NCBI GenBank assembly: GCA_004296925.1
Contig: SCVI01000069.1
Coordinates: 1 to 43,603 of the forward strand
Source of the DNA: Patescibacteria group bacterium
GTDB lineage: Bacteria; Patescibacteriota; Minisyncoccia; Phycocordibacterales; Phycocordibacteraceae
Length of the DNA stretch: 43,603 bases
Reading direction: 5' to 3'
Both the position numbers and the translations under genes were made by a program. Every line of letters starts with the position of its first letter. Positions within the stretch are counted from its first letter, which is position 1. The notes below the pieces were generated by a model. The model was not told where the DNA came from, ran no database searches, and saw nothing but the letters and a program-made list of their open reading frames with translations. Positions 1 through 43,603 of the stretch are shown here, in pieces.

Positions 1-127
1 GACAAATCCGCGCGCTTCGGCGCGCCCATCCCGTCCCAATTCGTCGCTACGCGACGGACTGTTTTTCCACTTTCTTCTTCTCGCGCGCCTTCGGCACGCT
101 TGTTGTGTCGAGACGAAGTCTCGTTTT
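1..127. other. GC-rich cluster of short stem-loops, unassigned structured element
   Basis: Hairpins gcgcgc-TTCG-gcgcgc (10-25), cgtcgc-TAC-gcgacg (42-56), an imperfect gcgcgcc-TTC-ggcacgc (83-99) and cgagac-GAA-gtctcg (109-123). No ORF. Much GC-richer than the adjacent 140-4600 segment. Confidence 0.35.
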
Positions 128-322
128 GTGACCCTAACGATACAGAACTCAAAACCGCTAGTTGAACATTTGAAGGCAATCAGCAATATAGCGGGAAAGT
201 TCAAAACTCTCCAAAACAAGCCTATTTGGAGCATGGCTCAGAGCAAAGAACTCATCCCCTAATGAAGTTAAAACCTATCAGACATGCTTGATTAGTTGAT
301 TTTCTATCATTTTATACAAAAA

Positions 323-634
323 ATGACTGTAAAACAAAATGGAGGGAGAAGACTTGGAGCTGGAAGAAAGAAAGCACAGCATACTATTGCTACAGAAAAG
401 GCTCGTGAATATTTGATAAAAGAGATAGCAAAAAATCTTGAACCAATAATTACTGCTCAAATTGAAGCAGCAAAAGGAATTTCACATATAGGAAAACAAG
501 GAAGAATATATACTGAACTTCCAAATACAAAGGTTGGAGAATATCTACTGAACCAAGTAGCAGGTAAAGCGGCAATGAGTGTTGAAGTACAAGGAAAAGA
601 AGAACAGCCATTTATTATCGTAATAGACACTTAA
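323..634 (+). CDS. Small basic protein of the island, possible DNA-binding protein
   Basis: ORF track 296..634. The internal ATG at 323 gives MTVKQNGGRRLGAGRKK..., a basic Gly/Arg N-terminus typical of small phage or plasmid DNA-binding proteins. No specific family recognised. Confidence 0.4.
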   Translation: MTVKQNGGRRLGAGRKKAQHTIATEKAREYLIKEIAKNLEPIITAQIEAAKGISHIGKQGRIYTELPNTKVGEYLLNQVAGKAAMSVEVQGKEEQPFIIVIDT

Positions 635-654
635 GCCATTTAAGGCTTCTATAT

Positions 655-2856
655 CTATTGAAAGTGTTCTACAGCAATACTTAGAGGGGGGCTCATATCA
701 CGGATACCTTTAGGAAGATGCATATTTACAAAATTAGTCACGTTTGTTGCTTTCCGTTTTCTCCCAGCTTTATTGATATGAATTACAGGATTTCGTTTTA
801 TTGCTGTTGTATTGCTATGAAAATTAATTACTAAAATATTCGGATTTGATTTAAGCTCTGCAAGCTCTTTTTCACTTATGCTGCTCAATGGTACATCCTT
901 TAGGATTAGCAACTGCTTGGTAGAACCCGTTGCATACAGCAGTCCATTTGGCTTATTGGCAAATTTTGTATCCCAACTTTTTATTACGAATGTGGAAGTA
1001 GAAGTATTATCTAAAGCTGTTTTTTTTGTAGAAATATCTTTTTCATCCAAAGCAACCTCTACTGCCCTCTGAAATACCTCAAACATCTTAAGGTTTACCT
1101 TCGCCACAATGTCTCCTATTTCACGTGCTGCTTCTCTCGTTTGCTCTGCTGTCGCATATAGACGCTCCTCTGGCTTGCTCAAATATTCATACAGTTCAAG
1201 GTGTTTGGTGTATACACTATGAAGATTTATACCGGAAAGATTTTCTCCATCTCTCTCGGAAGTAATCTCTTCATAATCATCAAGAAAAGAATTATCCTCA
1301 AATTTAGTGGGGAGGTCATCCAAATCGTTAGCAGTACGAATTAGCTGTTTCATTCCTTTTATAAATGTCTCATCTTCGGGAAAAAGTTGGTCAAATTTCT
1401 CTAATTCTCGATGCTGTCCTGTCCAAGAGTATCGTTCTAGTTGATCGGCTGAAATATCTAGCTTTTCACTTGGTGTTAAATCTTCTCCTTGAAGCACTCC
1501 CATTCTTGAAAGAAGTAGAACCAAATTCCTTACATGCTCAGAGTCATTAAGATTAATTGTAAACTCTCGTTTTATGTTGTTGTTTGCAAAGGCAAAAACT
1601 TCTGCTTGAAGATGCGAATTAGCTTGCCAAAAGAATTTTGGAATTTTTGAGTAGTATTTATAAAATCGATCAATATAATCATAAATTTTAGCTGCATCAG
1701 TATAGTGTTTATCAATTTTCTTAAGAGTTTCTGTATCTATATATTGTTTTCCCTCTGCATCAAATTCTGATAAGTCATTAAGTAAGTTCTTCAGGGTAAA
1801 GAAATCATTTGCGGATTTAAAGAGAAGAAATTTCTTTAGTTCTCCAGATTCTTCATTCTCTTGCTCTATTGTAAGAACTTTGTCCAAGTATAGATTCATC
1901 TCCTCGCTTGTTGGGGTAGGGAGATAATATACATGGGTAAAAAGCGTAGGGTATTTACTCTCAATACGGCTTTGTTGTGTAAAAGCGTATGCTTTTTGAT
2001 TACAAATAAAAATAAAATGTGCAAATGACCGTCCAAAAAGATTTTTGTATTCTTTAATTGCATCTAGAGCTTCTTCGGCTTCATCTTTATCAAGCTCGTC
2101 AATTATAAAGACAATTTTCTTTCCATCTCTTTTACTTTCTAGCCATTGTTCAAACTTGGTTTCTAAATATTCTGGTGAATCATCAATACTATAACTGTCT
2201 TGGTTTTTAAAAGTGTTTTCAAAAATCTTCTCCCAGCTCCATTCAAATTTAAATCCAAGAGAAAAAGGTAAAGATAATACTCCGATTAGTCCTAGTAATT
2301 TAAGCCAAATACTTTCAAAAAATATACCCAATGTTCCAAATAATATGCCACCTATGACAAGACCAAGGCGTGCAAAGTTCCCTTCAATATTCTGAGTGAA
2401 TTGGGCAAGAATATTTTTCTTCGTTTTGTTGCTTGAAGCATTTAATAGCTCACTTGATTTTTTAAATTGCCCTATACTTTGATAATAGAGCTTTTCTATA
2501 TCAACGTCTTTTGCGAACTGTTCTGTTAAAAAGCTCGCTCTGATAAGGGAGGTTAAAAACGCCTTCCCGATTAAATCCTTTTCCTTCGATGCATCACGCA
2601 ATGTGTGTCCTACATTTACAAAAATAGGAATGATTTCATTACGAATTTCTGAAAGAGCTCTATGAACAAAAGTAGTTTTCCCAACACCTCTTACCGCAGA
2701 TACCAAAATTGTACTGGAAGTATTATTGGATATGGCATGCTTTAAGCTATTGACTTCCTTAACTCTACCTATAAAAACATGCTCATTTCTGTCTTTGCCG
2801 AAACCAAATTGTTCTGACCAATGGTCTCGAAAATAGAGTTTCATATTGCCTAACAA
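655..2856 (-). CDS. P-loop NTPase with transmembrane insertion (KAP-like / AAA_16-like), large helical C-terminal domain
   Basis: 733 aa. FIGRxxE...SAVRGVGKTT forms Walker A. Two hydrophobic helices (LGLVIGGILFGTLGIFF and LLGLIGVLSLPFSLGF) follow, then KIVFIIDELDK forms Walker B and FIFICNQ resembles sensor 1. Membrane helices between Walker A and B are the hallmark of KAP-family NTPases. Confidence 0.7.
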   Translation of the reverse strand: MLGNMKLYFRDHWSEQFGFGKDRNEHVFIGRVKEVNSLKHAISNNTSSTILVSAVRGVGKTTFVHRALSEIRNEIIPIFVNVGHTLRDASKEKDLIGKAFLTSLIRASFLTEQFAKDVDIEKLYYQSIGQFKKSSELLNASSNKTKKNILAQFTQNIEGNFARLGLVIGGILFGTLGIFFESIWLKLLGLIGVLSLPFSLGFKFEWSWEKIFENTFKNQDSYSIDDSPEYLETKFEQWLESKRDGKKIVFIIDELDKDEAEEALDAIKEYKNLFGRSFAHFIFICNQKAYAFTQQSRIESKYPTLFTHVYYLPTPTSEEMNLYLDKVLTIEQENEESGELKKFLLFKSANDFFTLKNLLNDLSEFDAEGKQYIDTETLKKIDKHYTDAAKIYDYIDRFYKYYSKIPKFFWQANSHLQAEVFAFANNNIKREFTINLNDSEHVRNLVLLLSRMGVLQGEDLTPSEKLDISADQLERYSWTGQHRELEKFDQLFPEDETFIKGMKQLIRTANDLDDLPTKFEDNSFLDDYEEITSERDGENLSGINLHSVYTKHLELYEYLSKPEERLYATAEQTREAAREIGDIVAKVNLKMFEVFQRAVEVALDEKDISTKKTALDNTSTSTFVIKSWDTKFANKPNGLLYATGSTKQLLILKDVPLSSISEKELAELKSNPNILVINFHSNTTAIKRNPVIHINKAGRKRKATNVTNFVNMHLPKGIRDMSPPLSIAVEHFQ

Positions 2857-2898
2857 TATGCCCTTAAAAGGGAACCTGCAAGGCGATTATTGCTTATT

Positions 2899-3555
2899 TT
2901 AACTACTCAGACAGTTTTGGTATTCATCATTCAGCAAGACATTTATTTTATCTATTGCTTGTTGTTTGCTCGCCTCAATTTCTTTCTTTTGATTTCCCCA
3001 AAAAGCCTGTTGGTTATTGTAGGCTTCATTCGCTAGTTGCGACGCATTGTAATTATATTGTGAGGTGAGATTAGCTTTTTGAACACCAGTCATCATGGGA
3101 TCTATGGCAGATATCTGAATACTCGCATTACTGTAAATCTTGCTTACTGCATCGTTGTATTGTTGTTGTAGAGCAGCAAATACTTCTTGAAGCTTTTTAT
3201 CTACAGTTGCGTTAAGTTTTTGAATGGAACTATCGTAGGAAGTTTGTTTATCCGCTTTACATTTTTCAATCTTTAAATTTATACTTTCTTGAATACTTAT
3301 TACTGGTTCAGCAACTTTTGCTTCTTGTTGAGGAATCTTTTTTGTTGATTTAGAAACATCCCCAACCTGTTTCTTTTCTTCCTCGATTGGAGCAGCACTT
3401 TCTGATTGAGGAGTTGATATTTGTTCTGCCTGTTGTGATTTTTGTTTCTCGTCAAAATACTTAATCCCGAAATATCCGGCTGTAGCTGTTGTACAGAGAA
3501 GGGCTACTATACCTATCAAAAGAGGTATTTGTATGAATCCTTTTTTCATATGCAT
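2899..3555 (-). CDS. Membrane-anchored coiled-coil protein, Q/N/K/S-rich ectodomain
   Basis: ORF track 2899..3657. The likely start is MHMKKGFIQIPLLIGIVALLCTTATAGYFGI (ATG at 3555 or 3549), because the upstream extension overlaps a 10-bp hairpin. One N-terminal TM helix is followed by a long low-complexity helical region. It lies 42 nt downstream of the NTPase on the same strand. Confidence 0.55.
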   Translation of the reverse strand: MHMKKGFIQIPLLIGIVALLCTTATAGYFGIKYFDEKQKSQQAEQISTPQSESAAPIEEEKKQVGDVSKSTKKIPQQEAKVAEPVISIQESINLKIEKCKADKQTSYDSSIQKLNATVDKKLQEVFAALQQQYNDAVSKIYSNASIQISAIDPMMTGVQKANLTSQYNYNASQLANEAYNNQQAFWGNQKKEIEASKQQAIDKINVLLNDEYQNCLSS

Positions 3556-3654
3556 TAGTCCAGTTAATGCTTTTTGATAAATTTGATAATGACCAACACA
3601 AAACCCGCCACTAAGCTGGGAGGCTTGCGCCTCTGTCAGGGTTTCCCCTGACAA

Positions 3655-3743
3655 CACTGGACATGCCCAAACCTAATGACGGGGTCTGTATGTCCAGTGC
3701 TTTGCTGCCATGCCTAGAGTTTTAAGGCTCTAAGTTTAGGCAT
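3655..3743. repeat. Structured element copy 1
   Basis: A 10-bp stem, CACTGGACAT (3655-3664) with ATGTCCAGTG (3690-3699), encloses the loop motif CCTAATGACGGGGTCTGT. A second stem follows: ATGCCTA (3710-3716) with TAGGCAT (3737-3743). Confidence 0.5.
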
Positions 3744-4174
3744 CGGGATATTCTGTTGTCCTAGGTAGTTTACCTCTCTTTCCCTAGCTCTGAAAATGCA
3801 ACGTGTATATTGACTCATCGATTTTTATTGTCTTATATGGTTTTTCAATATTATTGAAAACACAAAGTTGATTTCTATTTCAGCTTGCAAATAAAGAGTA
3901 GAAAAAGAATCAAAAAAGGGAAAAGTACAAATGGATTTAGCCTTTTAAAAAAGCATTTTGTAAAAACAGAAAAAATGTCTTGCAACTTCCTTTCGTTTGA
4001 TTATGATTTTCTTAGATTAGCCGTCGGGTTAATCCAACATCAAGCACTTTTTGACACCATCGGGAAAAATAAAGTACCGACGCATATAGCCTCCACTGCT
4101 GAAGTCGCATAACACTTCACAGAGTGTGAGAAAAAATCCATACAGTGAGCAACCCTCACTGACTAGAGAAAGCT

Positions 4175-4243
4175 AATGCCTTGAAGTGATTACATCTCGG
4201 CTCCCTAATTGATGAGGGGGTCTGTAATCACTCCATAGGCATT
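4175..4243. repeat. Structured element copy 2, related to 3655-3743
   Basis: The outer stem is AATGCCT (4175-4181) with AGGCATT (4237-4243). The inner 9-bp stem is GTGATTACA (4186-4194) with TGTAATCAC (4223-4231). The loop carries CCTAATTGATGAGGGGGTCTGT, the same motif as copy 1. Confidence 0.5.
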
Positions 4244-4281
4244 GGCTATTTTTTATAGTCACTGCCTAGGACTGTAAACAC

Positions 4282-4464
4282 ATGCTGTTTACTCCTGAGG
4301 ATCGTAGAAGGATAAAAAGAATCCTCCTACGCAAGCAAAGTTCTTCTAAGGAAGAACTTGAAGCGCTAGTTGATAGTTTGTTGAATCTGGCTATGGCACT
4401 CAACAAACCATGCATTAGATGTGGGGGAAATGGTCCAAAACAGCCATTTGCCCAAGAAAAATAG
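4282..4464 (+). CDS. Small hypothetical protein upstream of the recombinase (directionality factor?)
   Basis: 60-aa ORF, basic N-terminus (EDRRRIKRILLRK) with a CxxC-like CIRCGG. Its position just 5' of the recombinase is the only support. Confidence 0.25.
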   Translation: MLFTPEDRRRIKRILLRKQSSSKEELEALVDSLLNLAMALNKPCIRCGGNGPKQPFAQEK

Positions 4465-4600
4465 CCTGAGGTGGTGGAAAGGATGTGTCAGATAGGTTTT
4501 TAGGTTTAGAAACCATTTTTCACATCCTCCTACCTCTTAGCCTTTTTAGTTAGATTTTGCGCTCCCAACTTTAAGAGGGAGAATTAACTTACACTGGACT

Positions 4601-6145
4601 ATGAAAAAATTAACTGTTCTTAATCGCCCTAAAACAGCAATCATTTACACAAGGGTATCTTCCGATGAACAGGTGCAAGGGTATAGCCTTGATGACCAAG
4701 AAAGAATTTGCAAAGATTATTGCAAACGCAATAAGCTTGAACCCTTAAAGGTATTTAGGGAAGAAGGTGAATCGGCAAAATCTCTTGATCGGACGCAGAT
4801 GACATTAATGATGGAATATTGCATGCGCAATGTAGGAAAGGTCGGCTTTATTGTCGTGTACAGAACAGACAGGTTCTCTCGCAACGCCACAGACCATATC
4901 GTTCAAAGAAAGGCGTTCAGAGATTATGGTGTTGAATTAAGATCGGCTGTTGAGCCAATTGATGAGACTTCGCATGGAAAATTCTTTGAACACATGCTCG
5001 CTGGTCTGAATAATCTTGATAACGACATGAGGACGGAAAGAACTGTCACGGGGATGCGTTCCAAGGCTCTTGATGGTTATTGGTCTTGGGGCGCTCCTTG
5101 GGGGTATAGAAATATAACTGATGTGACAGGAAGGCGTGTCATTGAACCACATCCTCAAAGAGCACCGATTGTGAAATTTCTCTTTGAGGAATATTCAAGA
5201 GGAACCAGAACATTCCGTGAACTTGCAGCAGAAGTTAATGAAATGGGAGACCTGCGTAGCAAGCATGGCTTAAAGATGAGTCATCAGTTAGTGCAAAAAA
5301 TTCTTACCAACCCAATTCATTGCGGAAAAATTGATGTTCCAACTTGGGGAATAGCTACTGAAGGAAAGCATGAGCCTATTGTTTCAGTTGAACTCTTTGA
5401 GGAAGTTCAAAATGTTATGCGAGGTGGCAACTCAAGAACGCAACCGCGAAATATAAATAACCCTGATTTTCCACTCAGAGGAGTTGAATGTTTGTGCGGT
5501 ACCCATATCTCCGGAGGATATGTAACAGGTCGGAGTAAGCGTTATGGATATTACGGTTGTACAAATACAAAGTGTCCCTACAAAAAAGCAATACCAAAGC
5601 AAAAACTAGAAGATAGCTTCACCGAGTTTCTACAGAGATACACGCCAGAAACCAATCTAATGGAGGCTCTTGCGGAAGCTCTAAAGATTGTTCATAGGAA
5701 GCAGAAAAGGCAGAATACCCAACAGACACAAAAGCTTAAACAGAAAATTGAGAAACTAGAAAGGGAGCTAGAGGATTTGCTACAACTGCGGCTTGAGCAA
5801 ACTATAGACAACAGAGATTTTCTTGTTGAAACAGACAAGAGAAAGATTCTGAAGAGAGAAATAGAGGTTGCCTTACAGAATCTGCAGACAAGCAATGCCG
5901 ATGAAGAGTCAGCAATAGATTTCGGCATCAAGCTCATTGAGCAACTGCCACTTCTCTGGAAAGAACTAGAGCCAGCTGAACTGAGGCTCTTGAGAAACTC
6001 TCTCTTTCCTAAAAACATTCAATACACCGATGCTGGTTTTAAAACCGCTGAATTATCACCAATTTACAAGGTAAAAGCCGCATCTGGAACAGATGAAAAT
6101 CGTTTGGTGACCCCACGGGGAATCGAACCCCGGTTCCAAGCTTGA
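4601..6145 (+). CDS. Large serine recombinase (resolvase/invertase N-domain, recombinase domain, zinc ribbon, coiled coil)
   Basis: 514 aa. AIIYTRVSSDEQ is the catalytic-serine motif. VVYRTDRFSRN is present. The Cys cluster is CLCGTH...YYGCTNTKCPYK. A long charged coiled-coil follows (QKLKQKIEKLERELEDLLQL). The last 41 nt run antisense through tRNA-Glu. Confidence 0.9.
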   Translation: MKKLTVLNRPKTAIIYTRVSSDEQVQGYSLDDQERICKDYCKRNKLEPLKVFREEGESAKSLDRTQMTLMMEYCMRNVGKVGFIVVYRTDRFSRNATDHIVQRKAFRDYGVELRSAVEPIDETSHGKFFEHMLAGLNNLDNDMRTERTVTGMRSKALDGYWSWGAPWGYRNITDVTGRRVIEPHPQRAPIVKFLFEEYSRGTRTFRELAAEVNEMGDLRSKHGLKMSHQLVQKILTNPIHCGKIDVPTWGIATEGKHEPIVSVELFEEVQNVMRGGNSRTQPRNINNPDFPLRGVECLCGTHISGGYVTGRSKRYGYYGCTNTKCPYKKAIPKQKLEDSFTEFLQRYTPETNLMEALAEALKIVHRKQKRQNTQQTQKLKQKIEKLERELEDLLQLRLEQTIDNRDFLVETDKRKILKREIEVALQNLQTSNADEESAIDFGIKLIEQLPLLWKELEPAELRLLRNSLFPKNIQYTDAGFKTAELSPIYKVKAASGTDENRLVTPRGIEPRFQA

Positions 6146-6179
6146 AAAGCTTGTGTCCTAACCGTTAGACGATGGGGCC
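6105..6179 (-). tRNA. tRNA-Glu (anticodon UUC), CCA encoded
   Basis: The reverse complement folds as GGCCCCA / D-arm / CAAGC-TTTTCAA-GCTTG / CGGGG-TTCGATT-CCCCG / TGGGGTC-A-CCA. Confidence 0.9.
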
Positions 6180-6355
6180 GAACGAAAAGGAAAATGAATG
6201 CCTCGATTCATTTTCTTTGAGAGAGGCCACGCTTAGCCGAAGGCGACTGGGGCCACATACACTTTTCGTAGCAAGTACGGTCTACCTAAAAGGAAGGCCG
6301 TGTCAAAAAATATAGCATTTTGAGCGGAAAATGCTAGAATCCAGCGAGTTCTAGA

Positions 6356-6518
6356 AATGGAGAGGTGGCTGAGTGGAGGAAATAAGAACTACTTCTTATT
6401 TCCTCCGATTCCGTTTCGGAAAAAACTTTCTGTCTCATTTTATGAGAAAAAGTTTAGGAGGACGAACTTGTTCGAACACTCAGCCTCCTATATCCTTAGA
6501 TTTCGTCACTAGTGTGAC
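6356..6518 (+). repeat. tRNA-Ser 5'-flank module
   Basis: The 21-nt repeat AATGGAGAGGTGGCTGAGTGG occurs at 6356-6376 and 6519-6539. The spacer has hairpins (AGGAAATAAGAA-CTAC-TTCTTATTTCCT, TTCCG-TTT-CGGAA, TCTCAT-TTT-ATGAGA). CACTCAGCC (6477-6485) is antisense to GGCTGAGTG of the repeat. The spacer ends in GTGAC. Confidence 0.6.
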
Positions 6519-6521
6519 AAT

Positions 6522-6608
6522 GGAGAGGTGGCTGAGTGGTCGAAGGCACCACACTCGAAATGTGGCGTACGGGAAACTGTACCGAGAGTTCGAATCTCTC
6601 CCTCTCCG
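6522..6608 (+). tRNA. tRNA-Ser (anticodon CGA), long variable arm, no encoded CCA
   Basis: GGAGAGG acceptor, anticodon loop CTCGAAA, variable arm CGTACGGGAAACTGTAC, T-arm GAGAG-TTCGAAT-CTCTC, 3' strand CCTCTCC-G. Confidence 0.9.
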
Positions 6609-6790
6609 CACCTGATATAAAGATGCCCCGTGAGGGGTTTTCTTTATATCAGGAGGACGAGATTCGAAAACCGGAGCACGAAGGGCGAGGTCGGGCTGGC
6701 GCACTCGACGCATCGTCGCGCCGTAGGGCGTAAGTGAGAACCGGTGTCAAAATGCTTAGTGACGGGAGCCGAATCTCTCCATCTCCGCCA
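6609..6790 (+). repeat. tRNA-Ser 3'-flank module
   Basis: A long hairpin lies at 6611-6653. The antisense T segment GAGATTCGAA lies at 6659-6668, followed by AACCGGAGC, GC-rich hairpins and a terminal GTGAC. The copy CGAATCTCTCCaTCTCCGC at 6770-6788 matches 6591-6609 at 18 of 19 positions and ends in CCA. Confidence 0.6.
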
Positions 6791-6842
6791 AAATTGAAAA
6801 TCGGAATCAGAGACTAATATCGAAAAATGTTACACTAGCGAA

Positions 6843-7811
6843 GTGGAAATTTTTATTGCACTCGCAATCCTAGTTGCAGGTCTTGGAATCCTTATTTATG
6901 GAGCGGATACCTTGGTTAAGGGTGCATCATCTCTCGCATCAAGACTCGGAGTATCTGCACTCGCTGTAGGGCTCACGGTCGTCGCTTTCGGTACCTCAAC
7001 ACCAGAGTTGACTGTCAACATGTATGCAGCACTCACTGGGGCTACTGACCTTGCTGTTGGAAACGTTGTCGGATCAAACGTCGCTAACATTTTGTTAATT
7101 TTGGGTATTACAGCAATTATCACTCCACTCGCTGTGAAGAGTTCAACGGTATGGAAAGAGATGCCATTCGCACTTTTGGGAGGAATTCTTTTGCTCGTAT
7201 TAGGTGCGGACACACTCATTAGTGGTGCTGGTCCAGACATACTGACACGAGGTGAGGGTATTGCACTCTTGGGAGTTTTCGCAATTTTCATGTATTACGT
7301 TGTTGGTCTTGCAAAGCAAAACCCAACCGAAAACGAGGAAGACGTTCACGTGTATTCTACTTTGCGCTCCGTTGTCTATATCGTTCTAGGGCTCGCAGGG
7401 TTGATATTAGGCGGAAAGTTGTTGGTGGATCAAGCAGTATTTTTGGCCGGACTCTTTGGACTCTCTGAGACAGTTATTGGGCTCACCGTTGTTGCTGTCG
7501 GCACATCACTCCCTGAGCTCGCAACGTCAATAATTGCTGCACGTCGAGGACAACACGATATTGCGGTAGGTAACATTATTGGTTCAAACATCTTTAATAT
7601 CTTTTGGATATTAGGGCTCACTGCACTTATTACGCCAATACCAACTCCAACATCTTTTGTGGCCGATATTTCGTTTGAACTCGTTGTATCCACAATACTA
7701 TTCATCATTATGTTTGTTGGTCGGCGACACACCATCGACCGTTGGCAGGGGTGGGCGTTTCTTGGACTATACATTGCCTACATCACGTACCTGTTAACGT
7801 TGGCTAAATAA
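6843..7811 (+). CDS. Ca2+/Na+ antiporter, CaCA (YrbG-like) family
   Basis: 322 aa, multi-pass, with two alpha-repeat motifs (GTSTPELTV and GTSLPELATS). GTG start. Confidence 0.8.
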   Translation: MEIFIALAILVAGLGILIYGADTLVKGASSLASRLGVSALAVGLTVVAFGTSTPELTVNMYAALTGATDLAVGNVVGSNVANILLILGITAIITPLAVKSSTVWKEMPFALLGGILLLVLGADTLISGAGPDILTRGEGIALLGVFAIFMYYVVGLAKQNPTENEEDVHVYSTLRSVVYIVLGLAGLILGGKLLVDQAVFLAGLFGLSETVIGLTVVAVGTSLPELATSIIAARRGQHDIAVGNIIGSNIFNIFWILGLTALITPIPTPTSFVADISFELVVSTILFIIMFVGRRHTIDRWQGWAFLGLYIAYITYLLTLAK

Positions 7812-7837
7812 TATCTTCAGTACAGTACACTTATTAG

Positions 7838-8410
7838 GTGAAAGAAACATTTGCAGTTGTTGCGGCACTTCTCGCTATTGTTGGCAACCTCCCGTACCTC
7901 ATAGACATTGTGAAGGGGAGGGTAAAACCACATCCTTATACGTGGCTAGTTTGGACGATTGTTTCTTTTATTATTTTCTTTGGGCAGGTGGCTAAAGGTG
8001 CAGGTATTGGCGCACTTCCAACAGCGGCGTCTGAAATATTTACTATAATCATTTTCATTTTCTCACTGAAATACGGATTCAAAGGAATAACTAAAACCGA
8101 CACAATTTTTTTGGTAGTTGCACTTCTAGGTATCATTCCGTGGATACTGACTAAGGACCCTACGCTTTCGGTGATATTTGCCGTTTCAATTGATTTAATT
8201 GCCTTTATACCAACCCTTGGTAAGACATGGCGGTATCCTAAAACCGAGACACCTATTTTATACAGCATGAATGTTCTGCGTCATATTTTGGCTCTTTTCT
8301 CACTCCAGGCATATAACATAGCTACTACGCTTCATTCGATAGCAATGATTATCGTAAACTCTATAATGACCGTAATGATTGTATTTAAGAAAACAAAAAG
8401 ACGAATATGA
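7838..8410 (+). CDS. Hypothetical multi-pass membrane protein
   Basis: 190 aa with about 6 hydrophobic segments. GTG start. No family recognised. Confidence 0.5.
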   Translation: MKETFAVVAALLAIVGNLPYLIDIVKGRVKPHPYTWLVWTIVSFIIFFGQVAKGAGIGALPTAASEIFTIIIFIFSLKYGFKGITKTDTIFLVVALLGIIPWILTKDPTLSVIFAVSIDLIAFIPTLGKTWRYPKTETPILYSMNVLRHILALFSLQAYNIATTLHSIAMIIVNSIMTVMIVFKKTKRRI

Positions 8411-9015
8411 AGTCACTTGAAGAAGCCTTACGACATCTTAAAAAAGATGAGCAATTCAAAGTAGTTATTAAAAACTACCCTGCGCCAGTGTTTAAGAAGA
8501 CACGTAACGTATACGGGGCGCTGATTCGATCAATCGTGTATCAGCAACTCTCTGGTAAAGTGGCTGGGACTATTTTGAAAAGGTTTCTTGATTTGTTTGA
8601 AGGCCCAAGCTACCCAAAGCCAGAGGAACTATTAAAAGTGAATACTGCAACATTAAGGGAAGTGGGGCTCTCTGGACAAAAGGTATCGTACATACAAGAT
8701 TTATCTACAAAATTTTTGGATGGCACCATTCAACCAAAAAAATTCAAAGGAATGAGTGACGAAGAAATACGTGAACATTTAATAGCCATAAAGGGAATTG
8801 GGCGATGGAGTGCTGATATGTTTTTAATGTCTTCGCTCCACAGACCTGATGTATTACCTACAGGAGACTTAGGAATACAAAAAGGTTTTAAGAAATTATT
8901 TGCACTAAAAACACTGCCAAGTGTTACGCAAATGGAGCGCCTCGCTAAGCCATGGCAGCCCTATAGAACTGTCGCGTCTATGTATCTTTGGCGAATTGCG
9001 GATGAGGATAAATAG
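8407..9015 (+). CDS. DNA-3-methyladenine glycosylase II-like (HhH-GPD, AlkA family)
   Basis: 202 aa. Contains IKGIGRWSADMFLM (helix-hairpin-helix) and the downstream PTGDLG motif typical of AlkA-type glycosylases. Confidence 0.7.
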   Translation: MKSLEEALRHLKKDEQFKVVIKNYPAPVFKKTRNVYGALIRSIVYQQLSGKVAGTILKRFLDLFEGPSYPKPEELLKVNTATLREVGLSGQKVSYIQDLSTKFLDGTIQPKKFKGMSDEEIREHLIAIKGIGRWSADMFLMSSLHRPDVLPTGDLGIQKGFKKLFALKTLPSVTQMERLAKPWQPYRTVASMYLWRIADEDK

Positions 9016-9022
9016 ATAGTGG

Positions 9023-10279
9023 CTATGTTCCTTCTTGCCAGCTTGAGAGGTAGTGTTTCTGCTCTTCAGTAAGAGTATCTACTTGAATACCCATTGAGGC
9101 TAGTTTTAGGTTTGCTACACGGTTTTCAATTGCTTCGTCAATTTCGTACACACCAGGCTTTAGTGAATCTTTATGTTCAACTACCCATGAAGAAGCGAGT
9201 GCTTGTGTTGCAAAACTCATGTCCATTACAGACGCAGGGTGTCCTTCTGCAGCAGCGAGATTAACTAAACGTCCTTCACCTATAACGTAAAGTCTTTTGC
9301 CGTTTAAAAGAAATTCATCCACGTGTTTTCGAACATCTTTTGTCACCCTCTCAGCCATTTGTTCAAGTGCTTTAAGATTTATTTCAACGTCGAAGTGACC
9401 TGAGTTACAAAGGATTGCTCCGTCTTTCATTAATGGGAAATGCGCCTTATCAATAACATTGATATCGCCAGTCAAGGTGCAGAAAATATCACCAATCAAC
9501 GCAGCGTCTTTCATTGGCATAACTTCAAAGCCATCCATCACTGCCTCCAATGCCTTAATAGAATCCACTTCGGTAACAATGGTACGAGCTCCCATACCAC
9601 GAGCACGCATCGCAAATCCTCGGCCACACCAGCCGTACCCACCAACCACAACCACCTTGCCTGCAATGAGTGAGTCTGTTGCGCGTATAATTCCGTCGAG
9701 TGTTGATTGTCCTGTACCGTATCGGTTATCGAAAAGATTCTTGGTTTTTGCATCGTTTACTGCAACAACCGGGATTTTTAAGGCGCCATCTTTTGCCATG
9801 GCACGAAGTCGTATAACACCAGTAGTAGTTTCTTCCATGCTTCCCATAATTTGAGACGTAAGTTCGGGATGCTTTTGATGTATGACCGTAATGAGGTCAG
9901 CGCCATCGTCCATAGTGATAACTGGTTTATGAGCGATAGCCGATTCGATGTGTGAAAAAAAAGTTTCTTTGCTTTCGCCTCGGATTGCGTAGACTTGTAT
10001 ACCGTAATCTTGTACCAAGCTCGCCGCAACATCGTCTTGAGTAGAGAGGGGATTTGATGCAACCAAAAGAACGTTACCGCCACCTGCTTTTAGGGTTCGC
10101 ATTAAGTTTGCGGTTTCTGCGGTCACATGAAGACACGCTGAAAAATTCATATCTTTAAATGGGAGTGTTTTTTCAAATTGTGCACGCACGTCGCGCAACA
10201 CTGGCATATCTCTCTCAGCCCATTCAATTCGCTTCTTTCCTTGAGGTGCAAGGCTAATGTCTTTAATATCGTAATTCAT
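9023..10279 (-). CDS. ahcY: Adenosylhomocysteinase
   Basis: 418 aa. The N-terminus [26 protein letters not shown] and the NAD-binding GYGWCGRG are characteristic. Confidence 0.9.
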
Positions 10280-10282
10280 GTT

Positions 10283-11266
10283 TTATGCAGGTAATGCTTG
10301 ATTAAATGTTGTTAAGAATCTCTCTCGAAGTGCCTCTAAAGTAAAACTGTGCGTCTGCGTCCCTGATTGCTCAATTGTGTAACATGCTACGAGATTTGCA
10401 AATTTGGCAATTATTTCATGTCCCCACCCTTTATTTAGAGCATATACAAATCCTGCACGATATGCGTCGCCTGCGCCTGTAGGGTCTTTTATGGTGACTT
10501 TTATACCCGGAGCCGTTATTACGCCTGTCTGTGTATGAATCTCAGAGCCATTTTCGCCGAGAGTCGTAACGAGCATTTTAGTTTTTGTAACAAGAGTTTT
10601 CAAATCCCACCCAGTTTTCTTGAGAATGAGTTCACGTTCGTATTCGTTTGAGATACATACTTCTGAGCCTTCAATGCCTTCTGCGATCACATCGCCACTC
10701 AAGTGGGCGAGTTGTTGCCCGGGGTCAAACATATAAGGGACATTTAGCTCCTTGCAGTACTTTGGCAAGGTCGCCATATCAGTGGGATTGCCTGGAGCGA
10801 TTATTACGAACGAGGTTTCTGGTTCAATCTTTAGAGTGGCAAGAGGGTATGGAGAGAGCATTGCTCCCGCATAGAATGTTGTTATTTGATTTTCTTTTTG
10901 ATCGGTAACAATCGATGCAAATGCAGTGCGCCTCGAATCATCAATTACAATCAAATCAGTTCCAACACCATGCTCACTCAGCCATTTTTGGTAGTTCAAA
11001 AAATCGTTCCCCGCGGTTGCAAAAATTGAAACATTTTCACCGAGGAGCCCGAGGGTATATGCAATGTTTCCCGCAGTACCTCCGAACGATTCGTTTAAAG
11101 ATTCAACATAAAAACTTACATTAAGATCGTGAATTTTTTCTGGAAGAATTTCATTAGAAAATTTTCCCTCAAACTTTGAGATACGGTCGTATGCGAGAGA
11201 TCCAGAAACGTATGTATGCATGTGATTTAGCGAAATTGTGTGAATTAGCAAATTCATGTCGGGCAC
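10283..11266 (-). CDS. PfkB-family carbohydrate/nucleoside kinase (adenosine kinase-like)
   Basis: Contains the DPTGAGDAYRAGF motif. It sits directly downstream of ahcY. The true start may be an internal Met. Confidence 0.7.
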   Translation of the reverse strand: MPDMNLLIHTISLNHMHTYVSGSLAYDRISKFEGKFSNEILPEKIHDLNVSFYVESLNESFGGTAGNIAYTLGLLGENVSIFATAGNDFLNYQKWLSEHGVGTDLIVIDDSRRTAFASIVTDQKENQITTFYAGAMLSPYPLATLKIEPETSFVIIAPGNPTDMATLPKYCKELNVPYMFDPGQQLAHLSGDVIAEGIEGSEVCISNEYERELILKKTGWDLKTLVTKTKMLVTTLGENGSEIHTQTGVITAPGIKVTIKDPTGAGDAYRAGFVYALNKGWGHEIIAKFANLVACYTIEQSGTQTHSFTLEALRERFLTTFNQALPA

Positions 11267-11354
11267 TGTCGATCAAAGCCCGACCAACGTCCTTTGAAGC
11301 GCGACGAAGTTTATTTTAGTGTACAACGAGCATTATAAAAATAAAATTAAATAA

Positions 11355-12278
11355 CTATCGAGCTTTCAACTGCACATATATGTCTTCGAGTGCTTTCACT
11401 GCATCTCCCGCAGCAATATTATTCTGATGGTAAAGACCATTAGTACAATCTCCAGCAGCCCAAATTCCTTTTTTCGATGTTGCTTGTGTTTGTTTGTCGA
11501 CAACAATTTTTTTGAATGAATCTAGTTCAACCAATCCTTCGGCAAAGTGGGTAGACGCAACCATACCAATTTCAACAAAAATTCCTGAGACCGCAAGCGA
11601 CGTTTCAGCTCCTGTTTTTAAGTCTTTATATCGAAGACCGCTTACAAATTTATCTCCCATAACCTCGACAGTTTCAGCATTAGTGACACCTTTCATATTT
11701 TGATGAGAAAGAACTTTTTCAACCGTAATAGGATCAGCGGCAAATGTTTCGCTTCGATGTAACAATGTAACGCTCTTTGTGTATGCTAAAAGTTGCGCAG
11801 CAGTTTCAAATCCCGCATTACCGCCTCCAATTACCACTACATCCATATCTGAAAACAATGGACCATCACACGATGCGCAATACGTAAGACCTTTCTGATC
11901 AAATTCTAGAGCTCCAGGGACATCTAATTTTCTTCTGTTCCCACCTGAAGTTATGAGTACAGTTTTTGCTTCGAATTTCTTACCATTTTTTGTTTCAACA
12001 ATAAACGCTTCGCCTGATTCAGAAATTTTTTCTACAAGGGATCCCTTCTCGATATCAACAACGTCTCCTGCGTACGCTCTGACGTGCGCTTCTAAATTTT
12101 TTGCTAACTCTTCACCAGAAATTGATATTGTGCCTATCCAATTTTGAATGTCAGTTGATACGACGCTTTGACCGCCAAATGATTCTGTGATGAGGACTGT
12201 CTTGAGTAGTTTACGAGCTGCGTACACAGCTGCTGCCGTGCCTCCTGGGCCTCCTCCAATGATTGCTACGTCGTACAT
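11355..12278 (-). CDS. trxB: Thioredoxin-disulfide reductase
   Basis: 307 aa. YDVAIIGGGPGG (FAD site), redox CASCDG, and a second GGGNAGFE dinucleotide fold. Confidence 0.85.
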   Translation of the reverse strand: MYDVAIIGGGPGGTAAAVYAARKLLKTVLITESFGGQSVVSTDIQNWIGTISISGEELAKNLEAHVRAYAGDVVDIEKGSLVEKISESGEAFIVETKNGKKFEAKTVLITSGGNRRKLDVPGALEFDQKGLTYCASCDGPLFSDMDVVVIGGGNAGFETAAQLLAYTKSVTLLHRSETFAADPITVEKVLSHQNMKGVTNAETVEVMGDKFVSGLRYKDLKTGAETSLAVSGIFVEIGMVASTHFAEGLVELDSFKKIVVDKQTQATSKKGIWAAGDCTNGLYHQNNIAAGDAVKALEDIYVQLKAR

Positions 12279-12476
12279 GCGATTTTGCGAAATCGTATCG
12301 CGTCTACTTCCATTAGGACGCGATATCAGACCTCAATTTTAGTGTAAGCGATAAGTAAAAATGAGCGAGTTGCCCCGCTTGTTTACTATACCGTGATTCC
12401 ACCTAAAAATCGAAATAATGTATCGCAATTTTAGGGCACTTGTAGGTAGCATGCCGCATAGAACATAAAACACGAA

Positions 12477-12516
12477 GGTCTAGTATAAATATGCTATAGC
12501 ATATTTATACTAGACC
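12477..12516. repeat. 40-bp perfect palindrome in the trxB-ftsZ intergenic region
   Basis: GGTCTAGTATAAATATGCTA / TAGCATATTTATACTAGACC, checked base by base. It contains TATAAAT-type elements. Confidence 0.8.
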
Positions 12517-12614
12517 GTAGGTGTCTAGGATGTACATTCTGCTACGGATACAATTGGTAGCACATTCGCACTATTCTTTGCTTTATTTCACTAGATCAAG
12601 ACTTTGAAAAGATA

Positions 12615-12645
12615 CAAAAAACGCATCATTTATGATGCGTTTTTA
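12615..12645. terminator. Bidirectional rho-independent terminator after ftsZ
   Basis: AAAAAACGCATCAT-TT-ATGATGCGTTTTT, flanked by an A-run and a T-run, about 10 nt beyond the ftsZ stop codon. Confidence 0.7.
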
Positions 12646-12654
12646 TAAAGATAT

Positions 12655-13827
12655 TTATTTCTTGTTTCTGCGAAGAAATGCAGGAACAGCCGTCCATTCA
12701 TCATCTTCTTCTGGTGGTTTTGGAGTAAGCTCTTCTCGTTTGATTGGCGCTACCGCTTCTTCGTCGAGCGCTCGGGGGATCGGACTGTATGTTTTTGCGA
12801 CAGGTTCCTCCTCTTTTTTCTCTTTCTTTGCTCCTATTTGAAACAATGGCTGTCCGCGATCAGTGATGCCTTCCTCAGGGAATCCAGTAGCAATGACAGT
12901 TACACGTACCTCACCTTTCTTCAAACGCTCATCTCGCGAAGTTCCAAAAATAACCTTCGCGTTCTTGTCGATTGATTCAGTAACAATCTGAGCTGCGGTT
13001 CGTACTTCAAGAAGTCCCAAGTCTTCACCTCCTGCAATTGAAAGAAGTACTCCTTTGGCGCCATTAATTGAAATGTCGAGGAGAGGGGAGTTGATGGCAA
13101 GACGAGCTGCATCTTCAGCGCGTTTCTCACCTTGCGCAAGACCAACACCCATGAGTGCCGAGCCAGCATCTGACATGATTGCTTTAATGTCGGCGAAGTC
13201 GAGATTGATGTTACCAGGCGTGGTAATGAGATCAGAAACACCCTCAACTGCCTGTCGTAACACTTCATCACAAAGCGCGAATGCGCTTTTAACGGTGGTG
13301 TTCTGATCTACTACAGCAAGAAGGCGATCGTTCGGTATAACGATAAGTGCGTCTACTTCTTTGCGTAATTCTTCTAGACCTTGTTCTGCAAGGCGCATGC
13401 GTTGCTGTCCTTCAAAAGAAAATGGTTTCGTGACAACGGCAACGGTGAGTGCGCCGCTTTCTTTTGCAATTTTTGCAATGACAGGTGCAGCACCTGTGCA
13501 AGTACCGCCACCCATACCTCCAGCAATAAACACCATGTCAGAACCACGAAGAGAGTCTTGTATCTCAGATTGTGTTTCTTCAGCTGCACGTTGACCAACT
13601 GCTGGATTCATTCCAGCACCAAGTCCTCGGGTTAAATTTTTTCCGATGTGAATCTTAGTTTTTGCAGAAGATTGTTGTAAGTCTTGTGCGTCAGTGTTTA
13701 CTACTATGAAATCTACCCCTTTTACTTTCGAAACAACCATGTGGTTGATAGCGTTCTTACCGGAACCGCCGATACCGATGACTCGAATACGAGCCGAAGT
13801 CTGCAAATCTGTGTTTATCTGAGGCAT
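12655..13827 (-). CDS. ftsZ: Cell division protein FtsZ
   Basis: 390 aa. Contains IGIGGSGKNAINHM and the tubulin signature GGGTCTGAAPVIA. Confidence 0.95.
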   Translation of the reverse strand: MPQINTDLQTSARIRVIGIGGSGKNAINHMVVSKVKGVDFIVVNTDAQDLQQSSAKTKIHIGKNLTRGLGAGMNPAVGQRAAEETQSEIQDSLRGSDMVFIAGGMGGGTCTGAAPVIAKIAKESGALTVAVVTKPFSFEGQQRMRLAEQGLEELRKEVDALIVIPNDRLLAVVDQNTTVKSAFALCDEVLRQAVEGVSDLITTPGNINLDFADIKAIMSDAGSALMGVGLAQGEKRAEDAARLAINSPLLDISINGAKGVLLSIAGGEDLGLLEVRTAAQIVTESIDKNAKVIFGTSRDERLKKGEVRVTVIATGFPEEGITDRGQPLFQIGAKKEKKEEEPVAKTYSPIPRALDEEAVAPIKREELTPKPPEEDDEWTAVPAFLRRNKK

Positions 13828-13954
13828 GATTTTAAAGTTATTCTAGTCGTCCCATAATAGAGAAAATGCACGGCCGTGGCAATGTTTGACTTTTAACTAC
13901 TATGTATTGTATTAAAACGAGGTTTTTCAAGTATTTAAAGTCGCGTCGGTTTTT

Positions 13955-15127
13955 TTATGGCAGGAATTGTCTCAAAAATCCCAACACAGAACGCCCCATA
14001 TCTTTTATTGCAATTCCAGCAGCGGGACGCGCAAAACTATCTCCAGTGAGACCCCATACAGTAAGCCCGTATGCAACTGCCCATGTTGAATCTTTAATTT
14101 TTGCATCCGACGCAACATTGAGTGATGCAACTTTTGAATGAAGTTTTAATGCACTCTCTGCAATTTCTTTAATAGGACCAATACCAGAACCTCCACCAGA
14201 AAGAATAATTCCAGCAGGAAGCAAACGGTCCTTTCCTAGTTTTTTTAGATGTCCTTCAACGAGTTCAAAAATATCAGTGAGTCGCGCTGCCAAAATATCA
14301 TCAAATTTTTTCTTTGAATATGAAGCGTTAGTTATTGCTCCAAGTTTTAATTGCTCCGCTTCTTCAAGTGAAATACGAAGTCCGAGTGCAATGTCTTTTG
14401 TGATATCCATCGATCCGATTCGGAACACTTTGAGAGATATTGGCATCCCGTTATCAAAAACCACAATTGATACTGTTTCTGCGCCAATATTTGTGAGCAC
14501 GCAGCCGGCTTTTTTCTCTGCATTTGAAAGTGTAATGATGGAACCTGCAAGTGGTGATGCCATAGTATCCGCTACAGCAATCTCTGCGCCCTCTACAGCC
14601 TCTATAAGATCGTTCACGTGCTGCTCAAGACACGTAATGAATAGTGTCTCAACAGTGAGCTTCGTGCCATGCATTCCTTGAGGGCGACCCAAGACTTCAA
14701 TTCCATCAATAGAGAAGGTGAGAGGAATTGTGTGTAAAATTTTTCGATTTACTAGTTTCCCAGACACATTAGTTCTCGAAACTTCGATAGCTTTTTCAAT
14801 ATCAAAATCTGTTACTTCAGCATCCGCTTTTGCAATAATTGCGTCACCTTTACCACGCACTTCATCTAATCCAATTCCTCCTATAGAAAGGAAAGCGGTT
14901 CTGATTTTTACTCCAGCGGTTTGTTCGGCCTGTGAAGCAGCGAATCGAACCGATCGAGCTACATCATCAATATTTACAATGTACCCATGACGCAAACCTT
15001 TTGACTCTGCGTATCCTGTTCCGATAATTTTTGGAAATTGAGATGTTCTATCTGCGAACTCGCGCGCAATGACAACACGCACCTGATAGGTGCCGATATC
15101 AATGCCAACCGCGATTCGAGATGCCAT
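13955..15127 (-). CDS. ftsA: Cell division protein FtsA
   Basis: 390 aa actin-fold protein (VGIDIGTYQVRV, LSGGGSGI), immediately upstream of ftsZ. Confidence 0.9.
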   Translation of the reverse strand: MASRIAVGIDIGTYQVRVVIAREFADRTSQFPKIIGTGYAESKGLRHGYIVNIDDVARSVRFAASQAEQTAGVKIRTAFLSIGGIGLDEVRGKGDAIIAKADAEVTDFDIEKAIEVSRTNVSGKLVNRKILHTIPLTFSIDGIEVLGRPQGMHGTKLTVETLFITCLEQHVNDLIEAVEGAEIAVADTMASPLAGSIITLSNAEKKAGCVLTNIGAETVSIVVFDNGMPISLKVFRIGSMDITKDIALGLRISLEEAEQLKLGAITNASYSKKKFDDILAARLTDIFELVEGHLKKLGKDRLLPAGIILSGGGSGIGPIKEIAESALKLHSKVASLNVASDAKIKDSTWAVAYGLTVWGLTGDSFARPAAGIAIKDMGRSVLGFLRQFLP

Positions 15128-15154
15128 GTAATTGAAGACAAGGCATCTAGCTTC

Positions 15155-15544
15155 CTACGAAGGTGTAGGGAACTTGAGTGCCAAACAGTATTTACGTTCT
15201 AACATTTCCATTGTACGGCCATGATTCCTTCCCTCCAAGTGCAACATGCCGTGGATAACAAGGAAGTTGAGGTAGTCTGAGGTCGTCATGTTGAATGTTT
15301 TTGCTTTCTTTTTTACATCTTGCATGCAAAGAAAAATCTCACCATTTGTTTTTGAAAGAGGAAAGGCAAGAATGTCAGTTGAAGAATTTTTATGTCGGTA
15401 GGTGTTGTTTAACGTATGCATCTTTCGTGGAGGAATGAAGACAACAGACAGATCATACTTTTCTCCAAGTACTAGATTTTTAATACGATTAAAAGACACC
15501 TTTGGTGTAGGGTGTGTGGCGGTATTGGTAACGCTTACGTTCAT
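15155..15544 (-). CDS. ybeY: rRNA maturation endoribonuclease YbeY
   Basis: 129 aa with the HGMLHLEGRNH metal-binding motif. Confidence 0.85.
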   Translation of the reverse strand: MNVSVTNTATHPTPKVSFNRIKNLVLGEKYDLSVVFIPPRKMHTLNNTYRHKNSSTDILAFPLSKTNGEIFLCMQDVKKKAKTFNMTTSDYLNFLVIHGMLHLEGRNHGRTMEMLERKYCLALKFPTPS

Positions 15545-15795
15545 TATCTTCGGCTTCCTCGAGAGGTGCGAGGTTCTAGCAAACCGAGACGCTCAAGCTC
15601 TGCATTTTTCTCTCGTTTTGATACGCGACGAAGTGCGGCTTGTTTTCGCTTTGATTGTGAAACATTTCGCTGGTAGTAGCGGTTATCCTTTACACGACGA
15701 ATGATACCCGAACCAAGTACTCGTTTTGAAAAACGGCGCACCAAGCTCATTGAGTTCTCTGTCCCTGTTTTCTCTACCGATACGTTTATTGCCAT
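15544..15795 (-). CDS. rpsU: 30S ribosomal protein S21
   Basis: 83 aa, very basic. SLVRRFSKRV...YYQRNVSQSKRKQAALRR matches the S21 pattern. Confidence 0.75.
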   Translation of the reverse strand: MAINVSVEKTGTENSMSLVRRFSKRVLGSGIIRRVKDNRYYQRNVSQSKRKQAALRRVSKREKNAELERLGLLEPRTSRGSRR

Positions 15796-15847
15796 TGTTG
15801 CGCTATTTAAGCATAATCGTCACTCTAACGCAACTTCCCACCACGCA

Positions 15848-16963
15848 TTATCCGCGTCTTCCGCGTCCTACATGACTTGCTAGTTTTTCAAACGGTACCG
15901 TTACTTGCATCTGCGTTGCAACAGAGCGCACAATGGCTGTGCCGTCGAGTGCTTCACGCTGGCCAATTATGGCAAGATACTTTGCGCCAGAACTTACCCC
16001 CATGTCTACCTGTTCCCTCAAATTGTCTGCCATGAGCGCATTACCAGTCGCAAGCTCGGTTCGCCAAAGTGATTCAAGAAGTGCAAATGCACGAAGCTTT
16101 GCAGCGTCTCCTACATGAATGACAAAACACGACGGTTCTTCCTCAGAAGCATCGAGGTCGATTCGTTTTCCAATCTCTAGACTCATCGCTACTACTGGTT
16201 CAGCTGCACTTCCGCGTGCCCGTTTCATTAATTCATCGTATCTACCACCAGACGCAATTCGTACACGTGCACCTTTTGTGTCGCTACCTTCAACCGCAAA
16301 CAGAAGTTCAGATTCAGCGTTTGGTTCAGCGGAGAGACGTGGATCAAGAGTGTACTGAATACCTACCGACTCAAATAATGCCAAAGTACTCAGCATAGTT
16401 TTTCGTGAATTTTCTGAAAGGTAGTCAATCGAGCGTGGCATTTTTTCAATCGTGTTTTCAGTGTCATTACTTAGTTCGCGGTATAGTGCGTCCGGATCAC
16501 TTTGAGCCATTGATTTTTTATCTTCAGGGATTACGTCAGGGTTTTTTCGGAAAAAATTTCCAAGTTCACGAGTGAAGCGTTTTCTAGACTCAGCGTCACC
16601 AACTGAGGACACGAGTACCGTAAGATTAGTGAAACCAAGGATTTCAGCAATTGAGAGTATTGTTTTTACAATAAGCGCTGGTGCTATTGCATGACGTGTC
16701 GAAAGAACCGCAAACGAGATAAGCGTATTTGATCCTTTGCGCGCAGTGCTCCATATTTGTGTCGGGTTACTTCCTTTAGTAGATGTTGTGGTATTGAGTA
16801 GCGCCATTGAAGCTGCCGCTTTCGTGTTGGTTACCGTCTGTTGATCGTTGAGTGCGCGCTTAGAAATGTTAGTAGGAGCTCCTGCGAACCCATACGCTGA
16901 CGCAATGCGCGCGATGGATCCTTCAATTGATTCGTGCAGTCTTCCTTTTTCTAGTGATCGCAT
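15848..16963 (-). CDS. Histidyl-tRNA synthetase-like protein (class II aaRS, HisS/HisZ family), divergent
   Basis: ASGGRYDELM (the HisRS GGRYD motif) and a C-terminal anticodon-binding-like YLAIIGQREALDGTAIVR. I could not find canonical motif 2 or RGLDYY. I moved the start to Met21 (MRSLEKG) to avoid overlap with lepB. Confidence 0.55.
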   Translation of the reverse strand: MRSLEKGRLHESIEGSIARIASAYGFAGAPTNISKRALNDQQTVTNTKAAASMALLNTTTSTKGSNPTQIWSTARKGSNTLISFAVLSTRHAIAPALIVKTILSIAEILGFTNLTVLVSSVGDAESRKRFTRELGNFFRKNPDVIPEDKKSMAQSDPDALYRELSNDTENTIEKMPRSIDYLSENSRKTMLSTLALFESVGIQYTLDPRLSAEPNAESELLFAVEGSDTKGARVRIASGGRYDELMKRARGSAAEPVVAMSLEIGKRIDLDASEEEPSCFVIHVGDAAKLRAFALLESLWRTELATGNALMADNLREQVDMGVSSGAKYLAIIGQREALDGTAIVRSVATQMQVTVPFEKLASHVGRGRRG

Positions 16964-16985
16964 ATGTTTGTAGTTGAGTAAATAA

Positions 16986-17612
16986 TTATTGTGGCAGTTC
17001 GGCAATACCAGGAAATACATCAAACTTATCGGGAGGGAACATGCGGAAGAGTGCGCGACCTATAATGTCTTTTCGTGGCAAGTTACCCCACGATCGTGAG
17101 TCTGAACTCGCGTAACGGTTATCTCCCATTACAAAGTATTCGTCTGGTCCCAGTATGTACGATTTAAATTCATTTCGAGTGCGTTTAGTTTCTATATATG
17201 GCTCATCGAGAGTAATTGGTTCTTTTCCTTCTTGATGCACGATGACATGAAGACCTTGTAGTTCTATCGTTTCGTTTGGAAGCCCAATGATTCTTTTAAT
17301 AAAAAACGTCGATTCGTCTTTGGGATATCGCATGATTATGACATCGCCACGTTTTGGTTCTTCAAATTGGTACGTAAGTTGATCAACAATCAAATATTCG
17401 TTGTTGTGGAAGGTTGGAATCATTGATTCTCCGCGTACAAAAAATGGTTGAGCTACAAACCAGCGAATAGGGACAACTATAAGAAGAGCAATGAGGGCGA
17501 ATCGGATGTAATCTTTTACTACCGCACTTCGCGAAGGAGTCATGCATGAAATTGTACGTCTGCAGTAGCTTGTACGCAAGGTCATTTTTGTTGTGCAATG
17601 TTTTTTGTGCAA
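16986..17612 (-). CDS. lepB: Signal peptidase I
   Basis: GESMIPT (catalytic Ser box) and GDNRYASSDSRSWG. The true start is possibly the internal MTPSRS. Confidence 0.85.
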   Translation of the reverse strand: MHKKHCTTKMTLRTSYCRRTISCMTPSRSAVVKDYIRFALIALLIVVPIRWFVAQPFFVRGESMIPTFHNNEYLIVDQLTYQFEEPKRGDVIIMRYPKDESTFFIKRIIGLPNETIELQGLHVIVHQEGKEPITLDEPYIETKRTRNEFKSYILGPDEYFVMGDNRYASSDSRSWGNLPRKDIIGRALFRMFPPDKFDVFPGIAELPQ

Positions 17613-17691
17613 TTATATTTTTTTCATATACACTTTACTAACGACTCGCTCATAAAAATTTTTGTATGCGAGTCATATAATTCAATTTTGT

Positions 17692-18279
17692 ATGTATATC
17701 GTTGTTGGTCTTGGGAATCCTGGTGCAGAATATGAGAGAACTAGACACAACATGGGTCGTATTTCGCTTGATTGGTTTAGAAAAAAGTACGGATTTTCAG
17801 AATGGGAATTTCAGAAGAAGTTGAATGCGCATACCGCAGAAGGGAAGATAGGAAAAGTAAAAGCGCTTCTTGTTATACCTGATACGTTTATGAATAAATC
17901 AGGAAAAGCCATTGAGTCGCTCGTAAAATCAAAGAAAGCAGCTAAAGAAACTCTTGTGGTGTATGACGATTTGGATATTCCGTTCGGTTCTATGAAGTTT
18001 TCGTTCGGAAGAAGTTCTGGAGGCCACAACGGCGTAGAGTCAATTATTCGTTCTCTTAAGACAAAAGATTTTCCACGTCTTAGGGTCGGTGTCTCACCTT
18101 CAACTCCATCAGGGAAATTGAAAAAGCCTGTTGGGGAAAAAAAGGTTCTAGATTACTTACTCGGAAATTTTTCCAAAAAAGATGAAGAGGATATGAATAA
18201 GACATTGAAGAAAGTAGGAGAAGCTATTGAGGTATCGATAGGTGAGGGATATCAGATTGCGATGAATAGGTGTAATTAG
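17692..18279 (+). CDS. pth: Peptidyl-tRNA hydrolase
   Basis: MYIVVGLGNPGAEYERTRHNMG. ORF track start is 17662; the internal Met at 17692 fits the family N-terminus. Confidence 0.9.
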   Translation: MYIVVGLGNPGAEYERTRHNMGRISLDWFRKKYGFSEWEFQKKLNAHTAEGKIGKVKALLVIPDTFMNKSGKAIESLVKSKKAAKETLVVYDDLDIPFGSMKFSFGRSSGGHNGVESIIRSLKTKDFPRLRVGVSPSTPSGKLKKPVGEKKVLDYLLGNFSKKDEEDMNKTLKKVGEAIEVSIGEGYQIAMNRCN

Positions 18280-18292
18280 TATATTTAACAGC

Positions 18293-18520
18293 ATGTCTGG
18301 CGATCAATTGGAATATCAGCATACGAATCGTGTAATGGCAGAACTCAGAGAATGCGATCATTTTAAACTGCTAGTAGAAGAAGAAATTTCGAAAGCGCAA
18401 AGATGTCGAGATGAAGGAATATACAATTCAGAGCTGTATACTGAAATTGTTTCCGAAGCTCGAGCTCAACTAGAACATATAGCGGAACTCAGAGAGACGG
18501 TTAAAAGAAAAATGCATTAA
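18293..18520 (+). CDS. Hypothetical small acidic helical protein
   Basis: 75-aa ORF that ends at a strong terminator. No family recognised. Confidence 0.4.
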   Translation: MSGDQLEYQHTNRVMAELRECDHFKLLVEEEISKAQRCRDEGIYNSELYTEIVSEARAQLEHIAELRETVKRKMH

Positions 18521-18549
18521 AAAAACCTCCCCAATGGGAGGTTTTTTTT
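18520..18549. terminator. Bidirectional rho-independent terminator
   Basis: AAAAAA-CCTCCC-CAAT-GGGAGG-TTTTTTTT, between convergent ORF 18293-18520 and rpsA. Confidence 0.75.
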
Positions 18550-18562
18550 AATGCAAGGAGTG

Positions 18563-19660
18563 TTATTCTTTCGATTTCTTGAACGAGAGCGTCATTCGGT
18601 GCTCTTTTGGTTCAAAGAGAGAAATTTTGAATGGGTATGTTTTTCCAAGTCCAAGTGTTTCGCGAAGCTCTGCTTCAGATTCAAACTCGGATACGTGTAC
18701 TAATCCTGCCACACCTTCTTCAATTGAAGCGAGCGCACCATACTTGTTGTATTTAATGATTGCCGCGTTCACCTCATCTTCTTTCTTGTATTTCTTTGAT
18801 GCGGTAACCCAAGGATCTTCTTGAAGCTGTTTGAGAGAAAGTGAGATTTTTCCTTCTTTGATGTCGATAACCTTCACTTTTATTACATCGTTCACTTTTG
18901 AAAATGCACGTGGGTCTTCTACCAAGCCCCAGTCAATTTCAGAAATATGTACGAGTCCTTCAAGACCATCTTCAATACGAACAAAGATACCAAAATCAAC
19001 AATTCCAGTTACCGTACCTTCTACTTCGTCACCAACCGCATAACGATCAACTAACGTATCTCGTGTGTCTTTAGCACTGCCTCTCTCTGAGAAAATAAGT
19101 TTTCCTTCACGAGGATCTGCAGTGATAATAGAAACCGCGAGGTTTGTTCCGATAAGTTTTTTCAATTCATCTAAGATGAGTTGCTTTTCACCATTTGCGA
19201 CACGCGGATAGTGTTCTGGTTTCAGTTGTGAAGCAGGAAGGAAACCTTGGATGCTTTGCCAGCTAATGATAAGTCCGCCCTTGTTGGCGTCTTTAATAGG
19301 AAGTTCAAATACAGTTCCTGCAGCGATTGCACGTTCTGCATCTGACCAAATCATTGCTTGTCGAGCTTCCTTGAGAGAAAGTTCAATGTAGCCTTCCTTA
19401 TTGTGCGAACCAACAACCTTTGCAGATACTGTATCGCCAAGTGCAACTTTACGAAGCACGTCACGAGCCGAGAGAAACTCCCGTCCGTAAATGATACCTG
19501 TACCAAAAGGAGGTAGGTCGATATAAATTTTTCCTGAACCAATAGAAATAACTGGTCCTTCGATCGTATCTCCTGGAACTGGCGGGTTAGCGCTTTCAGA
19601 AAGAACGCGCTCCATGGCCTCGTTTACTACTACTTCTTTTTCAATTTTTTTCTTAGACAT
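18563..19660 (-). CDS. rpsA: 30S ribosomal protein S1 (four S1 domains)
   Basis: 365 aa with repeated S1 OB-fold motifs (GDxVxGxVxxIxxFGxFVxI, HISE). Confidence 0.85.
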   Translation of the reverse strand: MSKKKIEKEVVVNEAMERVLSESANPPVPGDTIEGPVISIGSGKIYIDLPPFGTGIIYGREFLSARDVLRKVALGDTVSAKVVGSHNKEGYIELSLKEARQAMIWSDAERAIAAGTVFELPIKDANKGGLIISWQSIQGFLPASQLKPEHYPRVANGEKQLILDELKKLIGTNLAVSIITADPREGKLIFSERGSAKDTRDTLVDRYAVGDEVEGTVTGIVDFGIFVRIEDGLEGLVHISEIDWGLVEDPRAFSKVNDVIKVKVIDIKEGKISLSLKQLQEDPWVTASKKYKKEDEVNAAIIKYNKYGALASIEEGVAGLVHVSEFESEAELRETLGLGKTYPFKISLFEPKEHRMTLSFKKSKE

Positions 19661-19826
19661 TTAATCAGTGATCAAGATGGGTTTTGGTTAGGTTTTCAGG
19701 CCTTTCCAAGGGTTACTCCACCTCGAAGTGATAAAAAAGCCCTAAGGGCTTTATGCAAAGAATCTATCAAATACTGACCAAAAACGCAAACCTTCATTTA
19801 CCTCATGGGCGTGGTATAGATTTGTT

Positions 19827-20186
19827 GTGGGGGAAAGATTCATGTATACACCAGAAGTGCTATCTAGAGCGGATGAATGGTTGGAAAGCAAAAAAGGAAC
19901 TTTGGTGGATTTTTGTAATAGATTTAGTTTAAATTATTCTAGTTTTAGAGTTACTCGATCGCAATATCGTTTAGGGAAACGGAGCGGAAATGGTACACGA
20001 CATCATATTGCTTGGAAAAATGAAGAAGAAAATATTTTACAAATGATACGAGACGGTGTGAGTGTTGCTCAAATGGCTTTGGATTACGGAATTAAAAAAA
20101 CGACCATGCATCAACGGTTGGTGCATATGGGGCTTACTCCTGATATAAGAGAGGAGATGTCTCGTGGAGAGTGGGATGAGAATTGA
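19827..20186 (+). CDS. Hypothetical helix-turn-helix protein
   Basis: GVSVAQMALDYGIKKTTMHQRLVHMG looks like an HTH. The start is uncertain (GTG at 19827 or ATG at 19842). Confidence 0.4.
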   Translation: MGERFMYTPEVLSRADEWLESKKGTLVDFCNRFSLNYSSFRVTRSQYRLGKRSGNGTRHHIAWKNEEENILQMIRDGVSVAQMALDYGIKKTTMHQRLVHMGLTPDIREEMSRGEWDEN

Positions 20187-20216
20187 TTTAGAGACCTCTA
20201 GAGTCTAGGATTCATC

Positions 20217-20861
20217 GTGCTACAATCGAGCATACTTATGGTCATTCAACGGGCAGGAGGGTACTGTTTTAAAATTTCTGCAGGCGATACTATGCTTGCG
20301 GTAAATCCACCGTCTCAGAAATCAAAACACAAAGTTTCAAAATTCGGTTCAAATATTGTTCTCATTTCCGTCCCTGATATTGATTGGAACGGTGTAGAAA
20401 CAGCAACGCATGGTGGTAAAGACCCATTCGTTATACAAGGACCCGGTGCGTATGAAGTTGGAGATATTACTATTACTGGGTATGCGACGCCGGCAAGTTA
20501 TAACGATGTGATGTCCGATGTAGGTAATACAGTCTATGTAGTAGAGATGGATGGTATCCGGGCACTCATTTTAGGCGGCGCTTCGGTTTCAAAGCTTCCG
20601 TCTGCAGTACGAAGCGAATTAGATAATATCGGCATTGTCTTTGTTCCGGTTGGTGAGAGTGCTCTTGACGCAAAAGGAGCTCATGAGTTAGTGACAGCAA
20701 TAGAGCCAAAAGTAATTATTCCGTACGCAGTTGGTAAAGATGATGCACTTAAGTCATTTTTGAAAGCAGAAGGAGGTACAGGAGCAAAGGCCGTTGATAA
20801 ATTTACGGTACGTGCAAAGGAGTTAGCGGGAATGGACGGCGAAGTCGTATTGCTTGCCTAA
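20217..20861 (+). CDS. MBL-fold (UPF0173-like) protein lacking an obvious His motif
   Basis: GPGAYEVGDITITG, VYVVEMDGIRALILGG, VFVPVGE and PKVIIPYAV follow the metallo-beta-lactamase-fold UPF0173 pattern. Confidence 0.45.
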   Translation: MLQSSILMVIQRAGGYCFKISAGDTMLAVNPPSQKSKHKVSKFGSNIVLISVPDIDWNGVETATHGGKDPFVIQGPGAYEVGDITITGYATPASYNDVMSDVGNTVYVVEMDGIRALILGGASVSKLPSAVRSELDNIGIVFVPVGESALDAKGAHELVTAIEPKVIIPYAVGKDDALKSFLKAEGGTGAKAVDKFTVRAKELAGMDGEVVLLA

Positions 20862-20864
20862 TTC

Positions 20865-21104
20865 ATGTTTTTTGATCGAATAGAAAAACTCAGACGTGCA
20901 TCAATCAAAACTCGTGAGCGTGCTCTCGCACTTTTTACTATATCTGTTGTAGCAATCGTTACGTTCGCATGGTTCGTATCATTTGTAATTGGGATAGTGA
21001 CCCACTCCCCAGATGAGGTTGTTGCGGGAACAACCACATATGATCGTCTAGTTACTCCTATATATGAACAAATTACATTGTTTATACAGGACATGTTCCG
21101 CTAG
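20865..21104 (+). CDS. Small single-pass membrane protein, hypothetical
   Basis: 79 aa with one TM helix (LALFTISVVAIVTFAWFVSFVIGIV). I preferred it over the overlapping antisense ORF. Confidence 0.4.
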   Translation: MFFDRIEKLRRASIKTRERALALFTISVVAIVTFAWFVSFVIGIVTHSPDEVVAGTTTYDRLVTPIYEQITLFIQDMFR

Positions 21105-21140
21105 GATTCGTTACGCCCGCATGATAAAATAGTAAGATAT

Positions 21141-23609
21141 ATGGCTAGAAAGAAAGGCGCGAGCCAACCGGAAGAAAGCGTAGAAAAGGCCGACACAGGC
21201 CTTCGAATCGTTTCGCGCTCTATTGTCTCTGAAATGCGTGAGTCGTATCTCGACTACGCAATGTCTGTTATCACTGCGCGTGCACTTCCTGATGTGCGTG
21301 ATGGTTTGAAGCCAGTACACCGACGCATTTTGTACACCATGCATCGCATGGGTTTAACTGCTCAATCAAAACCAAGAAAGTCAGCTGCGGTTGTTGGAGA
21401 TGTTCTTGGAAAGTACCATCCACATGGTGACACCGCAGTGTATGAAGCTCTCGTAAAAATGGCGCAAGAATTTACCATGCGCTACCCATTGATTATCGGG
21501 CAAGGAAACTTCGGTTCCATTGATGGCGACTCTGCTGCTGCCATGCGTTATACCGAAGCAAAAATGGCAAAACTTTCAGCTGATCTTCTTTCAGATTTGG
21601 ATAAAGAGACAGTTGAGTGGCGTCCAAACTACGATGGTACACAAAGAGAGCCTGACGTATTACCTGCTGGCGTTCCCAATATTTTGTTAAACGGCACGCT
21701 TGGTATTGCTGTCGGTATGGCAACAAATATTCCACCACATAATCTTGGTGAAGTAGTTGATGCAACAGTGCACCTCATTGATAATCCTGACGCCACTACT
21801 GAAGATTTATTGCAATTCATCCAAGGACCTGACTTTCCGGTTGGTGGTATTGCATACAATGCAAAAGATATTGCGCATGCTTATGCTACTGGTCGCGGAG
21901 GTGTCGTTGTTCGTGGTAACGCCGAAATCACTGAGGATAAGAAAGGCAACAACATTATTGTCATTACTTCTATTCCGTATCGTGTTAACAAGGCAGATTT
22001 GATAGTGAATATTGCGAATCTAGTACGTGATAAAAAATTAGAAGGAGTACGCGACCTTCGTGATGAATCGACACGAGACATTCGTGTGGTGGTAGAACTG
22101 AAAAACAACGCGCAGCCACAGCAAGTATTAAATTATCTTTACAAGCACACACAGCTTGAGGATGCTTTCCACTACAACACCGTTGTGTTGGTTGATGGAG
22201 TCCCGCAAACGCTACCACTTACCGGTATATTGACTCATTTCATTGAGCATCGACGAGTAGTCATTAAGCGACGCACTGAATTTGATCTACGAAAAGCACA
22301 GGATAGAGAACATATTTTGCTTGGGCTTAAAAAAGCGCTCGATCATATTGATGAAATCATCAAGGTAATTAAGGCGGCGAAAGATGTACAAGAAGCGCAC
22401 ACGTCTTTGATGAAGAAATTTAAGTTTTCAGAGAGGCAAACAACCGCCATTCTTGAAATGCGCCTTCAAAAACTTGCAGGACTAGAGCGTAAGAAAATTG
22501 AAAATGAATTGAAAGAGTTGCAAGCGCTTATTGCAGAACTTGAAGCGATTCTTGCATCTGCCAAAAAGATTATGGCTGTCGCGAAGAAAGAATTAATGGA
22601 GCTTCGCGAAAAATATGCCGATGAAAGAAGAACAAAAATTGTGAAGGGAGGTGTGAAAAATATGTCTGTCGAAGACTTAATTCCAGATGAAGCATCAATG
22701 CTCACACTTACTTCGACTGGTTACGTAAAGCGTACGAATCCAACTGAGTACAAAAAACAAAATCGTGGAGGTGTCGGAGTGATTGATCTCAACACAAAAG
22801 AGGAAGATTTCGTGACACGTTTCTTAGAAGGTTCAACACATGATTCAGTACTCTTCTTCTCTGATAGAGGGAAAGTTTATAGAACACGAATGTATGAAGT
22901 TCCTGAAGGAAGGCGAGCCACGAAAGGTAAATCGATTATGAACGTACTTCCTCTAACTACCGAAGAGCGCATTACATCGATCGTCACAGTACCAAAAAAT
23001 GTTGCCACCTCTTCCTTTATGCTTATTACAAAAAAAGGCGTTGCAAAGCGAGTGAAAGCGGATCAGTTTGAAGACGTGCGACGCTCAGGAATTATTGCTA
23101 TGTCGCTTTCAGCAGGAGATAGCCTCATTGCAGTGCTTCCTGTTACCAAAGGCGATAGTGTGATGCTGGTAACCTCGGGAGGACAAGCAATTCGGTTTAA
23201 AGAATCAGACATTCGAGAGATGGGACGAACCGCTGCAGGCGTTCGAGGTATGAAGCTTTCCGGTAAGGACTCTATTATTGGTGCGGATGTAATACGAAAT
23301 GAAAAGGAATCAGAAATATTAGTACTCGCCGACATGGGCTTTGGAAAGAGAACTCCTGCTAAGGAATATAAAATACAAAAAAGAGGCGGTTCGGGTATTA
23401 AAACTGGTAAGGTGACACCAAAAACAGGTTCTTTAATTGCAGCGCGTGTAGTGGATCCTTCAATGAGTGAAATTATTGTTGCTTCAAAGAATGGTCAAGT
23501 TATCCGTACAGAATTAAGCCAAGTACCAACACTCTCACGTGCAACACAAGGTGTTCGCGTTATGAAGTTGCGTGAAGGTGACCGCATCGCTGCGTTCACT
23601 GCTTTTTAG
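21141..23609 (+). CDS. gyrA: DNA gyrase subunit A
   Basis: 822 aa. Contains [32 protein letters not shown] (catalytic Tyr) and C-terminal beta-pinwheel repeats. Confidence 0.97.
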
Positions 23610-23679
23610 AACTTTCTAAGAAAGATGCGGTGTGTGAGTGAGTGCCGGTGACAGAAAGGAACCGAGCTATACTGTGTAG

Positions 23680-24207
23680 ATGTTCCTCGACCCAAAAAAA
23701 ATAATTCGTCATGCTCCTGTTAAGGCCTCACATCGTGTAGGAGATTTCGGTACAGGAGCGGGGCATTATGCACACATATTAGGCGAAAGACTCGGTGCTG
23801 AAGGTTCAGTGTATGCATTTGATGCTTTTACGCCTCATCTTGATGCACTTCGTAGAGCGTGGAGTGCACAAGCGCAACTGTACGCAATAGAATCAGATTT
23901 AAATACTCACATTCCAATTCGTAATAATCTTCTACACACCGCTGTGGTTGCAAATGTACTCCATCAAATAGAGAAAAAGGGTCGCTTCATTTCTGAATTA
24001 GAGAGAGTTATGGAGCCGGGAGGATCGGTGCTTGTAGTGGATTGGGTTTCATCATTTAAAAATATGGGACCACCTAAAGAAGTGGTATTGGCTCCAAGCG
24101 AAACGGTACGCATGTTCCGTTCTTTCGGATTCTCTGTTGGTGACATGCTTCCTGCAGGAACACATCACTTCGCATTTCTAGCAGTTGCTCCAAAAGAAAC
24201 TATTTAA
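23680..24207 (+). CDS. Class I SAM-dependent methyltransferase
   Basis: VGDFGTGAGHYA (motif I) and PGGSVLVVDW. Confidence 0.6.
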   Translation: MFLDPKKIIRHAPVKASHRVGDFGTGAGHYAHILGERLGAEGSVYAFDAFTPHLDALRRAWSAQAQLYAIESDLNTHIPIRNNLLHTAVVANVLHQIEKKGRFISELERVMEPGGSVLVVDWVSSFKNMGPPKEVVLAPSETVRMFRSFGFSVGDMLPAGTHHFAFLAVAPKETI

Positions 24208-24258
24208 CACTGTTGGTATGTTTGTAAATGATGCAGTTGAGCAGGATATACTAAATAT

Positions 24259-25548
24259 ATGAAACTTTTTAACGTTATCGTCGTTGGGGTTTTTATTGCA
24301 CTCGCCGTTGTTTCGGTTTTTATTTTTGCAACGTACACCTCATTTCAGAAAAATGCAGTAGGACCGGTGGTTATTTGGGGATCTTTTCCTCATTCTATGT
24401 TTGAAAGTGTGATGGCAGAACTCTCTGCAAACAATAATACATACGAACAGGTGACGTATCGCAACATATCTAAAGACCAATTTATTCCAAGTTTGGTGCA
24501 AGCCATTGCCTCAGGCACAGGACCCGACCTCGTCATTTTCCCCGCTGAAAATTTAGTGCATGAAGGAGATAAATTGCAATCAATTTCGTATCAAGCAATG
24601 AGTCGTAGAGATTTTCAGAACACTTTTGTTGAAGCGGGAGAGATTTTTCTTGAATCGGATGGAATAAAAGCACTTCCGTTTAGTATTGATCCTTTAGTGA
24701 TGTATTGGAATAGAGGTCTTTTCTCTGTTGGGGCTATTGCAGAAGCGCCCCGGTACTGGGATCAAATCGCTGACATAACAGCAAAACTCACTCGAGCTGA
24801 GAAAAATGGAACATTGACCCAAAGCGCAGTTGCCTTTGGTACATGGGATAACGTTGATCATGCAAAGGAAATATTTCTTACGCTCTCTCGTCAGCTTGGG
24901 AATCCGATAATGGTTGTGTCTTCTAATGGAGAATATGAATCTATTCTTGGAGGTGTTCAAACTGGCACTGTAAATCCTGCAGATTCGGCGCTTCGTTTCT
25001 ACACAGATTTTTCTGATCCTGTGAAGCCTGTGTATTCATGGAATCGCTCACAACCAACCGCAAGAAGCTCTTTTATTGCTGGAAAACTAGGTATTTATTT
25101 TGGTAGAGCTTCAGAACTGTACGGCATTCGACAAGCAAATCCGAATCTCAATTTTGACGTCGCTCCTATGCCATCTATTCGTGGCGGGGGTTCTGCTGTT
25201 TATGCTGAGGTTACAGGGCTTGCGATACCCCGCGGAAGTAAAAATCCACAAGGCGCACTTGCAGTCGCGCAAGCGTTCACGAGTAAGTCGATACAACCGC
25301 AAATTACCAATTCTCTTTTTCTCCCCTCGGTTCGTAGAGATTCGTTTGTGGGAAATCCAAACGATCCTTACGTAGCAATGTTCCAGCAGTCTGCACTTCT
25401 TTCGTTCGCGTTTCTTGACCCCGATCCAATGTCCTCCGATTCTATTTTTAAGCGCATGGTTGAGAATGTATTTTCTGGAAAATTACAGGTCAGCGAGGCC
25501 ACAAGAAACGCAAGTGCAGAGTTGCAAGCACTTATTGGAGTGCGATAA
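24259..25548 (+). CDS. Extracellular solute-binding protein (ABC-type, family 1-like) with N-terminal membrane anchor
   Basis: 429 aa with an N-terminal TM helix. GTGPDLVIFP and VMYWNRGLF are typical of sugar-type substrate-binding proteins. No permease or ATPase gene lies adjacent. Confidence 0.6.
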   Translation: MKLFNVIVVGVFIALAVVSVFIFATYTSFQKNAVGPVVIWGSFPHSMFESVMAELSANNNTYEQVTYRNISKDQFIPSLVQAIASGTGPDLVIFPAENLVHEGDKLQSISYQAMSRRDFQNTFVEAGEIFLESDGIKALPFSIDPLVMYWNRGLFSVGAIAEAPRYWDQIADITAKLTRAEKNGTLTQSAVAFGTWDNVDHAKEIFLTLSRQLGNPIMVVSSNGEYESILGGVQTGTVNPADSALRFYTDFSDPVKPVYSWNRSQPTARSSFIAGKLGIYFGRASELYGIRQANPNLNFDVAPMPSIRGGGSAVYAEVTGLAIPRGSKNPQGALAVAQAFTSKSIQPQITNSLFLPSVRRDSFVGNPNDPYVAMFQQSALLSFAFLDPDPMSSDSIFKRMVENVFSGKLQVSEATRNASAELQALIGVR

Positions 25549-25556
25549 TAGAACGT

Positions 25557-25931
25557 ATGTTGTCAACCACTTTAAAATTTACGAGAAAGATTTTACCTGG
25601 ACTCTTATCATTAGTCATACTTGCAATTCCGCTCACTGCGTTTGGTGCTTGTGCAGGAAATCAACTTTGTAATCCGCTCGGTTACTCAACGCTCACAGAA
25701 TTCTTAAATCGCATACTTAGACTAGTCGTACAAATCGGATTCCCGGTTATTGTGCTGTATATAGTGTTCATCGGATTTAAGTTTATTACCGCACAAGGGA
25801 AGGCGGAGAAACTTAACGAGGTCCGAAGCCTTTTCTTTTGGGCGATTGTCGGTTCTCTTGTGGTATTAGGAGCGCAAGCGCTTTCTCTCGCTATCCAAGC
25901 AACAGTAAATGACCTTCAACGAGGAATCTAA
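25557..25931 (+). CDS. TrbC/VirB2-like (T4SS-pilin-like) small membrane protein, paralog 1
   Basis: Signal peptide ending FGA, a Cys pair (CAGNQLC), then two TM helices separated by AQGKAEK. Confidence 0.6.
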   Translation: MLSTTLKFTRKILPGLLSLVILAIPLTAFGACAGNQLCNPLGYSTLTEFLNRILRLVVQIGFPVIVLYIVFIGFKFITAQGKAEKLNEVRSLFFWAIVGSLVVLGAQALSLAIQATVNDLQRGI

Positions 25932-25937
25932 TTCATC

Positions 25938-26402
25938 ATGACTCTCGGAAGCATTATCAACACAATGACCCAAGTCGTCTCACTTGCGGTTCCGACGATT
26001 CTTGTGTTGCTCTTGTTTTATTGGAATGTTTCGCAGATTATCTTGACCGCAGATAATCCAGAAAAAAGAAAACAAGCGCTCCCTCGTCTTTTGTGGAGCA
26101 TCGTTGCTCTTTTCGTTATTTTTTCTCTCGGAGGGATTATCAATATAATTTCGGAAACACTACTTGGTTCAAATGGTGCGTCATCTTCTAGTCCCGCATC
26201 TCAAACAGCTGGCACTAATAGTGCTCCTATAGTTCCACGAGGGACTACACGAACTCCTGCACCAACATCACCAACCCCCACACCTCCAGGATCTACCGTA
26301 ACTCCAACTCCAACTCCAACTCCAACACCTCCAGGATCTACCGTAACACCAACACCTCGCCCACAACCCGAACCCCCCGAGAGAGGATTTTTCCAAATTT
26401 AG
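25938..26402 (+). CDS. Pilin-like small membrane protein, paralog 2, with Pro/Thr-rich repeat tail
   Basis: Two TM helices around ADNPEKRKQ. The tail carries TPPGSTVTPTPTPTP twice. Confidence 0.55.
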   Translation: MTLGSIINTMTQVVSLAVPTILVLLLFYWNVSQIILTADNPEKRKQALPRLLWSIVALFVIFSLGGIINIISETLLGSNGASSSSPASQTAGTNSAPIVPRGTTRTPAPTSPTPTPPGSTVTPTPTPTPTPPGSTVTPTPRPQPEPPERGFFQI

Positions 26403-26429
26403 CAGTGAAGATAGTGTACAATTTTAACT

Positions 26430-26783
26430 ATGAATCAATATAAAAAAGTATTTTTTGGGATCACCGCTTTCTTACTTTTCCCGCTCGTTGTTTTTGCTGC
26501 TACTGCAAGAACACTCCAAGACGTTCTAAGAAATATTGGTGATGTTATCACTGTAGCTACTCCAATAGTGGTGACGCTCGGACTTTTAGGATTTTTCTGG
26601 GGTTTAGCCATGTATATTTTTAGTTCTGGTGTTGAGGAAAAAAGGAAAAAAGGAGTTAGTACAATGATTTGGGGCATTGTAGCTCTTTTTGTGATGTTTT
26701 CAGTTTTTGGAATTATTAATCTTTTCCAAAATTCATTAGGGGTAAGTACGGGGACTATCCAAGCACCTAGAATAGGGAATTAG
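26430..26783 (+). CDS. Pilin-like small membrane protein, paralog 3
   Basis: Signal peptide (VVFAA) and FFWGLAMYIFSSGVEEKRKKGVSTMIWGIVALFVMFSVFGIIN. Confidence 0.6.
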   Translation: MNQYKKVFFGITAFLLFPLVVFAATARTLQDVLRNIGDVITVATPIVVTLGLLGFFWGLAMYIFSSGVEEKRKKGVSTMIWGIVALFVMFSVFGIINLFQNSLGVSTGTIQAPRIGN

Positions 26784-26893
26784 AAAAGGTGATACTAGCT
26801 ATCCACACGGCTATTTTGCATGCACTATGAAAGTACGGAGAGTGGTACAATGTAGATTGGCTTATTATTATTGCTTATATTTAGAAAGTAAAC

Positions 26894-27262
26894 ATGAAAG
26901 ATCTCTTTAAAATAGGATTTATCGGTATTTCTGCATTAGCTCCGTTCGCAGTTTTTGCTGCAGACGTTGAAAATGGACTTACTAAGATAGGTGACCTTAT
27001 AAACCAAGCGACACCAATTATTGTTGCGCTTGCGCTCCTCGCGTTTTTCTGGGGATTGGTTACATACATATTCCAGTCAGGTGATGCAGAAAAAAGAAAG
27101 AAAGGTCTTTCTATAATGATTTGGGGTGTTATTGCTCTTTTCGTTATGCTTTCAATTTTCGGGATCATCAACGCGCTTCAGGACACACTTGATGTAGGTT
27201 CTGGAACAGTGACTACGCCAACGATCAATACTGATACTGGTGTTGGTACTCAAGGAAGATAA
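26894..27262 (+). CDS. Pilin-like small membrane protein, paralog 4
   Basis: FFWGLVTYIFQSGDAEKRKKGLSIMIWGVIALFVMLSIFGIIN, nearly collinear with paralog 3. Confidence 0.6.
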   Translation: MKDLFKIGFIGISALAPFAVFAADVENGLTKIGDLINQATPIIVALALLAFFWGLVTYIFQSGDAEKRKKGLSIMIWGVIALFVMLSIFGIINALQDTLDVGSGTVTTPTINTDTGVGTQGR

Positions 27263-27329
27263 GTTGTTTGCACACATAGCCTCTCCTTTTTGAGGGAGAG
27301 GCTTTATGTGCGAATAGATTTCTAAAATC

Positions 27330-27587
27330 ATGGATACACTCTCAACTTTTATTGCGAACATTGTTCGACTCATATTCACTCCGATTATAGGACTCTTGAT
27401 GGCGCTCGCGCTCTTTTATTTTGTTTGGGGGATATTTATTTTTATTATGCAGGCCGATAATCCAGAGGCTCGTAAAAAAGGAACTTCGCATATTCTTTGG
27501 AGTCTCGTTGGTTTTGTAATTATGGTCTCTGTTATAGGAATTCTCAGTGTTGTTACAGGTACTTTTGGAGTAAGTTTGCCTCGATAA
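27330..27587 (+). CDS. Pilin-like small membrane protein, paralog 5 (no signal peptide)
   Basis: FVWGIFIFIMQADNPEARKKGTSHILWSLVGFVIMVSVIG. Confidence 0.55.
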   Translation: MDTLSTFIANIVRLIFTPIIGLLMALALFYFVWGIFIFIMQADNPEARKKGTSHILWSLVGFVIMVSVIGILSVVTGTFGVSLPR

Positions 27588-27652
27588 TTCCTCTCTGAAT
27601 TAAGATAATTTGTTTAGCGCCACTTTGGGTGTTATTTTAAATAGAGATATAA

Positions 27653-28768
27653 ATGAATGAACGGAGACAAAAAGGAGAAACATCCGAGCCTACGTTTTCG
27701 CGTGAAGCGAATCAAGTAACTCGTTCTGTAGTAATGGAGTTTTTAGGGAGCGTTCGTTCTATTCAGAAAGAACTTGTCGGAAGGAAACGCGCGCGAAGGC
27801 AAGACAGAAATTCATTGCATGAAGTTACGAATGGAAAGACTGTTCCGGTAGAAGTTGAGTGGTTGCAAGATTTGTATTCCAAGGCTACCCAAATTGTTTC
27901 TGCTGAGAAAAAGAAATATTTTGATTTGAAGATTGTTCAGGCGTCGCGCCACGCTTTAATGCTTGCTGGTGCGGTCTCGAGTATTACGCTTGCCGGATTC
28001 GCAGGTGAAGGCGTACGGAACGAAATTAAAGAAAGTAAGGGGAGTAATGGCGATGTTGTATTTACGCATTCTGACATCGAAACCACGCAGATTCTTGATT
28101 ATCTAACCGGTAAATCACCACTACCTGAAGCTGAACGATTACGGCTTTTAAGAGCGTATTTGCGTCAGGGATACGAGGTTGAGAATTTAAAGGCCCCAAC
28201 CAACCTCGATTCTTTAGACGAGTCGGGTTTAAAAGAGGCGGTGTACGTATACTATAAAACAGTAGGAAAAGAATCTGAGGAGGACGCACGTGAGGGCGCT
28301 GAGGGATTTGTTTCGGACGGCGTACCAGAGTATGAATTTAATCCAAAACTTTATAGAAAGTTGTGGAGACTTCAAAGGGAAGTGGGCGCACCGCGCATAC
28401 GATGGGCTTTTGACGGCGGTTTTGACGCTAGGATGGTAGGAAGCGAGCGCGCAAACTATAACGGGCTTTCTAACACTGCGTACATTTACCCACTCACTGC
28501 ATTTAATGATCTTATTTCTGAAGATGCACATGCACATCAACGTGAACATTCGCCATGGCAAACTTCACTTAGATGGGTGTATGACGGAGCCGCAACACTC
28601 ATGCGTGCAGTTGTTACAAAAACTGATTTACGGGTCGCATACAGTGATGATTATAGAACTCCAAGAAGTTTGGAGCATATAGCTCATACTGAGATTGAGC
28701 CTAATCTTCGAGAGTCTTTGGATGGTGAATATCCAACTCGAAAACGAGGCGACACAAACGCTGAATAG
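27653..28768 (+). CDS. Hypothetical protein with one central TM segment
   Basis: 371-aa ORF with hydrophobic ALMLAGAVSSITLAGFAG. No family recognised. It follows the pilin array on the same strand. Confidence 0.45.
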   Translation: MNERRQKGETSEPTFSREANQVTRSVVMEFLGSVRSIQKELVGRKRARRQDRNSLHEVTNGKTVPVEVEWLQDLYSKATQIVSAEKKKYFDLKIVQASRHALMLAGAVSSITLAGFAGEGVRNEIKESKGSNGDVVFTHSDIETTQILDYLTGKSPLPEAERLRLLRAYLRQGYEVENLKAPTNLDSLDESGLKEAVYVYYKTVGKESEEDAREGAEGFVSDGVPEYEFNPKLYRKLWRLQREVGAPRIRWAFDGGFDARMVGSERANYNGLSNTAYIYPLTAFNDLISEDAHAHQREHSPWQTSLRWVYDGAATLMRAVVTKTDLRVAYSDDYRTPRSLEHIAHTEIEPNLRESLDGEYPTRKRGDTNAE

Positions 28769-28771
28769 TAT

Positions 28772-29347
28772 TTAGTTTTTATGGAAAGTTCGCCACTCGT
28801 AGTCTTTTAATGTGACGAGTTCAAGTTCTGGACTAGTGCCAATGAGCATCTCTACACTGGTCTTAGAGGGCGGTAGTGTCTCGCTTTCAAAGTGGCAGAT
28901 GAGACGTATCGGCACTATGCCGAGACCTCGTCTCATTTCCTTTAAGGAATGTGACGCGCCATATCGAGCAAGTGTGTAGGCGCCCGCAGAAGAGCCTGCA
29001 ATTGTTTTACCCTCAATTTCATTTTTAAAATCAGGATAATTTTCGAGAGTTTTAAGAAGTTTGTCAGTGTTTCCTCCATTAAGAAAAATAGCGTCTGCGA
29101 TATTCACTTGATGAATAAAATCTTTTTCATTTGCAAGCAATACCGTCACAGTGTTTGGAGTAATGTTTTCTAGAATCATTTTCCTGTGTTCCTCGAATCT
29201 GGTGTCAATGTTGTCATCTGTTGATGCAAAATACACCAAGAGAATTGTTCCATTATTTGGAACATCTTTTGCAAGTTCTGTAAAAAATGTTCGATTCAAT
29301 TCATTCGGTTCTCGGGTGTATCCGCCGTGGAGAATAAACTTTGTCAT
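28772..29347 (-). CDS. Peptidase S51 (dipeptidase E-like)
   Basis: FLNGGNTDKLLKTL and IAGSSAGA (nucleophile serine box). Confidence 0.6.
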   Translation of the reverse strand: MTKFILHGGYTREPNELNRTFFTELAKDVPNNGTILLVYFASTDDNIDTRFEEHRKMILENITPNTVTVLLANEKDFIHQVNIADAIFLNGGNTDKLLKTLENYPDFKNEIEGKTIAGSSAGAYTLARYGASHSLKEMRRGLGIVPIRLICHFESETLPPSKTSVEMLIGTSPELELVTLKDYEWRTFHKN

Positions 29348-29367
29348 AGTGTCTTAAAACGTTTTGT

Positions 29368-29525
29368 ATGCTTTACATACAATATCGTAGACTCATTGTA
29401 TGTAAAGCATGCGCGTTGCACTCGTTCGGAAATAATAATGCGAGCATTATTATTTCACTCACTCATGTGGGACCTCGTAGGTCCCACATAAAGTGTTTAC
29501 ACTGAGTGAGTGCAACGAGTCGAAG
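29368..29525. other. Highly structured intergenic segment (nested inverted repeats)
   Basis: A 16-bp perfect inverted repeat: ATGCTTTACATACAAT (29368-29383) with ATTGTATGTAAAGCAT (29395-29410). Further hairpins are GAAATAATAATGC-GA-GCATTATTATTTC and TGTGGGACC-TCGT-AGGTCCCACA. ACTCACTCA pairs with TGAGTGAGT. Confidence 0.5.
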
Positions 29526-29699
29526 TGTGGGCGGAAGAGGACTTGGTCACACATAAAATTTCTGACGAAATTTTTGCCCGACCCTGGCTCGGCAATTTTG
29601 CCTTATGCTTCGCATAAACAAAATTACACCTCCGCTTTTCAAGTCCTCACGCACGCAAAACAATTTGCGTGCTTTCCGCCTACACTCGTAAACTCATTG
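29526..29699 (-). repeat. tRNA-Leu(TAG) 3'-flank module
   Basis: The 20-nt repeat TGTGGGCGGAAGAGGACTTG occurs at 29526-29545 and 29698-29717. The plus-strand TTCAAGTCCTC at 29638-29648 is antisense to the T-loop and 3' T-stem on the tRNA strand. GTCAC abuts the distal copy. The hairpin is GCACGCAAA-ACAA-TTTGCGTGC. Confidence 0.65.
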
Positions 29700-29781
29700 T
29701 GGGCGGAAGAGGACTTGAACCTCCACCCCTTGCGGGACCAGCTCCTAAGGCTGGCGCGTCTGCCAATTTCGCCATCCGCCC
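29700..29781 (-). tRNA. tRNA-Leu (anticodon UAG), long variable arm
   Basis: The reverse complement reads GGGCGGA..CCAGC-CTTAGGA-GCTGG..TCCCGCAAGGGGT..GGAGG-TTCAAGT-CCTCT-TCCGCCC-A. Confidence 0.9.
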
Positions 29782-29918
29782 AATAGGGGAGATTGTACAC
29801 TATTCTATTGAAAAAGAATCATATCTGCATTACAGTGATGGAATTCCGCCAGTAAGCATAGCTTTCGGGCGGTCACTTCTGAGATAATGTTTATAAAGAA
29901 TCATTGATCTTCTCAGTT

Positions 29919-29991
29919 CCGCCCGTAGCTCAGTTGGTAGAGCAGCTCCCTCTTAAGGAGACGGTCGTAGGTTCGAGCCCTACCGGGCGGA
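29919..29991 (+). tRNA. tRNA-Lys (anticodon CUU) with a C1-G72 acceptor pair
   Basis: CCGCCCG-TA-GCTC-AGTTGGTA-GAGC-A-GCTCC-CTCTTAA-GGAGA-CGGTC-GTAGG-TTCGAGC-CCTAC-CGGGCGG-A. Confidence 0.85.
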
Positions 29992-30001
29992 CAACTAATC
30001 T

Positions 30002-30559
30002 TTAAAACGTGTATAGGTACAAAGTGTGTTTATTGTATCCTTTGCCGATTTCGACAGTGCGTTCAAATTCTTTTGATTTGAAAGGGAAGTCACACGAGAC
30101 GACTATAGTTCCAGGACGCAAGTCTTTATTGAGTTTTGGGAGTAACGACTCCACAACCTCTGGAAATAGATACATATACACATGTGTCGCATCTGCAAGT
30201 GATACTTTAGAAAAATCTTTGAAAAGTACTTTTGTGTTTGAAAGAGGTTTTTTCCAAAATCGAAATAGAGATAAAAAGTATGGGAGTGGTGCTTTTTCAA
30301 CACCGATTGCGCGTGCAGTGGGGCAGTCTTCAGCTAACGCAGCAATCACGCGTCCATCACCCGAACCAAGATCATACAGAACATCACCGGATTTTAGAGG
30401 AATCGTAGTTCTGGTGGCGTCTACAATTTTTTGTGATACTGGCACATAGGGGACTTTAACTGCAAGGATTCCATATGTCATGAATAAAATAAAAAGAACA
30501 CTAAAAAGCCACGCGATTGTTAACATGAGATAAAGAATGACAAAAAGAGTGAATTCCAT
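30002..30559 (-). CDS. Membrane-anchored class I SAM-dependent methyltransferase
   Basis: N-terminal TM helices, then VLYDLGSGDGRVIAALA (motif I). Confidence 0.55.
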   Translation of the reverse strand: MEFTLFVILYLMLTIAWLFSVLFILFMTYGILAVKVPYVPVSQKIVDATRTTIPLKSGDVLYDLGSGDGRVIAALAEDCPTARAIGVEKAPLPYFLSLFRFWKKPLSNTKVLFKDFSKVSLADATHVYMYLFPEVVESLLPKLNKDLRPGTIVVSCDFPFKSKEFERTVEIGKGYNKHTLYLYTF

Positions 30560-30583
30560 TTCGAACAGTATAACCCTTTTCTT

Positions 30584-30762
30584 TTTGTGCCCGGGGTGGG
30601 CGACCAGGAGGTCGTACCGAGAGGGGCTCGGCTACCAGTTTCGGCTCTCCTACGTTCGCCTCTCTGTCAGCCCCAGCTCGCGGTTTTCAGAGACTGAAAA
30701 CACCGCTCCGCTTTTCGAGTCCAACACGCATACGAAGCAGTTCGTATGCTCCAATCACTTTG
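30584..30762 (-). repeat. tRNA-Leu(TAA) 3'-flank module
   Basis: The 17-nt repeat TTTGTGCCCGGGGTGGG occurs at 30584-30600 and 30759-30775. The plus-strand TTCGAGTCCaAC at 30713-30724 matches the T-loop and 3' stem sequence at 11 of 12 positions, in antisense orientation. The hairpin is GCATACGAA-GCAG-TTCGTATGC. Confidence 0.6.
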
Positions 30763-30844
30763 TGCCCGGGGTGGGACTCGAACCCACACTTCTTACGAAA
30801 CTCGATCTTAAGTCGAGCGCGGCTACCAATTACGCCACCCGGGC
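30763..30844 (-). tRNA. tRNA-Leu (anticodon UAA), long variable arm
   Basis: The reverse complement reads GCCCGGG..CTCGA-CTTAAGA-TCGAG..GTGGG-TTCGAGT-CCCAC-CCCGGGC-A. Confidence 0.9.
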
Positions 30845-30889
30845 AGGCACCACTATTTCTACCATGAAAAATTCTTAGACTACAGTTTT

Positions 30890-31030
30890 GAGGCCATGGC
30901 GGGAATTGGTCACCCGTCATTTTGTGCCGTCACACAAAATGCGCTCGACCCCGACTCGGCATTTCGTGAGACACAAAATATGCCTCCGTCTTTCAATTCC
31001 CGACGTAAAGCGTGCAGATGCTTTACTCAA
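30890..31030 (-). repeat. tRNA-Cys 3'-flank module
   Basis: The 19-nt repeat GAGGCCATGGCGGGAATTG occurs at 30890-30908 and 31033-31051. The plus-strand TTCAATTCCCG lies at 30992-31002. GTCAC abuts the distal copy. The scaffold motif GCTCGACCCCGACTCGGCA (30943-30961) matches the Leu(TAG) module at 29576-29594 at 16 of 19 positions. Confidence 0.65.
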
Positions 31031-31105
31031 TGGAGGCCATGGCGGGAATTGAACCCGCGCATCGCGGTTTTGCAGACCGCTGCGTTACCACTTCGCCACA
31101 TGGCC
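31031..31105 (-). tRNA. tRNA-Cys (anticodon GCA), CCA encoded
   Basis: The reverse complement reads GGCCATG..GCGGT-CTGCAAA-ACCGC..CGCGGG-TTCAATT-CCCGC-CATGGCC-T-CCA. Confidence 0.9.
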
Positions 31106-31119
31106 GTATCGCTACAATA

Positions 31120-31434
31120 CTACGCACTTGGCGTATCGTCGACTCCCATATCAGGGTCGGGGAGAAATACCGCGCGCGGAAGCACGTGTAGTCGTGTTTT
31201 GGATTTTAAAAATGACCTAAACTCGTCCGATTGTCTTGAAAGAAAATCGGTGACTGCGTGTGTTTGGTCTTTCGGATACACACTCACGTAAATACGAGCT
31301 TTTTTCCCCGCATCTTCTAATTCTACTCGTGTGACGGTGATGAGAGAGCGCCGATTAGATTCACGGTTTATAAATATTGCAGCGGCGTCTTTAAGCTCCG
31401 AAGCTAAACGATTGTCTCTATGATCAGTATTCAT
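31120..31434 (-). CDS. rbfA: Ribosome-binding factor A
   Basis: 104 aa. Contains RLASELKDAAAIFI...ITVTRVELEDAGKKARIYVSVYP. Its start overlaps the infB stop. Confidence 0.8.
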   Translation of the reverse strand: MNTDHRDNRLASELKDAAAIFINRESNRRSLITVTRVELEDAGKKARIYVSVYPKDQTHAVTDFLSRQSDEFRSFLKSKTRLHVLPRAVFLPDPDMGVDDTPSA

Positions 31435-32933
31435 TATTTTTTGGTAGCGAGAAGTTTATCACCAGCAACAACATCTGCCTTCGTATCAATTTGAGCACCA
31501 AACTCTAATCCTTCAGCGACATTTGCTACCTCCTTTTTTGCTTGTTGAAGGTTTATTACTTTCCCTGTTCCAACCTCAATACCTCGTCGCATAATGATTA
31601 CTTTGTCATGCATTGAGAGCTTACCTGAAAGAACTCTTCCTCCCACAACATGTTTTGAGCCGGCAGTAGAGAAATGTTTAATAATTTCCACTTCGCCGGT
31701 AGCCGTGTCTGCAACGGTTATAGGTTTATGTTTTGTAGCTTCTTCTAAAAGCCAATCCGCAAGTTCGTAAATAATTGGCTTTGTTTCAATTTGAATTCTA
31801 TTTCTCTCTGCCAAGTCTTTCGCACCGTTTTCAATCTTTACATTGAACCCTACAATAAACGCAGGCTCAAAACCGATAATGTTTTTCACATCGGTCTCGG
31901 AAATAGGGCCAACATTTTTTGACACTGCACGAAGTTCAACACCTTCTACCGAAATTTTTGCAAGTTCATGTTCAAGTGCCTCAAGAGATCCTGCGGTATC
32001 TGCTTTTAAAGCCATTCTGACAATAACTGCTTCCTTAGCTACGTCACCAGAATCGTTTGGTGTATTCAATTCACGCACAAACTCTGATGCGCGTGCCTCA
32101 GCTTCTTTTTTTGAATCTACTACGGTGAGTGTGCTTCCAATTTTGGGCTCTTCACTAAAACCAACTATGCGTGCTGGCTTACCGCAGCATATTTCTTTTA
32201 CTTTCGTTCCAGAAAAATCTTCAATAATTCGAAGTGGCGCAATCGCGTTTCCTGCGACCGCGAACCCTCCGATTTTTAATGTACCCTCACGAATGATAAC
32301 GATAGCGTTGATGCCAATTTTTGCGTCACGGGAAGATTCAAGGACCACGGCAGCAGCTTCTCCGTTTGCGTCACATGAAATAGAATTCAGATCCGCAACG
32401 AGGGTGATAAGGTCGAGTAGTTCAGGAATACCTTCCCCGGTCTTACTAGAAATACCAATGTAGGGGACTTCACCTCCCAAACCTTCAAGGTAGATGCCGT
32501 GTTTCGAGACACTTTCTTTTGCTTTTTCAATATTCGAGGTGTCCTTATCTATTTTGGTAAACGCAACAATAAAGGGAATTTTTGCTTCTTCAATTGCTTT
32601 ATGAGCTTCAATTGTTTGTGGTTTTACACCATCATCTGAAGCGACTATCAAAATAGCGATATCAGCTGAACGGCCAGCTCGGCGTCTCATTTTTTGGAAT
32701 GCTTCGTGTCCGGGGGTATCAATGAATGTAATGCGTTGCTCACCCTCAGCGCCTTTATGTAACACTTCATACGCTGAAACACGCTGAGTAATACCACCTT
32801 CCTCCTTTTCAGCTACAGTAGCCTTTCGTATATAGTCGAGCAAGGTAGTCTTGCCGTGGTCAATATGCCCCACGATTGCGACGACTGGTTGTTTACAAAG
32901 CTTTTGAGCGGTCATATCAGCAAAGGAAAGCAC
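31434..32933 (-). CDS. infB: Translation initiation factor IF-2 (short form, G domain onward)
   Basis: 499 aa. Contains PVVAIVGHIDHGKTTLLD, DTPGHEAF and TKID. Confidence 0.92.
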   Translation of the reverse strand: MLSFADMTAQKLCKQPVVAIVGHIDHGKTTLLDYIRKATVAEKEEGGITQRVSAYEVLHKGAEGEQRITFIDTPGHEAFQKMRRRAGRSADIAILIVASDDGVKPQTIEAHKAIEEAKIPFIVAFTKIDKDTSNIEKAKESVSKHGIYLEGLGGEVPYIGISSKTGEGIPELLDLITLVADLNSISCDANGEAAAVVLESSRDAKIGINAIVIIREGTLKIGGFAVAGNAIAPLRIIEDFSGTKVKEICCGKPARIVGFSEEPKIGSTLTVVDSKKEAEARASEFVRELNTPNDSGDVAKEAVIVRMALKADTAGSLEALEHELAKISVEGVELRAVSKNVGPISETDVKNIIGFEPAFIVGFNVKIENGAKDLAERNRIQIETKPIIYELADWLLEEATKHKPITVADTATGEVEIIKHFSTAGSKHVVGGRVLSGKLSMHDKVIIMRRGIEVGTGKVINLQQAKKEVANVAEGLEFGAQIDTKADVVAGDKLLATKK

Positions 32934-32988
32934 ATACGACAGCTAGAAGCAAGGGAAGGACACAGATGTTGTACTCCGAAACTGCTCT

Positions 32989-33483
32989 TTAGAGCTTCTG
33001 TTTTGCTTCGTTCACCGTTTCTTTTTCCTCGTCAGAAAGTTCGCGAACCGATACAAATTTCTTGATAGCTTTTCCGTATACACGAACTCCGTCACGGGCA
33101 TGCAAACTTGAGACCACAACGCCGTTACCGTCCTCATCAATAAATGCTGTTGAAAAGCTCTGCTGGCCACTCGTTCCACCAAATGGATCAAATTGTTTCA
33201 TAGCAACACCACGTATGCTTTTCTTTACTCGTGTGTGTATAAGGTTTAATTCGTTCGTAGTTTTAGTGGCGTATGCCTCAAGGTTTGCTACACGTTCTTG
33301 GAGTTTTCGAATTGTTCCTTCGAGTGTTTTCCCATCTCCTCCTCTAACGAGTCGGCGCAATCTTCTGAAGAGTACAAAGTCTTGAATCAAAGACCATAAA
33401 ACAAGCACCAGAAGTCCTGTAATTACAGGATTATGTTGTACAGACTCTACTATGTATTCAAGAACTACGTGTACGCTTTCCAT
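32989..33483 (-). CDS. DUF4446-like membrane-anchored protein
   Basis: N-terminal TM helix, a coiled segment, then FDPFGGTSGQQSFSTAFIDEDGNGVVVSSLHARDGVRVYGK. Confidence 0.6.
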   Translation of the reverse strand: MESVHVVLEYIVESVQHNPVITGLLVLVLWSLIQDFVLFRRLRRLVRGGDGKTLEGTIRKLQERVANLEAYATKTTNELNLIHTRVKKSIRGVAMKQFDPFGGTSGQQSFSTAFIDEDGNGVVVSSLHARDGVRVYGKAIKKFVSVRELSDEEKETVNEAKQKL

Positions 33484-33510
33484 ACTCTTTAATAGTGTGG
33501 AGTATACCGC

Positions 33511-34785
33511 ATGTTCTACTCTCTAATAGGTTGTATGATAGGACAAATGGGTACATCGAGCCGCATATATCTCGACAACGCTTCTGCTACACCTATAGAT
33601 CCGCGTGTTGCAAAAGCTATATATCATGCACTTGAAGAATTGCCAGGGAATCCAAGCGCACCTTCTCATGAAGGACGTAAAGCGTATGAAGCGCTGACAC
33701 TCGCGCGCGAAAAAATTGCGCGCTCATTCTCTGTAAAAACAGATGAATTGTTATTTGTTTCGGGAGGCACAGAGGCAAACAATATCGCCATCCAAGGATT
33801 GATAGAAGCATTGCATCAAAGAAGTGCAGCATACACAGACCTCCATATTGTTACGACAAGCATTGAACATAGTTCGGTTTTGAAAACTCTCGCAATACTT
33901 GAAGCAAAGGGTGTTTCCGTGACGTATGTTCCACCTGATTTTGACGGCTTAGTGCGCGCTGAAGCAATTGTCTCTGCACTTCGAAAAGAGACTGCGCTTG
34001 TTACTATTGCGCACGTTAATAGTGAAGTAGGAACAATTCAGCCACTTTCAGATATATATATTGAGCTGAAACGATGGAAGTCTCGTAAGTTAACAACACT
34101 GACATCGTTTGCTCCAGAAACTTCATTCCCTGTTTTCCACGTGGACGCTGCACAATCACCTTTGTATCTTGATGCTGGTCCACACGTATTTGGTGCCGAT
34201 ATGGTTTCGTATGATGCGCAAAAAGTGCAAGGACCAAAAGGTATCGGTGTATTGTATCGAAATTTCTCTGTTCCCTTGGCTCCTTTGTGGGGCGGTGGTA
34301 CGCAAGAGCGCGGTATTCGTCCTGGTACTGAAAATGTTGCAGGGATTGTTGGTGCAAGTATCGCTTTCGAGTTAGCAAAAGAGGGAAGAGAAGCACGAGA
34401 AAAACGTGTACGTGAACTCAGAGACTACATGATTTCATTAGTTCGAGAAAAAATTCCTGAAGCAGAACTACTGGGACATCCAAAACGACGCATCGCGAAC
34501 AACGCGCTTTTTACCGTGGAGGGTGCCGATGGAGATTATTTATCGGTACTTATGGATGAGCGCGGTGTTGCAGTTGCTCCTCGTTCTGCGTGCGTTGGCA
34601 CAGGTACGTCTGTTTCGCATGTAGCGCTCGAACTCACACACGAGGAATCAAAAGCGAGGGGAACGATACGTTTTTCACTTGGCGTTTTTACCAATCAATT
34701 TGAAGTAGAACGAGCAGTCCGTATTTTTAAGGAGGTGGTTGCTGTAGCTAAAAGTGGCTTATCTTTAAAAAAGCAGAGCACCTGA
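33511..34785 (+). CDS. Cysteine desulfurase (class V aminotransferase, NifS/IscS-like)
   Basis: Contains IYLDNASATPIDPRV, SGGTEANN and the PLP-lysine region YDAQKVQGPKGIG. The true start is probably an internal Met near 33550. Confidence 0.8.
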   Translation: MFYSLIGCMIGQMGTSSRIYLDNASATPIDPRVAKAIYHALEELPGNPSAPSHEGRKAYEALTLAREKIARSFSVKTDELLFVSGGTEANNIAIQGLIEALHQRSAAYTDLHIVTTSIEHSSVLKTLAILEAKGVSVTYVPPDFDGLVRAEAIVSALRKETALVTIAHVNSEVGTIQPLSDIYIELKRWKSRKLTTLTSFAPETSFPVFHVDAAQSPLYLDAGPHVFGADMVSYDAQKVQGPKGIGVLYRNFSVPLAPLWGGGTQERGIRPGTENVAGIVGASIAFELAKEGREAREKRVRELRDYMISLVREKIPEAELLGHPKRRIANNALFTVEGADGDYLSVLMDERGVAVAPRSACVGTGTSVSHVALELTHEESKARGTIRFSLGVFTNQFEVERAVRIFKEVVAVAKSGLSLKKQST

Positions 34786-34844
34786 CCTTTTAATTTTTTA
34801 TTCCACGATACCTCTCGCGTACCATGATCTTTTAAAGACTTTCG

Positions 34845-35696
34845 GTGTACAATAAAAACAATATGGACATTGAAGAACTTAATAAATTTCAGCTAGTGCT
34901 TTTAACACTCTTAGTATCTTTTGTTACATCAATTGCTACAGGTATTGTAACGGTTACTCTCTTAGCCGAAGCTCCAGCCGCAGTCACGCAAACCATCAAC
35001 CAAGTAGTAGAGCGCACTATTGAAACAATTGTTCCTAAAGATATATTGAAACCAGGTTCTGTAAAAGAAACCACGATTGTGGTGAAAGAAGATGATCTGA
35101 TCACTTCATCAATCCAAGCGTCGCTTGGTAAAACAGGACGTGTCTATGGAGGTACCGCAACCACTTCGCCTGTAGTTGGCCTCGCTGCCCAGATTGGCGC
35201 AACGTTATTAATTACAGATTCAAGTATTGTGGATAAAGATCATTTGGTGTCTATTGGGGGAGCAACGCAAGTGTTCAGCGTAACGCAAAGATTTCCTGAT
35301 TTGGGAATCGCCATACTTTCATTGAAAGGAGACGTAAAATTATCTGATGGATTCAAAATTGCGGACGTTGGTGCCCAAAAACTTGGCGGCACAATTATTG
35401 CGCTTGTAAGTGTGACGCAAGAGCGCGTAGCAATAGGCGCCGTTGCATCAAGAGGAGTCTTTGCAGAAGTTGCGCCTTCAAAGGATGTAGCTCCTATTCC
35501 TATTCGAGCTATTGATACAAACATTTCAGCTGGGCTAGTTCCTGGGACGCCGCTTGTAAATATTTTCGGTGATCTAATTGGAGTAACAACTTCTGTAACA
35601 TTAAATACTCGCGGTAGCGGTTCGTTTATTGCGACAAGCGATGTGTTGGCTTTGATGAAGGCGACATCGCAGGCTACGTCGACACCAAGAAACTAG
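34845..35696 (+). CDS. Membrane-anchored trypsin-fold (HtrA-like) protein, catalytic Ser apparently replaced
   Basis: One TM helix. DKDHLV and DLGIAILSL resemble the His and Asp boxes. AGLVPGTPLVNIFGDLIGV aligns to GNSGGPLVNxxGxVIGI with Pro at the serine position. Confidence 0.45.
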   Translation: MYNKNNMDIEELNKFQLVLLTLLVSFVTSIATGIVTVTLLAEAPAAVTQTINQVVERTIETIVPKDILKPGSVKETTIVVKEDDLITSSIQASLGKTGRVYGGTATTSPVVGLAAQIGATLLITDSSIVDKDHLVSIGGATQVFSVTQRFPDLGIAILSLKGDVKLSDGFKIADVGAQKLGGTIIALVSVTQERVAIGAVASRGVFAEVAPSKDVAPIPIRAIDTNISAGLVPGTPLVNIFGDLIGVTTSVTLNTRGSGSFIATSDVLALMKATSQATSTPRN

Positions 35697-35768
35697 CTTT
35701 GTAAGACACGAATAGGTTATTTACTCTGATTGGTGACCAATTTATCTTGTATTTGGTATACTGTGTGT

Positions 35769-38465
35769 ATGCCACCACCATTTGGAAATTTCACTACAAA
35801 AGCAAAAGAAGCAGTTCGGAAAGCGCACGAACTTGCAATTGAACGTGGTCAAAATCATGTAAGTTCGTTACACCTCATGGGAGCGCTCGCTCTTCAAGAG
35901 GATTCCATAGTGCTTGCAATACTTGAACGATTGGAAATTGACGCAATACTTTTCGCCGACTCTATTTTGGAGTTATTAGAAGCACCACCAGCAGGTTCAG
36001 TAATGTCACCGTCCTACCAGCTATATCTCACACCTGACTTAGCGCAAGCGCTTGAAAGTGCGGTAAAAATTGCAGCAACATTCAACGAGTCTTTTGTTTC
36101 TGTAGAGCATCTTTTTCTTGGCGTGCTTGAACACACTGGTCCATCAGCGGAATTATTCAACCGGTTTCGTATCGAAAAAAATGCAGTTTTGTCAGTTATT
36201 CAAGAATTTCGATCAGGTAGAAACTCAGAGGTGCAAGAGCCAAAAAAGATGCGCGCACTTGGTAAGTACACAAGGAACCTCACAAAACTTGCTGCTGAAA
36301 ACAAACTAGATCCTGTAATAGGTCGCGATGTTGAGATTAGCCGTGTTATCCAGATACTTTCGCGTAGAACAAAAAATAATCCAATCCTGATTGGAGAGGC
36401 CGGAGTAGGAAAAACAGCTATTGCCGAAGGATTGGCAAGCCGTATGGCGGTAAATGATGTCCCTGAATCTTTGAAGGGTAAAGAGCTCTTGATGCTTGAT
36501 CTTGGGATGCTCATTGCGGGTACAAAATATCGCGGGGAATTTGAAGAGCGATTAAAGACAATAATGAAAGAGGTTGAAAAGTCATCAGGGAAGGTAATTC
36601 TTTTTGTTGATGAGATTCATACACTTGTAGGAGCTGGAGCAGCAGAGGGTGCAATGGATGCGAGTAACATGCTTAAACCGGTACTTGCTCGAGGTGACTT
36701 CAGAGTTATTGGTGCAACGACTATAAAGGAGTATCAGCAACACATTGAGCGAGACCCCGCGCTCACTCGTAGGTTCCAACCTGTGTTTGTAAATGAACCG
36801 TCAGTAGAAGATGCGGTTGCGATTTTAAGAGGACTTCGTGAGAAGTATGAACTTTATCACTCGGTACGCATCACTGATGACGCAATTGTTGCAGCGGTTG
36901 AATTATCGTCTCGTTACATCACCGATCGTTTTCTTCCCGATAAGGCAGTCGATTTAATTGACGAGGCGGCGTCTGCATTGAAAATTTCACTTGAAAATAA
37001 GCCTGCCGCACTTGAAGTTACTGATAGAAAAATCATGCGTCTTGAGATTGAATTAGCTGCACTCCAGAAAGATGAAGATGCTCACGTGGGCAAGAATACG
37101 AAAACGCGTATGAAAGCAATCGAAAAAGAAATTGCAGAACTCAGAGAGACAACCGCAGAACTTGAAGTGAAGTGGAAAAACGAAAAAGAAGTGCTTACGG
37201 CAATTAGTTCACTAAAAAAGGAACTTGACCAGTTGCGCTCTGAAGCAGAGTCGGCCGAAGCAAGGGCAGATTTATCGCGTGCGGCTGAAATTCGCTACGG
37301 CACAGTGCCAACTCTCGAAAAGAGTTTAGAAAAAGAAAACGATAAGTTAAAGCGTTTCCAACGCTCACGAAGAGTATTGCGAGAAGAAGTTACCGATGTT
37401 GATATTGCAGAGGTAGTAAGCCGTTGGACCGGAGTGCCAGTTTCTAGGATGCTCGAAGCGGAAGCTAAGAAGCTTGCTCGCATGGAAGATGAGCTTAAAT
37501 CAGCGGTGGTGGGGCAAGACGACGCCGTACGCCTAGTGTCTGATGCAGTGAAGCGCTCTCGCGTTGGTATTGCAGACCCAAACCGTCCTATTGGTTCATT
37601 TCTTTTTTTAGGCCCAACCGGTGTAGGTAAAACAGAGCTTTCGAAAGCGCTTGCGAAATTTATGTTTGACGACGAGTCAGCAATCATTCGTGTAGACATG
37701 AGTGAGTTCATGGAGAAACACTCGGTGTCGAAGATGATTGGTTCACCTCCAGGATATGTTGGTCACGAAGAAGGAGGATCACTTACTGAAAAAATTCGTC
37801 ATCGACCATACGCTGTCGTGCTATTCGACGAAATTGAGAAGGCACACCCTGAAGTCTTTAACGTACTTTTACAGGTATTAGATAATGGTCAGCTTACAGA
37901 TGCGAAGGGAAGAAAGGTAAATTTCAAAAACTCAATTGTGATTTTGACATCGAACATTGGTGCTGAATACATCGATAAGATGTCGAGCTTCGGATTTACA
38001 AGTTCTGGCGGAACAGATGCAGGCGAGTATGAACTCGCTAAGGAAAAGGTAATGGGTCGCCTAAAAGACTACTTCCGTCCTGAATTTTTAAACCGACTTG
38101 ATGAAATAATTATCTTCAACATTCTTGCTGCCGAAGCTTTGAAGTCGATTGTCGATATGCAAGTGAAAATTGTGAAGGATAGACTCGCTACAAAAGACAT
38201 TACACTCGAAATCCATCCCGAAGTGTATGCATTCCTTTCAAAGGAAGGGTATAACCCTCAATACGGCGCACGCCCATTGAAGCGCCTCATTCAATCAAAA
38301 ATTCTTACACCGGTTGCATCGTTCATGGTGTCGCGAGGTGTTATGGAAGGAGGGACAGTTAGTGTCAGTATGAAAGGAAATGAGTTTGTCTTTGACGTCG
38401 TAAAGAGTGCACGTGCTAAAAAATCGCATAGAGCGAAGGTTGGGACAGCGGGTTCAAAAAAATAG
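35769..38465 (+). CDS. clpB: ATP-dependent chaperone ClpB
   Basis: Clp N domain, two AAA modules (GEAGVGKTAI and GPTGVGKTEL) and a long middle coiled coil. ORF track start is 35730; the Met at 35769 (MPPPFGNFT) fits better. Confidence 0.93.
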   Translation: MPPPFGNFTTKAKEAVRKAHELAIERGQNHVSSLHLMGALALQEDSIVLAILERLEIDAILFADSILELLEAPPAGSVMSPSYQLYLTPDLAQALESAVKIAATFNESFVSVEHLFLGVLEHTGPSAELFNRFRIEKNAVLSVIQEFRSGRNSEVQEPKKMRALGKYTRNLTKLAAENKLDPVIGRDVEISRVIQILSRRTKNNPILIGEAGVGKTAIAEGLASRMAVNDVPESLKGKELLMLDLGMLIAGTKYRGEFEERLKTIMKEVEKSSGKVILFVDEIHTLVGAGAAEGAMDASNMLKPVLARGDFRVIGATTIKEYQQHIERDPALTRRFQPVFVNEPSVEDAVAILRGLREKYELYHSVRITDDAIVAAVELSSRYITDRFLPDKAVDLIDEAASALKISLENKPAALEVTDRKIMRLEIELAALQKDEDAHVGKNTKTRMKAIEKEIAELRETTAELEVKWKNEKEVLTAISSLKKELDQLRSEAESAEARADLSRAAEIRYGTVPTLEKSLEKENDKLKRFQRSRRVLREEVTDVDIAEVVSRWTGVPVSRMLEAEAKKLARMEDELKSAVVGQDDAVRLVSDAVKRSRVGIADPNRPIGSFLFLGPTGVGKTELSKALAKFMFDDESAIIRVDMSEFMEKHSVSKMIGSPPGYVGHEEGGSLTEKIRHRPYAVVLFDEIEKAHPEVFNVLLQVLDNGQLTDAKGRKVNFKNSIVILTSNIGAEYIDKMSSFGFTSSGGTDAGEYELAKEKVMGRLKDYFRPEFLNRLDEIIIFNILAAEALKSIVDMQVKIVKDRLATKDITLEIHPEVYAFLSKEGYNPQYGARPLKRLIQSKILTPVASFMVSRGVMEGGTVSVSMKGNEFVFDVVKSARAKKSHRAKVGTAGSKK

Positions 38466-38501
38466 AAAAAAGTGCTACGCTAGTCGCTGGCCCAGTATTT
38501 T

Positions 38502-38584
38502 GCGTCGGTACTCAAGTGGTCAACGAGGGGAGACTGTAAATCTCCTGACTTCGGTCTTCGTTGGTTCGAATCCAACCCGGCGCA
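38502..38584 (+). tRNA. tRNA-Tyr (anticodon GUA), long variable arm
   Basis: GCGTCGG-TA-CTC..GGGAGA-CTGTAAA-TCTCC-TGACTTCGGTCTTC-GTTGG-TTCGAAT-CCAAC-CCGGCGC-A. Confidence 0.9.
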
Positions 38585-38748
38585 CAGAAACAAAAACCAG
38601 CCCCTCAGGGGGCGATTTTTGTCTGTGCGTCGGAGCAAGGCATAGGAATGCCTTGCGTGTTGGATTCGAAAGGTCGAGCATCTGAGTAAGCGAAGCGCTC
38701 AGGCGAGACCTGTACAGGGTTCTGTAAGAACCGAATCCAACCCGGTGC
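38585..38748 (+). repeat. tRNA-Tyr 3'-flank module
   Basis: A long hairpin lies at 38585-38626. A copy of the 5' acceptor strand, TGCGTCGG, lies at 38626-38633. The hairpin GCAAGGCAT-AGGA-ATGCCTTGC follows. The antisense T segment GTTGGATTCGAA lies at 38659-38670. The copy CGAATCCAACCCGGtGC at 38732-38748 matches 38567-38583 at 16 of 17 positions. Confidence 0.65.
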
Positions 38749-38850
38749 TCACCCTGCGAAGCGCAGGCCCTCACTTCCCTGCGGAAGTCCCGATGCCGGA
38801 CCCTTCCGCCTTTTTCATCCTTTAACTATCATCCTGAGGGAACAATTAAT

Positions 38851-39204
38851 GTGAACGTGAGCGGTGATACTGGTCAGAACCGTGATCTCGTTCTTACTTC
38901 GTATGAGCCGGTCAATTGGGTGCTTACAGTTCAGAATGGTGTACTGATTAATAAAATAATCGTTTCTGGATACCATTTATCGCGCGTTACAAATGTTCCA
39001 TCTGGTACACAAGTTGAATATCATTCTCTTTCTACCAATGGTAAGTACAATTATTCCTATCAGAGTTCGGGCCAGGAATACGATTCTCTAAAACAGTGGC
39101 TTACGGGCCTTTACAGAGCACCGGATGGAGAGTTAGATGGAAATTTCATGTTCCCGGGCTACAGCGCTTCTTCAATTAATGTGTACGTTGGGTATAAGGG
39201 ATAG
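38851..39204 (+). CDS. Hypothetical protein (GTG start, possibly a fragment)
   Basis: 117-aa ORF with no signal peptide and no recognisable family. Confidence 0.3.
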   Translation: MNVSGDTGQNRDLVLTSYEPVNWVLTVQNGVLINKIIVSGYHLSRVTNVPSGTQVEYHSLSTNGKYNYSYQSSGQEYDSLKQWLTGLYRAPDGELDGNFMFPGYSASSINVYVGYKG

Positions 39205-39346
39205 ATCTTAAACTGAAACTCCTATATACTCTCTGGCGATCAAGAATTGAAATTTCGTGCATCGTTCGTTTCGTTCAGTATTCCAGTCATGTTCAGTAGG
39301 TCCGGACATTTTGACCCATATCGAAAGCTAAGGTATAGTACACGGC

Positions 39347-39505
39347 ATGTCTCAAGACAACCTCATAAAAATGAAATCTTCGGCTTCTGGTCACATTGTG
39401 TGGACGAGGAAGAATAAGAAAAAACTTGCAAATAGTAAGCTTGAACTCAAAAAGTTTGACCCTGTTGTTCGAAAGCGAGTGAAATACAAAGAGTCTAAGA
39501 AATAA
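39347..39505 (+). CDS. rpmG: 50S ribosomal protein L33 (Cys-less form)
   Basis: Not in the ORF track because it is under 60 aa. Translation: [68 protein letters not shown]..RKRVxYKE matches L33. It lies upstream of tRNA-Trp, as in many bacteria. Confidence 0.8.
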
Positions 39506-39684
39506 GTCTTTATCCTCCTTTCAGCTTATAGTTTCGAGTGTTAAACTCCCTAACTGAGGGCCTCGCTCGTTTATGCGACGCAGGTTCGGCATCTGGAACT
39601 TGGGCCTCGGCTGTTTACTAAAACAGCGTAGGCCCTGCATTCGGAAAGAATATGTGTGAGGACACCACATTCTCTTCCTCACTT

Positions 39685-39755
39685 GGGCCTATAGTTCAAT
39701 GGTAGAATTACGGTCTCCAAAACCGTCGATCAAGGTTCGAATCCTTGTGGGCCCG
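39685..39755 (+). tRNA. tRNA-Trp (anticodon CCA)
   Basis: GGGCCTA-TA-GTTC..ACGGT-CTCCAAA-ACCGT..CAAGG-TTCGAAT-CCTTG-TGGGCCC-G. Confidence 0.9.
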
Positions 39756-39870
39756 CTACATAGTCATATGTAAAGATCCGAAAGGATTCGAACCGTAGCC
39801 GTAGGGAGCGAAGAGCGACCGTAGGTCTCGAGTCGCAGTAGCGACGAGAGGCGAATCCTTGTGGGCCCGC
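39756..39870 (+). repeat. tRNA-Trp 3'-flank module (short form)
   Basis: The antisense T segment AAGGATTCGAA lies at 39782-39792. The 19-nt copy CGAATCCTTGTGGGCCCGC at 39852-39870 is identical to 39738-39756. Confidence 0.65.
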
Positions 39871-39957
39871 CTTCGTCCGACGTAGCCTTGGCGAAGTTGG
39901 AAATCGCCTCGTCTAGTCGTACTACGGCGGGTAAACCCGCCAAAGTCGAATACAAAT

Positions 39958-40194
39958 ATGTATTACGTCTATATCCTAAGGTGTGCAGACCAAAAACCGT
40001 ATACTGGTTGCACAGAAAATATTAAGGAACGACTAGAACGTCACTCAAAAGGTTACGTACCTGCGACGAGAGAACGTCGTCCTATCAATCTCACTCAATA
40101 TGTGGCATTTCAAGATAAGCAAAAAGCTTTTGAGTTTGAAAAGTATCTTAAATCAGGTTCTGGTAGGGCTTTTATAAAAAAACATCTTTCTTGA
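39958..40194 (+). CDS. GIY-YIG nuclease-domain protein (stand-alone URI domain)
   Basis: 78 aa, with YYVYILRCADQKPYTGCTENIKERLERH. Confidence 0.75.
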   Translation: MYYVYILRCADQKPYTGCTENIKERLERHSKGYVPATRERRPINLTQYVAFQDKQKAFEFEKYLKSGSGRAFIKKHLS

Positions 40195-40250
40195 TGTAGT
40201 AAAAAGAAACCATAACCCTTTTCCTTCAAAAAGAGTATTATTAATACCGT

Positions 40251-40832
40251 ATGCGTGAGGGGTATGAATCGAGTGCATCCGTGAACTCTGATAATCAAGG
40301 ATACGAACATCACCATAAAAGTGCGCGTATTAAATTACGCGGATTATCGCCATCAATATTTGGAAGCGCGTTAGACGCAACGAGACGTATATTTCCTAAG
40401 GTAAGCGATCAGCAGGACATTGAAGAGGCGTATCGAATGAGTCTTGAACCAGAAATATTTGAGAGTGAACTTAAGAAACAAGGTATACGCTCACTTAAAT
40501 ACTGGGTAGCTACAAAATCAAAGAAGTCACACGAAATTGCAGGAGTAACGGGACTTGAAACAATGTTAGAAGATGAGCCGGAGGTGGCATGGCTTGGATG
40601 GTTTGGCGTGACACCTGAGTTTCGCGGTAAAGGATTTGGGCGATCGTTACTCAAGACAACGATTTCTAAAGCGAGAACGATTGGTTTTGATAAATTGAGA
40701 TTGTGGACAACCACTGCCCCCGAAGAGATTGCTGCGCAAGACATGTATGAAGATTTTGATTTTCGATTGACGGGAGATGAAGAAATCCCTAATTCGGCAG
40801 AGTTTAAGCTCTACCGGGAAAAAACACTTTAA
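40251..40832 (+). CDS. GNAT family N-acetyltransferase
   Basis: WFGVTPEFRGKGFGRSLL (acetyl-CoA binding motif A). Confidence 0.7.
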   Translation: MREGYESSASVNSDNQGYEHHHKSARIKLRGLSPSIFGSALDATRRIFPKVSDQQDIEEAYRMSLEPEIFESELKKQGIRSLKYWVATKSKKSHEIAGVTGLETMLEDEPEVAWLGWFGVTPEFRGKGFGRSLLKTTISKARTIGFDKLRLWTTTAPEEIAAQDMYEDFDFRLTGDEEIPNSAEFKLYREKTL

Positions 40833-41889
40833 GTATTCGGTGAAGCAACCAGCTAAGTCCAAGAAGGATGCTTATGTTTAAAACAGTTGCTATCCAAGCA
40901 GGTGTTTGCGCGTAGAAAAATTCATAGCGTGATAAAAACGGCCAATGAATGAGATAGAGTGCGTATGAAAAAATACCGAACAAATACAGAATACGAACTT
41001 CAAAATTTTTCAGTATAAAAAATAGCAATATAAGTAGTGCGGTGAATAGGCTAATAAGTTCTTGTTGTGGTGTGCCGATGCCAGAAAAATAGGCAAAATA
41101 TGCAAACACACCAGCGATAAGTGTCATAAGTACTATGCGAGCACTGATTGGCATATACGTTATTTTTTGTTCTAAGCGTTCCCGTTTTTGTTGGTATTTT
41201 GTATAGAAGCCGCCAAGCGCAATTCCTATAGGAAACGCCAGAAGATGCACCACGTAGAGATGTTGAATGTTTGTAAGTAATGGTAACTGAAGTAACGTAA
41301 TGCCTTTTGCTAAACCAAAAAGGACTAAAGCTGAAAGAAGTGGGCGATTAGGTTTGAATACTAACGGAAAGAGTAAATAGAAAAAAAGTATAAAAGTGAA
41401 ATACCATAGTGGCGAATTAACATCTGTAAAGAGATCAGCGCTAGGGAAAAATCCTAAGAGCGAGTGAAGTATAGAATCTACAGTGTATGCTTTTTGCAGT
41501 AGCCATATATCCAACAAAAAAACAAAAGAGAGCACTATCCATAGTGGGGTATAGAGTTTTAAGAAATGTCTTCTATAGAAATTAAGCGGTGAGAGTAATT
41601 TTTTAGATTGAGATACCGCAAGCCCAAAACCAGAAAGAAACAAAAACAAGTCAACACCAACACCTGCCAACGCTGAGAGTGGAAAAAGAAACTCGTGATT
41701 CAACACTAAAAAATAACCAATATGACCAAAAATAATTGCAAGTATTGCAAACCCTTTTAATTCTTGTGAAAGTGATACTGGTAGCAGAGAAGTGGTCGTT
41801 CGCTTTCTAATCGAAAAAAGTACCGCGAGCAAAACAATAGCTATTACTACATAGGTAGAAAAGATAGGGTTCACTACTTGAAAAGGCAT
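40804..41889 (-). CDS. Acyltransferase family 3 (OatA-like) integral membrane protein
   Basis: 361 aa with about 10 TM helices. ELKGFAILAIIFGH is typical of acyltransferase_3. Confidence 0.7.
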   Translation of the reverse strand: MPFQVVNPIFSTYVVIAIVLLAVLFSIRKRTTTSLLPVSLSQELKGFAILAIIFGHIGYFLVLNHEFLFPLSALAGVGVDLFLFLSGFGLAVSQSKKLLSPLNFYRRHFLKLYTPLWIVLSFVFLLDIWLLQKAYTVDSILHSLLGFFPSADLFTDVNSPLWYFTFILFFYLLFPLVFKPNRPLLSALVLFGLAKGITLLQLPLLTNIQHLYVVHLLAFPIGIALGGFYTKYQQKRERLEQKITYMPISARIVLMTLIAGVFAYFAYFSGIGTPQQELISLFTALLILLFFILKNFEVRILYLFGIFSYALYLIHWPFLSRYEFFYAQTPAWIATVLNISILLGLSWLLHRILKVFFPGRA

Positions 41890-41945
41890 GGGTACAATCG
41901 TACCACTTTATAGCTATATTTTTTAAATGTCGTTATATTAAAGAT

Positions 41946-42224
41946 ATGGATGAGAGAGTCGATGCACTAGAAAGGGAAGTTGCGTTGCTTAAGGAAAGGA
42001 ATTCTCGTGTTGAGTCTGAGAAGGCATGGGAAACAAGCTTGTTTCGTGTGTGTACCATAGCGTTTTTAACCTACGTGTTTGCTAGCGTCTTCCTTGCATT
42101 TGTTGGGGTCCAGGAATATTTATTGAACGCCCTCGTTCCAACAATTGGTTTCGTGCTTTCAACACGATCTATACCAATTATAAAGAAAGCGTGGCTCCGT
42201 TTTCAAAAAGATAAGAAAAACTGA
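41946..42224 (+). CDS. Hypothetical coiled-coil plus two-TM protein
   Basis: 92-aa ORF with an N-terminal heptad region followed by hydrophobic helices. Confidence 0.4.
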   Translation: MDERVDALEREVALLKERNSRVESEKAWETSLFRVCTIAFLTYVFASVFLAFVGVQEYLLNALVPTIGFVLSTRSIPIIKKAWLRFQKDKKN

Positions 42225-42259
42225 TTTAGATACAGGCGATCAGTTTTTTAATTCCAATT

Positions 42260-42664
42260 CTATAAACAGTTATCGGGATGAAGTCTACAGAGTTCTTCAA
42301 GTTCTCTCGCTTCACGTTTCTCTCTGTCTCTCCTTTCGGCAGGTGTTTCCGCTGCTCTTTGACGTGCAAAAAATTGATCTGCTGCGGAAGACAAAGCTTG
42401 GTCGCCACCGCATACATTTCCAAGATTTGGCATTCTGCCATTTCTTAGTGCATTCCATTCTCTTTGATCGAGCCTTACGCAAGTTCTCAGTTGTTCCTCT
42501 GTAAGATCCCACCCGTTATAGTTTGAAGGTCTACTTTGCGCCTCTGCCGAAGGAACAAACACCCCAAGTCCAATTGCAAAAGCTATCGCAGTAAGTGGAT
42601 TTCTTGCATTTCGTACAGAATAATCCTGTCGTTTTTCACCACCTTCCATATCTCTTTTCACCAT
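42260..42664 (-). CDS. Hypothetical secreted or anchored charged protein, cassette copy 1
   Basis: 134 aa. The hydrophobic stretch ends in SAEAQ. The C-terminus is Arg/Glu-rich with Cys residues. GGAGGAGT lies immediately upstream of the ATG. Confidence 0.45.
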   Translation of the reverse strand: MVKRDMEGGEKRQDYSVRNARNPLTAIAFAIGLGVFVPSAEAQSRPSNYNGWDLTEEQLRTCVRLDQREWNALRNGRMPNLGNVCGGDQALSSAADQFFARQRAAETPAERRDREKREARELEELCRLHPDNCL

Positions 42665-42723
42665 ACTCCTCCTATTAGAGCGGTCAAGGCACCCTCGAAA
42701 AAGTCGTGTATTAATTAACAGAT
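42659..42723. promoter_or_regulatory. Repeated divergent leader/promoter segment, copy 1
   Basis: By hand alignment, 56 of 65 nt are identical to 43207-43271. It includes the RBS complement CCATACTCCTCC and TTAATTAACAGAT. CGCTATACTA (-10-like) follows in both copies. Confidence 0.45.
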
Positions 42724-42844
42724 CATGATTTGGATTCTCTTCTTAGGCCTCTTTCACCGCTATACTAGATATCAGTGTCACCAACTATGAAAAAGCTTGG
42801 GAAACAAGTAATGTTCACAATGGCTTTTTTCAGAGACTAATCTC

Positions 42845-43201
42845 TTAACGAAGCGAGCAAGAACTTCGAAGCTGATTGTCTCTTGGGTTCCTTGGCTGTC
42901 CTCGTCTATCTCGCTCTGCAAGAGCAATACACTGTCTTCCTAATTCCGCTTCCGCTGCATCGACCGCTCTTTGTAACTCCATAACTTCCCTGTCTTCTTC
43001 ATTTGCTCTACGGATTGCTTCACGTCGCTCTTGTTCTTCTCGCGGTAAAGATGCCTCATATTCTGTAAGCGTTACCCTCCTGCCTCCACCGTTTCTATCT
43101 TGCGCCTCCACTGCTCCACCAGTCACAAGCGATAACACTCCTGCGAGTGATGCTAACAGAGGTGCCTTTCTTCGTACTGGCCTGTGATCTTCTTGACCCA
43201 T
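42845..43201 (-). CDS. Hypothetical secreted or anchored charged protein, cassette copy 2
   Basis: 118 aa. The hydrophobic stretch ends in AVEAQ. The body is Arg/Glu-rich and helical. The architecture and upstream leader match 42260-42664. Confidence 0.45.
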   Translation of the reverse strand: MGQEDHRPVRRKAPLLASLAGVLSLVTGGAVEAQDRNGGGRRVTLTEYEASLPREEQERREAIRRANEEDREVMELQRAVDAAEAELGRQCIALAERDRRGQPRNPRDNQLRSSCSLR

Positions 43202-43206
43202 ATATT

Positions 43207-43271
43207 CACCATACTCCTCCTATTAGAGTGGTCAAGGTGCCTCCCAAGAAGCTGTGTATTAATTAACAGAT
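43207..43271. promoter_or_regulatory. Repeated divergent leader/promoter segment, copy 2
   Basis: See 42659-42723. Confidence 0.45.
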
Positions 43272-43321
43272 TGTCTTAATACCTATCTTTTCTTGTCATT
43301 TCCTCGCTATACTAAGGCACA

Positions 43322-43603
43322 GTGACTTCAGTCCACAGAAAGATTGCACTTTTCTTTGCACTTGCACTCATATTGGTGCCGTTCGGAGCGTTTGCAACCT
43401 CCCACATTCTCCCTATCGACTCTGGCACCGGTCTCGTATCGCAATGCGAAGGAGCTCTTTGTAGAGCCTGCGACCTTGTTGAACTCTCCAACAACGTTAT
43501 TACCTTTGCTATTGGCTTTGCAGTCATTGTTGCCACCCTCATGTTTGCCTATGCAGGTATTCTCTATGTCACTGCAGCAAACGCAGGACAAGAACAGATA
43601 AAG
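43322..43603 (+). CDS. TrbC/VirB2-like (T4SS-pilin-like) protein, 5' partial, runs off the window
   Basis: Not in the ORF track (GTG start, open at the window end). Translation: VTSVHRKIALFFALALILVPFGAFATSHILPIDSGTGLVSQCEGALCRACDLVELSNNVITFAIGFAVIVATLMFAYAGILYVTAANAGQEQIK. Signal peptide, Cys cluster and TM helix follow the layout of 25557-25931. An in-frame TAA lies at 43313. Confidence 0.55.
   Translation, partial: MTSVHRKIALFFALALILVPFGAFATSHILPIDSGTGLVSQCEGALCRACDLVELSNNVITFAIGFAVIVATLMFAYAGILYVTAANAGQEQIK

Follow-up and report, generated by a model that had tools for sequence, protein, structure and literature searches.

A KAP-family NTPase with a predicted membrane hairpin on a serine-recombinase island: a candidate single-gene defence protein

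Described KAP and membrane-inserted defence NTPases

KAP NTPases fused to C-terminal regions without a known domain were reported in 2026 to be anti-phage proteins that give up to 6-log protection (PMC13552941). Protection needs Walker B and the C-terminal region, the C-terminal regions are diverse among these proteins, and the genes are found beside serine recombinases; EF_KAP gave the same protection at MOI 1 as at MOI 10, and its action was judged not to be abortive (PMC13552941). QatA, likewise a KAP NTPase, binds DNA and assembles into heptamers or octamers (PMC13279940). Tmn, which belongs to the YobI family, carries two transmembrane (TM) helices in its P-loop domain and forms a decameric membrane hub that exports Mg2+ and burns ATP (PMC13001434), and PifA (KAP family), according to the same source, causes membrane depolarisation and nucleotide leakage. 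The original proposal for the KAP family, in the form in which PMC13552941 and PMC13001434 cite it, was NTP-dependent regulation of membrane-associated complexes.

We analysed a stretch of 43,603 nucleotides (the window) that encodes a 729-aa KAP-family NTPase, and placed this protein in the class of KAP NTPases with an uncharacterised C-terminus because PMC13552941 shows such proteins to be anti-phage. In our reading the gene probably encodes a stand-alone, membrane-tethered KAP NTPase, a one-gene defence against phages or mobile elements.

The NTPase, its membrane hairpin and its C-terminal module

The NTPase gene lies at 655..2844 on the minus strand (ATG at 2844, stop codon at 655-657). 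The open reading frame spans 655-2856 on that strand and yields the 733-aa protein of an earlier sequence-only reading; the frame is as it was read there, and the product length was corrected to 729 aa because homologues and DNA similarity all begin at ATG 2844. The NTPase family was defined as 22 full-length homologues, and motif numbering follows the 729-aa product. Pfam KAP_NTPase (PF07693) matched the window protein at 26.6 bits (gathering score: 20) over residues 36-355 (profile positions 6-258 of 293) and matched 20 of the 22 family members (best E 6.5e-13). This confirms the KAP-like assignment of the sequence-only reading; AAA_16, which that reading had also named, was found below threshold only. 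The Walker A codons (AVRGVGKT, residues 50-57; 2674..2697, minus strand) are conserved in all members, the Walker B codons (VFIIDELD, residues 245-252) occupy 2089..2112 on the minus strand, and the G and K of Walker A together with the DELD of Walker B (D249, E250, L251 and D252) are invariant across the 22 sequences.

Two TM helices between Walker A and Walker B had been proposed from the letters, and this was borne out. By hydropathy scan, each of the 22 members has a hydrophobic stretch of 40-45 residues between the two motifs. In the window protein it corresponds to a hairpin at residues 156-200 (2245..2379, minus strand), which the AlphaFold2 (AF2) model resolves into two helices (156-175 and 179-195) joined by a turn of about 3 residues, with low-confidence linkers on either side. 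The NTPase is thus a KAP-family P-loop protein with predicted transmembrane helices inserted in its NTPase domain. The membrane-bound subset of the KAP family, said to have been described by Aravind et al. in 2004, reportedly has two or four transmembrane helices within the NTPase domain.

Searches for a named family returned little beyond the ATPase domain. For the NTPase, neither PADLOC nor NCBIfam yielded a significant family, matches to PHROGs were to clamp-loader-like ATPases only, and the family profile found nothing among PDB sequences at E ≤ 1. The PADLOC model PDC-S27 matched 3 of the 22 members, its match in the window protein being confined to the Walker A region. Over residues ~390-733 there was no Pfam, NCBIfam, PHROG or PADLOC family beyond ATPase-domain matches.

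The AF2 model (mean pLDDT: 80) places an ORC/STAND-like lid and then a winged-helix-like unit after the P-loop core. The best PDB fold matches were to BrxC, Orc1/Cdc6 and heptameric RdrA (E 2.5e-4 to 8e-4), those to Orc1/Cdc6 spanning the ATPase, lid and winged helix. The remainder, residues 478-729 (658..1413, minus strand; pLDDT: 91.8), forms a C-terminal module of a helical bundle and an alpha/beta domain with a conserved basic GRKRK...NF patch. The "400-aa helical domain" of the sequence-only reading is corrected to these four parts, the helical lid, the winged-helix-like unit, the bundle and the alpha/beta domain. Foldseek returned no significant neighbour for the last 252 residues (best E 0.21 in PDB and 0.012 in BFVD), and the module's profile gave only noise against PDB sequences. 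Among 1.84 billion proteins the module had 38 representatives (~38 clusters at 50% identity), nearly always at the C-terminus of KAP or AAA_16-type NTPases of 700-806 aa; it is family-specific and nearly always fused to an NTPase of the window type. Restriction-endonuclease folds (EcoT38I, DdmD, SgrAI, AgeI and a RecB-family nuclease) were scattered through the non-significant Foldseek lists, and an active PD-(D/E)xK nuclease in the C-terminal alpha/beta domain was considered and rejected, because the alignment of this part holds no invariant acidic or D/E-x-K residues.

For the proposed defence protein, the two NTPase halves and all of the C-terminal part would be cytoplasmic. Nucleotide binding and hydrolysis may lead to a ring oligomer on the inner side of the membrane, as in RdrA, BrxC, ORC and QatA. 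The C-terminal module could act as sensor or effector and would recognise a phage protein, or nucleic acid as it enters, at the membrane, with the outcome that phage development would be blocked. In the alignment the module shows no catalytic residues, so that the possible effectors left would be the membrane and the ATPase; this, together with the hairpin kept in every family member, speaks for an abortive mechanism: the hairpins of an oligomer could leak, as for PifA, or ion export could collapse ATP, as for Tmn, so that the cell is killed or arrested. The precedents are the depolarisation and nucleotide leakage given for PifA in PMC13001434 and the Mg2+ export and ATP burning of Tmn. We nevertheless consider abortive action through the membrane rather unlikely, as EF_KAP, the sole characterised protein combining KAP with a C-terminal region of no known domain, was judged not abortive (PMC13552941), the predicted hairpin, with its short length, 3-residue turn and low-confidence linkers, appears more anchor-like than channel-like, and models of YobI-type NTPases and Tmn were absent from the Pfam and PADLOC matches at E ≤ 1.

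The island, the small membrane gene and the LOOT RNA

The NTPase gene and a gene for a small membrane protein both lie inside an island of 5.98 kb, bounded by an imperfect 14-bp direct repeat, TCGTTT(T/G)GTGACCC, whose two copies match at 13 of 14 positions. The left border carries the att core TCGTTTTGTGACCC at 121..134, and the right border, TCGTTTGGTGACCC at 6100..6113, overlaps the 3' end of a tRNA-Glu (UUC) gene at 6105..6179 on the minus strand (ARAGORN; Rfam tRNA 63.8 bits), the integration target. A large serine recombinase of 514 aa is encoded at 4601..6145 on the plus strand (Pfam Resolvase and Recombinase; PHROG integrase, E 2e-84; Zn_ribbon_recom weak and below threshold, 18.1 against 25.3 in Pfam). 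Its last 11 codons and stop codon extend past the att repeat into tRNA-Glu DNA, and in the inferred excised circle its reading frame would measure 546 aa. By its sequence features, then, the island is an integrative one, mobilised by the large serine recombinase at the tRNA-Glu gene, in keeping with the earlier description of a small recombinase-mobilised island, and the NTPase is its main cargo. An empty integration site was not found for it. Both island ends are conserved at one homologue locus (L008), where the left end (the repeat at 121-134) is kept at 3229-3258. The island also holds a 112-aa ORF at 296..634 on the plus strand, convergent with the NTPase gene; this ORF drew one weak match among PHROGs (E 0.0037) and none in Pfam, NCBIfam or PADLOC. 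A promoter scan gave 11 sites against 14.1 expected.

The small membrane protein (218 aa) is encoded at 2899..3555 on the minus strand, with its ATG at 3555. Its product was set at 218 rather than 252 aa because the first 34 codons of the longer frame overlap a LOOT RNA at 3620-3742. The protein had been pictured as a single-pass protein with a Q/N/K-rich coiled coil; hydropathy agrees on a single hydrophobic segment (residues 3-31), Q, N and K make up 29% of its residues and its C-terminal part is polar (rich in Q, K, S, A and E), but the coiled coil is unsupported: in a crude heptad-periodicity test, 102 of 300 shuffled sequences scored at least as high as the protein. It matched no Pfam, PHROG or PADLOC family and no significant NCBIfam family, and only two homologues were found among 5.8 billion proteins. 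Trypsin_2 proteins were not credible as relatives (weak matches, E ~6e-3, at 29-37% coverage). With the pair encoded on the minus strand, the small gene lies 42-54 nt upstream (5') of the NTPase gene, and not downstream as first described.

That the NTPase and its single-pass neighbour might be an obligate two-gene membrane module, with a sensor or anchor working with the NTPase, is suggested by their arrangement: a gap of 42-54 nt, free of terminator-like sites, separates the two same-strand genes, their GC (0.347 and 0.353) and GC3 (0.268 and 0.265) are near-identical and unlike those of the recombinase and the host, hydropathy makes both products membrane proteins, and unrelated membrane-anchored neighbours accompany the NTPase homologues in L003, L005, L008, L010 and L014. 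Comparison across genomes nonetheless makes such a module very improbable. A tblastn search found no small-protein homologue at 13 NTPase-homologue loci, including three with 70-71% identical NTPases; two further NTPase contexts, read from called genes only, have other neighbours and no small protein; and neither of the two small-protein homologues has an NTPase gene downstream. A profile of the small protein and its two homologues found nothing else at E ≤ 1 among the ORFs of 76 LOOT loci. With an N-in orientation the bulk of the small protein would be extracellular, whereas the NTPase is expected to be cytoplasmic, so that contact could occur only via membrane segments, and a membrane-anchored neighbour in ~5 of 13 loci is, in our judgement, not above expectation for bacterial genes. 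The pairing claimed in the sequence-only reading thus finds no co-occurrence in 15 homologue contexts or beside 2 partner homologues. A lack of co-occurrence was the refuting condition which that reading had itself set, and it refutes the module as a conserved system. The small 218-aa protein is an independent cargo gene and not a conserved partner of the NTPase. This matters for annotation, where the pair ought not to be carried forward as a two-gene system.

The small gene instead shows conserved linkage to the LOOT RNA (Rfam RF03000; 3620..3742, minus strand) that lies 64 nt upstream of it on the same strand and scored 80.7 bits (gathering score: 46.4) across the full model, positions 1-121 of 121. 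LOOT is also found upstream of the small-protein homologue in L011 and upstream of the NTPase homologue in L014. In the window island the small gene and the NTPase probably share a transcript with the LOOT RNA at its head. LOOT was found with serine-recombinase islands and with a phage structural (portal-capsid) operon, which gives an orphan RNA motif a testable genomic setting. A broader proposal, which we offer as speculative and consider unlikely as a whole, would make the island one of an undescribed class of serine-recombinase elements from groundwater, probably of Patescibacteria/CPR, in which LOOT heads variable cargo as a leader of phage type, such as an element for antitermination or late activation. 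Infection by a LOOT-using phage would then switch on island cargo such as the KAP NTPase in a satellite-like manner, giving infection-triggered defence, and the C-terminal module of the NTPase would be a new effector fold.

Homologue loci and comparison with known systems

A conflict or defence role, suggested from the letters for this locus, is the best reading of the homologue loci. The abortive-infection or exclusion pattern named in that suggestion gains no support from EF_KAP, the one characterised relative in the class. One homologue lies within a type I restriction-modification (R-M) operon (L009), and others adjoin Abi_C (L001), MutH/Dcm/Vsr and HEPN_AbiU2 (L003), Fic (L007), DUF559 (L015) or a DNA methylase (N6_N4; L016), or lie near Schlafen (SLFN_AlbA_2), Mrr (Mrr_cat) and RhuM genes (L005). 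Viral_Rep (L010) and DUF2726 are also among the neighbours. The neighbour genes differ in every locus, none being conserved, and the family is patchy, with members in Saccharibacteria, Parcubacteria and one MAG labelled Gammaproteobacteria; several homologues sit in chromosomal variable regions. The NTPase gene travels alone between islands of the defence and the mobile kind in distant lineages.

Two other functions were weighed against these contexts. The NTPase could serve the element itself, as an initiator like ORC/Cdc6 or as an ATPase for partition or DNA transfer, to which the Orc1/Cdc6 fold matches over ATPase, lid and winged helix, its position within serine-recombinase islands (the window and L014) and the Viral_Rep gene nearby in L010 would all be congenial. 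We hold this to be highly unlikely: most homologues are outside recognisable mobile elements and one is in the type I R-M operon, the island in L014 (from a Saccharibacteria MAG) has its own Prim-Pol/AAA_25 replication gene, L008 has kept the NTPase and both island ends while its recombinase is a remnant and no partner gene is present, and carrying a membrane hairpin within the P-loop domain is a trait of KAP proteins and not of initiators. IMG/VR viral contigs held no family member, their matches being only to the Walker B region of other ATPases, and no tblastn match to the NTPase was found in PLSDB plasmids or INPHARED phages. An accessory membrane signalling ATPase, a generic KAP regulator of a membrane complex with no part in conflict, would accord with the original KAP proposal as cited in later work and with two contexts that are not clearly defence-like (L171 and the P0017 contig). 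The rarity of the family (~38 clusters at 50% identity), its scatter over distant lineages without a conserved neighbour and its repeated adjacency to restriction, Abi and mobile-element genes leave that reading a very slim chance.

Read as a single-gene defence protein, the NTPase adds a rare, well-delimited family to the newly validated class of KAP NTPases, and brings to it a membrane hairpin that is conserved and a C-terminal module that is modelled with confidence but has no structural neighbour. The class is now seen in MAGs of Saccharibacteria and Parcubacteria, whose defence biology is almost unknown, and the gene rides a minimal 6-kb tRNA-integrating island, which makes for a compact construct for testing.

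Among known systems, RdrA (RADAR), BrxC (BREX) and QatA (Qat) are ring-forming ORC/KAP-like ATPases of multi-gene defence systems. RdrA and BrxC are the best structural neighbours of the ATPase-lid-winged-helix part, a likeness in fold only and with no PADLOC model match, and QatA carries the annotation of a KAP NTPase whose C-terminal domain has no assigned function, as in the window NTPase (PMC13279940). No QatBCD, RdrB or PglX/PglZ genes were found in the window island or the 15 homologue contexts, nor BrxB near NTPase homologues in the contexts searched for partner genes. RdrA, BrxC and QatA are not known to carry a membrane hairpin such as that predicted for the window NTPase. Tmn shares with the window protein two TM helices in the P-loop domain and, as proposed for the latter, defence by one gene and a long C-terminal part in the cytosol that would sense phage proteins, but belongs to a different NTPase family, and its solenoid arm is not seen in the AF2 model of the window protein. 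PifA of the F plasmid, the founding bacterial KAP NTPase, which excludes T7, is also a mobile-element KAP protein acting in phage exclusion at the membrane; compared by description, PifA is reportedly without transmembrane helices, unlike the window NTPase.

The closest likeness is to the KAP proteins of PMC13552941. The recombinase is large (514 aa) and island-mobilising here and small in those systems, EF_KAP has one N-terminal TM helix and one inside the NTPase domain where the window family has a two-helix hairpin inside, and the hosts are probably Patescibacteria for the window family and Firmicutes for the described proteins. Shared are the single gene, the KAP domain with internal TM segments, the linkage to serine recombinases, defence by context and, in a likeness by description only, a C-terminal region of 250-370 aa that lacks both a known domain and a match in structure.

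The NTPase, its family and its C-terminal module

A long open reading frame for the NTPase (655-2856, minus strand) starts at a TTG and specifies the 733-aa protein that a sequence-only reading of this DNA had described. An MKxYL N-terminus at the ATG at 2844 is common to all 21 homologues, and DNA similarity to the closest loci ends exactly at that codon; we place the true start at ATG 2844, which gives a product of 729 aa (numbering used hereafter). In Pfam searches KAP_NTPase matched residues 36-355 at 26.6 bits (gathering score 20), in keeping with the KAP-type assignment made from the sequence; the AAA_16 entry named alongside it is present as a match but, like ATPase_2 and AAA_22, below threshold. 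A search of 5.8 billion clusters recovered a full-length family of 22 proteins (713-734 aa, 33-71% identity), 20 of which match the KAP_NTPase profile. A hydrophobic stretch of ~45 residues (156-200) lies between Walker A (AVRGVGKT, residues 50-57) and Walker B (VFIIDELD, residues 245-252), and the motifs and the intervening hairpin occur in all 22 members, which upholds the membrane helices placed there earlier; as to sequence features, that observation was largely right. Full-length relatives were found in three GTDB species genomes only: a Saccharibacteria MAG, a Parcubacteria MAG and a MAG labelled Gammaproteobacteria.

The AlphaFold2 model of the NTPase (mean pLDDT 80, pTM 0.65) has four parts: a P-loop core to which the hairpin helices (156-175 and 179-195) are attached via low-confidence linkers, a helical lid with a winged-helix-like unit (residues ~313-480), a helical bundle (489-601) and an alpha/beta domain (606-729). 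A Foldseek search of the PDB returned BrxC, Orc1/Cdc6 of archaea and eukaryotes, and RADAR's heptameric RdrA ring (E 2.5e-4 to 8e-4), all via the ATPase part. By sequence, the family profile had no match at E ≤ 1 among solved structures, and the window NTPase matched no PADLOC model significantly and no YobI-type model in the Pfam search.

Residues 478-729, modelled on their own, reached a pLDDT of 91.8. For the fold of this C-terminal module, neither the PDB (best E 0.21) nor BFVD (best E 0.012) contained a significant neighbour; restriction-endonuclease folds recur in its non-significant match lists, and the family alignment contains no invariant acidic residues in the alpha/beta domain. Conserved in the alignment of the module are ANDLDD, an invariant DG, a basic GRKRK loop and an invariant NF. 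Its profile found 38 proteins among 1.84 billion representatives, and ten of the more distant or shorter matches were examined for N-terminal domains: five (746-806 aa) begin with a KAP_NTPase or AAA_16-type domain, a sixth (602 aa) has KAP_NTPase, and four (385-504 aa) had no Pfam match. The module therefore belongs specifically to this NTPase family.

The island and its small membrane protein

The island measures 5.98 kb and is bounded by two copies of a 14-mer, one (TCGTTTGGTGACCC, 6100-6113) overlapping the 3' end of tRNA-Glu (6105-6179, minus strand) and the other (TCGTTTTGTGACCC) at 121-134. The repeats enclose a 112-aa ORF, the NTPase and small genes, a LOOT RNA, two short ORFs and a large serine recombinase (514 aa, 4601-6145, plus strand). 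Resolvase and Recombinase domains were recognised in the recombinase along with a weak zinc ribbon, and among PHROGs it matched integrase (E 2e-84). GC content is 0.347 in the NTPase gene, 0.353 in the small gene, 0.416 in the recombinase and 0.429 in the rest of the window, which is ordinary chromosome (GyrA, ClpB, IF-2, FtsZ and tRNAs). Contig L008, with a 70% identical NTPase, keeps both element ends (~95-119 and 3229-3258) and ~35 recombinase codons, and the small gene is absent; since both ends and the NTPase are preserved there, the island ends are real and the NTPase is the retained part.

Some further features of the island borders were recorded. The recombinase ORF crosses the att repeat into tRNA-Glu DNA (ending ...VTPRGIEPRFQA), and in the inferred excised circle it would run into the other island end, giving 546 aa as against 514 aa. 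Just left of the island border, short hairpins (GCGCGCTTCGGCGCGC, TCGTCGCTACGCGACGGA and CGAGACGAAGTCTCG) cluster in a GC-rich (0.60) stretch at window positions 1-125, for which Rfam gave nothing at gathering score. Repeats flank a tRNA-Ser (6522-6609): 26 nt at its 5' end recur 163 nt upstream (6356-6381 and 6519-6544), and 19 nt at its 3' end recur 179 nt downstream (6591-6609 and 6770-6788). These copies may be scars of older integrations beside the tRNA-Glu site.

The small gene can be read as 252 aa from a GTG (2899-3657, minus strand) or as 218 aa from ATG 3555. We prefer the latter because the first 34 codons of the longer reading overlap the full-length LOOT RNA and the protein's homologues are of 196-216 aa. 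The protein has a single hydrophobic segment (residues 3-31) and is otherwise polar, rich in Q, K, S, A, E and N; the coiled coil ascribed to it was not borne out by a crude heptad test, in which 102 of 300 shuffles scored as well. In the direction of transcription the small gene precedes the NTPase gene, the reverse of the order originally given.

The two proteins had been proposed to form a two-gene defence module, a proposal that its author took to be refuted if the genes did not co-occur elsewhere. With the small protein as query, tblastn found no match in 13 loci with NTPase homologues, the three closest included, and among their called genes L171 and the P0017 contig have other neighbours beside the NTPase homologue. 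The upstream neighbour differed at each locus compared: Abi_C in L001, Peptidase_M23 in L003, DUF4325 in L005, an unannotated 166-aa protein in L006, HsdM in L009, DUF2726 in L010, a 4-TM 131-aa protein in L014, a DNA methylase fragment in L016 and nothing in L008. Conversely, the small protein has two homologues only (54% and 47% identity): no NTPase lies within the 433 nt 3' of the gene in L011, and in L012 the gene is followed by a 74-aa ORF and no NTPase. The pair was thus found together at none of these 13 NTPase and two partner loci, and the two-gene interpretation is not supported. An unrelated membrane-anchored neighbour occurs in five of the 13 NTPase loci, a frequency judged not above background, and it is highly improbable that the NTPase and the small membrane protein are an obligate pair.

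LOOT RNA, the apparent head of variable cargo

The full-length LOOT RNA (Rfam RF03000; 3620-3742, minus strand; 80.7 bits against a gathering score of 46.4) lies 64 nt 5' of the small gene. Another (L014, 7208-7329, plus strand; 87.6 bits) lies upstream of the 4-TM gene and NTPase homologue of a Saccharibacteria MAG, and a copy shortened by the contig end (L011, 1-63, plus strand) precedes the partner homologue, with compensatory changes in two hairpins. A LOOT pattern scan of metagenome contigs gave 80 loci (L051-L130), ~74 of them judged genuine by eye. A serine recombinase is present in 27 of 76 LOOT loci, and in 52 of the 70 loci having a downstream ORF a same-strand ORF starts ≤110 nt downstream. 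These ORFs are very diverse (42 clusters among 51), with Pfam families that include DUF2726, NucS_C, DUF559, YhcG nuclease (PDDEXK), Trypsin_2, G5 and zinc ribbons; an N-terminal hydrophobic segment occurs in 23 of 51, against 7 of 59 upstream neighbours. The NTPase was present at just two LOOT loci, in the window and in L014. In recombinase islands LOOT seems to belong to the backbone and to stand in front of a slot whose cargo varies.

LOOT also occurs in two IMG/VR viral contigs (L186, 3685-3809, plus strand; L187, 7961-8085, minus strand), where the operon directly after it encodes a P22_portal match (641 aa; weak, below the Pfam threshold), an SU10-type major capsid protein and an amidase, with a reverse transcriptase gene nearby; the position ahead of a capsid operon means that the RNA is common to phages and islands. 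Pairing is possible between the central hairpin loop (CCCGUCAUCAGGG) and a conserved 3' tail (CCUGGUGGCGGG) past the end of the Rfam model (window ~3600-3680, minus strand). A loop-tail helix of at least 8 bp is available in 40 of 68 LOOT sequences; with shuffled tails the number falls to 5 of 68. Compensatory variants were seen. The pairing may form a pseudoknot.

Genomic setting and possible mode of action

Homologues of the NTPase often adjoin restriction or conflict genes. Within a type I restriction-modification operon in L009, hsdM and hsdS flank the homologue; its neighbours in L003 are a MutH-like/Dcm/Vsr set and a HEPN_AbiU2 gene; in L001 it lies 3' of Abi_C; and in L005 it is found amid SLFN_AlbA_2, DUF4325, Mrr_cat and RhuM genes. 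It is followed by a Fic gene in L007 and by DUF559 in L015, and comes after DUF2726, near Viral_Rep, in L010 and after a DNA methylase in L016. Defence by the NTPase itself is the best reading of these contexts. The settings in L171 and on the P0017 contig speak less clearly for defence. That the NTPase is a signalling ATPase outside conflict is most improbable. The homologue in L014 belongs to an island that also encodes a large serine recombinase and has a Prim-Pol/AAA_25 gene. The NTPase might instead serve the island itself, for example as an ORC-like initiator, but homologues also occur in non-mobile contexts and the L014 island has a replication gene of its own, and we regard this as very improbable.

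Two of these loci showed additional detail. In L009 (1957-11420) three extra genes split the operon: that of the KAP NTPase homologue, one for an unannotated protein of 358 aa, and one for a HATPase/DUF4325 protein. The second of these overlaps the gene of the NTPase homologue by 14 nt and could encode a locus-specific partner for it. DUF4325, a STAS-like domain, recurs beside the NTPase homologues of L005 (a 97-aa protein directly upstream, 7139-7432) and L009 (HATPase_c_2 with a faint DUF4325 match, two genes downstream, 8021-9076).

A mechanism for defence by the NTPase can be proposed from its KAP core, inserted hairpin (turn ~3 residues), ORC-like lid and winged helix, from the family-specific C-terminal module with its basic patch, and from its stand-alone mobility. 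The hairpin would merely tether the NTPase to the membrane, which would leave the enzyme and the C-terminal module on the cytoplasmic side. Nucleotide would drive oligomerisation into a ring at the membrane, and the C-terminal module would sense or act upon a phage component, protein or nucleic acid, leading either to a direct block or to a membrane- or ATP-based arrest. That the NTPase is an abortive, membrane-acting defence is unlikely; EF_KAP, a characterised anti-phage KAP NTPase, was judged not abortive (PMC13552941).

Interest in the NTPase lies in the new fold of its C-terminal module, in its Patescibacteria-type setting and in its link to LOOT. KAP NTPases with C-terminal regions of unknown function, discovered via linkage to serine recombinases, protected E. 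faecalis by up to six logs, and protection required Walker B and the C-terminal region (PMC13552941). QatA of Qat is a DNA-binding KAP NTPase that forms heptamers or octamers (PMC13279940). Tmn, from another family (YobI), illustrates what can be done at the membrane by a P-loop domain that carries an inserted TM pair (PMC13001434). We place the NTPase, as a new and rare family, in a known kind of single-gene defence that was validated recently.

Follow-up and report, generated by a model that had tools for sequence, protein, structure and literature searches.

The window, the whole 43,603-nt stretch of DNA analysed here, belongs to a Paceibacteria-type genome of the candidate phyla radiation (CPR) and contains eight tRNA genes, which ARAGORN and Rfam placed at the positions given in the original prediction. 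[quoted passage not shown] An extra conserved hairpin, P0, is usually present directly 5′ of this antisense arm, and the Leu-UAG, Leu-UAA and Tyr modules have a second antisense segment (arm2) complementary to the acceptor 3′ strand. According to their scaffolds, the Ser, Leu-UAG, Leu-UAA and Cys modules were assigned to class A, the Tyr module to class B and the Trp module to class C.

Direct copies were scored as the longest exact match to tRNA positions 54-73 within 260 nt downstream of the gene and compared to shuffled flanks. Exact direct copies of 11-18 nt were found starting 95-161 nt past the gene (p≤0.0005 for each of the six tRNAs), and exact antisense matches of 9-12 nt starting 25-73 nt past the gene (p 0.0005-0.01); p was ≤0.01 for every tested piece of the six modules. 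All six antisense strings quoted in the original prediction are present, and the sharing of antisense segment and copy by six tRNAs that it described was borne out. The tRNA-Glu and tRNA-Lys genes, our controls within the window, have no module and showed only 5-nt chance matches. A serine recombinase gene adjoins tRNA-Glu.

The tRNA-Ser(CGA) gene (6522-6609, plus strand) is followed by a class A module at 6610-6789 (R2 match 6658-6786, 39 bits). It starts with a terminator-like hairpin (6612-6652), continues with arm1 (GAGATTCGAA, 6659-6668) and the P2/P3 scaffold, and ends in a 20-nt copy with one mismatch (6770-6789). The segment at 6356-6521, upstream of the gene on the same strand, had been counted as a seventh member of the series. 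It turned out to be a mirror-image module at the 5′ side of tRNA-Ser and not another 3′ module: a 21-nt repeat of the 5′ end of the tRNA, including three leader nucleotides (6356-6376), and an antisense arm (CACTCAGCCTCC, 6477-6488) enclose a hairpin and body.

Three class A modules lie on the minus strand. Downstream of tRNA-Leu(UAG) (29699-29781), the module at 29526-29698 (R2 match 29529-29648, 81 bits) consists of arm2 (29674-29685), P0 (29651-29672), arm1 (GAGGACTTGAA, 29638-29648), the scaffold (29546-29637) and an exact 20-nt copy (29526-29545). The module of tRNA-Leu(UAA) (gene 30762-30844, module 30584-30761; R2 match 30614-30724, 82 bits) has a long P3. Its arm2 (30751-30758) pairs through G.U and is followed by P0 (30728-30749), arm1 (GGACTCGAA, 30714-30722), the scaffold and a copy at 30584-30600. 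Copies of 17-20 nt with at most one mismatch had been described for all six tRNAs, but the Leu-UAA copy measures 15-17 nt and contains an indel. At tRNA-Cys(GCA) (31031-31105), the module at 30890-31030 (R2 match 30892-31002, 105 bits) comprises P0 (31005-31026), arm1 (CGGGAATTGAA, 30992-31002), the scaffold (30909-30991) and an exact 19-nt copy (30890-30908).

The two remaining modules are encoded on the plus strand. Downstream of tRNA-Tyr(GUA) (38502-38585), the class B module at 38586-38748 (R1 match 38661-38748, 44 bits) includes a terminator-like hairpin (38600-38613), arm2 (38625-38633), P0 (38635-38656), arm1 (GTTGGATTCGAA, 38659-38670), the scaffold (38671-38731) and the copy (38732-38748). 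Neither here nor at the Ser locus did we find a promoter-like site after the terminator-like hairpin between tRNA and module. The tRNA-Trp(CCA) gene (39685-39756) is followed by a class C module at 39757-39870, with a hairpin (39757-39772), arm1 (AAGGATTCGAA, 39782-39792), the scaffold (39793-39851) and an exact 19-nt copy (39852-39870). A small 5′ module upstream of this gene (39598-39635, plus strand) was recognised by reading the sequence alone, without statistics; it contains a copy (ACTTGGGCCT, 39598-39607), a hairpin and the antisense segment TAGGCCC (39629-39635). The Trp-type scaffold was also found at Trp and Tyr genes of the related loci L005, L009, L010 and L011. By contrast, L003 represents an empty Trp site, in which CTTCGTCCGACGTAGCC and a GIY-YIG gene are located directly 3′ of tRNA-Trp without a module.

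The scaffold folds into a three-way junction with helices P2 and P3, and the strong covariation of this fold is real. In the class B alignment, 26 of 30 pairs show compensatory changes and 92% of cells are paired across 73 distinct matches. The covariation score of 0.635 compares with 0.171 after shuffling (none of 500 shuffles attained 0.635) and with at most 0.108 when partners were slid. Class A shows compensatory changes in 17 of 26 pairs. The motif AAGCGGAGG, its relatives and the terminal GTGAC, which the original prediction had noted, are indeed there and form parts of P2 and P3. In addition, unpaired nucleotides at the junction are conserved, and GCGAAGC, a stable mini-hairpin sequence, is frequent in module loops. 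One G.U pair of class A is invariant in 16 of 16 sequences and G.U combinations outnumber A.C combinations (80 versus 33 and 150 versus 32), which indicates that the tRNA-sense strand is the folding strand. Single-stranded folded DNA would yield identical covariation, and DNA hairpins tolerate G.T pairs.

When 81 related loci with 342 tRNAs were searched with two covariance models, modules were found after 138 of the 342 tRNAs (about 40%). Presence or absence of a module is polymorphic among relatives. The linkage to tRNA 3′ ends is strict: 153 of 164 matches lie within 1 kb downstream of a same-strand tRNA, at a median distance of 59 nt. In metagenomes, 56 of 73 matches follow tRNAs of 29 anticodon types, and one follows a tmRNA (L183), with arms that fit the tmRNA end. 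Related 5′ modules are located upstream of 22 tRNAs in relatives, and L025 harbours a tandem array (182 bp × 5). No module copies were found in phage or viral contigs.

At different tRNA types, scaffold interiors are 85-99% identical and the arms track the host tRNA, just as had been proposed. The block of identity stops exactly in T-loop-derived sequence on both sides, and scaffold classes span deeply diverged genomes (IF-2 only 45% identical). The distal copy exists in a long form, covering positions ~56 to 73 or beyond, and a short form (56-65); the acceptor-strand copy is absent from 43% of the modules, with a sharp boundary at position 65/66. Overall, duplication boundaries vary, from positions 53-61 at the left end and from 73 to beyond 79 at the right end. 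In all 24 informative cases arm1 fits the tRNA better than the distal copy. Arm2 complements the acceptor 3′ strand and a further 1-3 nucleotides of the trailer; it is no commoner where the module has kept the acceptor-strand copy (14 of 79 modules) than where this copy is missing (23 of 77). Taken together, the behaviour of the two arms suggests that they may act on the 3′ end of the upstream gene itself.

The original prediction knew of no described family with this architecture. This did not hold, as the tRNA-linked repeats (TLRs) of E. coli and the Rfam family RtT (RF00391) share the layout (Egan & Landy 1978; Bosl & Kersten 1991; Rudd 1999; reviewed in PMC8144298). [quoted passage not shown] Like the CPR modules, the E. 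coli units lie directly 3′ of a tRNA gene on the same strand, end in a copy of its last 18-19 nt that differs by locus with the upstream gene, and have an antisense arm ~60 nt past the tRNA that pairs with the copy and closes a structured interior. The tyrT/tyrV units, for instance, have the antisense segment GGGGAAGGAT and the copy AATCCTTCCCCCACCACCA, and the RtT consensus has a closing helix (GgGaaGGAU...AUCCuuCcC) before a 3′ tail. Tandem arrays occur in both (178 bp × 3.14 in E. coli, 182 bp × 5 in L025).

The differences are also clear. In the CPR modules the scaffold forms a three-way junction and comes in at least three classes; hairpin P0 is additional, as is the second arm, which is directed at the acceptor strand, and the family includes 5′ mirror modules and a tmRNA-linked member. 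About 40% of the tRNAs surveyed here have a module, compared to 10 loci in E. coli. Unlike that of the TLRs, the CPR copy lacks CCA, because the tRNA genes studied here do not encode it. Moreover, we detected no sequence or covariance-model similarity to RtT: the RF00391 model finds no CPR module even at E≤10. The CPR family is a widespread and previously uncatalogued putative relative of the TLRs in a layout already described; since the RtT model misses it, homology with the E. coli family is unproven and the likeness may be convergent.

The rrn-linked TLRs of E. coli have been shown experimentally to be processed read-through sRNAs (PMC8144298). [quoted passage not shown] The terminator-module arrangement of the rrn-linked TLRs resembles that of the CPR Ser and Tyr loci, and the proposal that their repeated 3′ end recruits the RNase of the upstream gene is shared with our reading of the CPR modules. 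The rrn-TLR and 3′ETS-leuZ RNAs are bound by Hfq and CsrA (GGA motifs) or sponge sRNAs, partners of a kind not known from CPR. At most, the CGGAG/CGGAA motif of class A hints at such a partner.

We tentatively favour, with not quite even credence, the view that the modules correspond in CPR to the RtT-type TLRs, as structured RNAs of TLR-like kind in the 3′ trailer, and that they spread by recombination in the T-loop. Each unit is a short non-coding element just 3′ of a tRNA or tmRNA gene and on its strand. One of its three parts is an inverted copy of the 3′ third of that gene, in which P0 separates arm1 from arm2 where the latter is present; the others are the three-way-junction scaffold (P2 and P3, at least three classes) and the direct copy of the 3′ end. 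The unit is predicted to act as an RNA, produced when transcription continues beyond the tRNA, in some cases across a terminator hairpin, and would have no cis-encoded protein. Arm and copy restore a helix resembling that of T-stem and acceptor, so the ends of the unit would be cut by the tRNA 3′-end maturation enzymes. Recombination or template switching may give rise to new copies and scaffold swaps; it would take place in the T-loop sequence, which is short and near-universal and flanks the scaffold at either end. Unequal crossing-over between repeated 3′ ends may lengthen the arrays. Simple unequal crossing-over does not explain how a new tRNA gains a new antisense arm. Furthermore, the arms may act on the upstream gene's 3′ end beyond closing the module, which the processing-mimic idea does not predict and which counts against it.

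Alternatively, the modules could be miniature non-autonomous mobile DNA that integrates into the T-loop or 3′ end of tRNA and tmRNA genes, an explanation that we consider unlikely. Its free form would be a circle or single strand of ~100-180 nt, in which antisense arms and sense copy rebuild the target duplex, resembling the folded attP of CTX phage or attC of integrons. A recombinase encoded elsewhere would recombine it with the tRNA gene, and the element would bring a new tRNA 3′ end and terminator, leaving the old end as the distal copy. In CTX attP(+) and attC, inverted and direct images of the target surround a structured loop of ~60-140 nt, structure is conserved beyond sequence and arrays form beside the target site, as for the CPR modules. 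The order of sense copy, short body, antisense arm, ~70-100-nt loop and sense copy is the residue expected from folded-hairpin integration. The empty and filled Trp sites, tmRNA as a target (as with classical integrative elements), scaffolds almost identical between tRNA types and the frequent GCGAAGC loops fit as well, as do arm2 complementing the trailer nucleotides after the first copy but not after the second, and the chimeric distal copies of L049, L031, L061 and L071, whose left part differs from the tRNA while the right is identical. However, no integrase or HUH gene (IS200/IS605-type single-strand transposase/Rep) was found near any module, and no autonomous version among the 342 tRNAs or in viral contigs. 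T-loop integration cannot directly give the 43% of modules that lack the acceptor-strand copy, a double-stranded circle that small is implausible, the invariant G.U and the G.U excess better fit RNA, and RNA is the form in which the analogous units of E. coli are known. The CPR modules further differ from attP(+)/attC in having no identified Xer- or IntI-type partner, a tRNA end instead of dif or attI as target, RNA-type signals and a body of only tens of nucleotides. Only an unusual form of the miniature integrative element in the original prediction would be conceivable.

It seems improbable that the modules work in cis as RNA switches of the tRNA precursor, tuning maturation or downstream termination. 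Here arm2 and arm1 would zip, starting at the trailer or terminator hairpin, into the acceptor 3′ strand and T-arm of the tRNA, locking read-through precursors in a long hairpin, whereas an alternative P1 (arm1 with the distal short copy) would close the three-way junction and free the tRNA, a junction-binding factor choosing between the two states. The 24 of 24 cases in which arm1 follows the tRNA give some support to this, and likewise to the three-segment alternative pairing suggested originally. Both P1 strands stay tRNA-identical even beside an unrelated tail, arm2 occurs without a tail partner (for example in the tmRNA module L183), the terminator hairpin sits at the apex of the long inverted repeat of gene 3′ end and arms, and unpaired junction nucleotides are conserved. 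On the other hand, invasion of a folded tRNA after transcription is unlikely, and array collapse, combining a new arm with an old copy, could also make arms look younger than copies. No ligand or protein partner is known, and the presence of modules on only ~40% of orthologous tRNAs implies that any regulation is dispensable.

Replication template switching at palindromes (terminator hairpin, T-arm) could produce functionless sense-antisense-sense inverted triplications of the tRNA 3′ end, maintained only by mutational input. The sense/antisense/sense order with a hairpin at each junction, the variable boundaries and the mirror-image modules at tRNA 5′ ends are in line with this, but it cannot explain two conserved scaffold classes common to all tRNA types across deeply diverged genomes, with compensatory changes and invariant junction nucleotides. 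The covariation largely refutes it, and we consider it very improbable.

Ordinary att scars would be what arbitrary deletions have left of islands or prophages that carried an integrase and once occupied these tRNA genes. In favour of this, islands are classically recognised by direct repeats of tRNA 3′ ends, and a serine recombinase gene abuts tRNA-Glu. As in genomic islands and cis-mobilizable remnants (CIMEs) with attL/attR, presence is polymorphic and tmRNA is also targeted, but the CPR interval is 95-180 bp instead of kilobases and has no integrase gene. Among the 342 tRNAs no large islands were seen and, save one tandem array, no interval between tRNA and distal copy exceeded 400 nt. The interior has a conserved structure, covariation and antisense arms and is not a random remnant; integration cannot produce the short-copy form; and tRNA-Glu itself, beside the recombinase, has no module. 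Att scars are hardly credible and for practical purposes refuted, as the original prediction had anticipated. Least credible of all is a TnpB-, IscB- or IS110-type scaffold-plus-3′-guide RNA with its protein outside the window: a ~70-110-nt scaffold before a variable 17-20-nt 3′ segment superficially recalls TnpB omega-RNA, but 43% of modules lack this segment, the guide would equal the intact essential tRNA gene next door and hence be self-targeting, omega-RNA and bridge-type families of Rfam gave no match, genes for a recombinase, TnpB or IS110 were not found next to modules, and the 43.6-kb window, scanned for all ORFs of 165 aa or more, has no TnpB, IscB or IS110-type gene.

The modules also share features with REPINs and MITEs, being short, non-coding, hairpin-forming and multi-copy, without a cis-encoded protein, located at gene 3′ ends and subject to fast turnover. 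In REPINs and MITEs the terminal arms do not vary and are what a transposase recognises, whereas those of the CPR modules copy the neighbouring tRNA and differ per locus.

We read both flanks of all eight tRNA genes in the window, on which ARAGORN and Rfam agreed. Six of these genes (Ser-CGA, Leu-UAG, Leu-UAA, Cys, Tyr and Trp) carry two tRNA-derived segments on their 3′ side, on the same strand. The first begins 25–73 nt past the gene and is an exact antisense of the T-loop and 3′ T-stem (9–12 nt). The second begins 95–161 nt past the gene and repeats the gene's 3′ end in direct orientation, over 11–18 nt exactly or 17–20 nt with 0–1 mismatch. Each flank was shuffled 2000 times for comparison, which gave p≤0.0005 for the direct copies and p=0.0005–0.01 for the antisense arms. 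The tRNA-Glu and tRNA-Lys genes, which served as internal controls, gave 5-nt chance matches only. Since arms and copies are significant at six tRNAs and both controls are negative, the observation behind the original prediction is confirmed, and this permutation of the tRNA flanks places the six arms above chance level. The finding is real, structurally well supported and extends far past the window.

The common plan was derived by reading the modules side by side on the tRNA-sense strand. From 5′ to 3′, the tRNA is followed by a short trailer, in some modules by arm2, and then by P0, arm1, a GAA(R) junction, P2, a second junction, P3 and the copy. Both arms are antisense segments: arm2 covers the acceptor 3′ strand and the discriminator plus 1–3 trailer nucleotides, arm1 tRNA positions 54–64/66. 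P0 is a conserved hairpin of 8–9 bp with the flanks AG...CGU, and the long P2 hairpin is interrupted by a small internal loop or bulge rich in GA. The closing helix, P1, consists of arm1 and the first 9–12 nt of the copy. The scaffolds fall into at least three classes. Class A (Ser, Leu-UAG, Leu-UAA and Cys) reads xyz-GGAG...CGAG-z′y′x′, then GGGG, then a GGUCG...UGACC helix; in class B (Tyr), P2 is followed by GUACYG and a short P3 capped by a GUA triloop; class C (Trp) terminates in ...CGAGAGG. The sequence motifs that had been noticed beforehand (AAGCGGAGG and its relatives, and GTGAC) are present and represent strands of P2 and P3. Readings of the junctions as a K-turn, a hammerhead or a hairpin ribozyme were set aside, as their strand lengths and motifs presumably do not match. 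GCGAAGC, an unusually stable DNA mini-hairpin, recurs in the apical loops of P2, for example at window positions 29600–29612 and 38690–38700, as do GGA-containing loops, with CGGAG/CGGAA invariant in class A. Judged from their sequence, these loops are candidates for a link to a single-stranded DNA form or to CsrA-like binding.

The predicted fold with covariation was found in both of the classes that were aligned. Compensatory changes occur in 26 of 30 pairs of class B (MAFFT alignment of 20 modules, RNAalifold) and in 17 of 26 pairs of class A (16 modules), and the P1 helix is present in both alignments. Among 73 distinct covariance-model hits, 92% of the cells are paired and the covariation score is 0.635, compared to 0.171 for shuffled alignments (0 of 500 reached the observed score) and no more than 0.108 after sliding the partners; because this alignment was fitted to the covariance model, the seed alignments are the cleaner evidence of covariation. 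G.U pairs outnumber A.C pairs in class B (80:33) and in class A (150:32), and one G.U pair in the class A P3 is invariant in all 16 sequences. This excess and the invariant pair indicate that the tRNA-sense strand is the folding strand. In addition, the trailers at Ser and Tyr contain a terminator-like hairpin, and no promoter-like site was found 3′ of these two hairpins. Together, the sense-strand fold, the G.U excess and the promoter-less terminator hairpins are indirect signs that the modules may be transcribed with the tRNA and then processed into a discrete RNA.

A total of 1.27 Mb of related loci was searched at E<0.01 with the covariance models of class B (R1) and class A (R2), which gave 61 and 103 hits, respectively. 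A same-strand tRNA lies within 1 kb upstream of 153 of these 164 hits, at a median distance of 59 nt, and the remaining 11 are mostly located at locus edges. At least one module was found at 138 of 342 tRNAs (40%), with similar rates across every tRNA type sampled. A scan of JGI metagenome contigs for the class A motif yielded at least 80 loci, with at least 73 covariance-model hits. Among the matches listed, 56 of 73 hits lie 3′ of tRNAs, representing 29 different anticodons, one module lies behind a tmRNA gene and one behind a group I intron match. In the region 9056–9629 of metagenome contig L183, the tmRNA-linked class A module is located 78 nt downstream of the gene, past a strong terminator; its arm2 (GTGGAGATG) and arm1 match the tmRNA 3′ end, and its copy is of the short form only. 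On contig L137 (4331–4534 and 4760–4883), the group I intron (RF00028) is located ~230 nt upstream of the module. ARAGORN called no tRNA at this intron, which is probably part of an intron-containing tRNA gene that also bears a module. Phage-borne copies were considered and rejected: the class B motif gave 29 matches in IMG/VR viral contigs, all of them chance matches, with no covariance-model hit and no tRNA nearby.

The tRNA-linked repeats (TLRs) of E. coli have been known since 1978, and their origin has been unexplained since. They and the RtT RNA (RF00391) have the same design as the modules, so the initial impression that no family with this architecture had been described was not borne out. 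In RtT, the outer helix is formed by arm and copy and is followed by a single-stranded acceptor tail, and the P1 helix of the modules has this layout too. The units at E. coli tyrT/tyrV are 178 bp long, with an antisense segment (GGGGAAGGAT) ~60 nt past the tRNA end and a copy (AATCCTTCCCCCACCACCA) at the unit end. TLRs are present in 22 copies at ten loci, in tRNA or rRNA operons (PMC8144298). Those linked to tRNAs have no known function, and the repeat has been suggested to attract the RNase that acts on the gene upstream (PMC8144298). All six window modules are in the TLR position (PMC8144298), directly downstream of the tRNA and on the same strand, as are the 153 of 164 hits in relatives within 1 kb. 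Their copies of 17–20 nt with 0–1 mismatch also agree with the ~18–19 bp over which TLRs are identical to the 3′ terminus of the gene before them (PMC8144298). The RtT model, which detects four units in the E. coli control, gave no hit at E≤10 in window regions 29480–31120 (Leu-UAG, Leu-UAA and Cys) and 38480–39960 (Tyr and Trp), and none in the Ser module, which was searched at the gathering threshold only. Searches against Rfam 15, of the whole window at the gathering score and of the two regions just named at E≤10, gave no match to the modules; the matches were the tRNAs and one LOOT RNA outside the modules, and an IS605-orfB-I match, also outside, was at chance level. As position and repeat agree with TLRs and the RtT model failed, we classify the modules as a TLR variant and not as members of RF00391. 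The design is not categorically new, and the CPR family is undescribed, very abundant and diversified; our literature search found no CPR description of tRNA-linked modules.

The copy occurs in two forms, long and short. In 179 proximal modules, its acceptor-strand part is bimodal, with 0–2 mismatches out of 9 in 79 modules and at least 6 out of 9 in 77. In relatives, 44% of the modules have the full copy, and 43% keep only positions 56–65. By inspection of the alignments, several tail-less modules break at tRNA position ~65/66. In 118 of the 179 modules, arm1 is antisense to the tRNA at 10 or more of 12 positions, and in 24 of 24 cases where copy and tRNA differ (positions 56–66) it agrees with the tRNA. 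At the related locus L059, arm1 fits the tRNA at all scored positions and the copy has 6 mismatches, with no matching copy left. Arm2 is strong in 27% of the modules. Its frequency is not higher among tailed modules (14 of 79) than among tail-less ones (23 of 77), and we therefore rejected the idea that arm2 exists to pair with the tail. At two related loci (L026 and L031), arm2 is complementary to trailer nucleotides of the real tRNA and has C in place of the U of the tRNA 5′ strand. This identifies arm2 as an inverted copy of the gene 3′ end and excludes that it is a copy of the 5′ acceptor strand, as in a module derived from a shrunken duplicate tRNA. Since the arms invert the gene 3′ end, they and the 3′ third of the gene make up a long inverted repeat, with the trailer or terminator hairpin at its apex.

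The modules are polymorphic: at orthologous tRNAs, they are present in some genomes and absent in others. The cleanest case is tRNA-Trp, which at the related locus L003 is directly followed by CTTCGTCCGACGTAGCC... and a GIY-YIG gene, whereas in the window this flank stands after the distal copy. The "empty site" at Leu-UAG of L005 is weaker evidence of absence, because its flank is itself a repeat. Downstream of tRNA-Leu-UAG at L025, we found five identical 182-bp units (15119–15850), each made up of a terminator-bearing trailer, the arms, a scaffold of class B and the full copy. This array is very similar in arrangement to the one downstream of E. coli tyrV (178 bp x 3.14), and several other loci carry two modules in tandem. 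Scaffolds are also exchanged like cassettes. When arm and copy are removed, interiors are 85–99% identical across different tRNA types, including same-genome pairs at L068 (Leu-UAA versus Leu-UAG, 98.9% over 89 nt) and L061 (Leu-CAA versus Tyr, 91%). The L068 block extends exactly from the GGACUUGAA of arm1 through the GACC preceding the copy, and therefore T-loop-derived sequence common to both tRNAs bounds it on both sides. The GIY-YIG nuclease gene of the window (78 aa, 39958–40194, + strand) is located just past the Trp module. Its homologues lie between tRNA-Trp and the distal copy (L010, 141–374) and directly after the module-free tRNA-Trp (L003, 2133–2369). Because this gene is linked to the Trp locus only (3 of 81 loci), it was rejected as a general mobility partner.

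Our preferred reading, which we put forward tentatively, is that the module is an RNA arising from read-through past the tRNA, that tRNA-end enzymes set its ends and that it spreads via T-loop recombination. Arm and copy would rebuild a T-stem/acceptor-like helix, by which these enzymes could define the RNA ends. Copies would arise, be swapped and multiply through recombination or template switching inside the short T-loop sequence, as well as through unequal crossing-over between the repeated 3′ ends. A simple processing mimic does not account for the tracking of the tRNA by arm1, the independence of arm2 from the tail and the templating of a new arm for each host, and these features keep two other readings alive. 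In the first, the modules would be folded-hairpin integrative mini-elements of the CTX-attP or attC type; it is possible but doubtful, and the likeness to these recombination sites is confined to a compatible layout. In the second, which we consider quite unlikely, they would act in cis as an alternative-pairing switch on the tRNA precursor. It is also unlikely that the modules form a protein-less, retargetable mobile element that looks autonomous, the antisense arms of which (arm2, P0 and arm1) would pair with the 3′ third of any tRNA or tmRNA gene and direct insertion of the P2/P3 cassette beside it. Such pairing could take place as RNA or as folded single-stranded DNA, and the insertion would rely on a recombinase or repair enzyme, be it the host's own or a distant one. 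That the modules are pure by-products of replication is implausible, as the covariation nearly excludes it. Ordinary att scars, already disfavoured in the original prediction, are a very implausible source: the interior is conserved and no islands were found. No integrase gene adjoins any window module, and among 342 tRNAs no copy lies beyond 400 nt save for one array; likewise, no distal copy was found 0.4–12 kb from the tRNA except in the L025 array, which leaves no island-sized parents. The least credible proposal is a TnpB- or bridge-type guide RNA, the scaffold-plus-guide of a transposon nuclease suggested beforehand, as it would target its own tRNA gene, a short-copy form exists and Pfam scans of all large window ORFs revealed no TnpB, IscB or IS110-type gene.

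CPR bacteria belong to a phylum very distant from E. coli and have tiny genomes, yet they share the TLR design. The occupancy of ~40% of tRNAs and of tmRNA, the two covarying scaffold classes and the host-matched arms indicate that this design is ancient or recurrent, and constrained. For comparative structure work, the family offers hundreds of natural variants, and it adds at least two candidate structured-RNA families new to Rfam. The purpose and copying of tRNA-linked repeats are now testable, and TLR biology could become tractable. If the retargetable-element reading were true, it would represent nucleic-acid-guided homing aimed at the most conserved sequence of the genome, and the origin of the E. 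coli TLRs would be explained too. Furthermore, the modules will mislead island-finding tools based on repeats of tRNA fragments, and they inflate the 'intergenic' DNA of CPR genomes.

Mirror modules occur on the 5′ side of 26 tRNAs in relatives (≤2 mismatches over 16 nt; ≤1 for 22 of them) and, in the window, at Ser (6356–6521) and, in miniature, at Trp. They consist of a copy of positions 1 to 16–22, ending in the D-loop, a hairpin, a body and often an antisense arm, followed by the real tRNA. Comparison of the Ser module of the window with Tyr and Glu modules of six related loci (L026, L032, L034, L056, L067 and L074) revealed that they have in common the conserved box AAAGGAGGAC(A/G)A and a hairpin placed directly after the D-loop GG. 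Leu-UAA 5′ modules contain a sense and an antisense copy of the anticodon stem, and some 5′ modules are tandemly duplicated (L036, L060 and L080).

Core bacterial genes in the window include those for FtsZ, FtsA, GyrA, ClpB, a short IF-2 and Pth, among others. The nearest relatives of IF-2 (45–67% identity) are found only in Patescibacteria/Paceibacteria MAGs (Parcubacteria, Kaiserbacteria-like), in the genomes of which the tRNA neighbourhood is syntenic. A large serine recombinase of 514 aa (4601–6145, + strand) with Resolvase and Recombinase domains overlaps the 3′ end of the module-free tRNA-Glu (6105–6179, − strand) by 40 nt. The 6 kb upstream (1–6100) have a GC content of 0.35–0.37, compared to ~0.43, and contain a KAP-type P-loop NTPase gene; this region is probably an integrated element adjoining tRNA-Glu. 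In the same low-GC segment, a LOOT RNA (RF03000, 80.7 bits; 3620–3742, − strand) overlaps the start of ORF 2899–3657; this motif of unknown function is typical of Patescibacteria/Paceibacteria phyla. Finally, a structured stretch of ~120 nt follows the Leu-UAG copy (29400–29525, − strand; ACTTCGACTCGTTGCACTCACTCAG...two hairpins...GAACGAGTGCAACG). Its 5′ part recurs after Leu-UAA modules (L011 and L013) and directly after tRNA-Leu-UAG (L005), and by its sequence the stretch looks like another repeat family tied to tRNA ends.

Follow-up and report, generated by a model that had tools for sequence, protein, structure and literature searches.

Direct repeats of a tRNA end that run from the T loop to or past the 3′ end of the gene are the classic signature of tRNA-integrating elements, whose sublocation preferences within the gene were reportedly set out by Williams in 2002. 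We analyzed a 43,603-nt stretch of DNA (the window) of a Paceibacteria (Parcubacteria, CPR) genome in which the tRNA-Ser(CGA) gene is flanked on both sides by small modules with repeated tRNA ends. Like prophages and islands that use a tyrosine integrase, the modules have a tRNA as target, restore the gene with an end borne by the insert, and leave a displaced fragment that decays; the repeat likewise begins within a loop (here the T loop or, at one locus, probably the anticodon loop) and reaches or passes the end of the gene. Unlike those elements, the modules measure only 80 to 190 bp and hold no integrase or other gene, and their interior folds in a conserved, covarying way and has a tRNA-antisense arm. 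They also differ in the common replacement of the 5′ end at the D loop, in their arrays, and in having several unrelated cores of the same architecture.

With the bacterial MITEs (Correia, RUP, and BOX), the modules share a small, noncoding, strongly folded, multicopy form that is present or absent among relatives. MITEs are dispersed, whereas 105 of 117 matches to the main module class lie beside a same-strand tRNA in the 1.36 Mb searched. In place of element-specific terminal inverted repeats, the arms are tRNA derived and rematched to each tRNA, and the duplication spans 12 to 66 nt with one fixed boundary, not the fixed, short target-site duplication of MITEs.

Mobile group I introns of bacterial tRNA genes are comparable in their tRNA-loop site, horizontal spread, and structured RNA with a guide that pairs to the exon at the insertion point, and their homing endonucleases find a counterpart in a GIY-YIG open reading frame (ORF) in one module. 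In contrast to these introns, the modules do not interrupt the gene, have cores that are too small, and duplicate host sequence instead of splitting it; group I and II intron covariance models from Rfam had no match in the module regions. In Allomyces atp6, an endonuclease-bearing fungal mitochondrial insert brings a replacement 3′ end that displaces the original. There, too, a spare end arrives, the gene works, and the old end becomes a downstream pseudo-fragment, but the gene encodes a protein, the encoded endonuclease drives the process, and there is no antisense arm or structured RNA core. The guide RNAs of insertion sequences (omega RNAs of IscB/TnpB and bridge RNAs of IS110) similarly place a structured scaffold beside a target-matching stretch of ∼20 nt. 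Those elements make no 20-nt target duplication, whereas the modules hold the target segment twice, once in sense and once in antisense orientation; the modules have no adjacent IscB, TnpB, or IS110 gene and no Rfam match to omega or bridge RNA families. Pfam scans of 16 window ORFs, including the tRNA-Ser flanks, detected no tnpA, tnpB, iscB, or IS110 recombinase.

Rfam scans of all module regions, at gathering thresholds and by E value, returned only tRNAs and LOOT. Small self-cleaving ribozymes (hammerhead, twister, twister-sister, pistol, hatchet, HDV-like, and hairpin) had no match in any module region at E values of up to 10 or 5, nor was there an Rfam match to a T-box or other riboswitch leader, and the modules flank tRNAs, not ORFs. 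A full-text literature search found no published description of such modules.

The tRNA-Ser(CGA) locus

All modules, repeats, and motifs of this locus are given on the plus strand. ARAGORN and Rfam called one intact tRNA-Ser(CGA) gene at 6522 to 6609 (57.2 bits), preceded by AAT (together 6519 to 6609), in keeping with the preliminary description, which had proposed a single functional gene. Its first 18 nt are the copy brought by the 5′ module, and about its last 19 nt (6591 to 6609) are the proximal 3′ copy, without an encoded CCA. Between the divergent tRNA-Glu and tRNA-Ser lies a palindromic, promoter-like block, AAATATAGCATTTT..AAAATGCTAGAATC (6307 to 6341), which is unchanged in occupied and empty relatives and anchors their alignment. 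Judged by that alignment, this block is the native upstream context of tRNA-Ser; its promoter function is putative, and a sigma-70 scan found no promoter there. A large serine recombinase gene (4601 to 6145) lies 380 bp from tRNA-Ser, outside both repeats. The tRNA-Ser repeats are no assembly artifact, because contigs of two independent metagenome runs (2019 and 2025) span all junctions of the locus with no differences and no joints. In the RNA runs that we checked, coverage was essentially confined to tRNAs of other organisms.

On the 5′ side, the exact 21-nt repeat AATGGAGAGGTGGCTGAGTGG that had been reported is present at 6356 to 6376 and 6519 to 6539 and extends to 26 nt at 92%. Its upstream copy corresponds to tRNA positions −3 to +18 and ends at the D-loop GG. 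Comparison of the locus among relatives, as the preliminary description had suggested, turned up empty sites and identified the 5′ module as an insertion: the window and L106 are occupied, whereas L100, L097, and L102 (the aligned set) are empty, as is L105 by inspection, and all carry the same upstream block and divergent tRNA-Glu. In L100, L097, and L102, the intact tRNA starts, relative to this block, at the position of the window's upstream copy, so that 6356 to 6376 is the displaced original 5′ end of tRNA-Ser. These empty sites thus show a 163-bp insertion, its repeat included, at the D-loop position, together with a new copy of positions +1 to +18, and an original 5′ end that stayed beside the native upstream block. 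Because the element ends in the fresh +1 to +18 copy, the gene stays intact. A second set of relatives provides another such comparison (L107 occupied; L112, L111, and L113 empty).

The 5′ module proper comprises 142 nt (6377 to 6518) and is defined by its fold, by homologues in L106 and L107, and by a family hidden Markov model (HMM). This spacer had been credited with three hairpins; its fold contains five (z score, −7.15), and the structure is closed where the upstream copy pairs with the antisense stretch. Hairpins H1 (6375 to 6406), H2 (about 6409 to 6421), and H3 (6423 to 6455) show compensatory changes in the homologous modules of L106 and L107 and are followed by the motif AGGAGGAC (6456 to 6463), by a hairpin together with the antisense arm, and by a terminal hairpin, GUCAC-UAGU-GUGAC (6505 to 6518). 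The arm (6471 to 6489; inverted repeat I1) has 19 nt that are 89% complementary to tRNA positions 5 to 23 and thereby span the insertion point between positions 18 and 19. It includes CACTCAGCC (6477 to 6485), correctly recognized earlier as antisense to the repeat, as part of this longer stretch, and both L106 and L107 have conserved its core, TTCGAACACTCA. The GTGAC noted directly ahead of the tRNA repeat (6514 to 6518) is the 3′ strand of the terminal hairpin, and GUGAC recurs in 3′ class A modules as the conserved base of helix P3. The family HMM matches the window at 6371 to 6483 (E = 8.5e-18), placing its 5′ module in a 13-member sequence family found upstream of tRNA-Tyr, tRNA-Ser, and tRNA-Glu.

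The 3′ element mirrors this arrangement. The repeat at 6591 to 6609 recurs at 6770 to 6788 with 18 of 19 positions matching, and the distal copy (6770 to 6790, from T-loop C56 onward, with one mismatch) continues ..CCGCCA at 6785 to 6790 where the gene reads ..CCGCAC; the distal copy alone thus encodes CCA, as first described. tRNA-Ser genes with the same 5′ half and no distal copy in the trailer (L097, L100, and L106) read CTCCGCCAG, which argues that the distal copy is the displaced native end, and its CCA fits that interpretation. The 3′ element is a 179-bp insertion in the T loop, the mirror image of the 5′ one, in line with the earlier view that modules of one kind bracket the gene. The segment between the tRNA body and the displaced end holds a new 3′ end, an antisense arm, and a conserved core, as well as a hairpin that resembles a terminator, has a T run (6611 to 6653; core, 6625 to 6638 plus TTTTCTTT), and opens the 3′ module. 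Occupied and empty tRNA-Lys orthologues have an equivalent terminator-like hairpin in the occupied allele only.

The 3′ arm (6651 to 6668) is complementary to tRNA nucleotides 6589 to 6604 and contains a 16-nt inverted repeat (I3; 6653 to 6668; 88% complementary), and its target comprises the T loop, the 3′ strand of the T stem, and part of the 3′ strand of the acceptor. The same arm is found in all dissected modules with a distal copy. The core (6657 to 6779) belongs to class A (covariance model R1; 27 bits; E = 5e-5), a three-way junction in which P1 pairs the antisense arm with the distal copy, P2 contains a GGA/GA internal loop, and P3 is the third helix; the fold of the whole 3′ module has a z score of −4.24. 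The sequence AGGAGGACGA, which was thought to be shared by the two modules, indeed occurs at 6651 to 6660 and also upstream, there at 6456 to 6465, one base from the 6455 to 6464 first given. It is probably not a link between them: the upstream occurrence is a motif of the 5′ family that is also seen on tRNA-Tyr modules (AAGGAGGACAAT), and the downstream one falls within the arm that is complementary to the T arm. Neither insert (142 nt and about 160 nt) contains an ORF that is supported as a gene. ORFs of at least 40 amino acids overlap them (e.g., 6357 to 6512, 6373 to 6615, 6480 to 6713, and 6536 to 6733), and the frame at 6357 to 6512 is absent from L106.

Frequency, fold, and turnover in relatives

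Modules occur on roughly a third of the sampled tRNA genes of this group of ultra-small groundwater bacteria. Among 336 related tRNA loci, 31 had a 5′ copy upstream (at least 12 of 14 positions matching) versus 1 in the control, and 75 had a 3′ copy downstream versus 2 in the control, which excludes chance as the origin of the copies. The 31 loci include tRNA-Tyr, -Leu, -Cys, -Lys, -Glu, and -Ser, so duplication of the 5′ end is not the rarity for which it had been taken. The covariance model for class A gave 117 matches in 1.36 Mb, 105 of them on the same strand as a tRNA and 15 to 390 nt downstream of it; loose regular expressions written for classes A and B lacked specificity. Within the 1.36 Mb, the elements are almost confined to the flanks of tRNA genes of Paceibacteria (CPR). 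Of three pattern scans of viral contigs, two gave only chance matches in coding DNA and one gave nothing, so that no real module was revealed.

The elements form a superfamily of small, ORF-less, strongly folded inserts of about 80 to 190 bp, in which at least three unrelated cores (classes A, B, and C) share the same arms and architecture and the loop-side boundary of the repeat is fixed while its outer end varies (12 to 66 nt). In class A, 92% of cells are paired, and 0 of 500 shuffles attained the observed covariation score. A near-invariant G·U pair lies beside the junction with the distal copy, amid conserved purine-rich joints. G·U exceeds A·C by 128 to 10 in P2 and P3; the tally in P1 (37 versus 27) carries no clear RNA-type signature. 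Hairpins with CUGC loops number 66 on the sense strand versus 7 on the antisense strand, and an expected sense-strand enrichment of GNRA loops was not borne out in the hairpin census (11 versus 22). As G·T is also tolerated in DNA hairpins, RNA and single-stranded DNA are indistinguishable here.

Occupied and empty alleles were likewise found on the 3′ side: the tRNA-Lys of the window is empty, and those of L018, L022, L023, and L026 are occupied, and the distal copy in L018 is still at its native distance from the convergent gene's stop codon. In the Glu/Ser pair of L087, tRNA-Glu has 5′ and 3′ modules and tRNA-Ser a 3′ module only. The tRNA-Leu(TAG) gene of the window and its module are 98% identical to those of L026 over 259 nt, whereas syntenic genes are 72 to 78% identical. 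Orthologous tRNA-Trp genes carry class C, B, or A depending on the genome, and the cores of tRNA-Cys in L026 and tRNA-Tyr in L018 share 91% identity and differ in their arms. Modules also form arrays (homogeneous in L038; heterogeneous in L080 as well as L081), which reach five units. The decay of distal copies resembles that of neutral sequence: among 52 copies, 1 corresponds to a real allele, versus 0.88 expected from random mutants. This agreement with random expectation ruled out distal copies as native alleles from a different donor, and it leaves target duplication and replacement by recombination inseparable.

The antisense arm and the nature of the modules

Within every module that we examined, one stretch is complementary to intact tRNA sequence located at the insertion point or just 3′ of it. 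The arm matches the real tRNA and not the decaying distal copy, by 141 to 0 (a tally biased by the way the arm was located) and by 34 to 3, and G·U versus A·C counts in the arm/tRNA pairing showed no clear preference. Based on the comparative patterns, the modules are probably tRNA gene-specific, non-autonomous elements of a hitherto undescribed kind, which would move among tRNA genes and among genomes. The antisense arm, as RNA or as tRNA-sense single-stranded DNA, may recognize the target, and the duplicated tRNA end would render the insertion harmless and regenerate the target, which would account for the arrays and the rapid turnover. At the RNA level, RNase P would cut off the 5′ module along with the leader, and the 3′ module would sit behind a terminator.

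A more specific version, which we regard as possible and put forward tentatively, is a guide-bearing mobile element. In such an element, an arm of ∼20 nt on a structured RNA or folded DNA strand would find a tRNA loop, insertion would proceed via a trans-acting enzyme of the host or of an element, and the various cores (classes A to C as well as the 5′ families) would serve as interchangeable scaffolds; because insertion would regenerate the target, elements could pile up. We found no transposase, integrase, or reverse transcriptase linked to the modules, and the arm could instead simply pair with the proximal tRNA end to form a structural hairpin. A primer-binding site was dropped, as the arm leaves the CCA uncovered; box C/D or H/ACA guides, a k-turn, a hammerhead, an integron attC site, and casposon-type duplication were also considered and dropped.

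It is unlikely that the modules are instead host-functional leaders and trailers of tRNA precursors, inherited mainly vertically, in which the arm controls folding, guides processing, or flags read-through transcripts for degradation. Covarying helices with one nearly invariant G·U pair and strand-specific signals (the G·U excess and the CUGC loops) would suit such a role, as would an arm that is complementary to the real tRNA and competes with the cloverleaf in the whole-locus fold. In L104 and L111 to L113, the terminator stem has an anti-acceptor extension even though no full module is present, and the very high occupancy in these tiny, reduced genomes could reflect a host need for the modules. 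Yet orthologous tRNAs of close relatives, as well as tRNA-Glu and tRNA-Lys in the window, lack modules; unrelated cores sit on one orthologous tRNA; one module is 98% identical between genomes that are about 77% identical elsewhere; and the arrays of up to five units and the neutral-like decay of distal copies also speak against a host function. That the upstream piece (6356 to 6520) is a decayed second tRNA-Ser, or that the flanks are leftovers of tandem tRNA duplication, is hardly credible despite the exact tRNA pieces in both flanks. The anticodon and T arms that the preliminary description named as evidence for such a gene are missing past position 18, where H1 to H3 stand instead with their compensatory changes in L106 and L107, and no tRNA-like match appears upstream even at E = 10. 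The same family also lies upstream of tRNA-Tyr and tRNA-Glu, and the modules contain antisense, not sense, tRNA sequence.

Quite improbable in our judgment is the proposal that the modules are scars or miniatures of integrase-driven prophages or islands, with attL/attR cores as repeats and an attP-arm remnant as interior, perhaps moved in trans. Direct repeats from the T loop to or past the 3′ end, their variable length, and the large serine recombinase gene 380 bp away would agree with it, and direct repeats of the tRNA end (21 nt and 19 nt) do flank the inserts. However, no integrase, recombinase, or other cargo lies between them, and the recombinase gene itself is outside both; serine recombinases, moreover, leave only a 2-bp crossover. 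The inserts of 80 to 190 bp are without an ORF, and their interiors are conserved covarying hairpins with strand-specific loops, not protein-binding arms. Ahead of the distal junctions stands GTGAC, GTAAG, or GAGAGG instead of the 5′ strand of the T stem, and these junctions lack the inverted core-type site needed by a tyrosine recombinase. The sampled loci have no distal copy kilobases away apart from the L038 array, which was also the only hit in a search over a 6-kb range for autonomous elements between tRNA-end repeats. D-loop 5′ modules are common. The earlier remark that a 3′-targeting integrase does not account for the 5′ duplication is correct. A ribozyme-type intron or RNA-exchange device that cuts itself out and rejoins, e.g., U55 to distal C56, or that swaps a damaged end for a spare, is very improbable. 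The three-way junction, purine-rich joints, almost invariant G·U beside the distal-copy junction, guide-like pairing of the arm across the junction, and the GIY-YIG ORF, reminiscent of homing endonuclease genes in group I introns, recall such a device, but the gene is already intact, so splicing is unnecessary. Cores of 60 to 110 nt are far below group I/II intron size and match no Rfam ribozyme or intron family at E values of up to 10, at least three unrelated cores bear the same arms, and between the tRNA and the 3′ module stands a terminator-like hairpin.

If the modules are indeed such tRNA-specific elements, a considerable fraction of the tRNA genes of a major lineage of ultra-small bacteria hosts tiny, structured, gene-sparing insertions, which may make up about 1% of a 1-Mb CPR genome. 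Gene-less elements with target-matched arms and exchangeable folded cores would then offer a testable case of noncoding nucleic acid directing site-specific insertion, and possibly a programmable targeting principle; under a host function, the modules would be of interest as a new layer of tRNA precursor control. For annotation, displaced tRNA ends and arms mislead tRNA and island finders, and for assembly, contigs break at or near the repeats in the public assemblies examined.

Variant contigs and other modules of the window

Contigs of related metagenomes, which are short, showed many variant forms when compared with the window. Contigs with the Na/Ca exchanger gene break at the module, and an X7 strain has 916 nt instead of 175 nt between 6609 and 6785.

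Six of the eight tRNA genes in the window have a 3′ module, and tRNA-Glu and tRNA-Lys have none. On the minus strand, class A modules follow tRNA-Leu(TAG) (29527 to 29698; 89.7 bits; distal copy, 29527 to 29545) and tRNA-Cys (30890 to 31030; 92.4 bits), and a class A-like module follows tRNA-Leu(TAA) (30587 to 30761; 60.6 bits). On the plus strand, the class B module of tRNA-Tyr (38586 to 38745) has the core ..GGTC-hairpin-GACCTGTACAGGGTTCTGTAAGAAC, and the class C module of tRNA-Trp (39757 to 39870) reads ..GGTCTCGAG-hairpin-CGAGAGG and then the distal copy. We found no near-identical copies of a module at separate sites within the window. The class C pattern had seven matches, all downstream of same-strand tRNAs. 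Adjoining the tRNA-Trp module is an ORF for a small GIY-YIG nuclease of 78 amino acids (39958 to 40191, plus strand; PF01541; E = 1.1e-13); apart from Trp, neither the Ser modules nor the other examined modules contain an endonuclease gene. Its homologue in L023 lies within the Trp module, between the tRNA and the distal copy, and that in L016 lies directly 3′ of tRNA-Trp and is followed by a class C tail.

A doubly occupied tRNA-Ser(CGA) gene

ARAGORN and Rfam identified eight tRNAs in the window, with a single tRNA-Ser(CGA) at 6522-6609. The repeats reported on both sides of this gene in the preliminary description were recovered: AATGGAGAGGTGGCTGAGTGG occurs at 6356-6376 and again, without a mismatch, at 6519-6539, and CGAATCTCTCC[C/A]TCTCCGC at 6591-6609 and 6770-6788. 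As also described, the distal 3' copy runs on into CCA, which the gene itself does not encode. The shared sequence AGGAGGACGA is present twice, at 6651-6660 and at 6456-6465, the latter one base away from the position originally assigned. A repeat finder added two stretches that had not been listed, one of 19 nt (6471-6489) with 89% complementarity to tRNA positions 5-23 and one of 16 nt (6653-6668) whose complement spans the T loop, T stem, and acceptor 3' strand. On either side of the gene, folding is much stronger than in shuffled controls (z = -7.15 upstream and -4.24 downstream). All junctions are covered, with zero differences, by contigs of two independent groundwater metagenomes (2019 and 2025), so the arrangement is real DNA.

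Several minor features were observed at this locus. A 51-codon ORF (6357-6512, plus strand), whose ATG arises from AAT|GG in the upstream copy, runs through the 5' module and is probably spurious because neither frame nor start is kept in the related locus L106. Between the divergent tRNA-Glu and tRNA-Ser genes (6307-6341), a perfect inverted repeat, TAGCATTTT-N6-AAAATGCTA, is flanked by -10-like hexamers in both directions (TATATT on the minus strand, TAGAAT on the plus strand). Distant relatives in metagenomes retain this block, which resembles a bidirectional promoter or operator. In the strain from metagenome run X7, whose Na/Ca exchanger gene is ∼98% identical, 916 nt of unrelated sequence replaces the 175-nt interior of the 3' module (6609-6785), and variants in runs X3 and X4 carry 14 nt in place of the hairpin at 6706-6753.

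Occurrence, architecture, and insertion sites

Downstream of six of the window's eight tRNAs (Ser, Leu-TAG, Leu-TAA, Cys, Tyr, and Trp) come an antisense T-loop segment and, 100-180 nt beyond it, a second tRNA 3' end in sense orientation, which begins at C56 in five of the six; tRNA-Glu and tRNA-Lys have no such downstream arrangement. The window genes are bacterial (gyrA, infB, clpB), and the 80 closest infB loci, at amino-acid identities of ≤67%, all belong to Patescibacteria, mostly labelled Paceibacteria, Parcubacteria, or Kaiserbacteria. ARAGORN found 342 tRNAs in these loci plus the window, and 386 after the addition of 18 loci retrieved from metagenomes by using the 5' half of the window tRNA-Ser as query. 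Exact downstream 3'-end copies accompany 89 of the 342 tRNAs and upstream 5'-end copies 29. Among the 336 tRNAs with full flanks, we counted 75 downstream 3' copies (control, 2), 72 downstream antisense T arms (control, 6), and 31 upstream 5' copies (control, 1). Thus, the 5'-end duplication, initially considered rare, is a regular feature of the clade.

The 3' modules, small folded insertions, follow a common order: tRNA, terminator-like hairpin with T run, anti-acceptor stretch (present in many, missing from others), hairpin Pa (loop often CUGC), anti-T arm, core, and distal copy of the tRNA end. The cores are of at least three unrelated kinds, with class A ending in GTGAC, class B reading ..GGTTG[hairpin]CAACCTGTAC..GTAAG, and class C reading GGTYTCGAG[hairpin]CGAGAGG. 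The 5' modules begin with a copy of positions +1 to ∼16-22 and continue through a long hairpin (CUGC or GGGA loop), more hairpins, a stretch antisense to tRNA positions ∼15-38, and an A/T-rich spacer up to the tRNA. The window 5' module falls in a sequence family with 13 members, which lie 31-57 nt upstream of tRNA-Tyr, tRNA-Ser, and tRNA-Glu.

Comparison of occupied and empty sites shows that the modules are insertions. The metagenome locus L106 has a 5' module homologous to that of the window, and the upstream block of the window, AAATATAGCATTT..AAAATGCTAGAATC, recurs in L100, L097, L102, and L105 together with the divergent tRNA-Glu. In these four loci, the tRNA starts at the exact place of the window's upstream copy (by alignment, or for L105 by inspection only), which indicates that 6356-6376 is the original 5' end of tRNA-Ser and that 163 bp were inserted behind G18 in the D loop. 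A second lineage behaves alike, with L107 occupied versus L112, L111, and L113 empty, all with the same flank. The 3' side of tRNA-Lys is empty in the window and occupied in L018, L022, L023, and L026; its terminator hairpin is found in the occupied allele only, and in L018, the distal copy lies at native spacing from the stop codon of the convergent gene. The tRNA-Ser genes of L097, L100, and L106 encode CCA (CTCCGCCAG), as does the window's distal copy. In the corresponding Glu/Ser pair of L087, tRNA-Glu has both 5' and 3' modules and tRNA-Ser a 3' module only. We conclude with high confidence that the modules are insertions of a recurrent family.

Some loci depart from these patterns. The upstream copy at the tRNA-Tyr of L086 (3708-3790) comprises positions 1-36, which probably places the junction in the anticodon loop, and that at the tRNA-Ser of L096 comprises positions 1-8 only; insertion points beyond the usual ones therefore exist. 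The anticodon and variable-arm region is partly duplicated in tRNA-Leu(TAG) of L068, L079, and L090. In L104, L111, L112, and L113, which have no full module, GCGGAGAGG still lies 3' of the tRNA-Ser terminator hairpin. This sequence is complementary to the 3' strand of the acceptor, so the terminator stem reaches into the tRNA, an extension that may be either native or a minimal remnant.

Turnover and fold of the cores

Turnover and sharing between genomes are evident from comparison with the syntenic loci L022, L023, L024, and L026, whose genes are 72-78% identical in nucleotides to those of the window. Despite this divergence, tRNA-Leu(TAG) and its module are 98% identical to L026 over 259 nt. 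The orthologous tRNA-Trp carries class C in the window, class B in L024 and L026, and class A in L017 and L094. Cores of L026 Cys and L018 Tyr, from different tRNAs and genomes, are 91% identical, whereas the Cys cores of L026 and the window, although orthologous, share just 67% identity. Behind tRNA-Leu(TAG) of L038, an array (15036-15900) repeats a class B unit with a 182-nt period and five 3'-end copies (distal copies at +162, +344, +527, and +709), the compared units being 100% identical. Two unlike 5' modules occur in L080, and a class B core is followed by a class A core in L081; in the arrays checked (L081 Leu-TAG and L016 Lys), the copy farther from the tRNA is the shorter one. The direct repeat has a fixed loop boundary and a variable outer end (12-66 nt), at times taking in the entire terminator. 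At mismatches between distal copy and real tRNA, the antisense arm sides with the real tRNA (141:0 and 34:3, biased by the search method), and distal-copy variants resemble random decay. On this comparative evidence, the modules behave as mobile DNA, with turnover and horizontal sharing.

Eleven class A cores align as a three-way junction in which P1 pairs the antisense arm with the distal copy, P2 has an internal loop GGA/GA, and the base of P3 is GUCG:UGAC, including an invariant G.U. Of the cells in this alignment, 92% are paired; ten pairs show changes on both sides, and no shuffle reached the observed score. The covariance model gave 117 matches in 1.36 Mb (E up to 0.1), of which 105 have a same-strand tRNA 15-390 nt upstream, including the window Ser 3' module (27 bits, E = 5e-5). 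Covariation persists on the larger alignment, which was itself fitted to the model. G.U exceeds A.C in P2/P3 (128 versus 10), the counts in P1 being 37 and 27 with no clear RNA-type signature, and perfect CUGC-loop hairpins in tRNA flanks number 66 on the sense strand versus 7 on the other. The fold, G.U, and loop-strand signals show that selection acts on a folded nucleic acid of the sense strand, which may be RNA or single-stranded DNA.

Relation to known systems and possible movement

The nearest known kind is the tRNA-integrating islands and prophages, which have in common with the modules a restored gene, a repeat from loop to gene end, and a displaced fragment. Unlike these, the modules have no integrase, cargo, or core-site symmetry. 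They also failed tests of identity as MITEs, group I or II introns, small ribozymes, or IS-encoded guide RNAs. Rfam 15 holds no family for them, and a full-text literature search returned no description of such modules. We regard them as a widespread superfamily of insertion modules that are confined to tRNA genes and apparently have not been described before, with tRNA-Ser as a double-occupied example. The preliminary description stands as an observation, with its interpretation corrected in that the 5' duplication is no rare oddity.

The comparisons show cores with a conserved predicted fold, insertion at tRNA loop positions, and duplication of the gene end. In 5' and 3' modules alike, an arm complementary to the intact target lies at or 3' of the insertion point. 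This antisense arm may be the target-recognition part, and the duplicated end would keep the tRNA functional and regenerate the target. The T-loop box TTCGAA, palindromic and universally conserved, flanks the core on either side and could allow cores to swap between modules of different tRNAs. The route could be target-duplicating insertion of a staggered-cut type or a recombination-mediated replacement that brings a new end. We have moderate confidence in a guide-like arm with homing-type spread as the way of working, and no enzyme for module movement was found in the window or related loci. A GIY-YIG nuclease ORF (domain only, 77-78 aa) is syntenic with tRNA-Trp at 64-67% identity: just after the Trp module in the window (39958-40191, plus strand), within it in L023 (141-374, minus strand), and directly downstream of tRNA-Trp in L016 (2136-2369, minus strand), with a class C tail next. 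It is as diverged as the remaining genome and occurs in none of the other modules examined, so as a mover of modules it is only a lead.

Two possible transcript traces were observed. Wastewater metatranscriptome contigs (X25 and X28) join 29550 to 29698, giving tRNA-Leu followed by GTGAC and the distal copy; 147 nt of module interior are dropped, and the short side is only 25 nt. This join could reflect another organism's locus, an alignment artefact, or processed RNA. One 151-nt metatranscriptome contig (X32; depth 2, no differences) matches L038 at 14318-14468 and extends from tRNA-Lys past the T run of the terminator to a point 38 nt inside the module, a faint hint of read-through or else DNA carry-over.

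Elsewhere in the window, a large serine recombinase with Resolvase and Recombinase domains (4601-6145, plus strand) has CcrB and XisF as best NCBIfam matches, both scoring well short of the cut-off. The final ∼13 codons of this gene lie antisense to the 3' end of tRNA-Glu (6105-6179, minus strand). A block on the minus strand contains a LOOT RNA, an orphan structured RNA (3620-3742; Rfam RF03000, 80.7 bits), a KAP-family NTPase (655-2856), and an unannotated 252-aa ORF (2899-3657). The recombinase, KAP NTPase, and LOOT RNA may constitute an integrated element ending at tRNA-Glu.

Follow-up and report, generated by a model that had tools for sequence, protein, structure and literature searches.

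This locus raised the question of what the short segments directly behind its tRNA genes are, and whether the arms by which each segment matches its own tRNA act as determinants of specificity. Within the window, that is, the whole 43,603-nt stretch of DNA that was analysed, six of the eight tRNA genes (Leu-UAG, Leu-UAA, Cys, Ser, Tyr and Trp) were followed directly on the 3' side by such a module, and the modules measured 90-180 nt. A sequence-only reading had compared the modules of tRNA-Leu(UAG) and tRNA-Cys and had proposed a homologous scaffold in which both tRNA-matching arms were replaced together. The features of these two loci were as follows.

29699-29781, minus strand: tRNA-Leu(UAG), host gene of the first module (ARAGORN; Rfam tRNA, 56.7 bits)
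29526-29698, minus strand: Leu(UAG) module, from the first base past the tRNA through the last base of the terminal copy (covariance model R1, 72.8 bits)
29674-29680, minus strand: copy of the 5' acceptor strand of tRNA-Leu(UAG), GGCGGAA, read in the sequence
29651-29672, minus strand: P0 hairpin of the Leu(UAG) module, GCACGCAAAUUGUUUUGCGUGC
29638-29648, minus strand: antisense arm, GAGGACUUGAA, complement of tRNA positions 54-64 (inverted repeat, 11 of 11)
29629-29640, minus strand: GAAA junction, 5' strand of P2a and GGAG internal loop, GAAAAGCGGAGG (motif; P2a covaries in 81 sequences)
29576-29594, minus strand: core, UGCCGAGCCAGGGUCGGGC (degenerate pattern and alignment columns 75-91)
29546-29575, minus strand: distal A/U hairpin of P3, with GUGAC at 29546-29550 (P3 90% paired, conserved G.U pair)
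29526-29545, minus strand: terminal copy, CAAGUCCUCUUCCGCCCACA, equal to tRNA C56 to A73 plus CA (direct repeat, 20 of 20)
31031-31105, minus strand: tRNA-Cys(GCA), CCA encoded (ARAGORN; Rfam)
30890-31030, minus strand: Cys module (covariance model, 84.7 bits; fold z = -3.5)
31005-31026, minus strand: P0 of the Cys module
30992-31002, minus strand: antisense of the Cys module
30983-30994, minus strand: GAAAGACGGAGG of the Cys module
30943-30961, minus strand: core of the Cys module
30909-30913, minus strand: GUGAC of the Cys module
30890-30908, minus strand: terminal copy of the Cys module

Every element that had been listed for the two modules was found in its place. The terminal copies were exact (29526-29545 equal to 29698-29717, 20 nt; 30890-30908 equal to 31033-31051, 19 nt), as were the antisense arms, which formed 11-nt inverted repeats with the tRNA (29638-29648 with 29709-29719, and 30992-31002 with 31043-31053, both 100%). 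Direct comparison of the 19-nt cores gave 16 of 19 identical positions, and the chance expectation of the degenerate core pattern was 0.01 per window. The motif at 29629-29640 and 30983-30994 read GAAA(A/G)NCGGAG in both. Both modules folded as claimed, and the minimum free-energy fold of the Leu(UAG) module (z = -7.5) consisted of the closing stem, P0 and a three-way junction, with GGCGGAA paired with UUCCGCC of the terminal copy. In this module, UGCCGAGCCAGGGUCGGGC spanned the end of P2b, the CGA loop, the 3' strand of P2a, the G-rich junction and the start of P3, and GUGAC directly abutted C56 of the terminal copy. A shared terminal TG(T/G)GTGAC had also been proposed; GUGAC was common to the two, but the preceding bases differed (UGUGUGAC versus CGGGUGAC). 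The scaffold homology was likewise real in that covariation demonstrated a structured element, but the likeness was family-wide and did not make a special pair of Leu(UAG) and Cys, neither of which was among the other's five nearest scaffolds.

Beyond the two modules already described, four more stood in the window, behind tRNA-Leu(UAA), Ser, Tyr and Trp.

30762-30844, minus strand: tRNA-Leu(UAA) (ARAGORN; Rfam)
30584-30761, minus strand: Leu(UAA) module (covariance model, 64.1 bits, match ending at 30619)
30728-30749, minus strand: P0 of the Leu(UAA) module
30714-30725, minus strand: antisense of the Leu(UAA) module
30705-30716, minus strand: GAAAAGCGGAGC of the Leu(UAA) module
30621-30630, minus strand: decayed inner copy of the Leu(UAA) module, CGAGCCCCUC
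30584-30600, minus strand: exact 17-nt repeat of the tRNA-Leu(UAA) 3' end
6610-6789, plus strand: Ser(CGA) module, behind tRNA-Ser at 6522-6609 (covariance model, 38.3 bits)
6611-6653, plus strand: terminator-like hairpin of the Ser(CGA) module
6659-6668, plus strand: antisense of the Ser(CGA) module
6666-6677, plus strand: GAAAACCGGAGC of the Ser(CGA) module
6770-6789, plus strand: terminal copy of the Ser(CGA) module, one mismatch
38586-38751, plus strand: Tyr module, with a terminator-like hairpin, behind tRNA-Tyr at 38502-38585 (covariance model, 25.9 bits)
38627-38633, plus strand: 5' acceptor copy of the Tyr module, GCGUCGG
38635-38656, plus strand: P0 of the Tyr module
38659-38670, plus strand: antisense of the Tyr module
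38732-38751, plus strand: terminal copy of the Tyr module, two mismatches
39757-39870, plus strand: Trp module, of divergent scaffold, behind tRNA-Trp at 39685-39756 (covariance model, 19.7 bits)
39783-39792, plus strand: antisense of the Trp module
39852-39870, plus strand: exact 19-nt terminal copy of the Trp module

The units contained no conserved ORF; overlapping ORFs were short, and their frames differed among modules. A small peptide was considered for the Leu(UAG) and Cys modules, where GGAG followed by ATG or GTG opened short ORFs, and was rejected, as the shared core lay in different frames.

The common anatomy was, in order, the P0 hairpin, the antisense to the T-loop and T-stem of the tRNA, GAAA-NNN-GGAG...CGA-NNN, GGGGUCG...GUGAC, and the tRNA 3' repeat from C56. 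The antisense segment and the downstream repeat formed the closing helix P1, which was often lengthened by an acceptor-like stem and interrupted by the conserved P0 hairpin, whose homologues carried the AACUGCUU loop in many loci. P1 closed a conserved three-way junction in which GAAA was followed by P2, whose internal loop (GGAG/CGA) has tandem G.A, then by a G-rich joint and by P3 (GGGUCG...GUGAC). An alignment of 81 sequences showed strong covariation in this junction, with 87% of cells paired against 68% after shuffling and 32-44% after sliding, and a covariation score of 0.51 versus 0.17 that was exceeded in none of 500 shuffles. The pairs of P2a were 29 CG, 25 AU, 21 GC and 4 UA, while a single G.U pair was kept in 78 of the 81 sequences and about 35 nucleotides at the junction were highly conserved. 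Each module encodes a single-strand fold. An RNA is the simplest form of it, and single-stranded DNA folded from that strand would fit the sequence alike. P1 itself carried no signal of RNA-type selection, since G.U pairs were no commoner there than A.C mismatches (51 versus 46). As P1 is made of the antisense and the tRNA repeat, the predicted RNA would both mimic and complement the acceptor/T-arm "top half" of the neighbouring tRNA.

Two tertiary elements were tried on this fold and rejected. Pairing of the P0 loop (AACUGCUU) with that of P2b as a kissing loop was not upheld, the P0 loop being constant and the P2b loops variable, with no covariation. A canonical kink-turn has a stem, a 3-nt bulge, and tandem sheared G.A/A.G pairs; the module consensus GNC-G-GA-G...C-GA-GNC allowed the tandem G.A pairs and had a bulge of only 1 nt, making it k-turn-like at most. 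To our knowledge, and by eye, the core fits no consensus of hammerhead, hairpin, twister, pistol or hatchet ribozymes, nor of box C/D, H/ACA or k-turn RNAs. Searching the whole window with Rfam 15 at the gathering threshold returned only tRNAs and LOOT, and nothing matched the modules (IS605-orfB included) in region 29300-31200 at E values up to 10.

The two arms had been claimed to match the neighbouring tRNA, and they did so in the window and at more than 100 loci of other genomes. Scanning GTDB genomes for the motif gave at least 120 matches, almost all in Patescibacteria. Among the matches listed, about 89% of those evaluable lay behind a tRNA of any kind or a tmRNA: in 86 of 123, a tRNA on the same strand, whatever its isoacceptor type, ended 23-120 nt upstream, and the other 37 included 7 after tmRNA, 6 later units of tandem arrays, and about 9 cut by the end of the locus. 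The modules are a large family found mainly in ultra-small (CPR/Patescibacteria) bacteria, immediately 3' of tRNA or tmRNA genes and on the tRNA strand. The family is apparently undescribed; the part of the literature covered by a full-text search, together with a 224-motif paper, held no description of the element, and an earlier one is possible. Genes neighbouring the modules were housekeeping genes, and no recombinase, transposase or reverse transcriptase consistently adjoined them. Neither directly beside the six modules of this window nor in the syntenic loci was a gene for a cognate recombinase or nuclease found. Phage carriage received no blastn match among 50,697 phage records, and of the matches of an early, looser pattern in viral_contigs, nearly all were due to chance and only L007 was genuine.

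Six syntenic relatives of the window were compared for presence and absence. The Cys module was missing in L249 and L248, the Leu(UAA) module in L243, L247 and L248, and a Lys module missing in the window was present in L246 and L247. The sequence beyond the terminal copy was homologous to the sequence that immediately follows the bare tRNA, and a flank with TATACT...ATG was common to filled and empty sites. Such a pattern could equally reflect ancestral presence followed by precise loss via the flanking direct repeats, and certain orthologous modules were clearly vertical (scaffold identity 0.88-0.92). Identity of P2b between modules of the same anticodon across genomes was 0.53 against a background of 0.52, which indicated that scaffold type is independent of tRNA identity. 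P2b was 0.91-0.92 identical between the Asn and Cys modules and between the Trp and Arg modules of one MAG (99.9th percentile), from which we infer that scaffold parts were exchanged between modules of one genome; gene conversion between old tRNA-specific modules, instead of copying, could also account for the within-genome sharing. One locus, L185, carried two tandem units of different scaffold types, each with its own terminator.

The sequence-only reading had taken both arms for specificity determinants. In all window modules the tRNA repeat started at C56, and across 86 loci its length peaked at 18-22 nt, its end lay at N73 plus 0-3, and a tail reached up to 45 nt into the trailer. The distal copy reached N73 in about 60%, was often only 7-10 nt long or carried indels, and was decayed beside an intact antisense in about 40% of modules. 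When tRNA and distal copy were not identical, 34 cases showed a better fit of the antisense to the tRNA and 5 a better fit to the copy; the antisense also tracked the tRNA in orthologous modules with differing tRNA-Cys alleles. The antisense therefore behaved as a conserved specificity element, but the terminal copy was less constrained. With its start at C56, its end near N73, and its presence or absence at orthologous sites, the latter fits a tRNA 3' end that insertion duplicated or displaced, leaving an att-like direct repeat, rather than a second determinant. A retro-copy origin was rejected, as there was no CCA signature (49 pairs: 39 with CCA in neither, 6 in both, 4 in the copy only); continuation of the repeat into the trailer, which was frequent, also counted against it.

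Maintenance of the antisense against the live tRNA would suit a host element acting in cis, in which the module is a tRNA trailer co-transcribed with the tRNA and serves as a switch or processing element regulating tRNA output. The antisense would pair either with the T-arm of the tRNA, blocking its folding or maturation, or with the decoy copy, so that P1 forms and the tRNA is freed, while the three-way junction would sense a ligand or protein and set the balance. Complementarity that included the GAA of the GAAA junction extended over 11 nt to the tRNA versus 9 nt to the copy, the conserved junction nucleotides were on the scale of a riboswitch aptamer, and the window's run of tRNA-Cys, Cys module, tRNA-Leu and Leu module was not interrupted by any promoter-like or terminator-like sites, all of which favoured this explanation. 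However, the modules were dispensable and patchy at orthologous tRNAs, and a switch with a decayed decoy and an intact antisense would leave the tRNA permanently inhibited. A decoy also has no need of the acceptor strand, across which the copy usually extended as far as N73. About 60% of tRNA-module linkers held a terminator-like hairpin with a T-run, which would limit read-through transcription into the module, and neither tandem units of different type nor tmRNA-linked units would be expected of a dedicated regulator. We therefore considered a cis-acting trailer unlikely. A T-box riboswitch, which forms the 5' leader of a gene related to aminoacyl-tRNA and combines a Stem I specifier with an antiterminator pairing with NCCA, was rejected outright, as the modules lie 3' of tRNA genes, pair with positions 54-73 and not with the anticodon or NCCA, and have no Rfam T-box match.

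The acceptor strand itself pointed to a further explanation. A copy of the 5' acceptor strand, with a clear acceptor-like stem, was present in 28 of 86 modules (33%) compared with 2.3% of controls, and was placed exactly one P0 hairpin from the antisense or directly abutting it; the T-stem-like P1 was general among modules. The acceptor-strand copies, along with a distal copy that usually reaches the discriminator, would be expected if the module were a stand-alone, tRNA-like small RNA with a junction domain in place of the tRNA elbow, a predicted substrate of RNase P, RNase Z and the CCA-adding enzyme. Such a mimic may act in trans as a decoy, sensor or guide for factors recognising that tRNA by its acceptor/T-arm, its position beside the tRNA reflecting origin only. 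This was consistent with solo modules such as L121, which have a terminator of their own and a perfect P1, and with the same design at tmRNA, a molecule whose tRNA-like domain also mimics the top half. Known RNAs of similar build (the tRNA-like domain of tmRNA, mascRNA-type RNAs, YrlA and viral TLS) share an acceptor-like stem on a T-stem-like helix, a discriminator end, and a replaced anticodon half. Unlike them, the module copies the stems of one particular neighbouring tRNA, its T-loop is replaced by the three-way junction, and the acceptor stem occurs in about one-third of units. The clear acceptor-like stem was thus missing in two-thirds of modules, and the distal copy, which such an RNA would need, was the least conserved part. 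Most aminoacyl-tRNA synthetases require the anticodon, making a general role in charging unlikely. No protein common to the neighbourhoods of solo modules was found, and at least two solos owed their separation from a tRNA to other mobile elements that had inserted secondarily, since they lay beside an IS3 transposase and a serine-recombinase fragment. Taken together, a free-standing mimic appeared quite improbable.

The explanation that we preferred, and to which we gave about an even chance, is a small cassette that inserts into tRNA and tmRNA genes at the T-loop, replaces their 3' end with one of its own, and specifies an RNA that mimics or pairs with the acceptor/T-arm half. Insertion would take place between tRNA positions 55 and 56 by Campbell-type recombination via the shared 3' tRNA segment. 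The cassette would give the tRNA a new 3' end, often with its own trailer or terminator, and the original 3' end would be pushed downstream, becoming the terminal copy and slowly decaying. Once circular or transferred, the cassette would join its antisense, its scaffold and its tRNA 3' segment into one intact gene for a tRNA-like RNA, and the continued match of the antisense to the live tRNA would thereby be accounted for. Within a genome, scaffold parts would be swapped between modules. No circular form was seen, and we know of no mechanism that re-matches three arm segments to a new tRNA.

Insertion of this kind resembles that of larger elements. Williams is said to have described in 2002 how integrases use tRNA and tmRNA genes, leaving a direct repeat from the T-loop to the 3' end. 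Like prophages and islands of T-loop-targeting tyrosine integrases, the modules lay 3' of an intact tRNA or tmRNA gene, the direct repeat ran from the T-loop to the gene end with the proximal copy completing the gene and the distal copy being a displaced fragment, and tandem arrays as well as presence or absence at orthologous sites occurred. They differ in being 90-180 nt and not kilobases in length, in having no integrase or other gene, in an interior made of one conserved, covarying RNA-type fold with an internal antisense to the same tRNA segment, and in the occurrence of one family at all tRNA types. The modules could be relics of integrase-driven prophages or genomic islands that integrated at the T-loop and lost nearly everything between attL and attR. 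The repeat and the use of tRNA and tmRNA genes are indeed the outcome of integrase-mediated integration, and serine-recombinase elements do occur at tRNA genes of these genomes. Independent deletions, though, would not leave more than 100 genomes with the same conserved, covarying fold at a constant size, modules behind six of eight tRNAs in one 44-kb window are likewise hard to reconcile with this origin, and no unit held an integrase remnant inside. This explanation was disfavoured as highly improbable. Miniature inverted-repeat elements (MITEs) have terminal inverted repeats common to all copies and a short target-site duplication; they were rejected because the inverted segments of the modules differ per copy and equal the local tRNA, and the repeats are 18-22 nt from a fixed tRNA position.

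A similar arrangement is known from integron cassettes and CTX-phage sites, which are also small promoterless units with a strand-specific fold and covarying stems. By analogy, the strand-specific fold of the modules could recreate a double-stranded copy of the target site, as in integron/CTX-type sites. Unlike those sites, the modules had no link to IntI or Xer that was found and their target is the tRNA T-loop; their sequence core is also highly conserved, unlike attC sites. The bridge or seek RNAs of IS110/IS1111 and the omega RNA or reRNA of IS200/605 offer a functional analogy only: their scaffolds are structured and homologous, with short variable, target-matching segments that differ per copy. 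In contrast, the modules have no adjacent recombinase, TnpB or IscB gene and no internal pair of guide loops, and carry long direct repeats instead of a 2-nt core.

The modules may also be read, speculatively and with little likelihood, as a new class of RNA-programmed element: an RNA gene of about 150 nt with a bipartite 10-20-nt guide and a conserved three-way-junction core. The guide would be the complement of three parts of one tRNA, namely the T-loop, the T-stem and the 3' strand of the acceptor, and the core would be a putative ribozyme or a handle for a candidate recombinase or nuclease. The tRNA or its gene would be recognised at elbow C56, directing insertion or maintenance of the cassette, and a rarer sister family would use the D-loop partner position G18/G19. 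If true, this would provide a natural, easily retargeted RNA that binds tRNA or targets tRNA genes.

CPR/Patescibacteria make up a large share of bacterial diversity. If our explanation is true, a substantial share of their tRNA and tmRNA genes would be accompanied by a conserved, structured RNA that is matched to the tRNA and unannotated in databases, much of the "empty" intergenic space around tRNA genes of these tiny genomes would be explained, and annotators would have reason for caution with partial tRNA copies. The modules would be either a gene-free cassette that enters tRNA genes with a 3'-end swap or some 20-40 tRNA-specific guide or mimic RNAs with one protein- or ligand-binding core. 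Either outcome would show RNA reading the identity of tRNAs in a new manner, and could lead to programmable tRNA-directed tools. The alignment and covariance model from the present analysis could be leveraged for genome-wide censuses and for experiments in cultivable Saccharibacteria.

GOLLD and ROOL are conserved, structured RNAs of orphan function that were discovered comparatively and are often near tRNA genes (PMC5737381). Like these RNAs and LOOT, the modules are a conserved, structured orphan RNA motif by tRNA genes. Unlike them, the modules have no Rfam match, are much smaller, are fused to the tRNA gene by the 3'-end repeat, and are matched in sequence to that tRNA. By Rfam, a LOOT motif was present in the same window as the six modules.

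The window held eight tRNA genes. The parts listed by a sequence-only reading, which had proposed one homologous scaffold with swapped, tRNA-matched arms for the Leu(UAG) and Cys modules, were all found behind both of these tRNAs:

29699-29781, (-): tRNA-Leu(UAG), module directly 3'
31031-31105, (-): tRNA-Cys, module directly 3'

The final nucleotides of each tRNA were repeated exactly, 20 nt for Leu(UAG) at 172 nt downstream (direct repeat D6) and 19 nt for Cys at 143 nt downstream (D7), both spanning from C56 of the T-loop to the discriminator plus 1-2 nt. Between the tRNA and this distal copy, each module carried a perfect 11-nt complement of T54-C64 (inverted repeats I9 and I11), and the claim that the arms match their own tRNA exactly was borne out. 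The motif GAAAAGCGGAGG (Leu(UAG)) or GAAAGACGGAGG (Cys) followed 3' of the antisense, and the 19-nt cores lay at 29576-29594 and 30943-30961, in a degenerate pattern expected by chance 0.01 times per window. The two units shared one folded architecture (z = -7.5 for Leu(UAG) and -3.5 for Cys). The same design, missed by the earlier reading, was present 3' of tRNA-Leu(UAA), tRNA-Ser, tRNA-Tyr and tRNA-Trp; an unfiltered covariance-model search of the window returned precisely the six units and no seventh, leaving only tRNA-Glu and tRNA-Lys without a module.

Two further observations concerned the neighbourhood of these units. The Leu(UAA) unit carried two consecutive 3' copies (30584-30636, (-)), the first decayed (CGAGCCCCUC) and abutting the end of helix P3, the second an exact 17-nt repeat 20 nt beyond. 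This arrangement suggests that the unit took an internal insertion or that insertion occurred twice. The stretch separating the Leu(UAG) terminal copy from the peptidase S51 gene (29356-29525, (-)) contained a cluster of perfect hairpins with stems of 16, 13 and 11 bp (inverted repeats I2, I4 and I8), plus I6. A 44-nt segment there (29356-29399) shared 70% identity with the beginning of the Leu(UAG) unit (29657-29700; direct repeat D2). It could be what is left of an older unit, or a terminator region.

Parts of a unit, in order along the tRNA strand:
1. tRNA
2. Short trailer, or terminator-like hairpin with A and U tracts
3. Copy of the tRNA 5' acceptor strand (about one third of units)
4. 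P0 hairpin, loop often AACUGCUU
5. CGU
6. Antisense, comprising T-stem 5' strand sequence and a complement of the T-loop
7. AAA
8. P2a, a 3-bp helix enclosing a GGAG/CGA internal loop and the variable hairpin P2b
9. G
10. P3, GGGUCG...(variable hairpin)...GUGAC
11. C56 and the remaining tRNA 3' part

Pairing of the antisense with the distal copy (helix P1) closed a three-way junction and was extended into an acceptor-like stem in units with the acceptor copy. In these units the fold resembled the acceptor/T-arm half of the adjacent tRNA, P0 standing where the D and anticodon arms would be and the three-way junction where the T-loop would be. A stand-alone mimic of the tRNA top half is one rival to the proposed cassette.

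A conserved, strand-specific fold is firmly established for the modules. In an alignment of 81 sequences, the proposed 30 pairs were 87% paired, compared with 68% after shuffling and 32-44% when slid, and the covariation score (0.51 versus 0.17) was exceeded by none of 500 shuffles. P2a, P2b and P3 were recovered independently by RNAalifold, and the middle pair of P2a occurred as CG (29), AU (25), GC (21) and UA (4). One G.U pair in P3 was conserved in 78 of the 81 sequences, which assigns the fold to the tRNA-sense strand. The antisense end often reads AUGAG in place of AUUCG, a variant in which a tandem G.A takes over from two Watson-Crick pairs with G57 and A58, and the GAG/CGA motif recurred in this variant, in P2 and at hairpin tips. 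No match to the modules was found in Rfam 15.

That the arms derive from, and are matched to, the adjacent tRNA or tmRNA is equally firm. The repeat always started at C56, with lengths peaking at 18-22 nt (to N73 plus 0-3), a tail of 24-45 nt extending into the trailer and a class of just 7-10 nt. The tRNA and its distal copy differed within positions 56-65 in 42 of 85 cases; there the tRNA was the better fit for the antisense in 34 cases and the copy in 5, and its mean Watson-Crick pairs per 10 were 8.25 with the tRNA versus 7.16 with the copy. Together with the frequent indels in the distal copy, this points to an antisense held to the live tRNA sequence and a copy that drifts. Of the two arms proposed as specificity determinants, the antisense behaved like one and the terminal copy did not. 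Mismatches in P1 were equally often G.U and A.C. A host switch acting on tRNA maturation is a second rival to the cassette. Nothing pointed to mature tRNA as the source of the copy: CCA was confined to the copy in 4 of 49 pairs, and many repeats ran on into the trailer.

An initial scan of viral contigs with a loose pattern yielded chance matches and a single real locus with nested units, L007. When one genome per GTDB species was searched with a stricter motif, GAAARNCGGAG..CGAGNNNGGGTC..GTGAC, at least 120 matches were obtained. Almost all of those listed were from Patescibacteria (Saccharibacteria, Parcubacteria/Paceibacterota, and Kaiser-, Yonath-, Nomura-, Zambryski-, Wolfe-, Falkow- and Moranbacteria), and a few were from MAGs labelled Elusimicrobia, Gammaproteobacteria or Bdellovibrionales. 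Two matches (L179 and L188) look like chance. Typical modules were seen on contigs of the MAGs with those three labels (L121, a solo unit on a 313-kb contig, L146, L160, L178 and L187), reflecting either wrong binning or labelling or a family that also occurs outside Patescibacteria. Linkage of the motif matches to tRNAs held in the main: a same-strand tRNA of one of 18 amino-acid types ended 23-120 nt upstream of 86 of the 123 listed matches, and the other 37 comprised 7 behind a tmRNA gene, 6 later units of tandem arrays, about 9 cut at the locus end and about 10-12 solo units. Two solos adjoined an IS3 transposase or serine-recombinase fragment, which probably separated them from their tRNA. 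In the modules linked to tmRNA (ssrA; L131, L134, L136, L168, L193, L216 and L235), it was the T-arm and acceptor 3' end of the tmRNA that the arms matched. A sequence HMM placed a module 3' of 110 of 203 tRNAs in the collected loci, which is not an unbiased occupancy because most of these tRNAs came from loci chosen for a motif match; it recovered just three of the six window modules, and therefore misses divergent units.

Six syntenic loci from relatives were reached via homologues of the methyltransferase gene at 30002-30559. All shared the gene order IF-2, RbfA, tRNA-Cys, tRNA-Leu(UAA), methyltransferase, tRNA-Lys, tRNA-Leu(UAG), and orthologous sites were patchily occupied.

Occupancy of orthologous sites in the window and in syntenic loci of relatives (L-numbers):
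Cys module: present in the window, L243, L244, L246 and L247; absent from L249 (42 nt to the next tRNA) and L248 (HNH gene there)
Leu(UAA) module: present in the window, L244, L246 and L249; absent from L243, L247 and L248 (25-40 nt to the start codon)
Lys module: present in L246 and L247; absent from the window

The flank 3' of the distal copy in filled sites (A/G-rich, TATACT, ATG) matched the one directly 3' of the bare tRNA in empty sites. The scaffolds were mosaic, and their subtype was independent of the tRNA: the nearest scaffolds to the window Leu(UAG) and Leu(UAA) modules were the Cys modules of L243 (0.78) and L244, respectively, and same-anticodon pairs across genomes were no closer than random pairs (0.53 versus 0.52). 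In two same-genome pairs with different tRNAs (Asn/Cys and Trp/Arg), the P2b hairpin was 0.91-0.92 alike (99.9th percentile) and P3 differed, and L185 held two tandem units of different scaffold types, each with its own distinct terminator. Vertical descent was also present (Cys modules of L244/L247, 0.92, and L243/L246, 0.88); L243 and L246 differed in their tRNA-Cys allele, and the antisense followed the tRNA. Mobility could be mimicked if modules were ancestral and were lost precisely through the repeats, in combination with gene conversion among them.

The HNH endonuclease gene of L248 (3411-3893) lay between tRNA-Cys and tRNA-Leu(UAA). Its last ~50 nt were kept as a remnant in L247 (~3815-3880), to which the window showed weaker similarity just upstream of tRNA-Leu(UAA) (30845-30889). 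Nested or tandem module fragments were seen in L007 (2830-3319, (-), IMG/VR contig UViG_3300033463_005745), with several partial copies of one tRNA 3' end (CAAAUCCCUCCCUCUCCG) and no tRNA within the sequence examined, which stops at the locus end; it looks as if units had been inserted into existing ones or had recombined with them.

The left breakpoint fixed at C56, the repeat to the gene end, the functional proximal and decaying distal copies, the tandem units and the use of tmRNA are all integration-like, and the module geometry is of the kind that Campbell-type integration at the tRNA T-loop gives. A small gene-free cassette is therefore favoured. It would contain C56..N73, the trailer, in some units the acceptor copy, P0, the antisense, the junction and GUGAC, and in circular or transferred form would carry one intact tRNA-like RNA gene, which would explain why the antisense matches the copy that belongs to the cassette, the proximal one, rather than the distal one. 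Of the rivals, only deletion relics of large elements are essentially excluded. The modules share attachment-site logic with tRNA-targeting integrative elements, but lack an integrase and are ~100 times smaller. Like bridge and omega RNAs, they combine a conserved scaffold with target-matched segments, but have no partner gene or model match; they are similar to tRNA-like structures, but copy one particular adjacent tRNA. We rated the family as outside known kinds, with the cassette as its putative mechanism. No earlier description was found in Rfam or the full-text literature, where coverage was incomplete and the result is absence of evidence only.

A mirror-image unit lay upstream of tRNA-Ser (6348-6521, (+)), and others were seen in L147, L148, L154, L182 and L238. 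The first 18 nt of tRNA-Ser and 3 nt of leader (AATGGAGAGGTGGCTGAGTGG) were repeated 171 nt upstream, followed by a P0-like hairpin (loop AACUACUU), more hairpins and a near-complement of the D-arm (ACTCAGCCTCC). Such 5' repeats accompanied 7 of 235 tRNAs in the loci examined, mostly tRNA-Ser. Their breakpoint fell at G18/G19 of the D-loop, which are the tertiary partners of positions 55 and 56. L238 had an AACUGCUU hairpin and GAG/CGA hairpins resembling those of the 3' modules. A large serine recombinase ORF (4601-6145, (+); Resolvase, Recombinase and Zn-ribbon domains) terminated within the 3' half of the module-free tRNA-Glu on the opposite strand (6105-6179, (-)), and its end is probably the edge of an integrated element occupying the left end of the window. 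Within this putative element lay a LOOT RNA (RF03000; 3620-3742, (-); 80.7 bits), neighboured by a KAP-family P-loop NTPase ORF (655-2856) and an unannotated 252-aa ORF.

What the first reader, a model, noticed from the sequence alone, without database searches (positions are those of the whole stretch)
38502..38748. The Tyr module also copies the 5' acceptor strand, so it could fold into an acceptor/T-arm minihelix mimic
After a long terminator-like hairpin (38585-38626) the module contains TGCGTCGG (38626-38633), identical to the tRNA-Tyr 5' end. A hairpin follows, then the 12-nt antisense T segment. The distal copy supplies the T-loop, 3' T-stem and acceptor 3' strand. Pairing acceptor-5' with acceptor-3', and antisense-T with the T portion, would give a coaxial helix of about 17-19 bp. 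That helix would resemble the acceptor/T minihelix of tRNA-Tyr, with about 60 nt inserted where the T-loop would be. The Leu(UAG) module has the same feature: GGCGGAA lies before its hairpin. Minihelices are substrates or ligands for CCA-adding enzyme, RNase P, RNase Z, EF-Tu and some synthetases, so a mimic could be a decoy or a regulator.
Basis: inference. Interest (0 to 1): 0.6.

Follow-up and report, generated by a model that had tools for sequence, protein, structure and literature searches.

The report
tRNA-tail hairpin modules copying their tRNA
Behind tRNA-Tyr, and behind most other tRNA genes of this tiny groundwater bacterium, sits a roughly 100-200-base insert that carries an inverted and a direct copy of that tRNA's own last 20 bases around a conserved folded core, and no description of it was found in Rfam or the papers searched.

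Summary
Every element is at the stated coordinates. Folded alone, 38624-38752 gives the proposed helix (z -6.0).

It is not special to Tyr:
- In this 787-kb genome, 25 of 45 tRNA genes carry a copy (at most 4 mismatches in 18) of their own 3' end within 400 nt downstream (24 at 77-197 nt, one at 375). None of 45 has one upstream.
- Each module reads: trailer (often a terminator), inverted copy of the tRNA tail (often split by a hairpin), core, direct copy.
- Cores fall into at least four families. Type B has strong covariation and occurs behind tRNAs in Saccharibacteria, Kaiserbacteria and other Patescibacteria. No Rfam family matches.

Modules behave as discrete, strain-variable insertions with edges exactly at the tRNA end or at the copy end. 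They form arrays and truncated relics.

The arms track the real tRNA and are not compensatory with each other. The closest ortholog has lost the acceptor half of the distal copy.

Best reading (0.4): a folded-hairpin insertion or cassette end that imitates the tRNA gene's tail, laid out like CTX-phage attP at dif or an integron attC.

No enzyme was identified and no RNA data exist.

The parts
38502..38585 (+). tRNA-Tyr(GUA) gene. No CCA is encoded; the gene ends ...GCGCA-C and is followed by A.
   Evidence: ARAGORN; Rfam RF00005, 53.1 bits.
38567..38586 (+). Proximal copy: the tRNA's own T-loop (from C56/G57), 3' T-stem, 3' acceptor strand, discriminator and 2 further bases.
   Evidence: Reference copy of direct repeat D1.
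38585..38627 (+). Trailer: a terminator-like hairpin (stem 38600-38613, then GATTTTTGTC), bidirectional. Its A and T tracts extend the palindrome out to the tRNA's acceptor strand (arms 38577-38594 and 38616-38633).
   Evidence: I1, I2.
38626..38633 (+). TGCGTCGG: the inverted copy of the 3' acceptor strand, which equals the tRNA's 5' acceptor strand. It can pair leftwards with the real tRNA tail or rightwards with the distal copy.
   Evidence: D5, I2; folds.
38635..38656 (+). Hairpin P1 (9 bp, loop AGGA), which splits the inverted arm. In G029 its sequence is entirely different but it is still a hairpin.
   Evidence: I6.
38659..38670 (+). Inverted copy of the T-loop plus 3' T-stem (GTTGGATTCGAA).
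   Evidence: I3, I4.
38671..38731 (+). Core, type C. It has a hairpin AGGTC...GACCT with a GCGAAGC tip, then GTACAG, then the hairpin GGTTC-TGTAA-GAACC. That last stem covaries in other type C copies (GCTTC/GAAGC, CTCC/GGAG, TTCC/GGAA).
38732..38751 (+). Distal direct copy of the tRNA tail, 18 of 20 identical (C>T at 38746, A>T at 38749).
   Evidence: D1.
38586..38822 (.). Strain-variable segment. In contigs of runs X2 and X4, which are otherwise close (39 other letters in 7516 for X2), these 237 nt are replaced by 2330 other letters. The left edge is the exact tRNA end.
   Evidence: table 5; table 8, records 4 and 10.
39757..39870 (+). Module behind tRNA-Trp (type B core). Its distal copy at 39853-39870 is identical to the tRNA in 18 of 18 positions. 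Strains X2 and X4 diverge exactly from 39871.
29527..29698 (-). Module behind tRNA-Leu(UAG) (type A core). GGCGGAA lies at 29680-29674 and the distal copy at 29544-29527 (18 of 18). In X2 the core (29551-29637) is replaced by 80 other letters while the arms are kept.
30587..30761 (-). Module behind tRNA-Leu(UAA). It is absent at the orthologous site of G014, where the flank follows the tRNA directly.
30888..31030 (-). Module behind tRNA-Cys (type A core).
6610..6788 (+). Module behind tRNA-Ser(CGA).

Best explanation
The Tyr 'module' is one member of a large family of insertions that sit exactly at the 3' end of tRNA genes in this Patescibacteria lineage.

Each unit has four parts:
- a short body, often only a terminator hairpin;
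- an inverted copy of the tRNA's last ~20 nt (T-loop, 3' T-stem, 3' acceptor strand), often split by a hairpin;
- a conserved structured core, of which there are at least four families (type C here);
- a direct copy of the same ~20 nt.

Most likely it is the attachment end of a site-specific, hairpin-forming insertion element or cassette. In single-stranded form the two arms anneal into a stem that reproduces the duplex of the tRNA gene's tail. This folded site would recombine with the tRNA gene's end and leave the tRNA intact. Behind it would remain 'body - inverted arm - spacer - direct arm'. That is the layout CTX phage leaves at dif, and it resembles an integron attC at the end of a cassette. 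The body can be almost empty, as here, or carry genes.

Shown:
- the anatomy;
- its specificity for the neighbouring tRNA;
- the exact insertion edges;
- presence or absence between species, and variation between strains;
- arrays and truncated relics;
- the covarying core structure.

Inferred:
- that a single strand folds in vivo;
- that recombination, not some other process, places the unit;
- that the genome's only tyrosine recombinase (Xer-like) or another host enzyme does it;
- that homology checking, or template switching at the palindromes, keeps the arms matched to the tRNA.
For: 1. Scale and specificity.
- 25 of 45 tRNAs in G000 have a downstream copy of their own tail; 0 of 45 have one upstream and 1 of 45 match a swapped tRNA tail.
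- In the complete genome G014 the figures are 13 of 36 downstream (one is a neighbouring tRNA gene) and 1 of 36 upstream.
- By BLAST, module sequences occur next to tRNAs, at contig ends, in C10 beside a tRNA-Asn 3' fragment, and as one 34-nt hit in C63 that was not looked at.

2. Discrete insertion.
- At tRNA-Leu(UAA), Lys(CUU) and Gly(GCC), one of G000/G014 has the module and the other does not.
- The downstream flank is shifted by the module length: 169 against 175 nt, 181 against 186, and about 160 against 164.
- For Leu(UAA) and Lys(CUU) the flank visibly resumes right after the distal copy.

3. Variation within the species, at exact edges.
- 38585->38823 is replaced by 2330 nt.
- 39870->40301 is replaced by 240 nt.
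- The core at 29551-29637 is swapped for 80 other nt, with the arms kept.

4. Turnover and arrays.
- Orthologous tRNA-Tyr genes carry type A, B, C or D modules, minimal modules, tandem mosaics, or nothing.
- G014 tRNA-Arg(GCG) is followed by four truncated 'core end + partial copy' relics.

5. Cargo. Behind G014 tRNA-Gln(UUG) come a module, then a 3-kb islet (a ParB-like gene plus a DNA methylase), then a collapsed core remnant and another copy of the tRNA tail.

6. The layout equals that of integrated CTX phage. That phage has two target-like sites in opposite orientation about 90 bp apart, which fold into a hairpin. Integration leaves one functional site and two non-functional copies (PMC3089051, passages read).

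7. The core is a folded single strand.
- In the type B alignment of 25 sequences, 96.4% of cells pair and 13 of 22 pairs change on both sides.
- 0 of 500 shuffles reach these values, and the slid controls give at most 6 such pairs.
- The sense strand folds better than the antisense strand in 47 of 54 modules.

8. Hints for DNA rather than RNA.
- GCGAAGC occurs 17 times on the sense strand and 2 on the antisense strand in 53 modules. That is 1.82 per kb against 0.079 per kb in the genome.
- GAA and GTA triloops are the commonest hairpin tips, and GNRA tetraloops are rare. That GNA triloops mark stable DNA mini-hairpins is recalled, not tested.
- Terminators lie before the core in at least 22 of 53 modules.
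- The arms are not compensatory.

9. An Xer-type tyrosine recombinase is present. It scores 250.8 bits on NF040815, above the cut-off of 220.
Against: - No enzyme is tied to the modules. The Xer-like gene is ordinary and was not tested.
- No free or circular form of a module was seen, and none was looked for in reads.
- Trailers and P1 hairpins are not conserved between same-type modules behind different tRNAs. There is therefore no sign of recent hopping between tRNAs within a genome.
- How arms come to match some 30 different tRNAs is unexplained.
- Type B joining regions are invariant across deep lineages, with one never-varying G-U pair and helices that have diverged by compensatory change. 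This is also what a functional RNA family looks like. Columns 15-31 of that alignment are invariant by construction in 24 of its 25 rows, because those rows were found with an exact 17-mer.
- Modules sit on tRNAs facing either way relative to replication in G014: about 13 co-oriented and 6 head-on with modules, against about 10 and 6 without. This is my tally. It is unlike elements of the IS200/IS605 kind, which depend on the lagging strand.
- As DNA, both strands of the Tyr module fold about equally well, -32.7 and -30.5 kcal/mol.
Confidence: 0.4

Rival explanations
1. The module is a functional RNA framed by a tRNA-like helix. It would be transcribed from the tRNA promoter by read-through. 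The arms would form an acceptor/T-like helix that tRNA-processing enzymes (RNase P, 3' trimming, CCA addition) or tRNA-binding proteins recognise. The conserved cores (types A-D) would be the working parts. Alternatively, the antisense arm would act in cis on the tRNA precursor.
For: - The predicted fold is strong (z -6.0).
- The sense strand is more stable than the antisense strand in 47 of 54 modules.
- The type B core has RNA-like covariation, conserved joining regions and G-U pairs.
- Modules always face the same way as the tRNA.
- RNase P RNA and the CCA-adding enzyme are present.
- No RNase Z was found in 0 of 61 genomes of the order sample, although most tRNA genes lack an encoded CCA. 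Unusual 3'-end processing is therefore conceivable.
- The alternative fold lets the tRNA body pair with the distal tail.
Against: - Terminators lie between tRNA and core in at least 22 of 53 modules, and no promoter-like site lies inside the Tyr module.
- The arms are not compensatory, and G-U does not exceed A-C.
- The acceptor arm is present in only 26 of 63 modules, and the acceptor part of the distal copy is lost in the G029 ortholog.
- A given tRNA has the module, lacks it, or has another type in sister species and strains.
- Relics and arrays exist.
- Hairpin tips are GNA triloops rather than GNRA.
- No Rfam family matches.
Confidence: 0.25
2. The modules are scars of ordinary integrase-mediated islands at tRNA genes. 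On this reading they are the attL and attR arms left after the interior of the island was deleted, as with tRNA-integrating islands and their partial-tRNA repeats.
For: - Direct repeats of the tRNA tail that start in the T-loop are the classic signature of integration at tRNA genes. That class of site is recalled, not tested here.
- A 3-kb islet flanked by such repeats exists in G014.
- Tycheposons and tRNA fragments are described in print. I saw only the search listing and abstract starts for 10.1101/2020.12.28.424599 and 10.1101/2022.07.05.498093.
Against: - No integrase lies in or beside the modules, and the genome holds only one tyrosine recombinase.
- The distal copy is not preceded by a local inverted core-type site. 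Its partner lies 60-110 nt upstream.
- Core hairpins covary, which protein-binding att arms need not do.
- More than half of all tRNAs are affected.
- The type B motif was not found as a module in viral contigs; the 2 hits there are both unrelated.
Confidence: 0.1
3. The modules are a passive by-product of replication template switching at palindromes. The terminator hairpin and the self-complementary T-loop word TTCGAA would prompt fold-back copying. That copying would first write the tRNA tail in reverse and then again forward. Cores would be later growths in the loop, with no function and no mobility.
For: - The arms end at the T-loop palindrome.
- In several modules the inverted arm continues the terminator palindrome without a break (G014 Arg(GCG), L007; I2).
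- Minimal modules with 16-20-nt cores exist (L011 and C111 Arg(UCG)).
- The arms track the tRNA, as templated correction would predict.
Against: - This does not explain core families conserved, with covariation, from Saccharibacteria to Kaiserbacteria.
- It does not explain why the event recurs at most tRNAs of some genomes.
- It does not explain the swapping of whole cores between strains.
Confidence: 0.1

Closest known systems
CTX-phage type attP(+) hairpin integrating at dif by host XerCD (IMEX elements)
   Same: - Two copies of the target-like site lie in opposite orientation, separated by about 90 nt.
- They can fold into a roughly 150-nt hairpin that imitates the target duplex.
- After integration there is one functional target site plus two non-functional copies.
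- The element carries no recombinase of its own.
- Tandem arrays are possible.
(PMC3089051, passages read; PMC3442271, abstract start.)
   Different: - The target here is the tail of a tRNA gene, not dif.
- Dozens of different arm sequences exist, one per tRNA.
- The body is 0-75 nt in most copies, so no replicon is present.
- No single-stranded phage was seen.
- The spacer holds conserved, covarying structures.
Integron attC sites and gene cassettes
   Same: - Each is an imperfect inverted repeat with a variable middle, lying at the 3' end of an inserted unit.
- Recognition would be by the fold of one strand rather than by sequence.
- There are extrahelical features, with P1 as the parallel here.
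- Cassettes range from empty to gene-bearing and form arrays.
These attC properties are recalled, not read here.
   Different: - No integron integrase is present. TIGR02249 scores 139.7 bits against a cut-off of 265 on the Xer-like protein.
- There is no attI platform.
- The arms copy the neighbouring tRNA.
- The direct repeat is about 20 nt, not 7.
tRNA-integrating islands with partial-tRNA repeats (tycheposons and the like)
   Same: Insertion at tRNA genes that keeps the tRNA whole, a downstream partial copy of the tRNA, arrays, and strain-variable cargo (10.1101/2020.12.28.424599, listing and abstract start only).
   Different: The modules are 100-200 nt, without a recombinase gene, with an added inverted copy and structured cores. 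They affect over half of the tRNAs.
REP/REPIN elements with RAYT (Y1 HUH) transposases
   Same: - They are small, non-coding, hairpin-forming and extragenic, and present in many copies.
- Three RAYT-like genes are present in G000.
   Different: - The RAYT-like genes are each flanked by their own perfect palindromes, which are unrelated to module cores.
- G041 has a type C module but no Y1 match.
- Module arms are specific to each tRNA.
tRNA-like RNA modules (viral tRNA-like structures, bacterial Y RNA YrlA, mascRNA, tmRNA's tRNA-like domain); recalled, not tested
   Same: A helix that imitates the acceptor and T arms of a tRNA, formed by the two ends of a longer RNA.
   Different: - Here the T-loop itself is paired away.
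- The copy is of the adjacent tRNA and there is one per tRNA.
- No expression data exist.
- The arms do not covary with each other.

Membership tests
tRNA (Rfam RF00005) or tRNA pseudogene | Cloverleaf scored by the tRNA models | tested here: not met
   ARAGORN and Rfam call only 38502-38585. Nothing in 38586-38751 is called at the gathering score or at E<=1.
Any described RNA family (Rfam 15) | A match to a curated covariance model | tested here: not met
   No match in the modules of the window at the gathering score, nor in 9 loci at E<=1. Only chance-level hits of at most 24.7 bits appear.
CTX-type IMEX hairpin attachment site | Two target-like sites in inverted orientation about 90 nt apart that can fold into one hairpin | tested here: met
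   The inverted arm lies at 38626-38633 and 38659-38670, and the direct arm at 38732-38751, with a 61-nt spacer. The fold has z -6.0 as RNA and -5.9 as DNA.
CTX-type IMEX hairpin attachment site | Integrated state: one functional target site plus two non-functional copies | tested here: met
   An intact tRNA tail, the inverted arm and a decaying distal copy are all present. The layout was compared with PMC3089051.
CTX-type IMEX hairpin attachment site | Target is dif, and integration is catalysed by host Xer on a single-stranded replicon | tested here: not met
   The target is a tRNA gene tail. No replicon is present, since bodies are 0-75 nt. An Xer-like gene is present, but its role cannot be tested with these tools.
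Integron attC and cassette | An integron integrase (IntI) nearby or in the genome | tested here: not met
   The only tyrosine recombinase scores 139.7 bits on TIGR02249 (cut-off 265) and 81.2 on NF011946 (cut-off 435).
Integron attC and cassette | An imperfect inverted repeat with a variable centre at the 3' end of each inserted unit | tested here: met
   A gene-bearing unit ends in a collapsed core plus copy in G014.
Classical integrase att scars at tRNA genes | An integrase gene within the repeats, or inverted core-type sites directly flanking the crossover | tested here: not met
   No ORF fits inside the modules. PF00589 finds one gene in the genome, about 3 kb from the nearest tRNA. The sequence just 5' of the distal copy (GTGACC, GAGAGGC, AAGAACC) is not the T-stem complement.
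REPIN/RAYT system | RAYT gene flanked by its cognate repeat, and the same repeat dispersed | tested here: not met
   The RAYT-like genes are flanked by other palindromes. The C91 palindrome is not dispersed, with 7 loose matches of which 4 lie around the gene. NF047646 scores 34-40 bits, below the cut-off of 80.
IS200/IS605 mini-elements with TnpB guide RNA | TnpB or IscB gene present; strand bias relative to replication | tested here: not met
   PF07282 finds 0 matches in G000. Modules lie on tRNAs of both orientations in G014 (my tally).
IS110 bridge RNA, retron or group II intron, casposon | DEDD transposase, reverse transcriptase or Cas1 in the genome | tested here: not met
   PF01548, PF00078 and PF01867 each find 0 matches in G000, which is 97.7% complete.
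Acceptor/T minihelix substrate of RNase P or CCA-adding enzyme | Cleavage by RNase P or CCA addition; a conserved acceptor helix with a free 3' tail | tested here: inconclusive
   The helix is predicted here, but the acceptor arm is found in only 26 of 63 modules and is lost in G029. Enzyme assays cannot be done with these tools.

The most novel reading that the evidence does not exclude
Patescibacteria may harbour a previously undescribed, integron-like insertion system that uses tRNA gene tails as landing pads. Units of any size, from a bare terminator to multi-gene islets, would end in a folded single-strand site whose stem is a copy of the target tRNA's last 20 bp. Target choice would then be written in the element's own arms and could be reprogrammed. 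The conserved cores (A-D) would be the recognition or catalytic parts, and some could even be ribozyme-like or guide-like RNAs acting on their cognate tRNA.
Probability: 0.3. Interest if true: 0.85.

Novelty: new variant of a known kind. Interest (0 to 1): 0.8.

Why it matters
If the modules are hairpin attachment ends, they show a way to aim DNA insertion at an essential, conserved gene without harming it. The address would be carried as a self-complementary copy of the target. That bears on how the tiny, recombinase-poor genomes of Patescibacteria gain and swap genes, and on programmable recombination.

If they are RNAs, they are several new, phylum-wide structured RNA families tied one-to-one to tRNAs, in an order of bacteria where no RNase Z was found.

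Either way there are practical consequences. The modules explain assembly breaks at tRNA loci in these genomes, since contig ends fall inside modules. They should also be masked or annotated when tRNA fragments are called.

Tried and rejected
Known RNA families. Rfam gave nothing for the modules, either at the gathering score on the window or at E<=1 on 9 loci.

Guide-RNA or transposon enzymes in G000 (97.7% complete).
- TnpB PF07282, reverse transcriptase PF00078, IS110 PF01548 and Cas1 PF01867 all gave 0 matches.
- I therefore dropped omega-RNA, bridge-RNA, retroelement and casposon readings.

RAYT link.
- Three Y1_Tnp genes are present, and the family occurs in 48 of 61 relatives including G000, and in 32 of 32 genomes of the genus.
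- Each gene has its own flanking palindromes, unrelated to the cores.
- G041 has a module but no Y1 match. I rejected RAYT as the likely enzyme, though it is not excluded.

GIY-YIG nucleases. Three small genes abut tRNAs or modules in G000, but the three in G014 do not. This is left as an observation.

RNase Z. None was found in G000 or in any of 61 genomes. Since genomes with and without modules alike lack it, this cannot separate the readings.

Expression. No RNA holder was listed.

Viral contigs. The type B 17-mer gave 2 hits, both unrelated coding sequence without a tRNA.

Metagenome contigs. The type C motif had 94 stretches with a match. Of the 80 loaded as loci, 0 lie within 250 nt downstream of a same-strand tRNA. 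The hits are chance matches and the pattern also misses known type C variants.

Phylum sample.
- The type B model matched 0 of 100 other genomes (at most 45 candidates were scored per genome, with stricter filters).
- Among 60 relatives it matched 7: six of 32 in the genus and one weak hit.

Replication-strand bias. None was evident.

Far copies of tRNA tails (more than 400 nt downstream, at most 2 mismatches). Among 163 tRNAs in the sequence held, there was one.

Literature.
- Eight searches found no description of such modules.
- TIGR-Tas (PMC12045711, passages read) is a different thing: 36-nt box C/D-like guides in arrays.
- Supplements were not opened.
- The library lacks most subscription journals, so 'not in print' means only 'not found in these searches'.

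Full report
WHAT IS AT THE SITE

tRNA-Tyr(GUA) occupies 38502-38585. The following elements lie downstream, all on the same strand:
- A terminator-like hairpin (arms 38585-38605 and 38607-38627; stem 38600-38613 followed by a T run).
- TGCGTCGG at 38626-38633, which repeats 38501-38508.
- A 9-bp hairpin, P1, at 38635-38656.
- GTTGGATTCGAA at 38659-38670, the reverse complement of the T-loop plus 3' T-stem.
- 61 nt of core.
- CGAATCCAACCCGGTGCTCA at 38732-38751, which matches the tRNA's last 20 positions (38567-38586) in 18 of 20.

TGCGTCGG is best described as the inverted copy of the 3' acceptor strand. Together with the antisense T segment it forms an inverted copy of the tRNA's last ~20 nt, interrupted by P1.

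- As RNA: -57.9 kcal/mol, z -6.0.
- As DNA: -32.7 kcal/mol, z -5.9. The opposite strand as DNA gives -30.5 kcal/mol.

With the tRNA included, the lowest-energy fold is different. The inverted arm pairs with the real tRNA tail and encloses the terminator and P1. The tRNA's 5' acceptor strand pairs with the distal copy. The inverted arm can therefore pair either leftwards or rightwards.

IT IS A GENOME-WIDE SYSTEM

The window is contig C30 of a 787-kb, 129-contig genome, 97.7% complete.
- Of its 45 ARAGORN tRNAs, 25 have their own 3' 18-mer (at most 4 mismatches) within 400 nt downstream: 24 at 77-197 nt and one at 375 nt.
- None has it upstream. Only 1 of 45 matches when another tRNA's tail is tried.
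- Several more tRNAs have degenerate modules.
- In the complete genome of a congener (G014, 748,944 bp), 13 of 36 tRNAs have the downstream copy, one of which is a neighbouring tRNA gene. One of 36 has it upstream.
- By BLAST, module sequence in G000 is found next to tRNAs, at contig ends, in C10 beside a tRNA-Asn 3' fragment, and as one 34-nt hit in C63 that I did not examine. Contig ends inside modules show that the modules break the assembly.

ARCHITECTURE AND CORE FAMILIES

The unit is always: tRNA; trailer; inverted arm; core; direct arm.
- The inverted arm always covers the T-loop and 3' T-stem. It includes an acceptor part in 26 of 63 modules.
- The direct arm starts at T-loop position 56/57 and runs to 1-3 nt past the discriminator.
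- Sorted by crude end motifs, 54 distinct modules fall into type A (22), B (8), C (5), D (3) and 16 others, including minimal ones with 16-20-nt cores. The Tyr module is type C.
- The type C terminal hairpin keeps the loop TGTAA while its stem covaries: GGTTC/GAACC, GCTTC/GAAGC, CTCC/GGAG, TTCC/GGAA.

Type B is the best defined family.
- Of 81 matches, 24 lie 11-149 nt downstream of a same-strand tRNA, with the full core and mostly a distal copy. Five more show the full core without a tRNA call in range. The rest are unrelated sequence, mostly GC-rich coding.
- By record title, the genomes holding them are Saccharibacteria, Kaiserbacteria, Harrisonbacteria, Taylorbacteria, Paceibacterota, Parcubacteria and 'Patescibacteria group' genomes.
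- An alignment of 25 type B cores gives a three-way junction with 22 pairs. 96.4% of cells pair and 13 pairs change on both sides (94 cells). 0 of 500 shuffles reach this, and the slid controls give at most 6 pairs and 12 cells.
- Columns 15-31 are invariant by construction in 24 of the 25 rows, because those rows were found with an exact word.
- The model built from the alignment finds the 5 copies in G000. It also finds copies in 7 of 60 relatives, six of them among the 32 genomes of the genus and usually several per genome. It finds none in a 100-genome sample of the phylum. Type B is thus patchy but deep.
- No Rfam family matches any module.

MODULES ARE DISCRETE, VARIABLE INSERTIONS

- At three tRNAs one of G000/G014 has a module and the other has none. 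The downstream flank is shifted by the module's length. For Leu(UAA) and Lys(CUU) it visibly resumes right after the distal copy.
- Orthologous tRNA-Tyr genes of 29 relatives carry type A, B, C or D modules, minimal modules, tandem mosaics, or nothing.
- The G029 module is 93% identical to this one, while the adjacent clpB-like gene is 77% identical.
- Contigs from other samples that hold close strains differ at exact edges:
  - 38586-38822 is replaced by 2330 letters in two runs, and the left edge is the last base of the tRNA.
  - 39871-40300 is replaced by 240 letters, and the left edge is the last base of the Trp module's distal copy. In G000 this stretch holds a small GIY-YIG ORF.
  - The Leu(UAG) core is replaced by 80 other letters with both arms kept.
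- G014 tRNA-Arg(GCG) is followed by a full type B module and then four truncated 'core end + partial copy' units.
- G014 tRNA-Gln(UUG) has a module, then a 3-kb islet with a ParB-like gene and a DNA methylase gene. After the islet come a collapsed type A remnant and another copy of the tRNA tail.

DO THE ARMS BEHAVE LIKE AN RNA HELIX?

There are 83 positions in 63 modules where the distal copy differs from the tRNA.
- The inverted arm is Watson-Crick to the tRNA at 63 of them and to the distal copy at 7.
- In the T part, whose register is fixed by the core, the figures are 18 and 0 of 20.
- Arm mismatches are G-U 42 and A-C 36. The acceptor arm was located by likeness to the tRNA, which biases that part.

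In G029 the distal copy ends after the T-stem, so no acceptor-like helix can form there. The inverted acceptor segment remains and is perfectly complementary to the real tRNA.

RNA OR DNA?

For a strand-specific fold:
- The sense strand is more stable than the antisense strand in 47 of 54 modules. This set includes one duplicate and one false module.

For DNA:
- GCGAAGC is about 23-fold enriched and strand-specific: 17 sense against 2 antisense, or 1.82 per kb against 0.079 per kb genome-wide.
- GAA and GTA triloops are the commonest tips of perfect hairpins, and GNRA loops are rare. That C-GNA-G triloops make unusually stable DNA mini-hairpins is my recollection.
- A terminator-like hairpin with a T run precedes the core in at least 22 of 53 modules, against 13 of 53 after the module.
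- No promoter-like site lies inside the Tyr module.

For RNA:
- G-U pairs and conserved joining regions appear in type B.

No RNA run was listed, so expression is untested.

WHICH ENZYME?

- The genome has no TnpB, reverse transcriptase, IS110 transposase or Cas1.
- It has one Xer-type tyrosine recombinase.
- It has three RAYT-like Y1 genes. These are each flanked by their own perfect palindromes, unrelated to module cores.
- One genome with a type C module has no Y1 match.
- Modules lie on tRNAs of both orientations relative to replication in G014 (my tally).
- No enzyme is therefore tied to the modules. The Xer-like protein is a candidate only by analogy.

BEST EXPLANATION AND ITS LIMITS

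The order 'intact target site - body - inverted copy - spacer - direct copy' is what a circular single strand leaves when a hairpin that imitates the target recombines with it. CTX phage does this at dif. Its attP1 and attP2 lie in opposite orientation about 90 bp apart and form a 150-nt forked hairpin. Integration yields one functional dif and two non-functional copies (PMC3089051, passages read). Integron attC sites are a second analogue (recalled).

I therefore read the modules as folded-hairpin attachment ends of insertion units whose body ranges from a bare terminator to kilobases. My confidence is 0.4.

Points against:
- No enzyme, circle or junction was seen.
- Trailers are not shared between same-type modules at different tRNAs.
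- How the arms are matched to each tRNA is unexplained. Homology checking during strand exchange, or templated correction of quasi-palindromes, are guesses.

Rivals:
- Scars of ordinary integrase-borne islands (0.1).
- Passive template-switch products (0.1).

COMPARISON WITH WHAT IS KNOWN, AND NOVELTY

Eight literature searches found no description of tRNA-specific inverted-plus-direct tail copies around conserved cores. Rfam has no such family. The nearest known kinds are hairpin attachment sites (CTX/IMEX, attC) and tRNA-integrating islands with partial tRNA repeats. The modules meet the layout features of the first and fail the defining target and enzyme features of all of them (see the membership table). 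I rate this a new variant of a known kind. If the cores turn out to be active RNAs, it would be further from anything known.

Noticed in passing
window 39958-40194 (+); also G000 C104:863-1081, C85:39363-39569; L029 1227-1493: Small GIY-YIG nuclease ORFs (78-100 aa, catalytic domain only) abut tRNA genes or modules. The one in the window lies in a 430-nt stretch that other strains replace with 240 nt. That stretch starts exactly at the end of the tRNA-Trp module. In G014 the three homologs are not near tRNAs.
   Followed up: partly
G000 C91:29775-29996, C17:208-447, C79:2139-2384; G014 near 522 kb, 201 kb and 746 kb: Three RAYT-like Y1 (HUH) transposase genes of 224-235 aa are present. Each is bracketed on both sides by its own long perfect palindrome. 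The family is present in 32 of 32 genomes of the genus, at 1-8 copies.
   Followed up: partly
G000 whole genome and 60 relatives: No RNase Z (TIGR02651) was found in any of 61 genomes. By eye from the listing, 32 of 45 tRNA genes of G000 lack an encoded CCA. Modules look commoner behind CCA-less genes (about 26 of 32) than behind CCA-encoding ones (about 6 of 13). RNase P RNA (C115:4430-4795, 84.8 bits, below the gathering score of 100) and a CCA-adding enzyme (C111:21526-21903) are present.
   Followed up: partly
window 3620-3742 (-): LOOT RNA (Rfam RF03000) matches at 80.7 bits, above its gathering score of 46.4. It is a structured RNA of unknown function.
   Followed up: no
window 38752-38822: The 71 nt after the distal copy hold further small hairpins, including CCTGCGAAGCGCAGG with the GCGAAGC tip. 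They belong to the strain-variable segment and may be a relic of another module.
   Followed up: no
L055 (G014:400001-420000) 291-3660: Behind tRNA-Gln(UUG) lie a module, then a 3-kb islet with a ParB-like 461-aa gene and a DNA adenine methylase-like 294-aa gene. After the islet come a collapsed core remnant and a second copy of the tRNA tail.
   Followed up: partly
G000 C37:15829-16230: The tRNA-Asn module is 375 nt long and holds three copies of a roughly 22-nt repeat (GAAAGGTACCTGACACCGTTTC) between the inverted arm and the distal copy.
   Followed up: no
L008 and G014 near 374,170-374,240 (tRNA-Trp module): Some type B cores carry a roughly 60-nt insertion inside the small GCGGGC...GCCCGC stem, and the same insert occurs in two genomes. 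This is nested insertion within a core.
   Followed up: no
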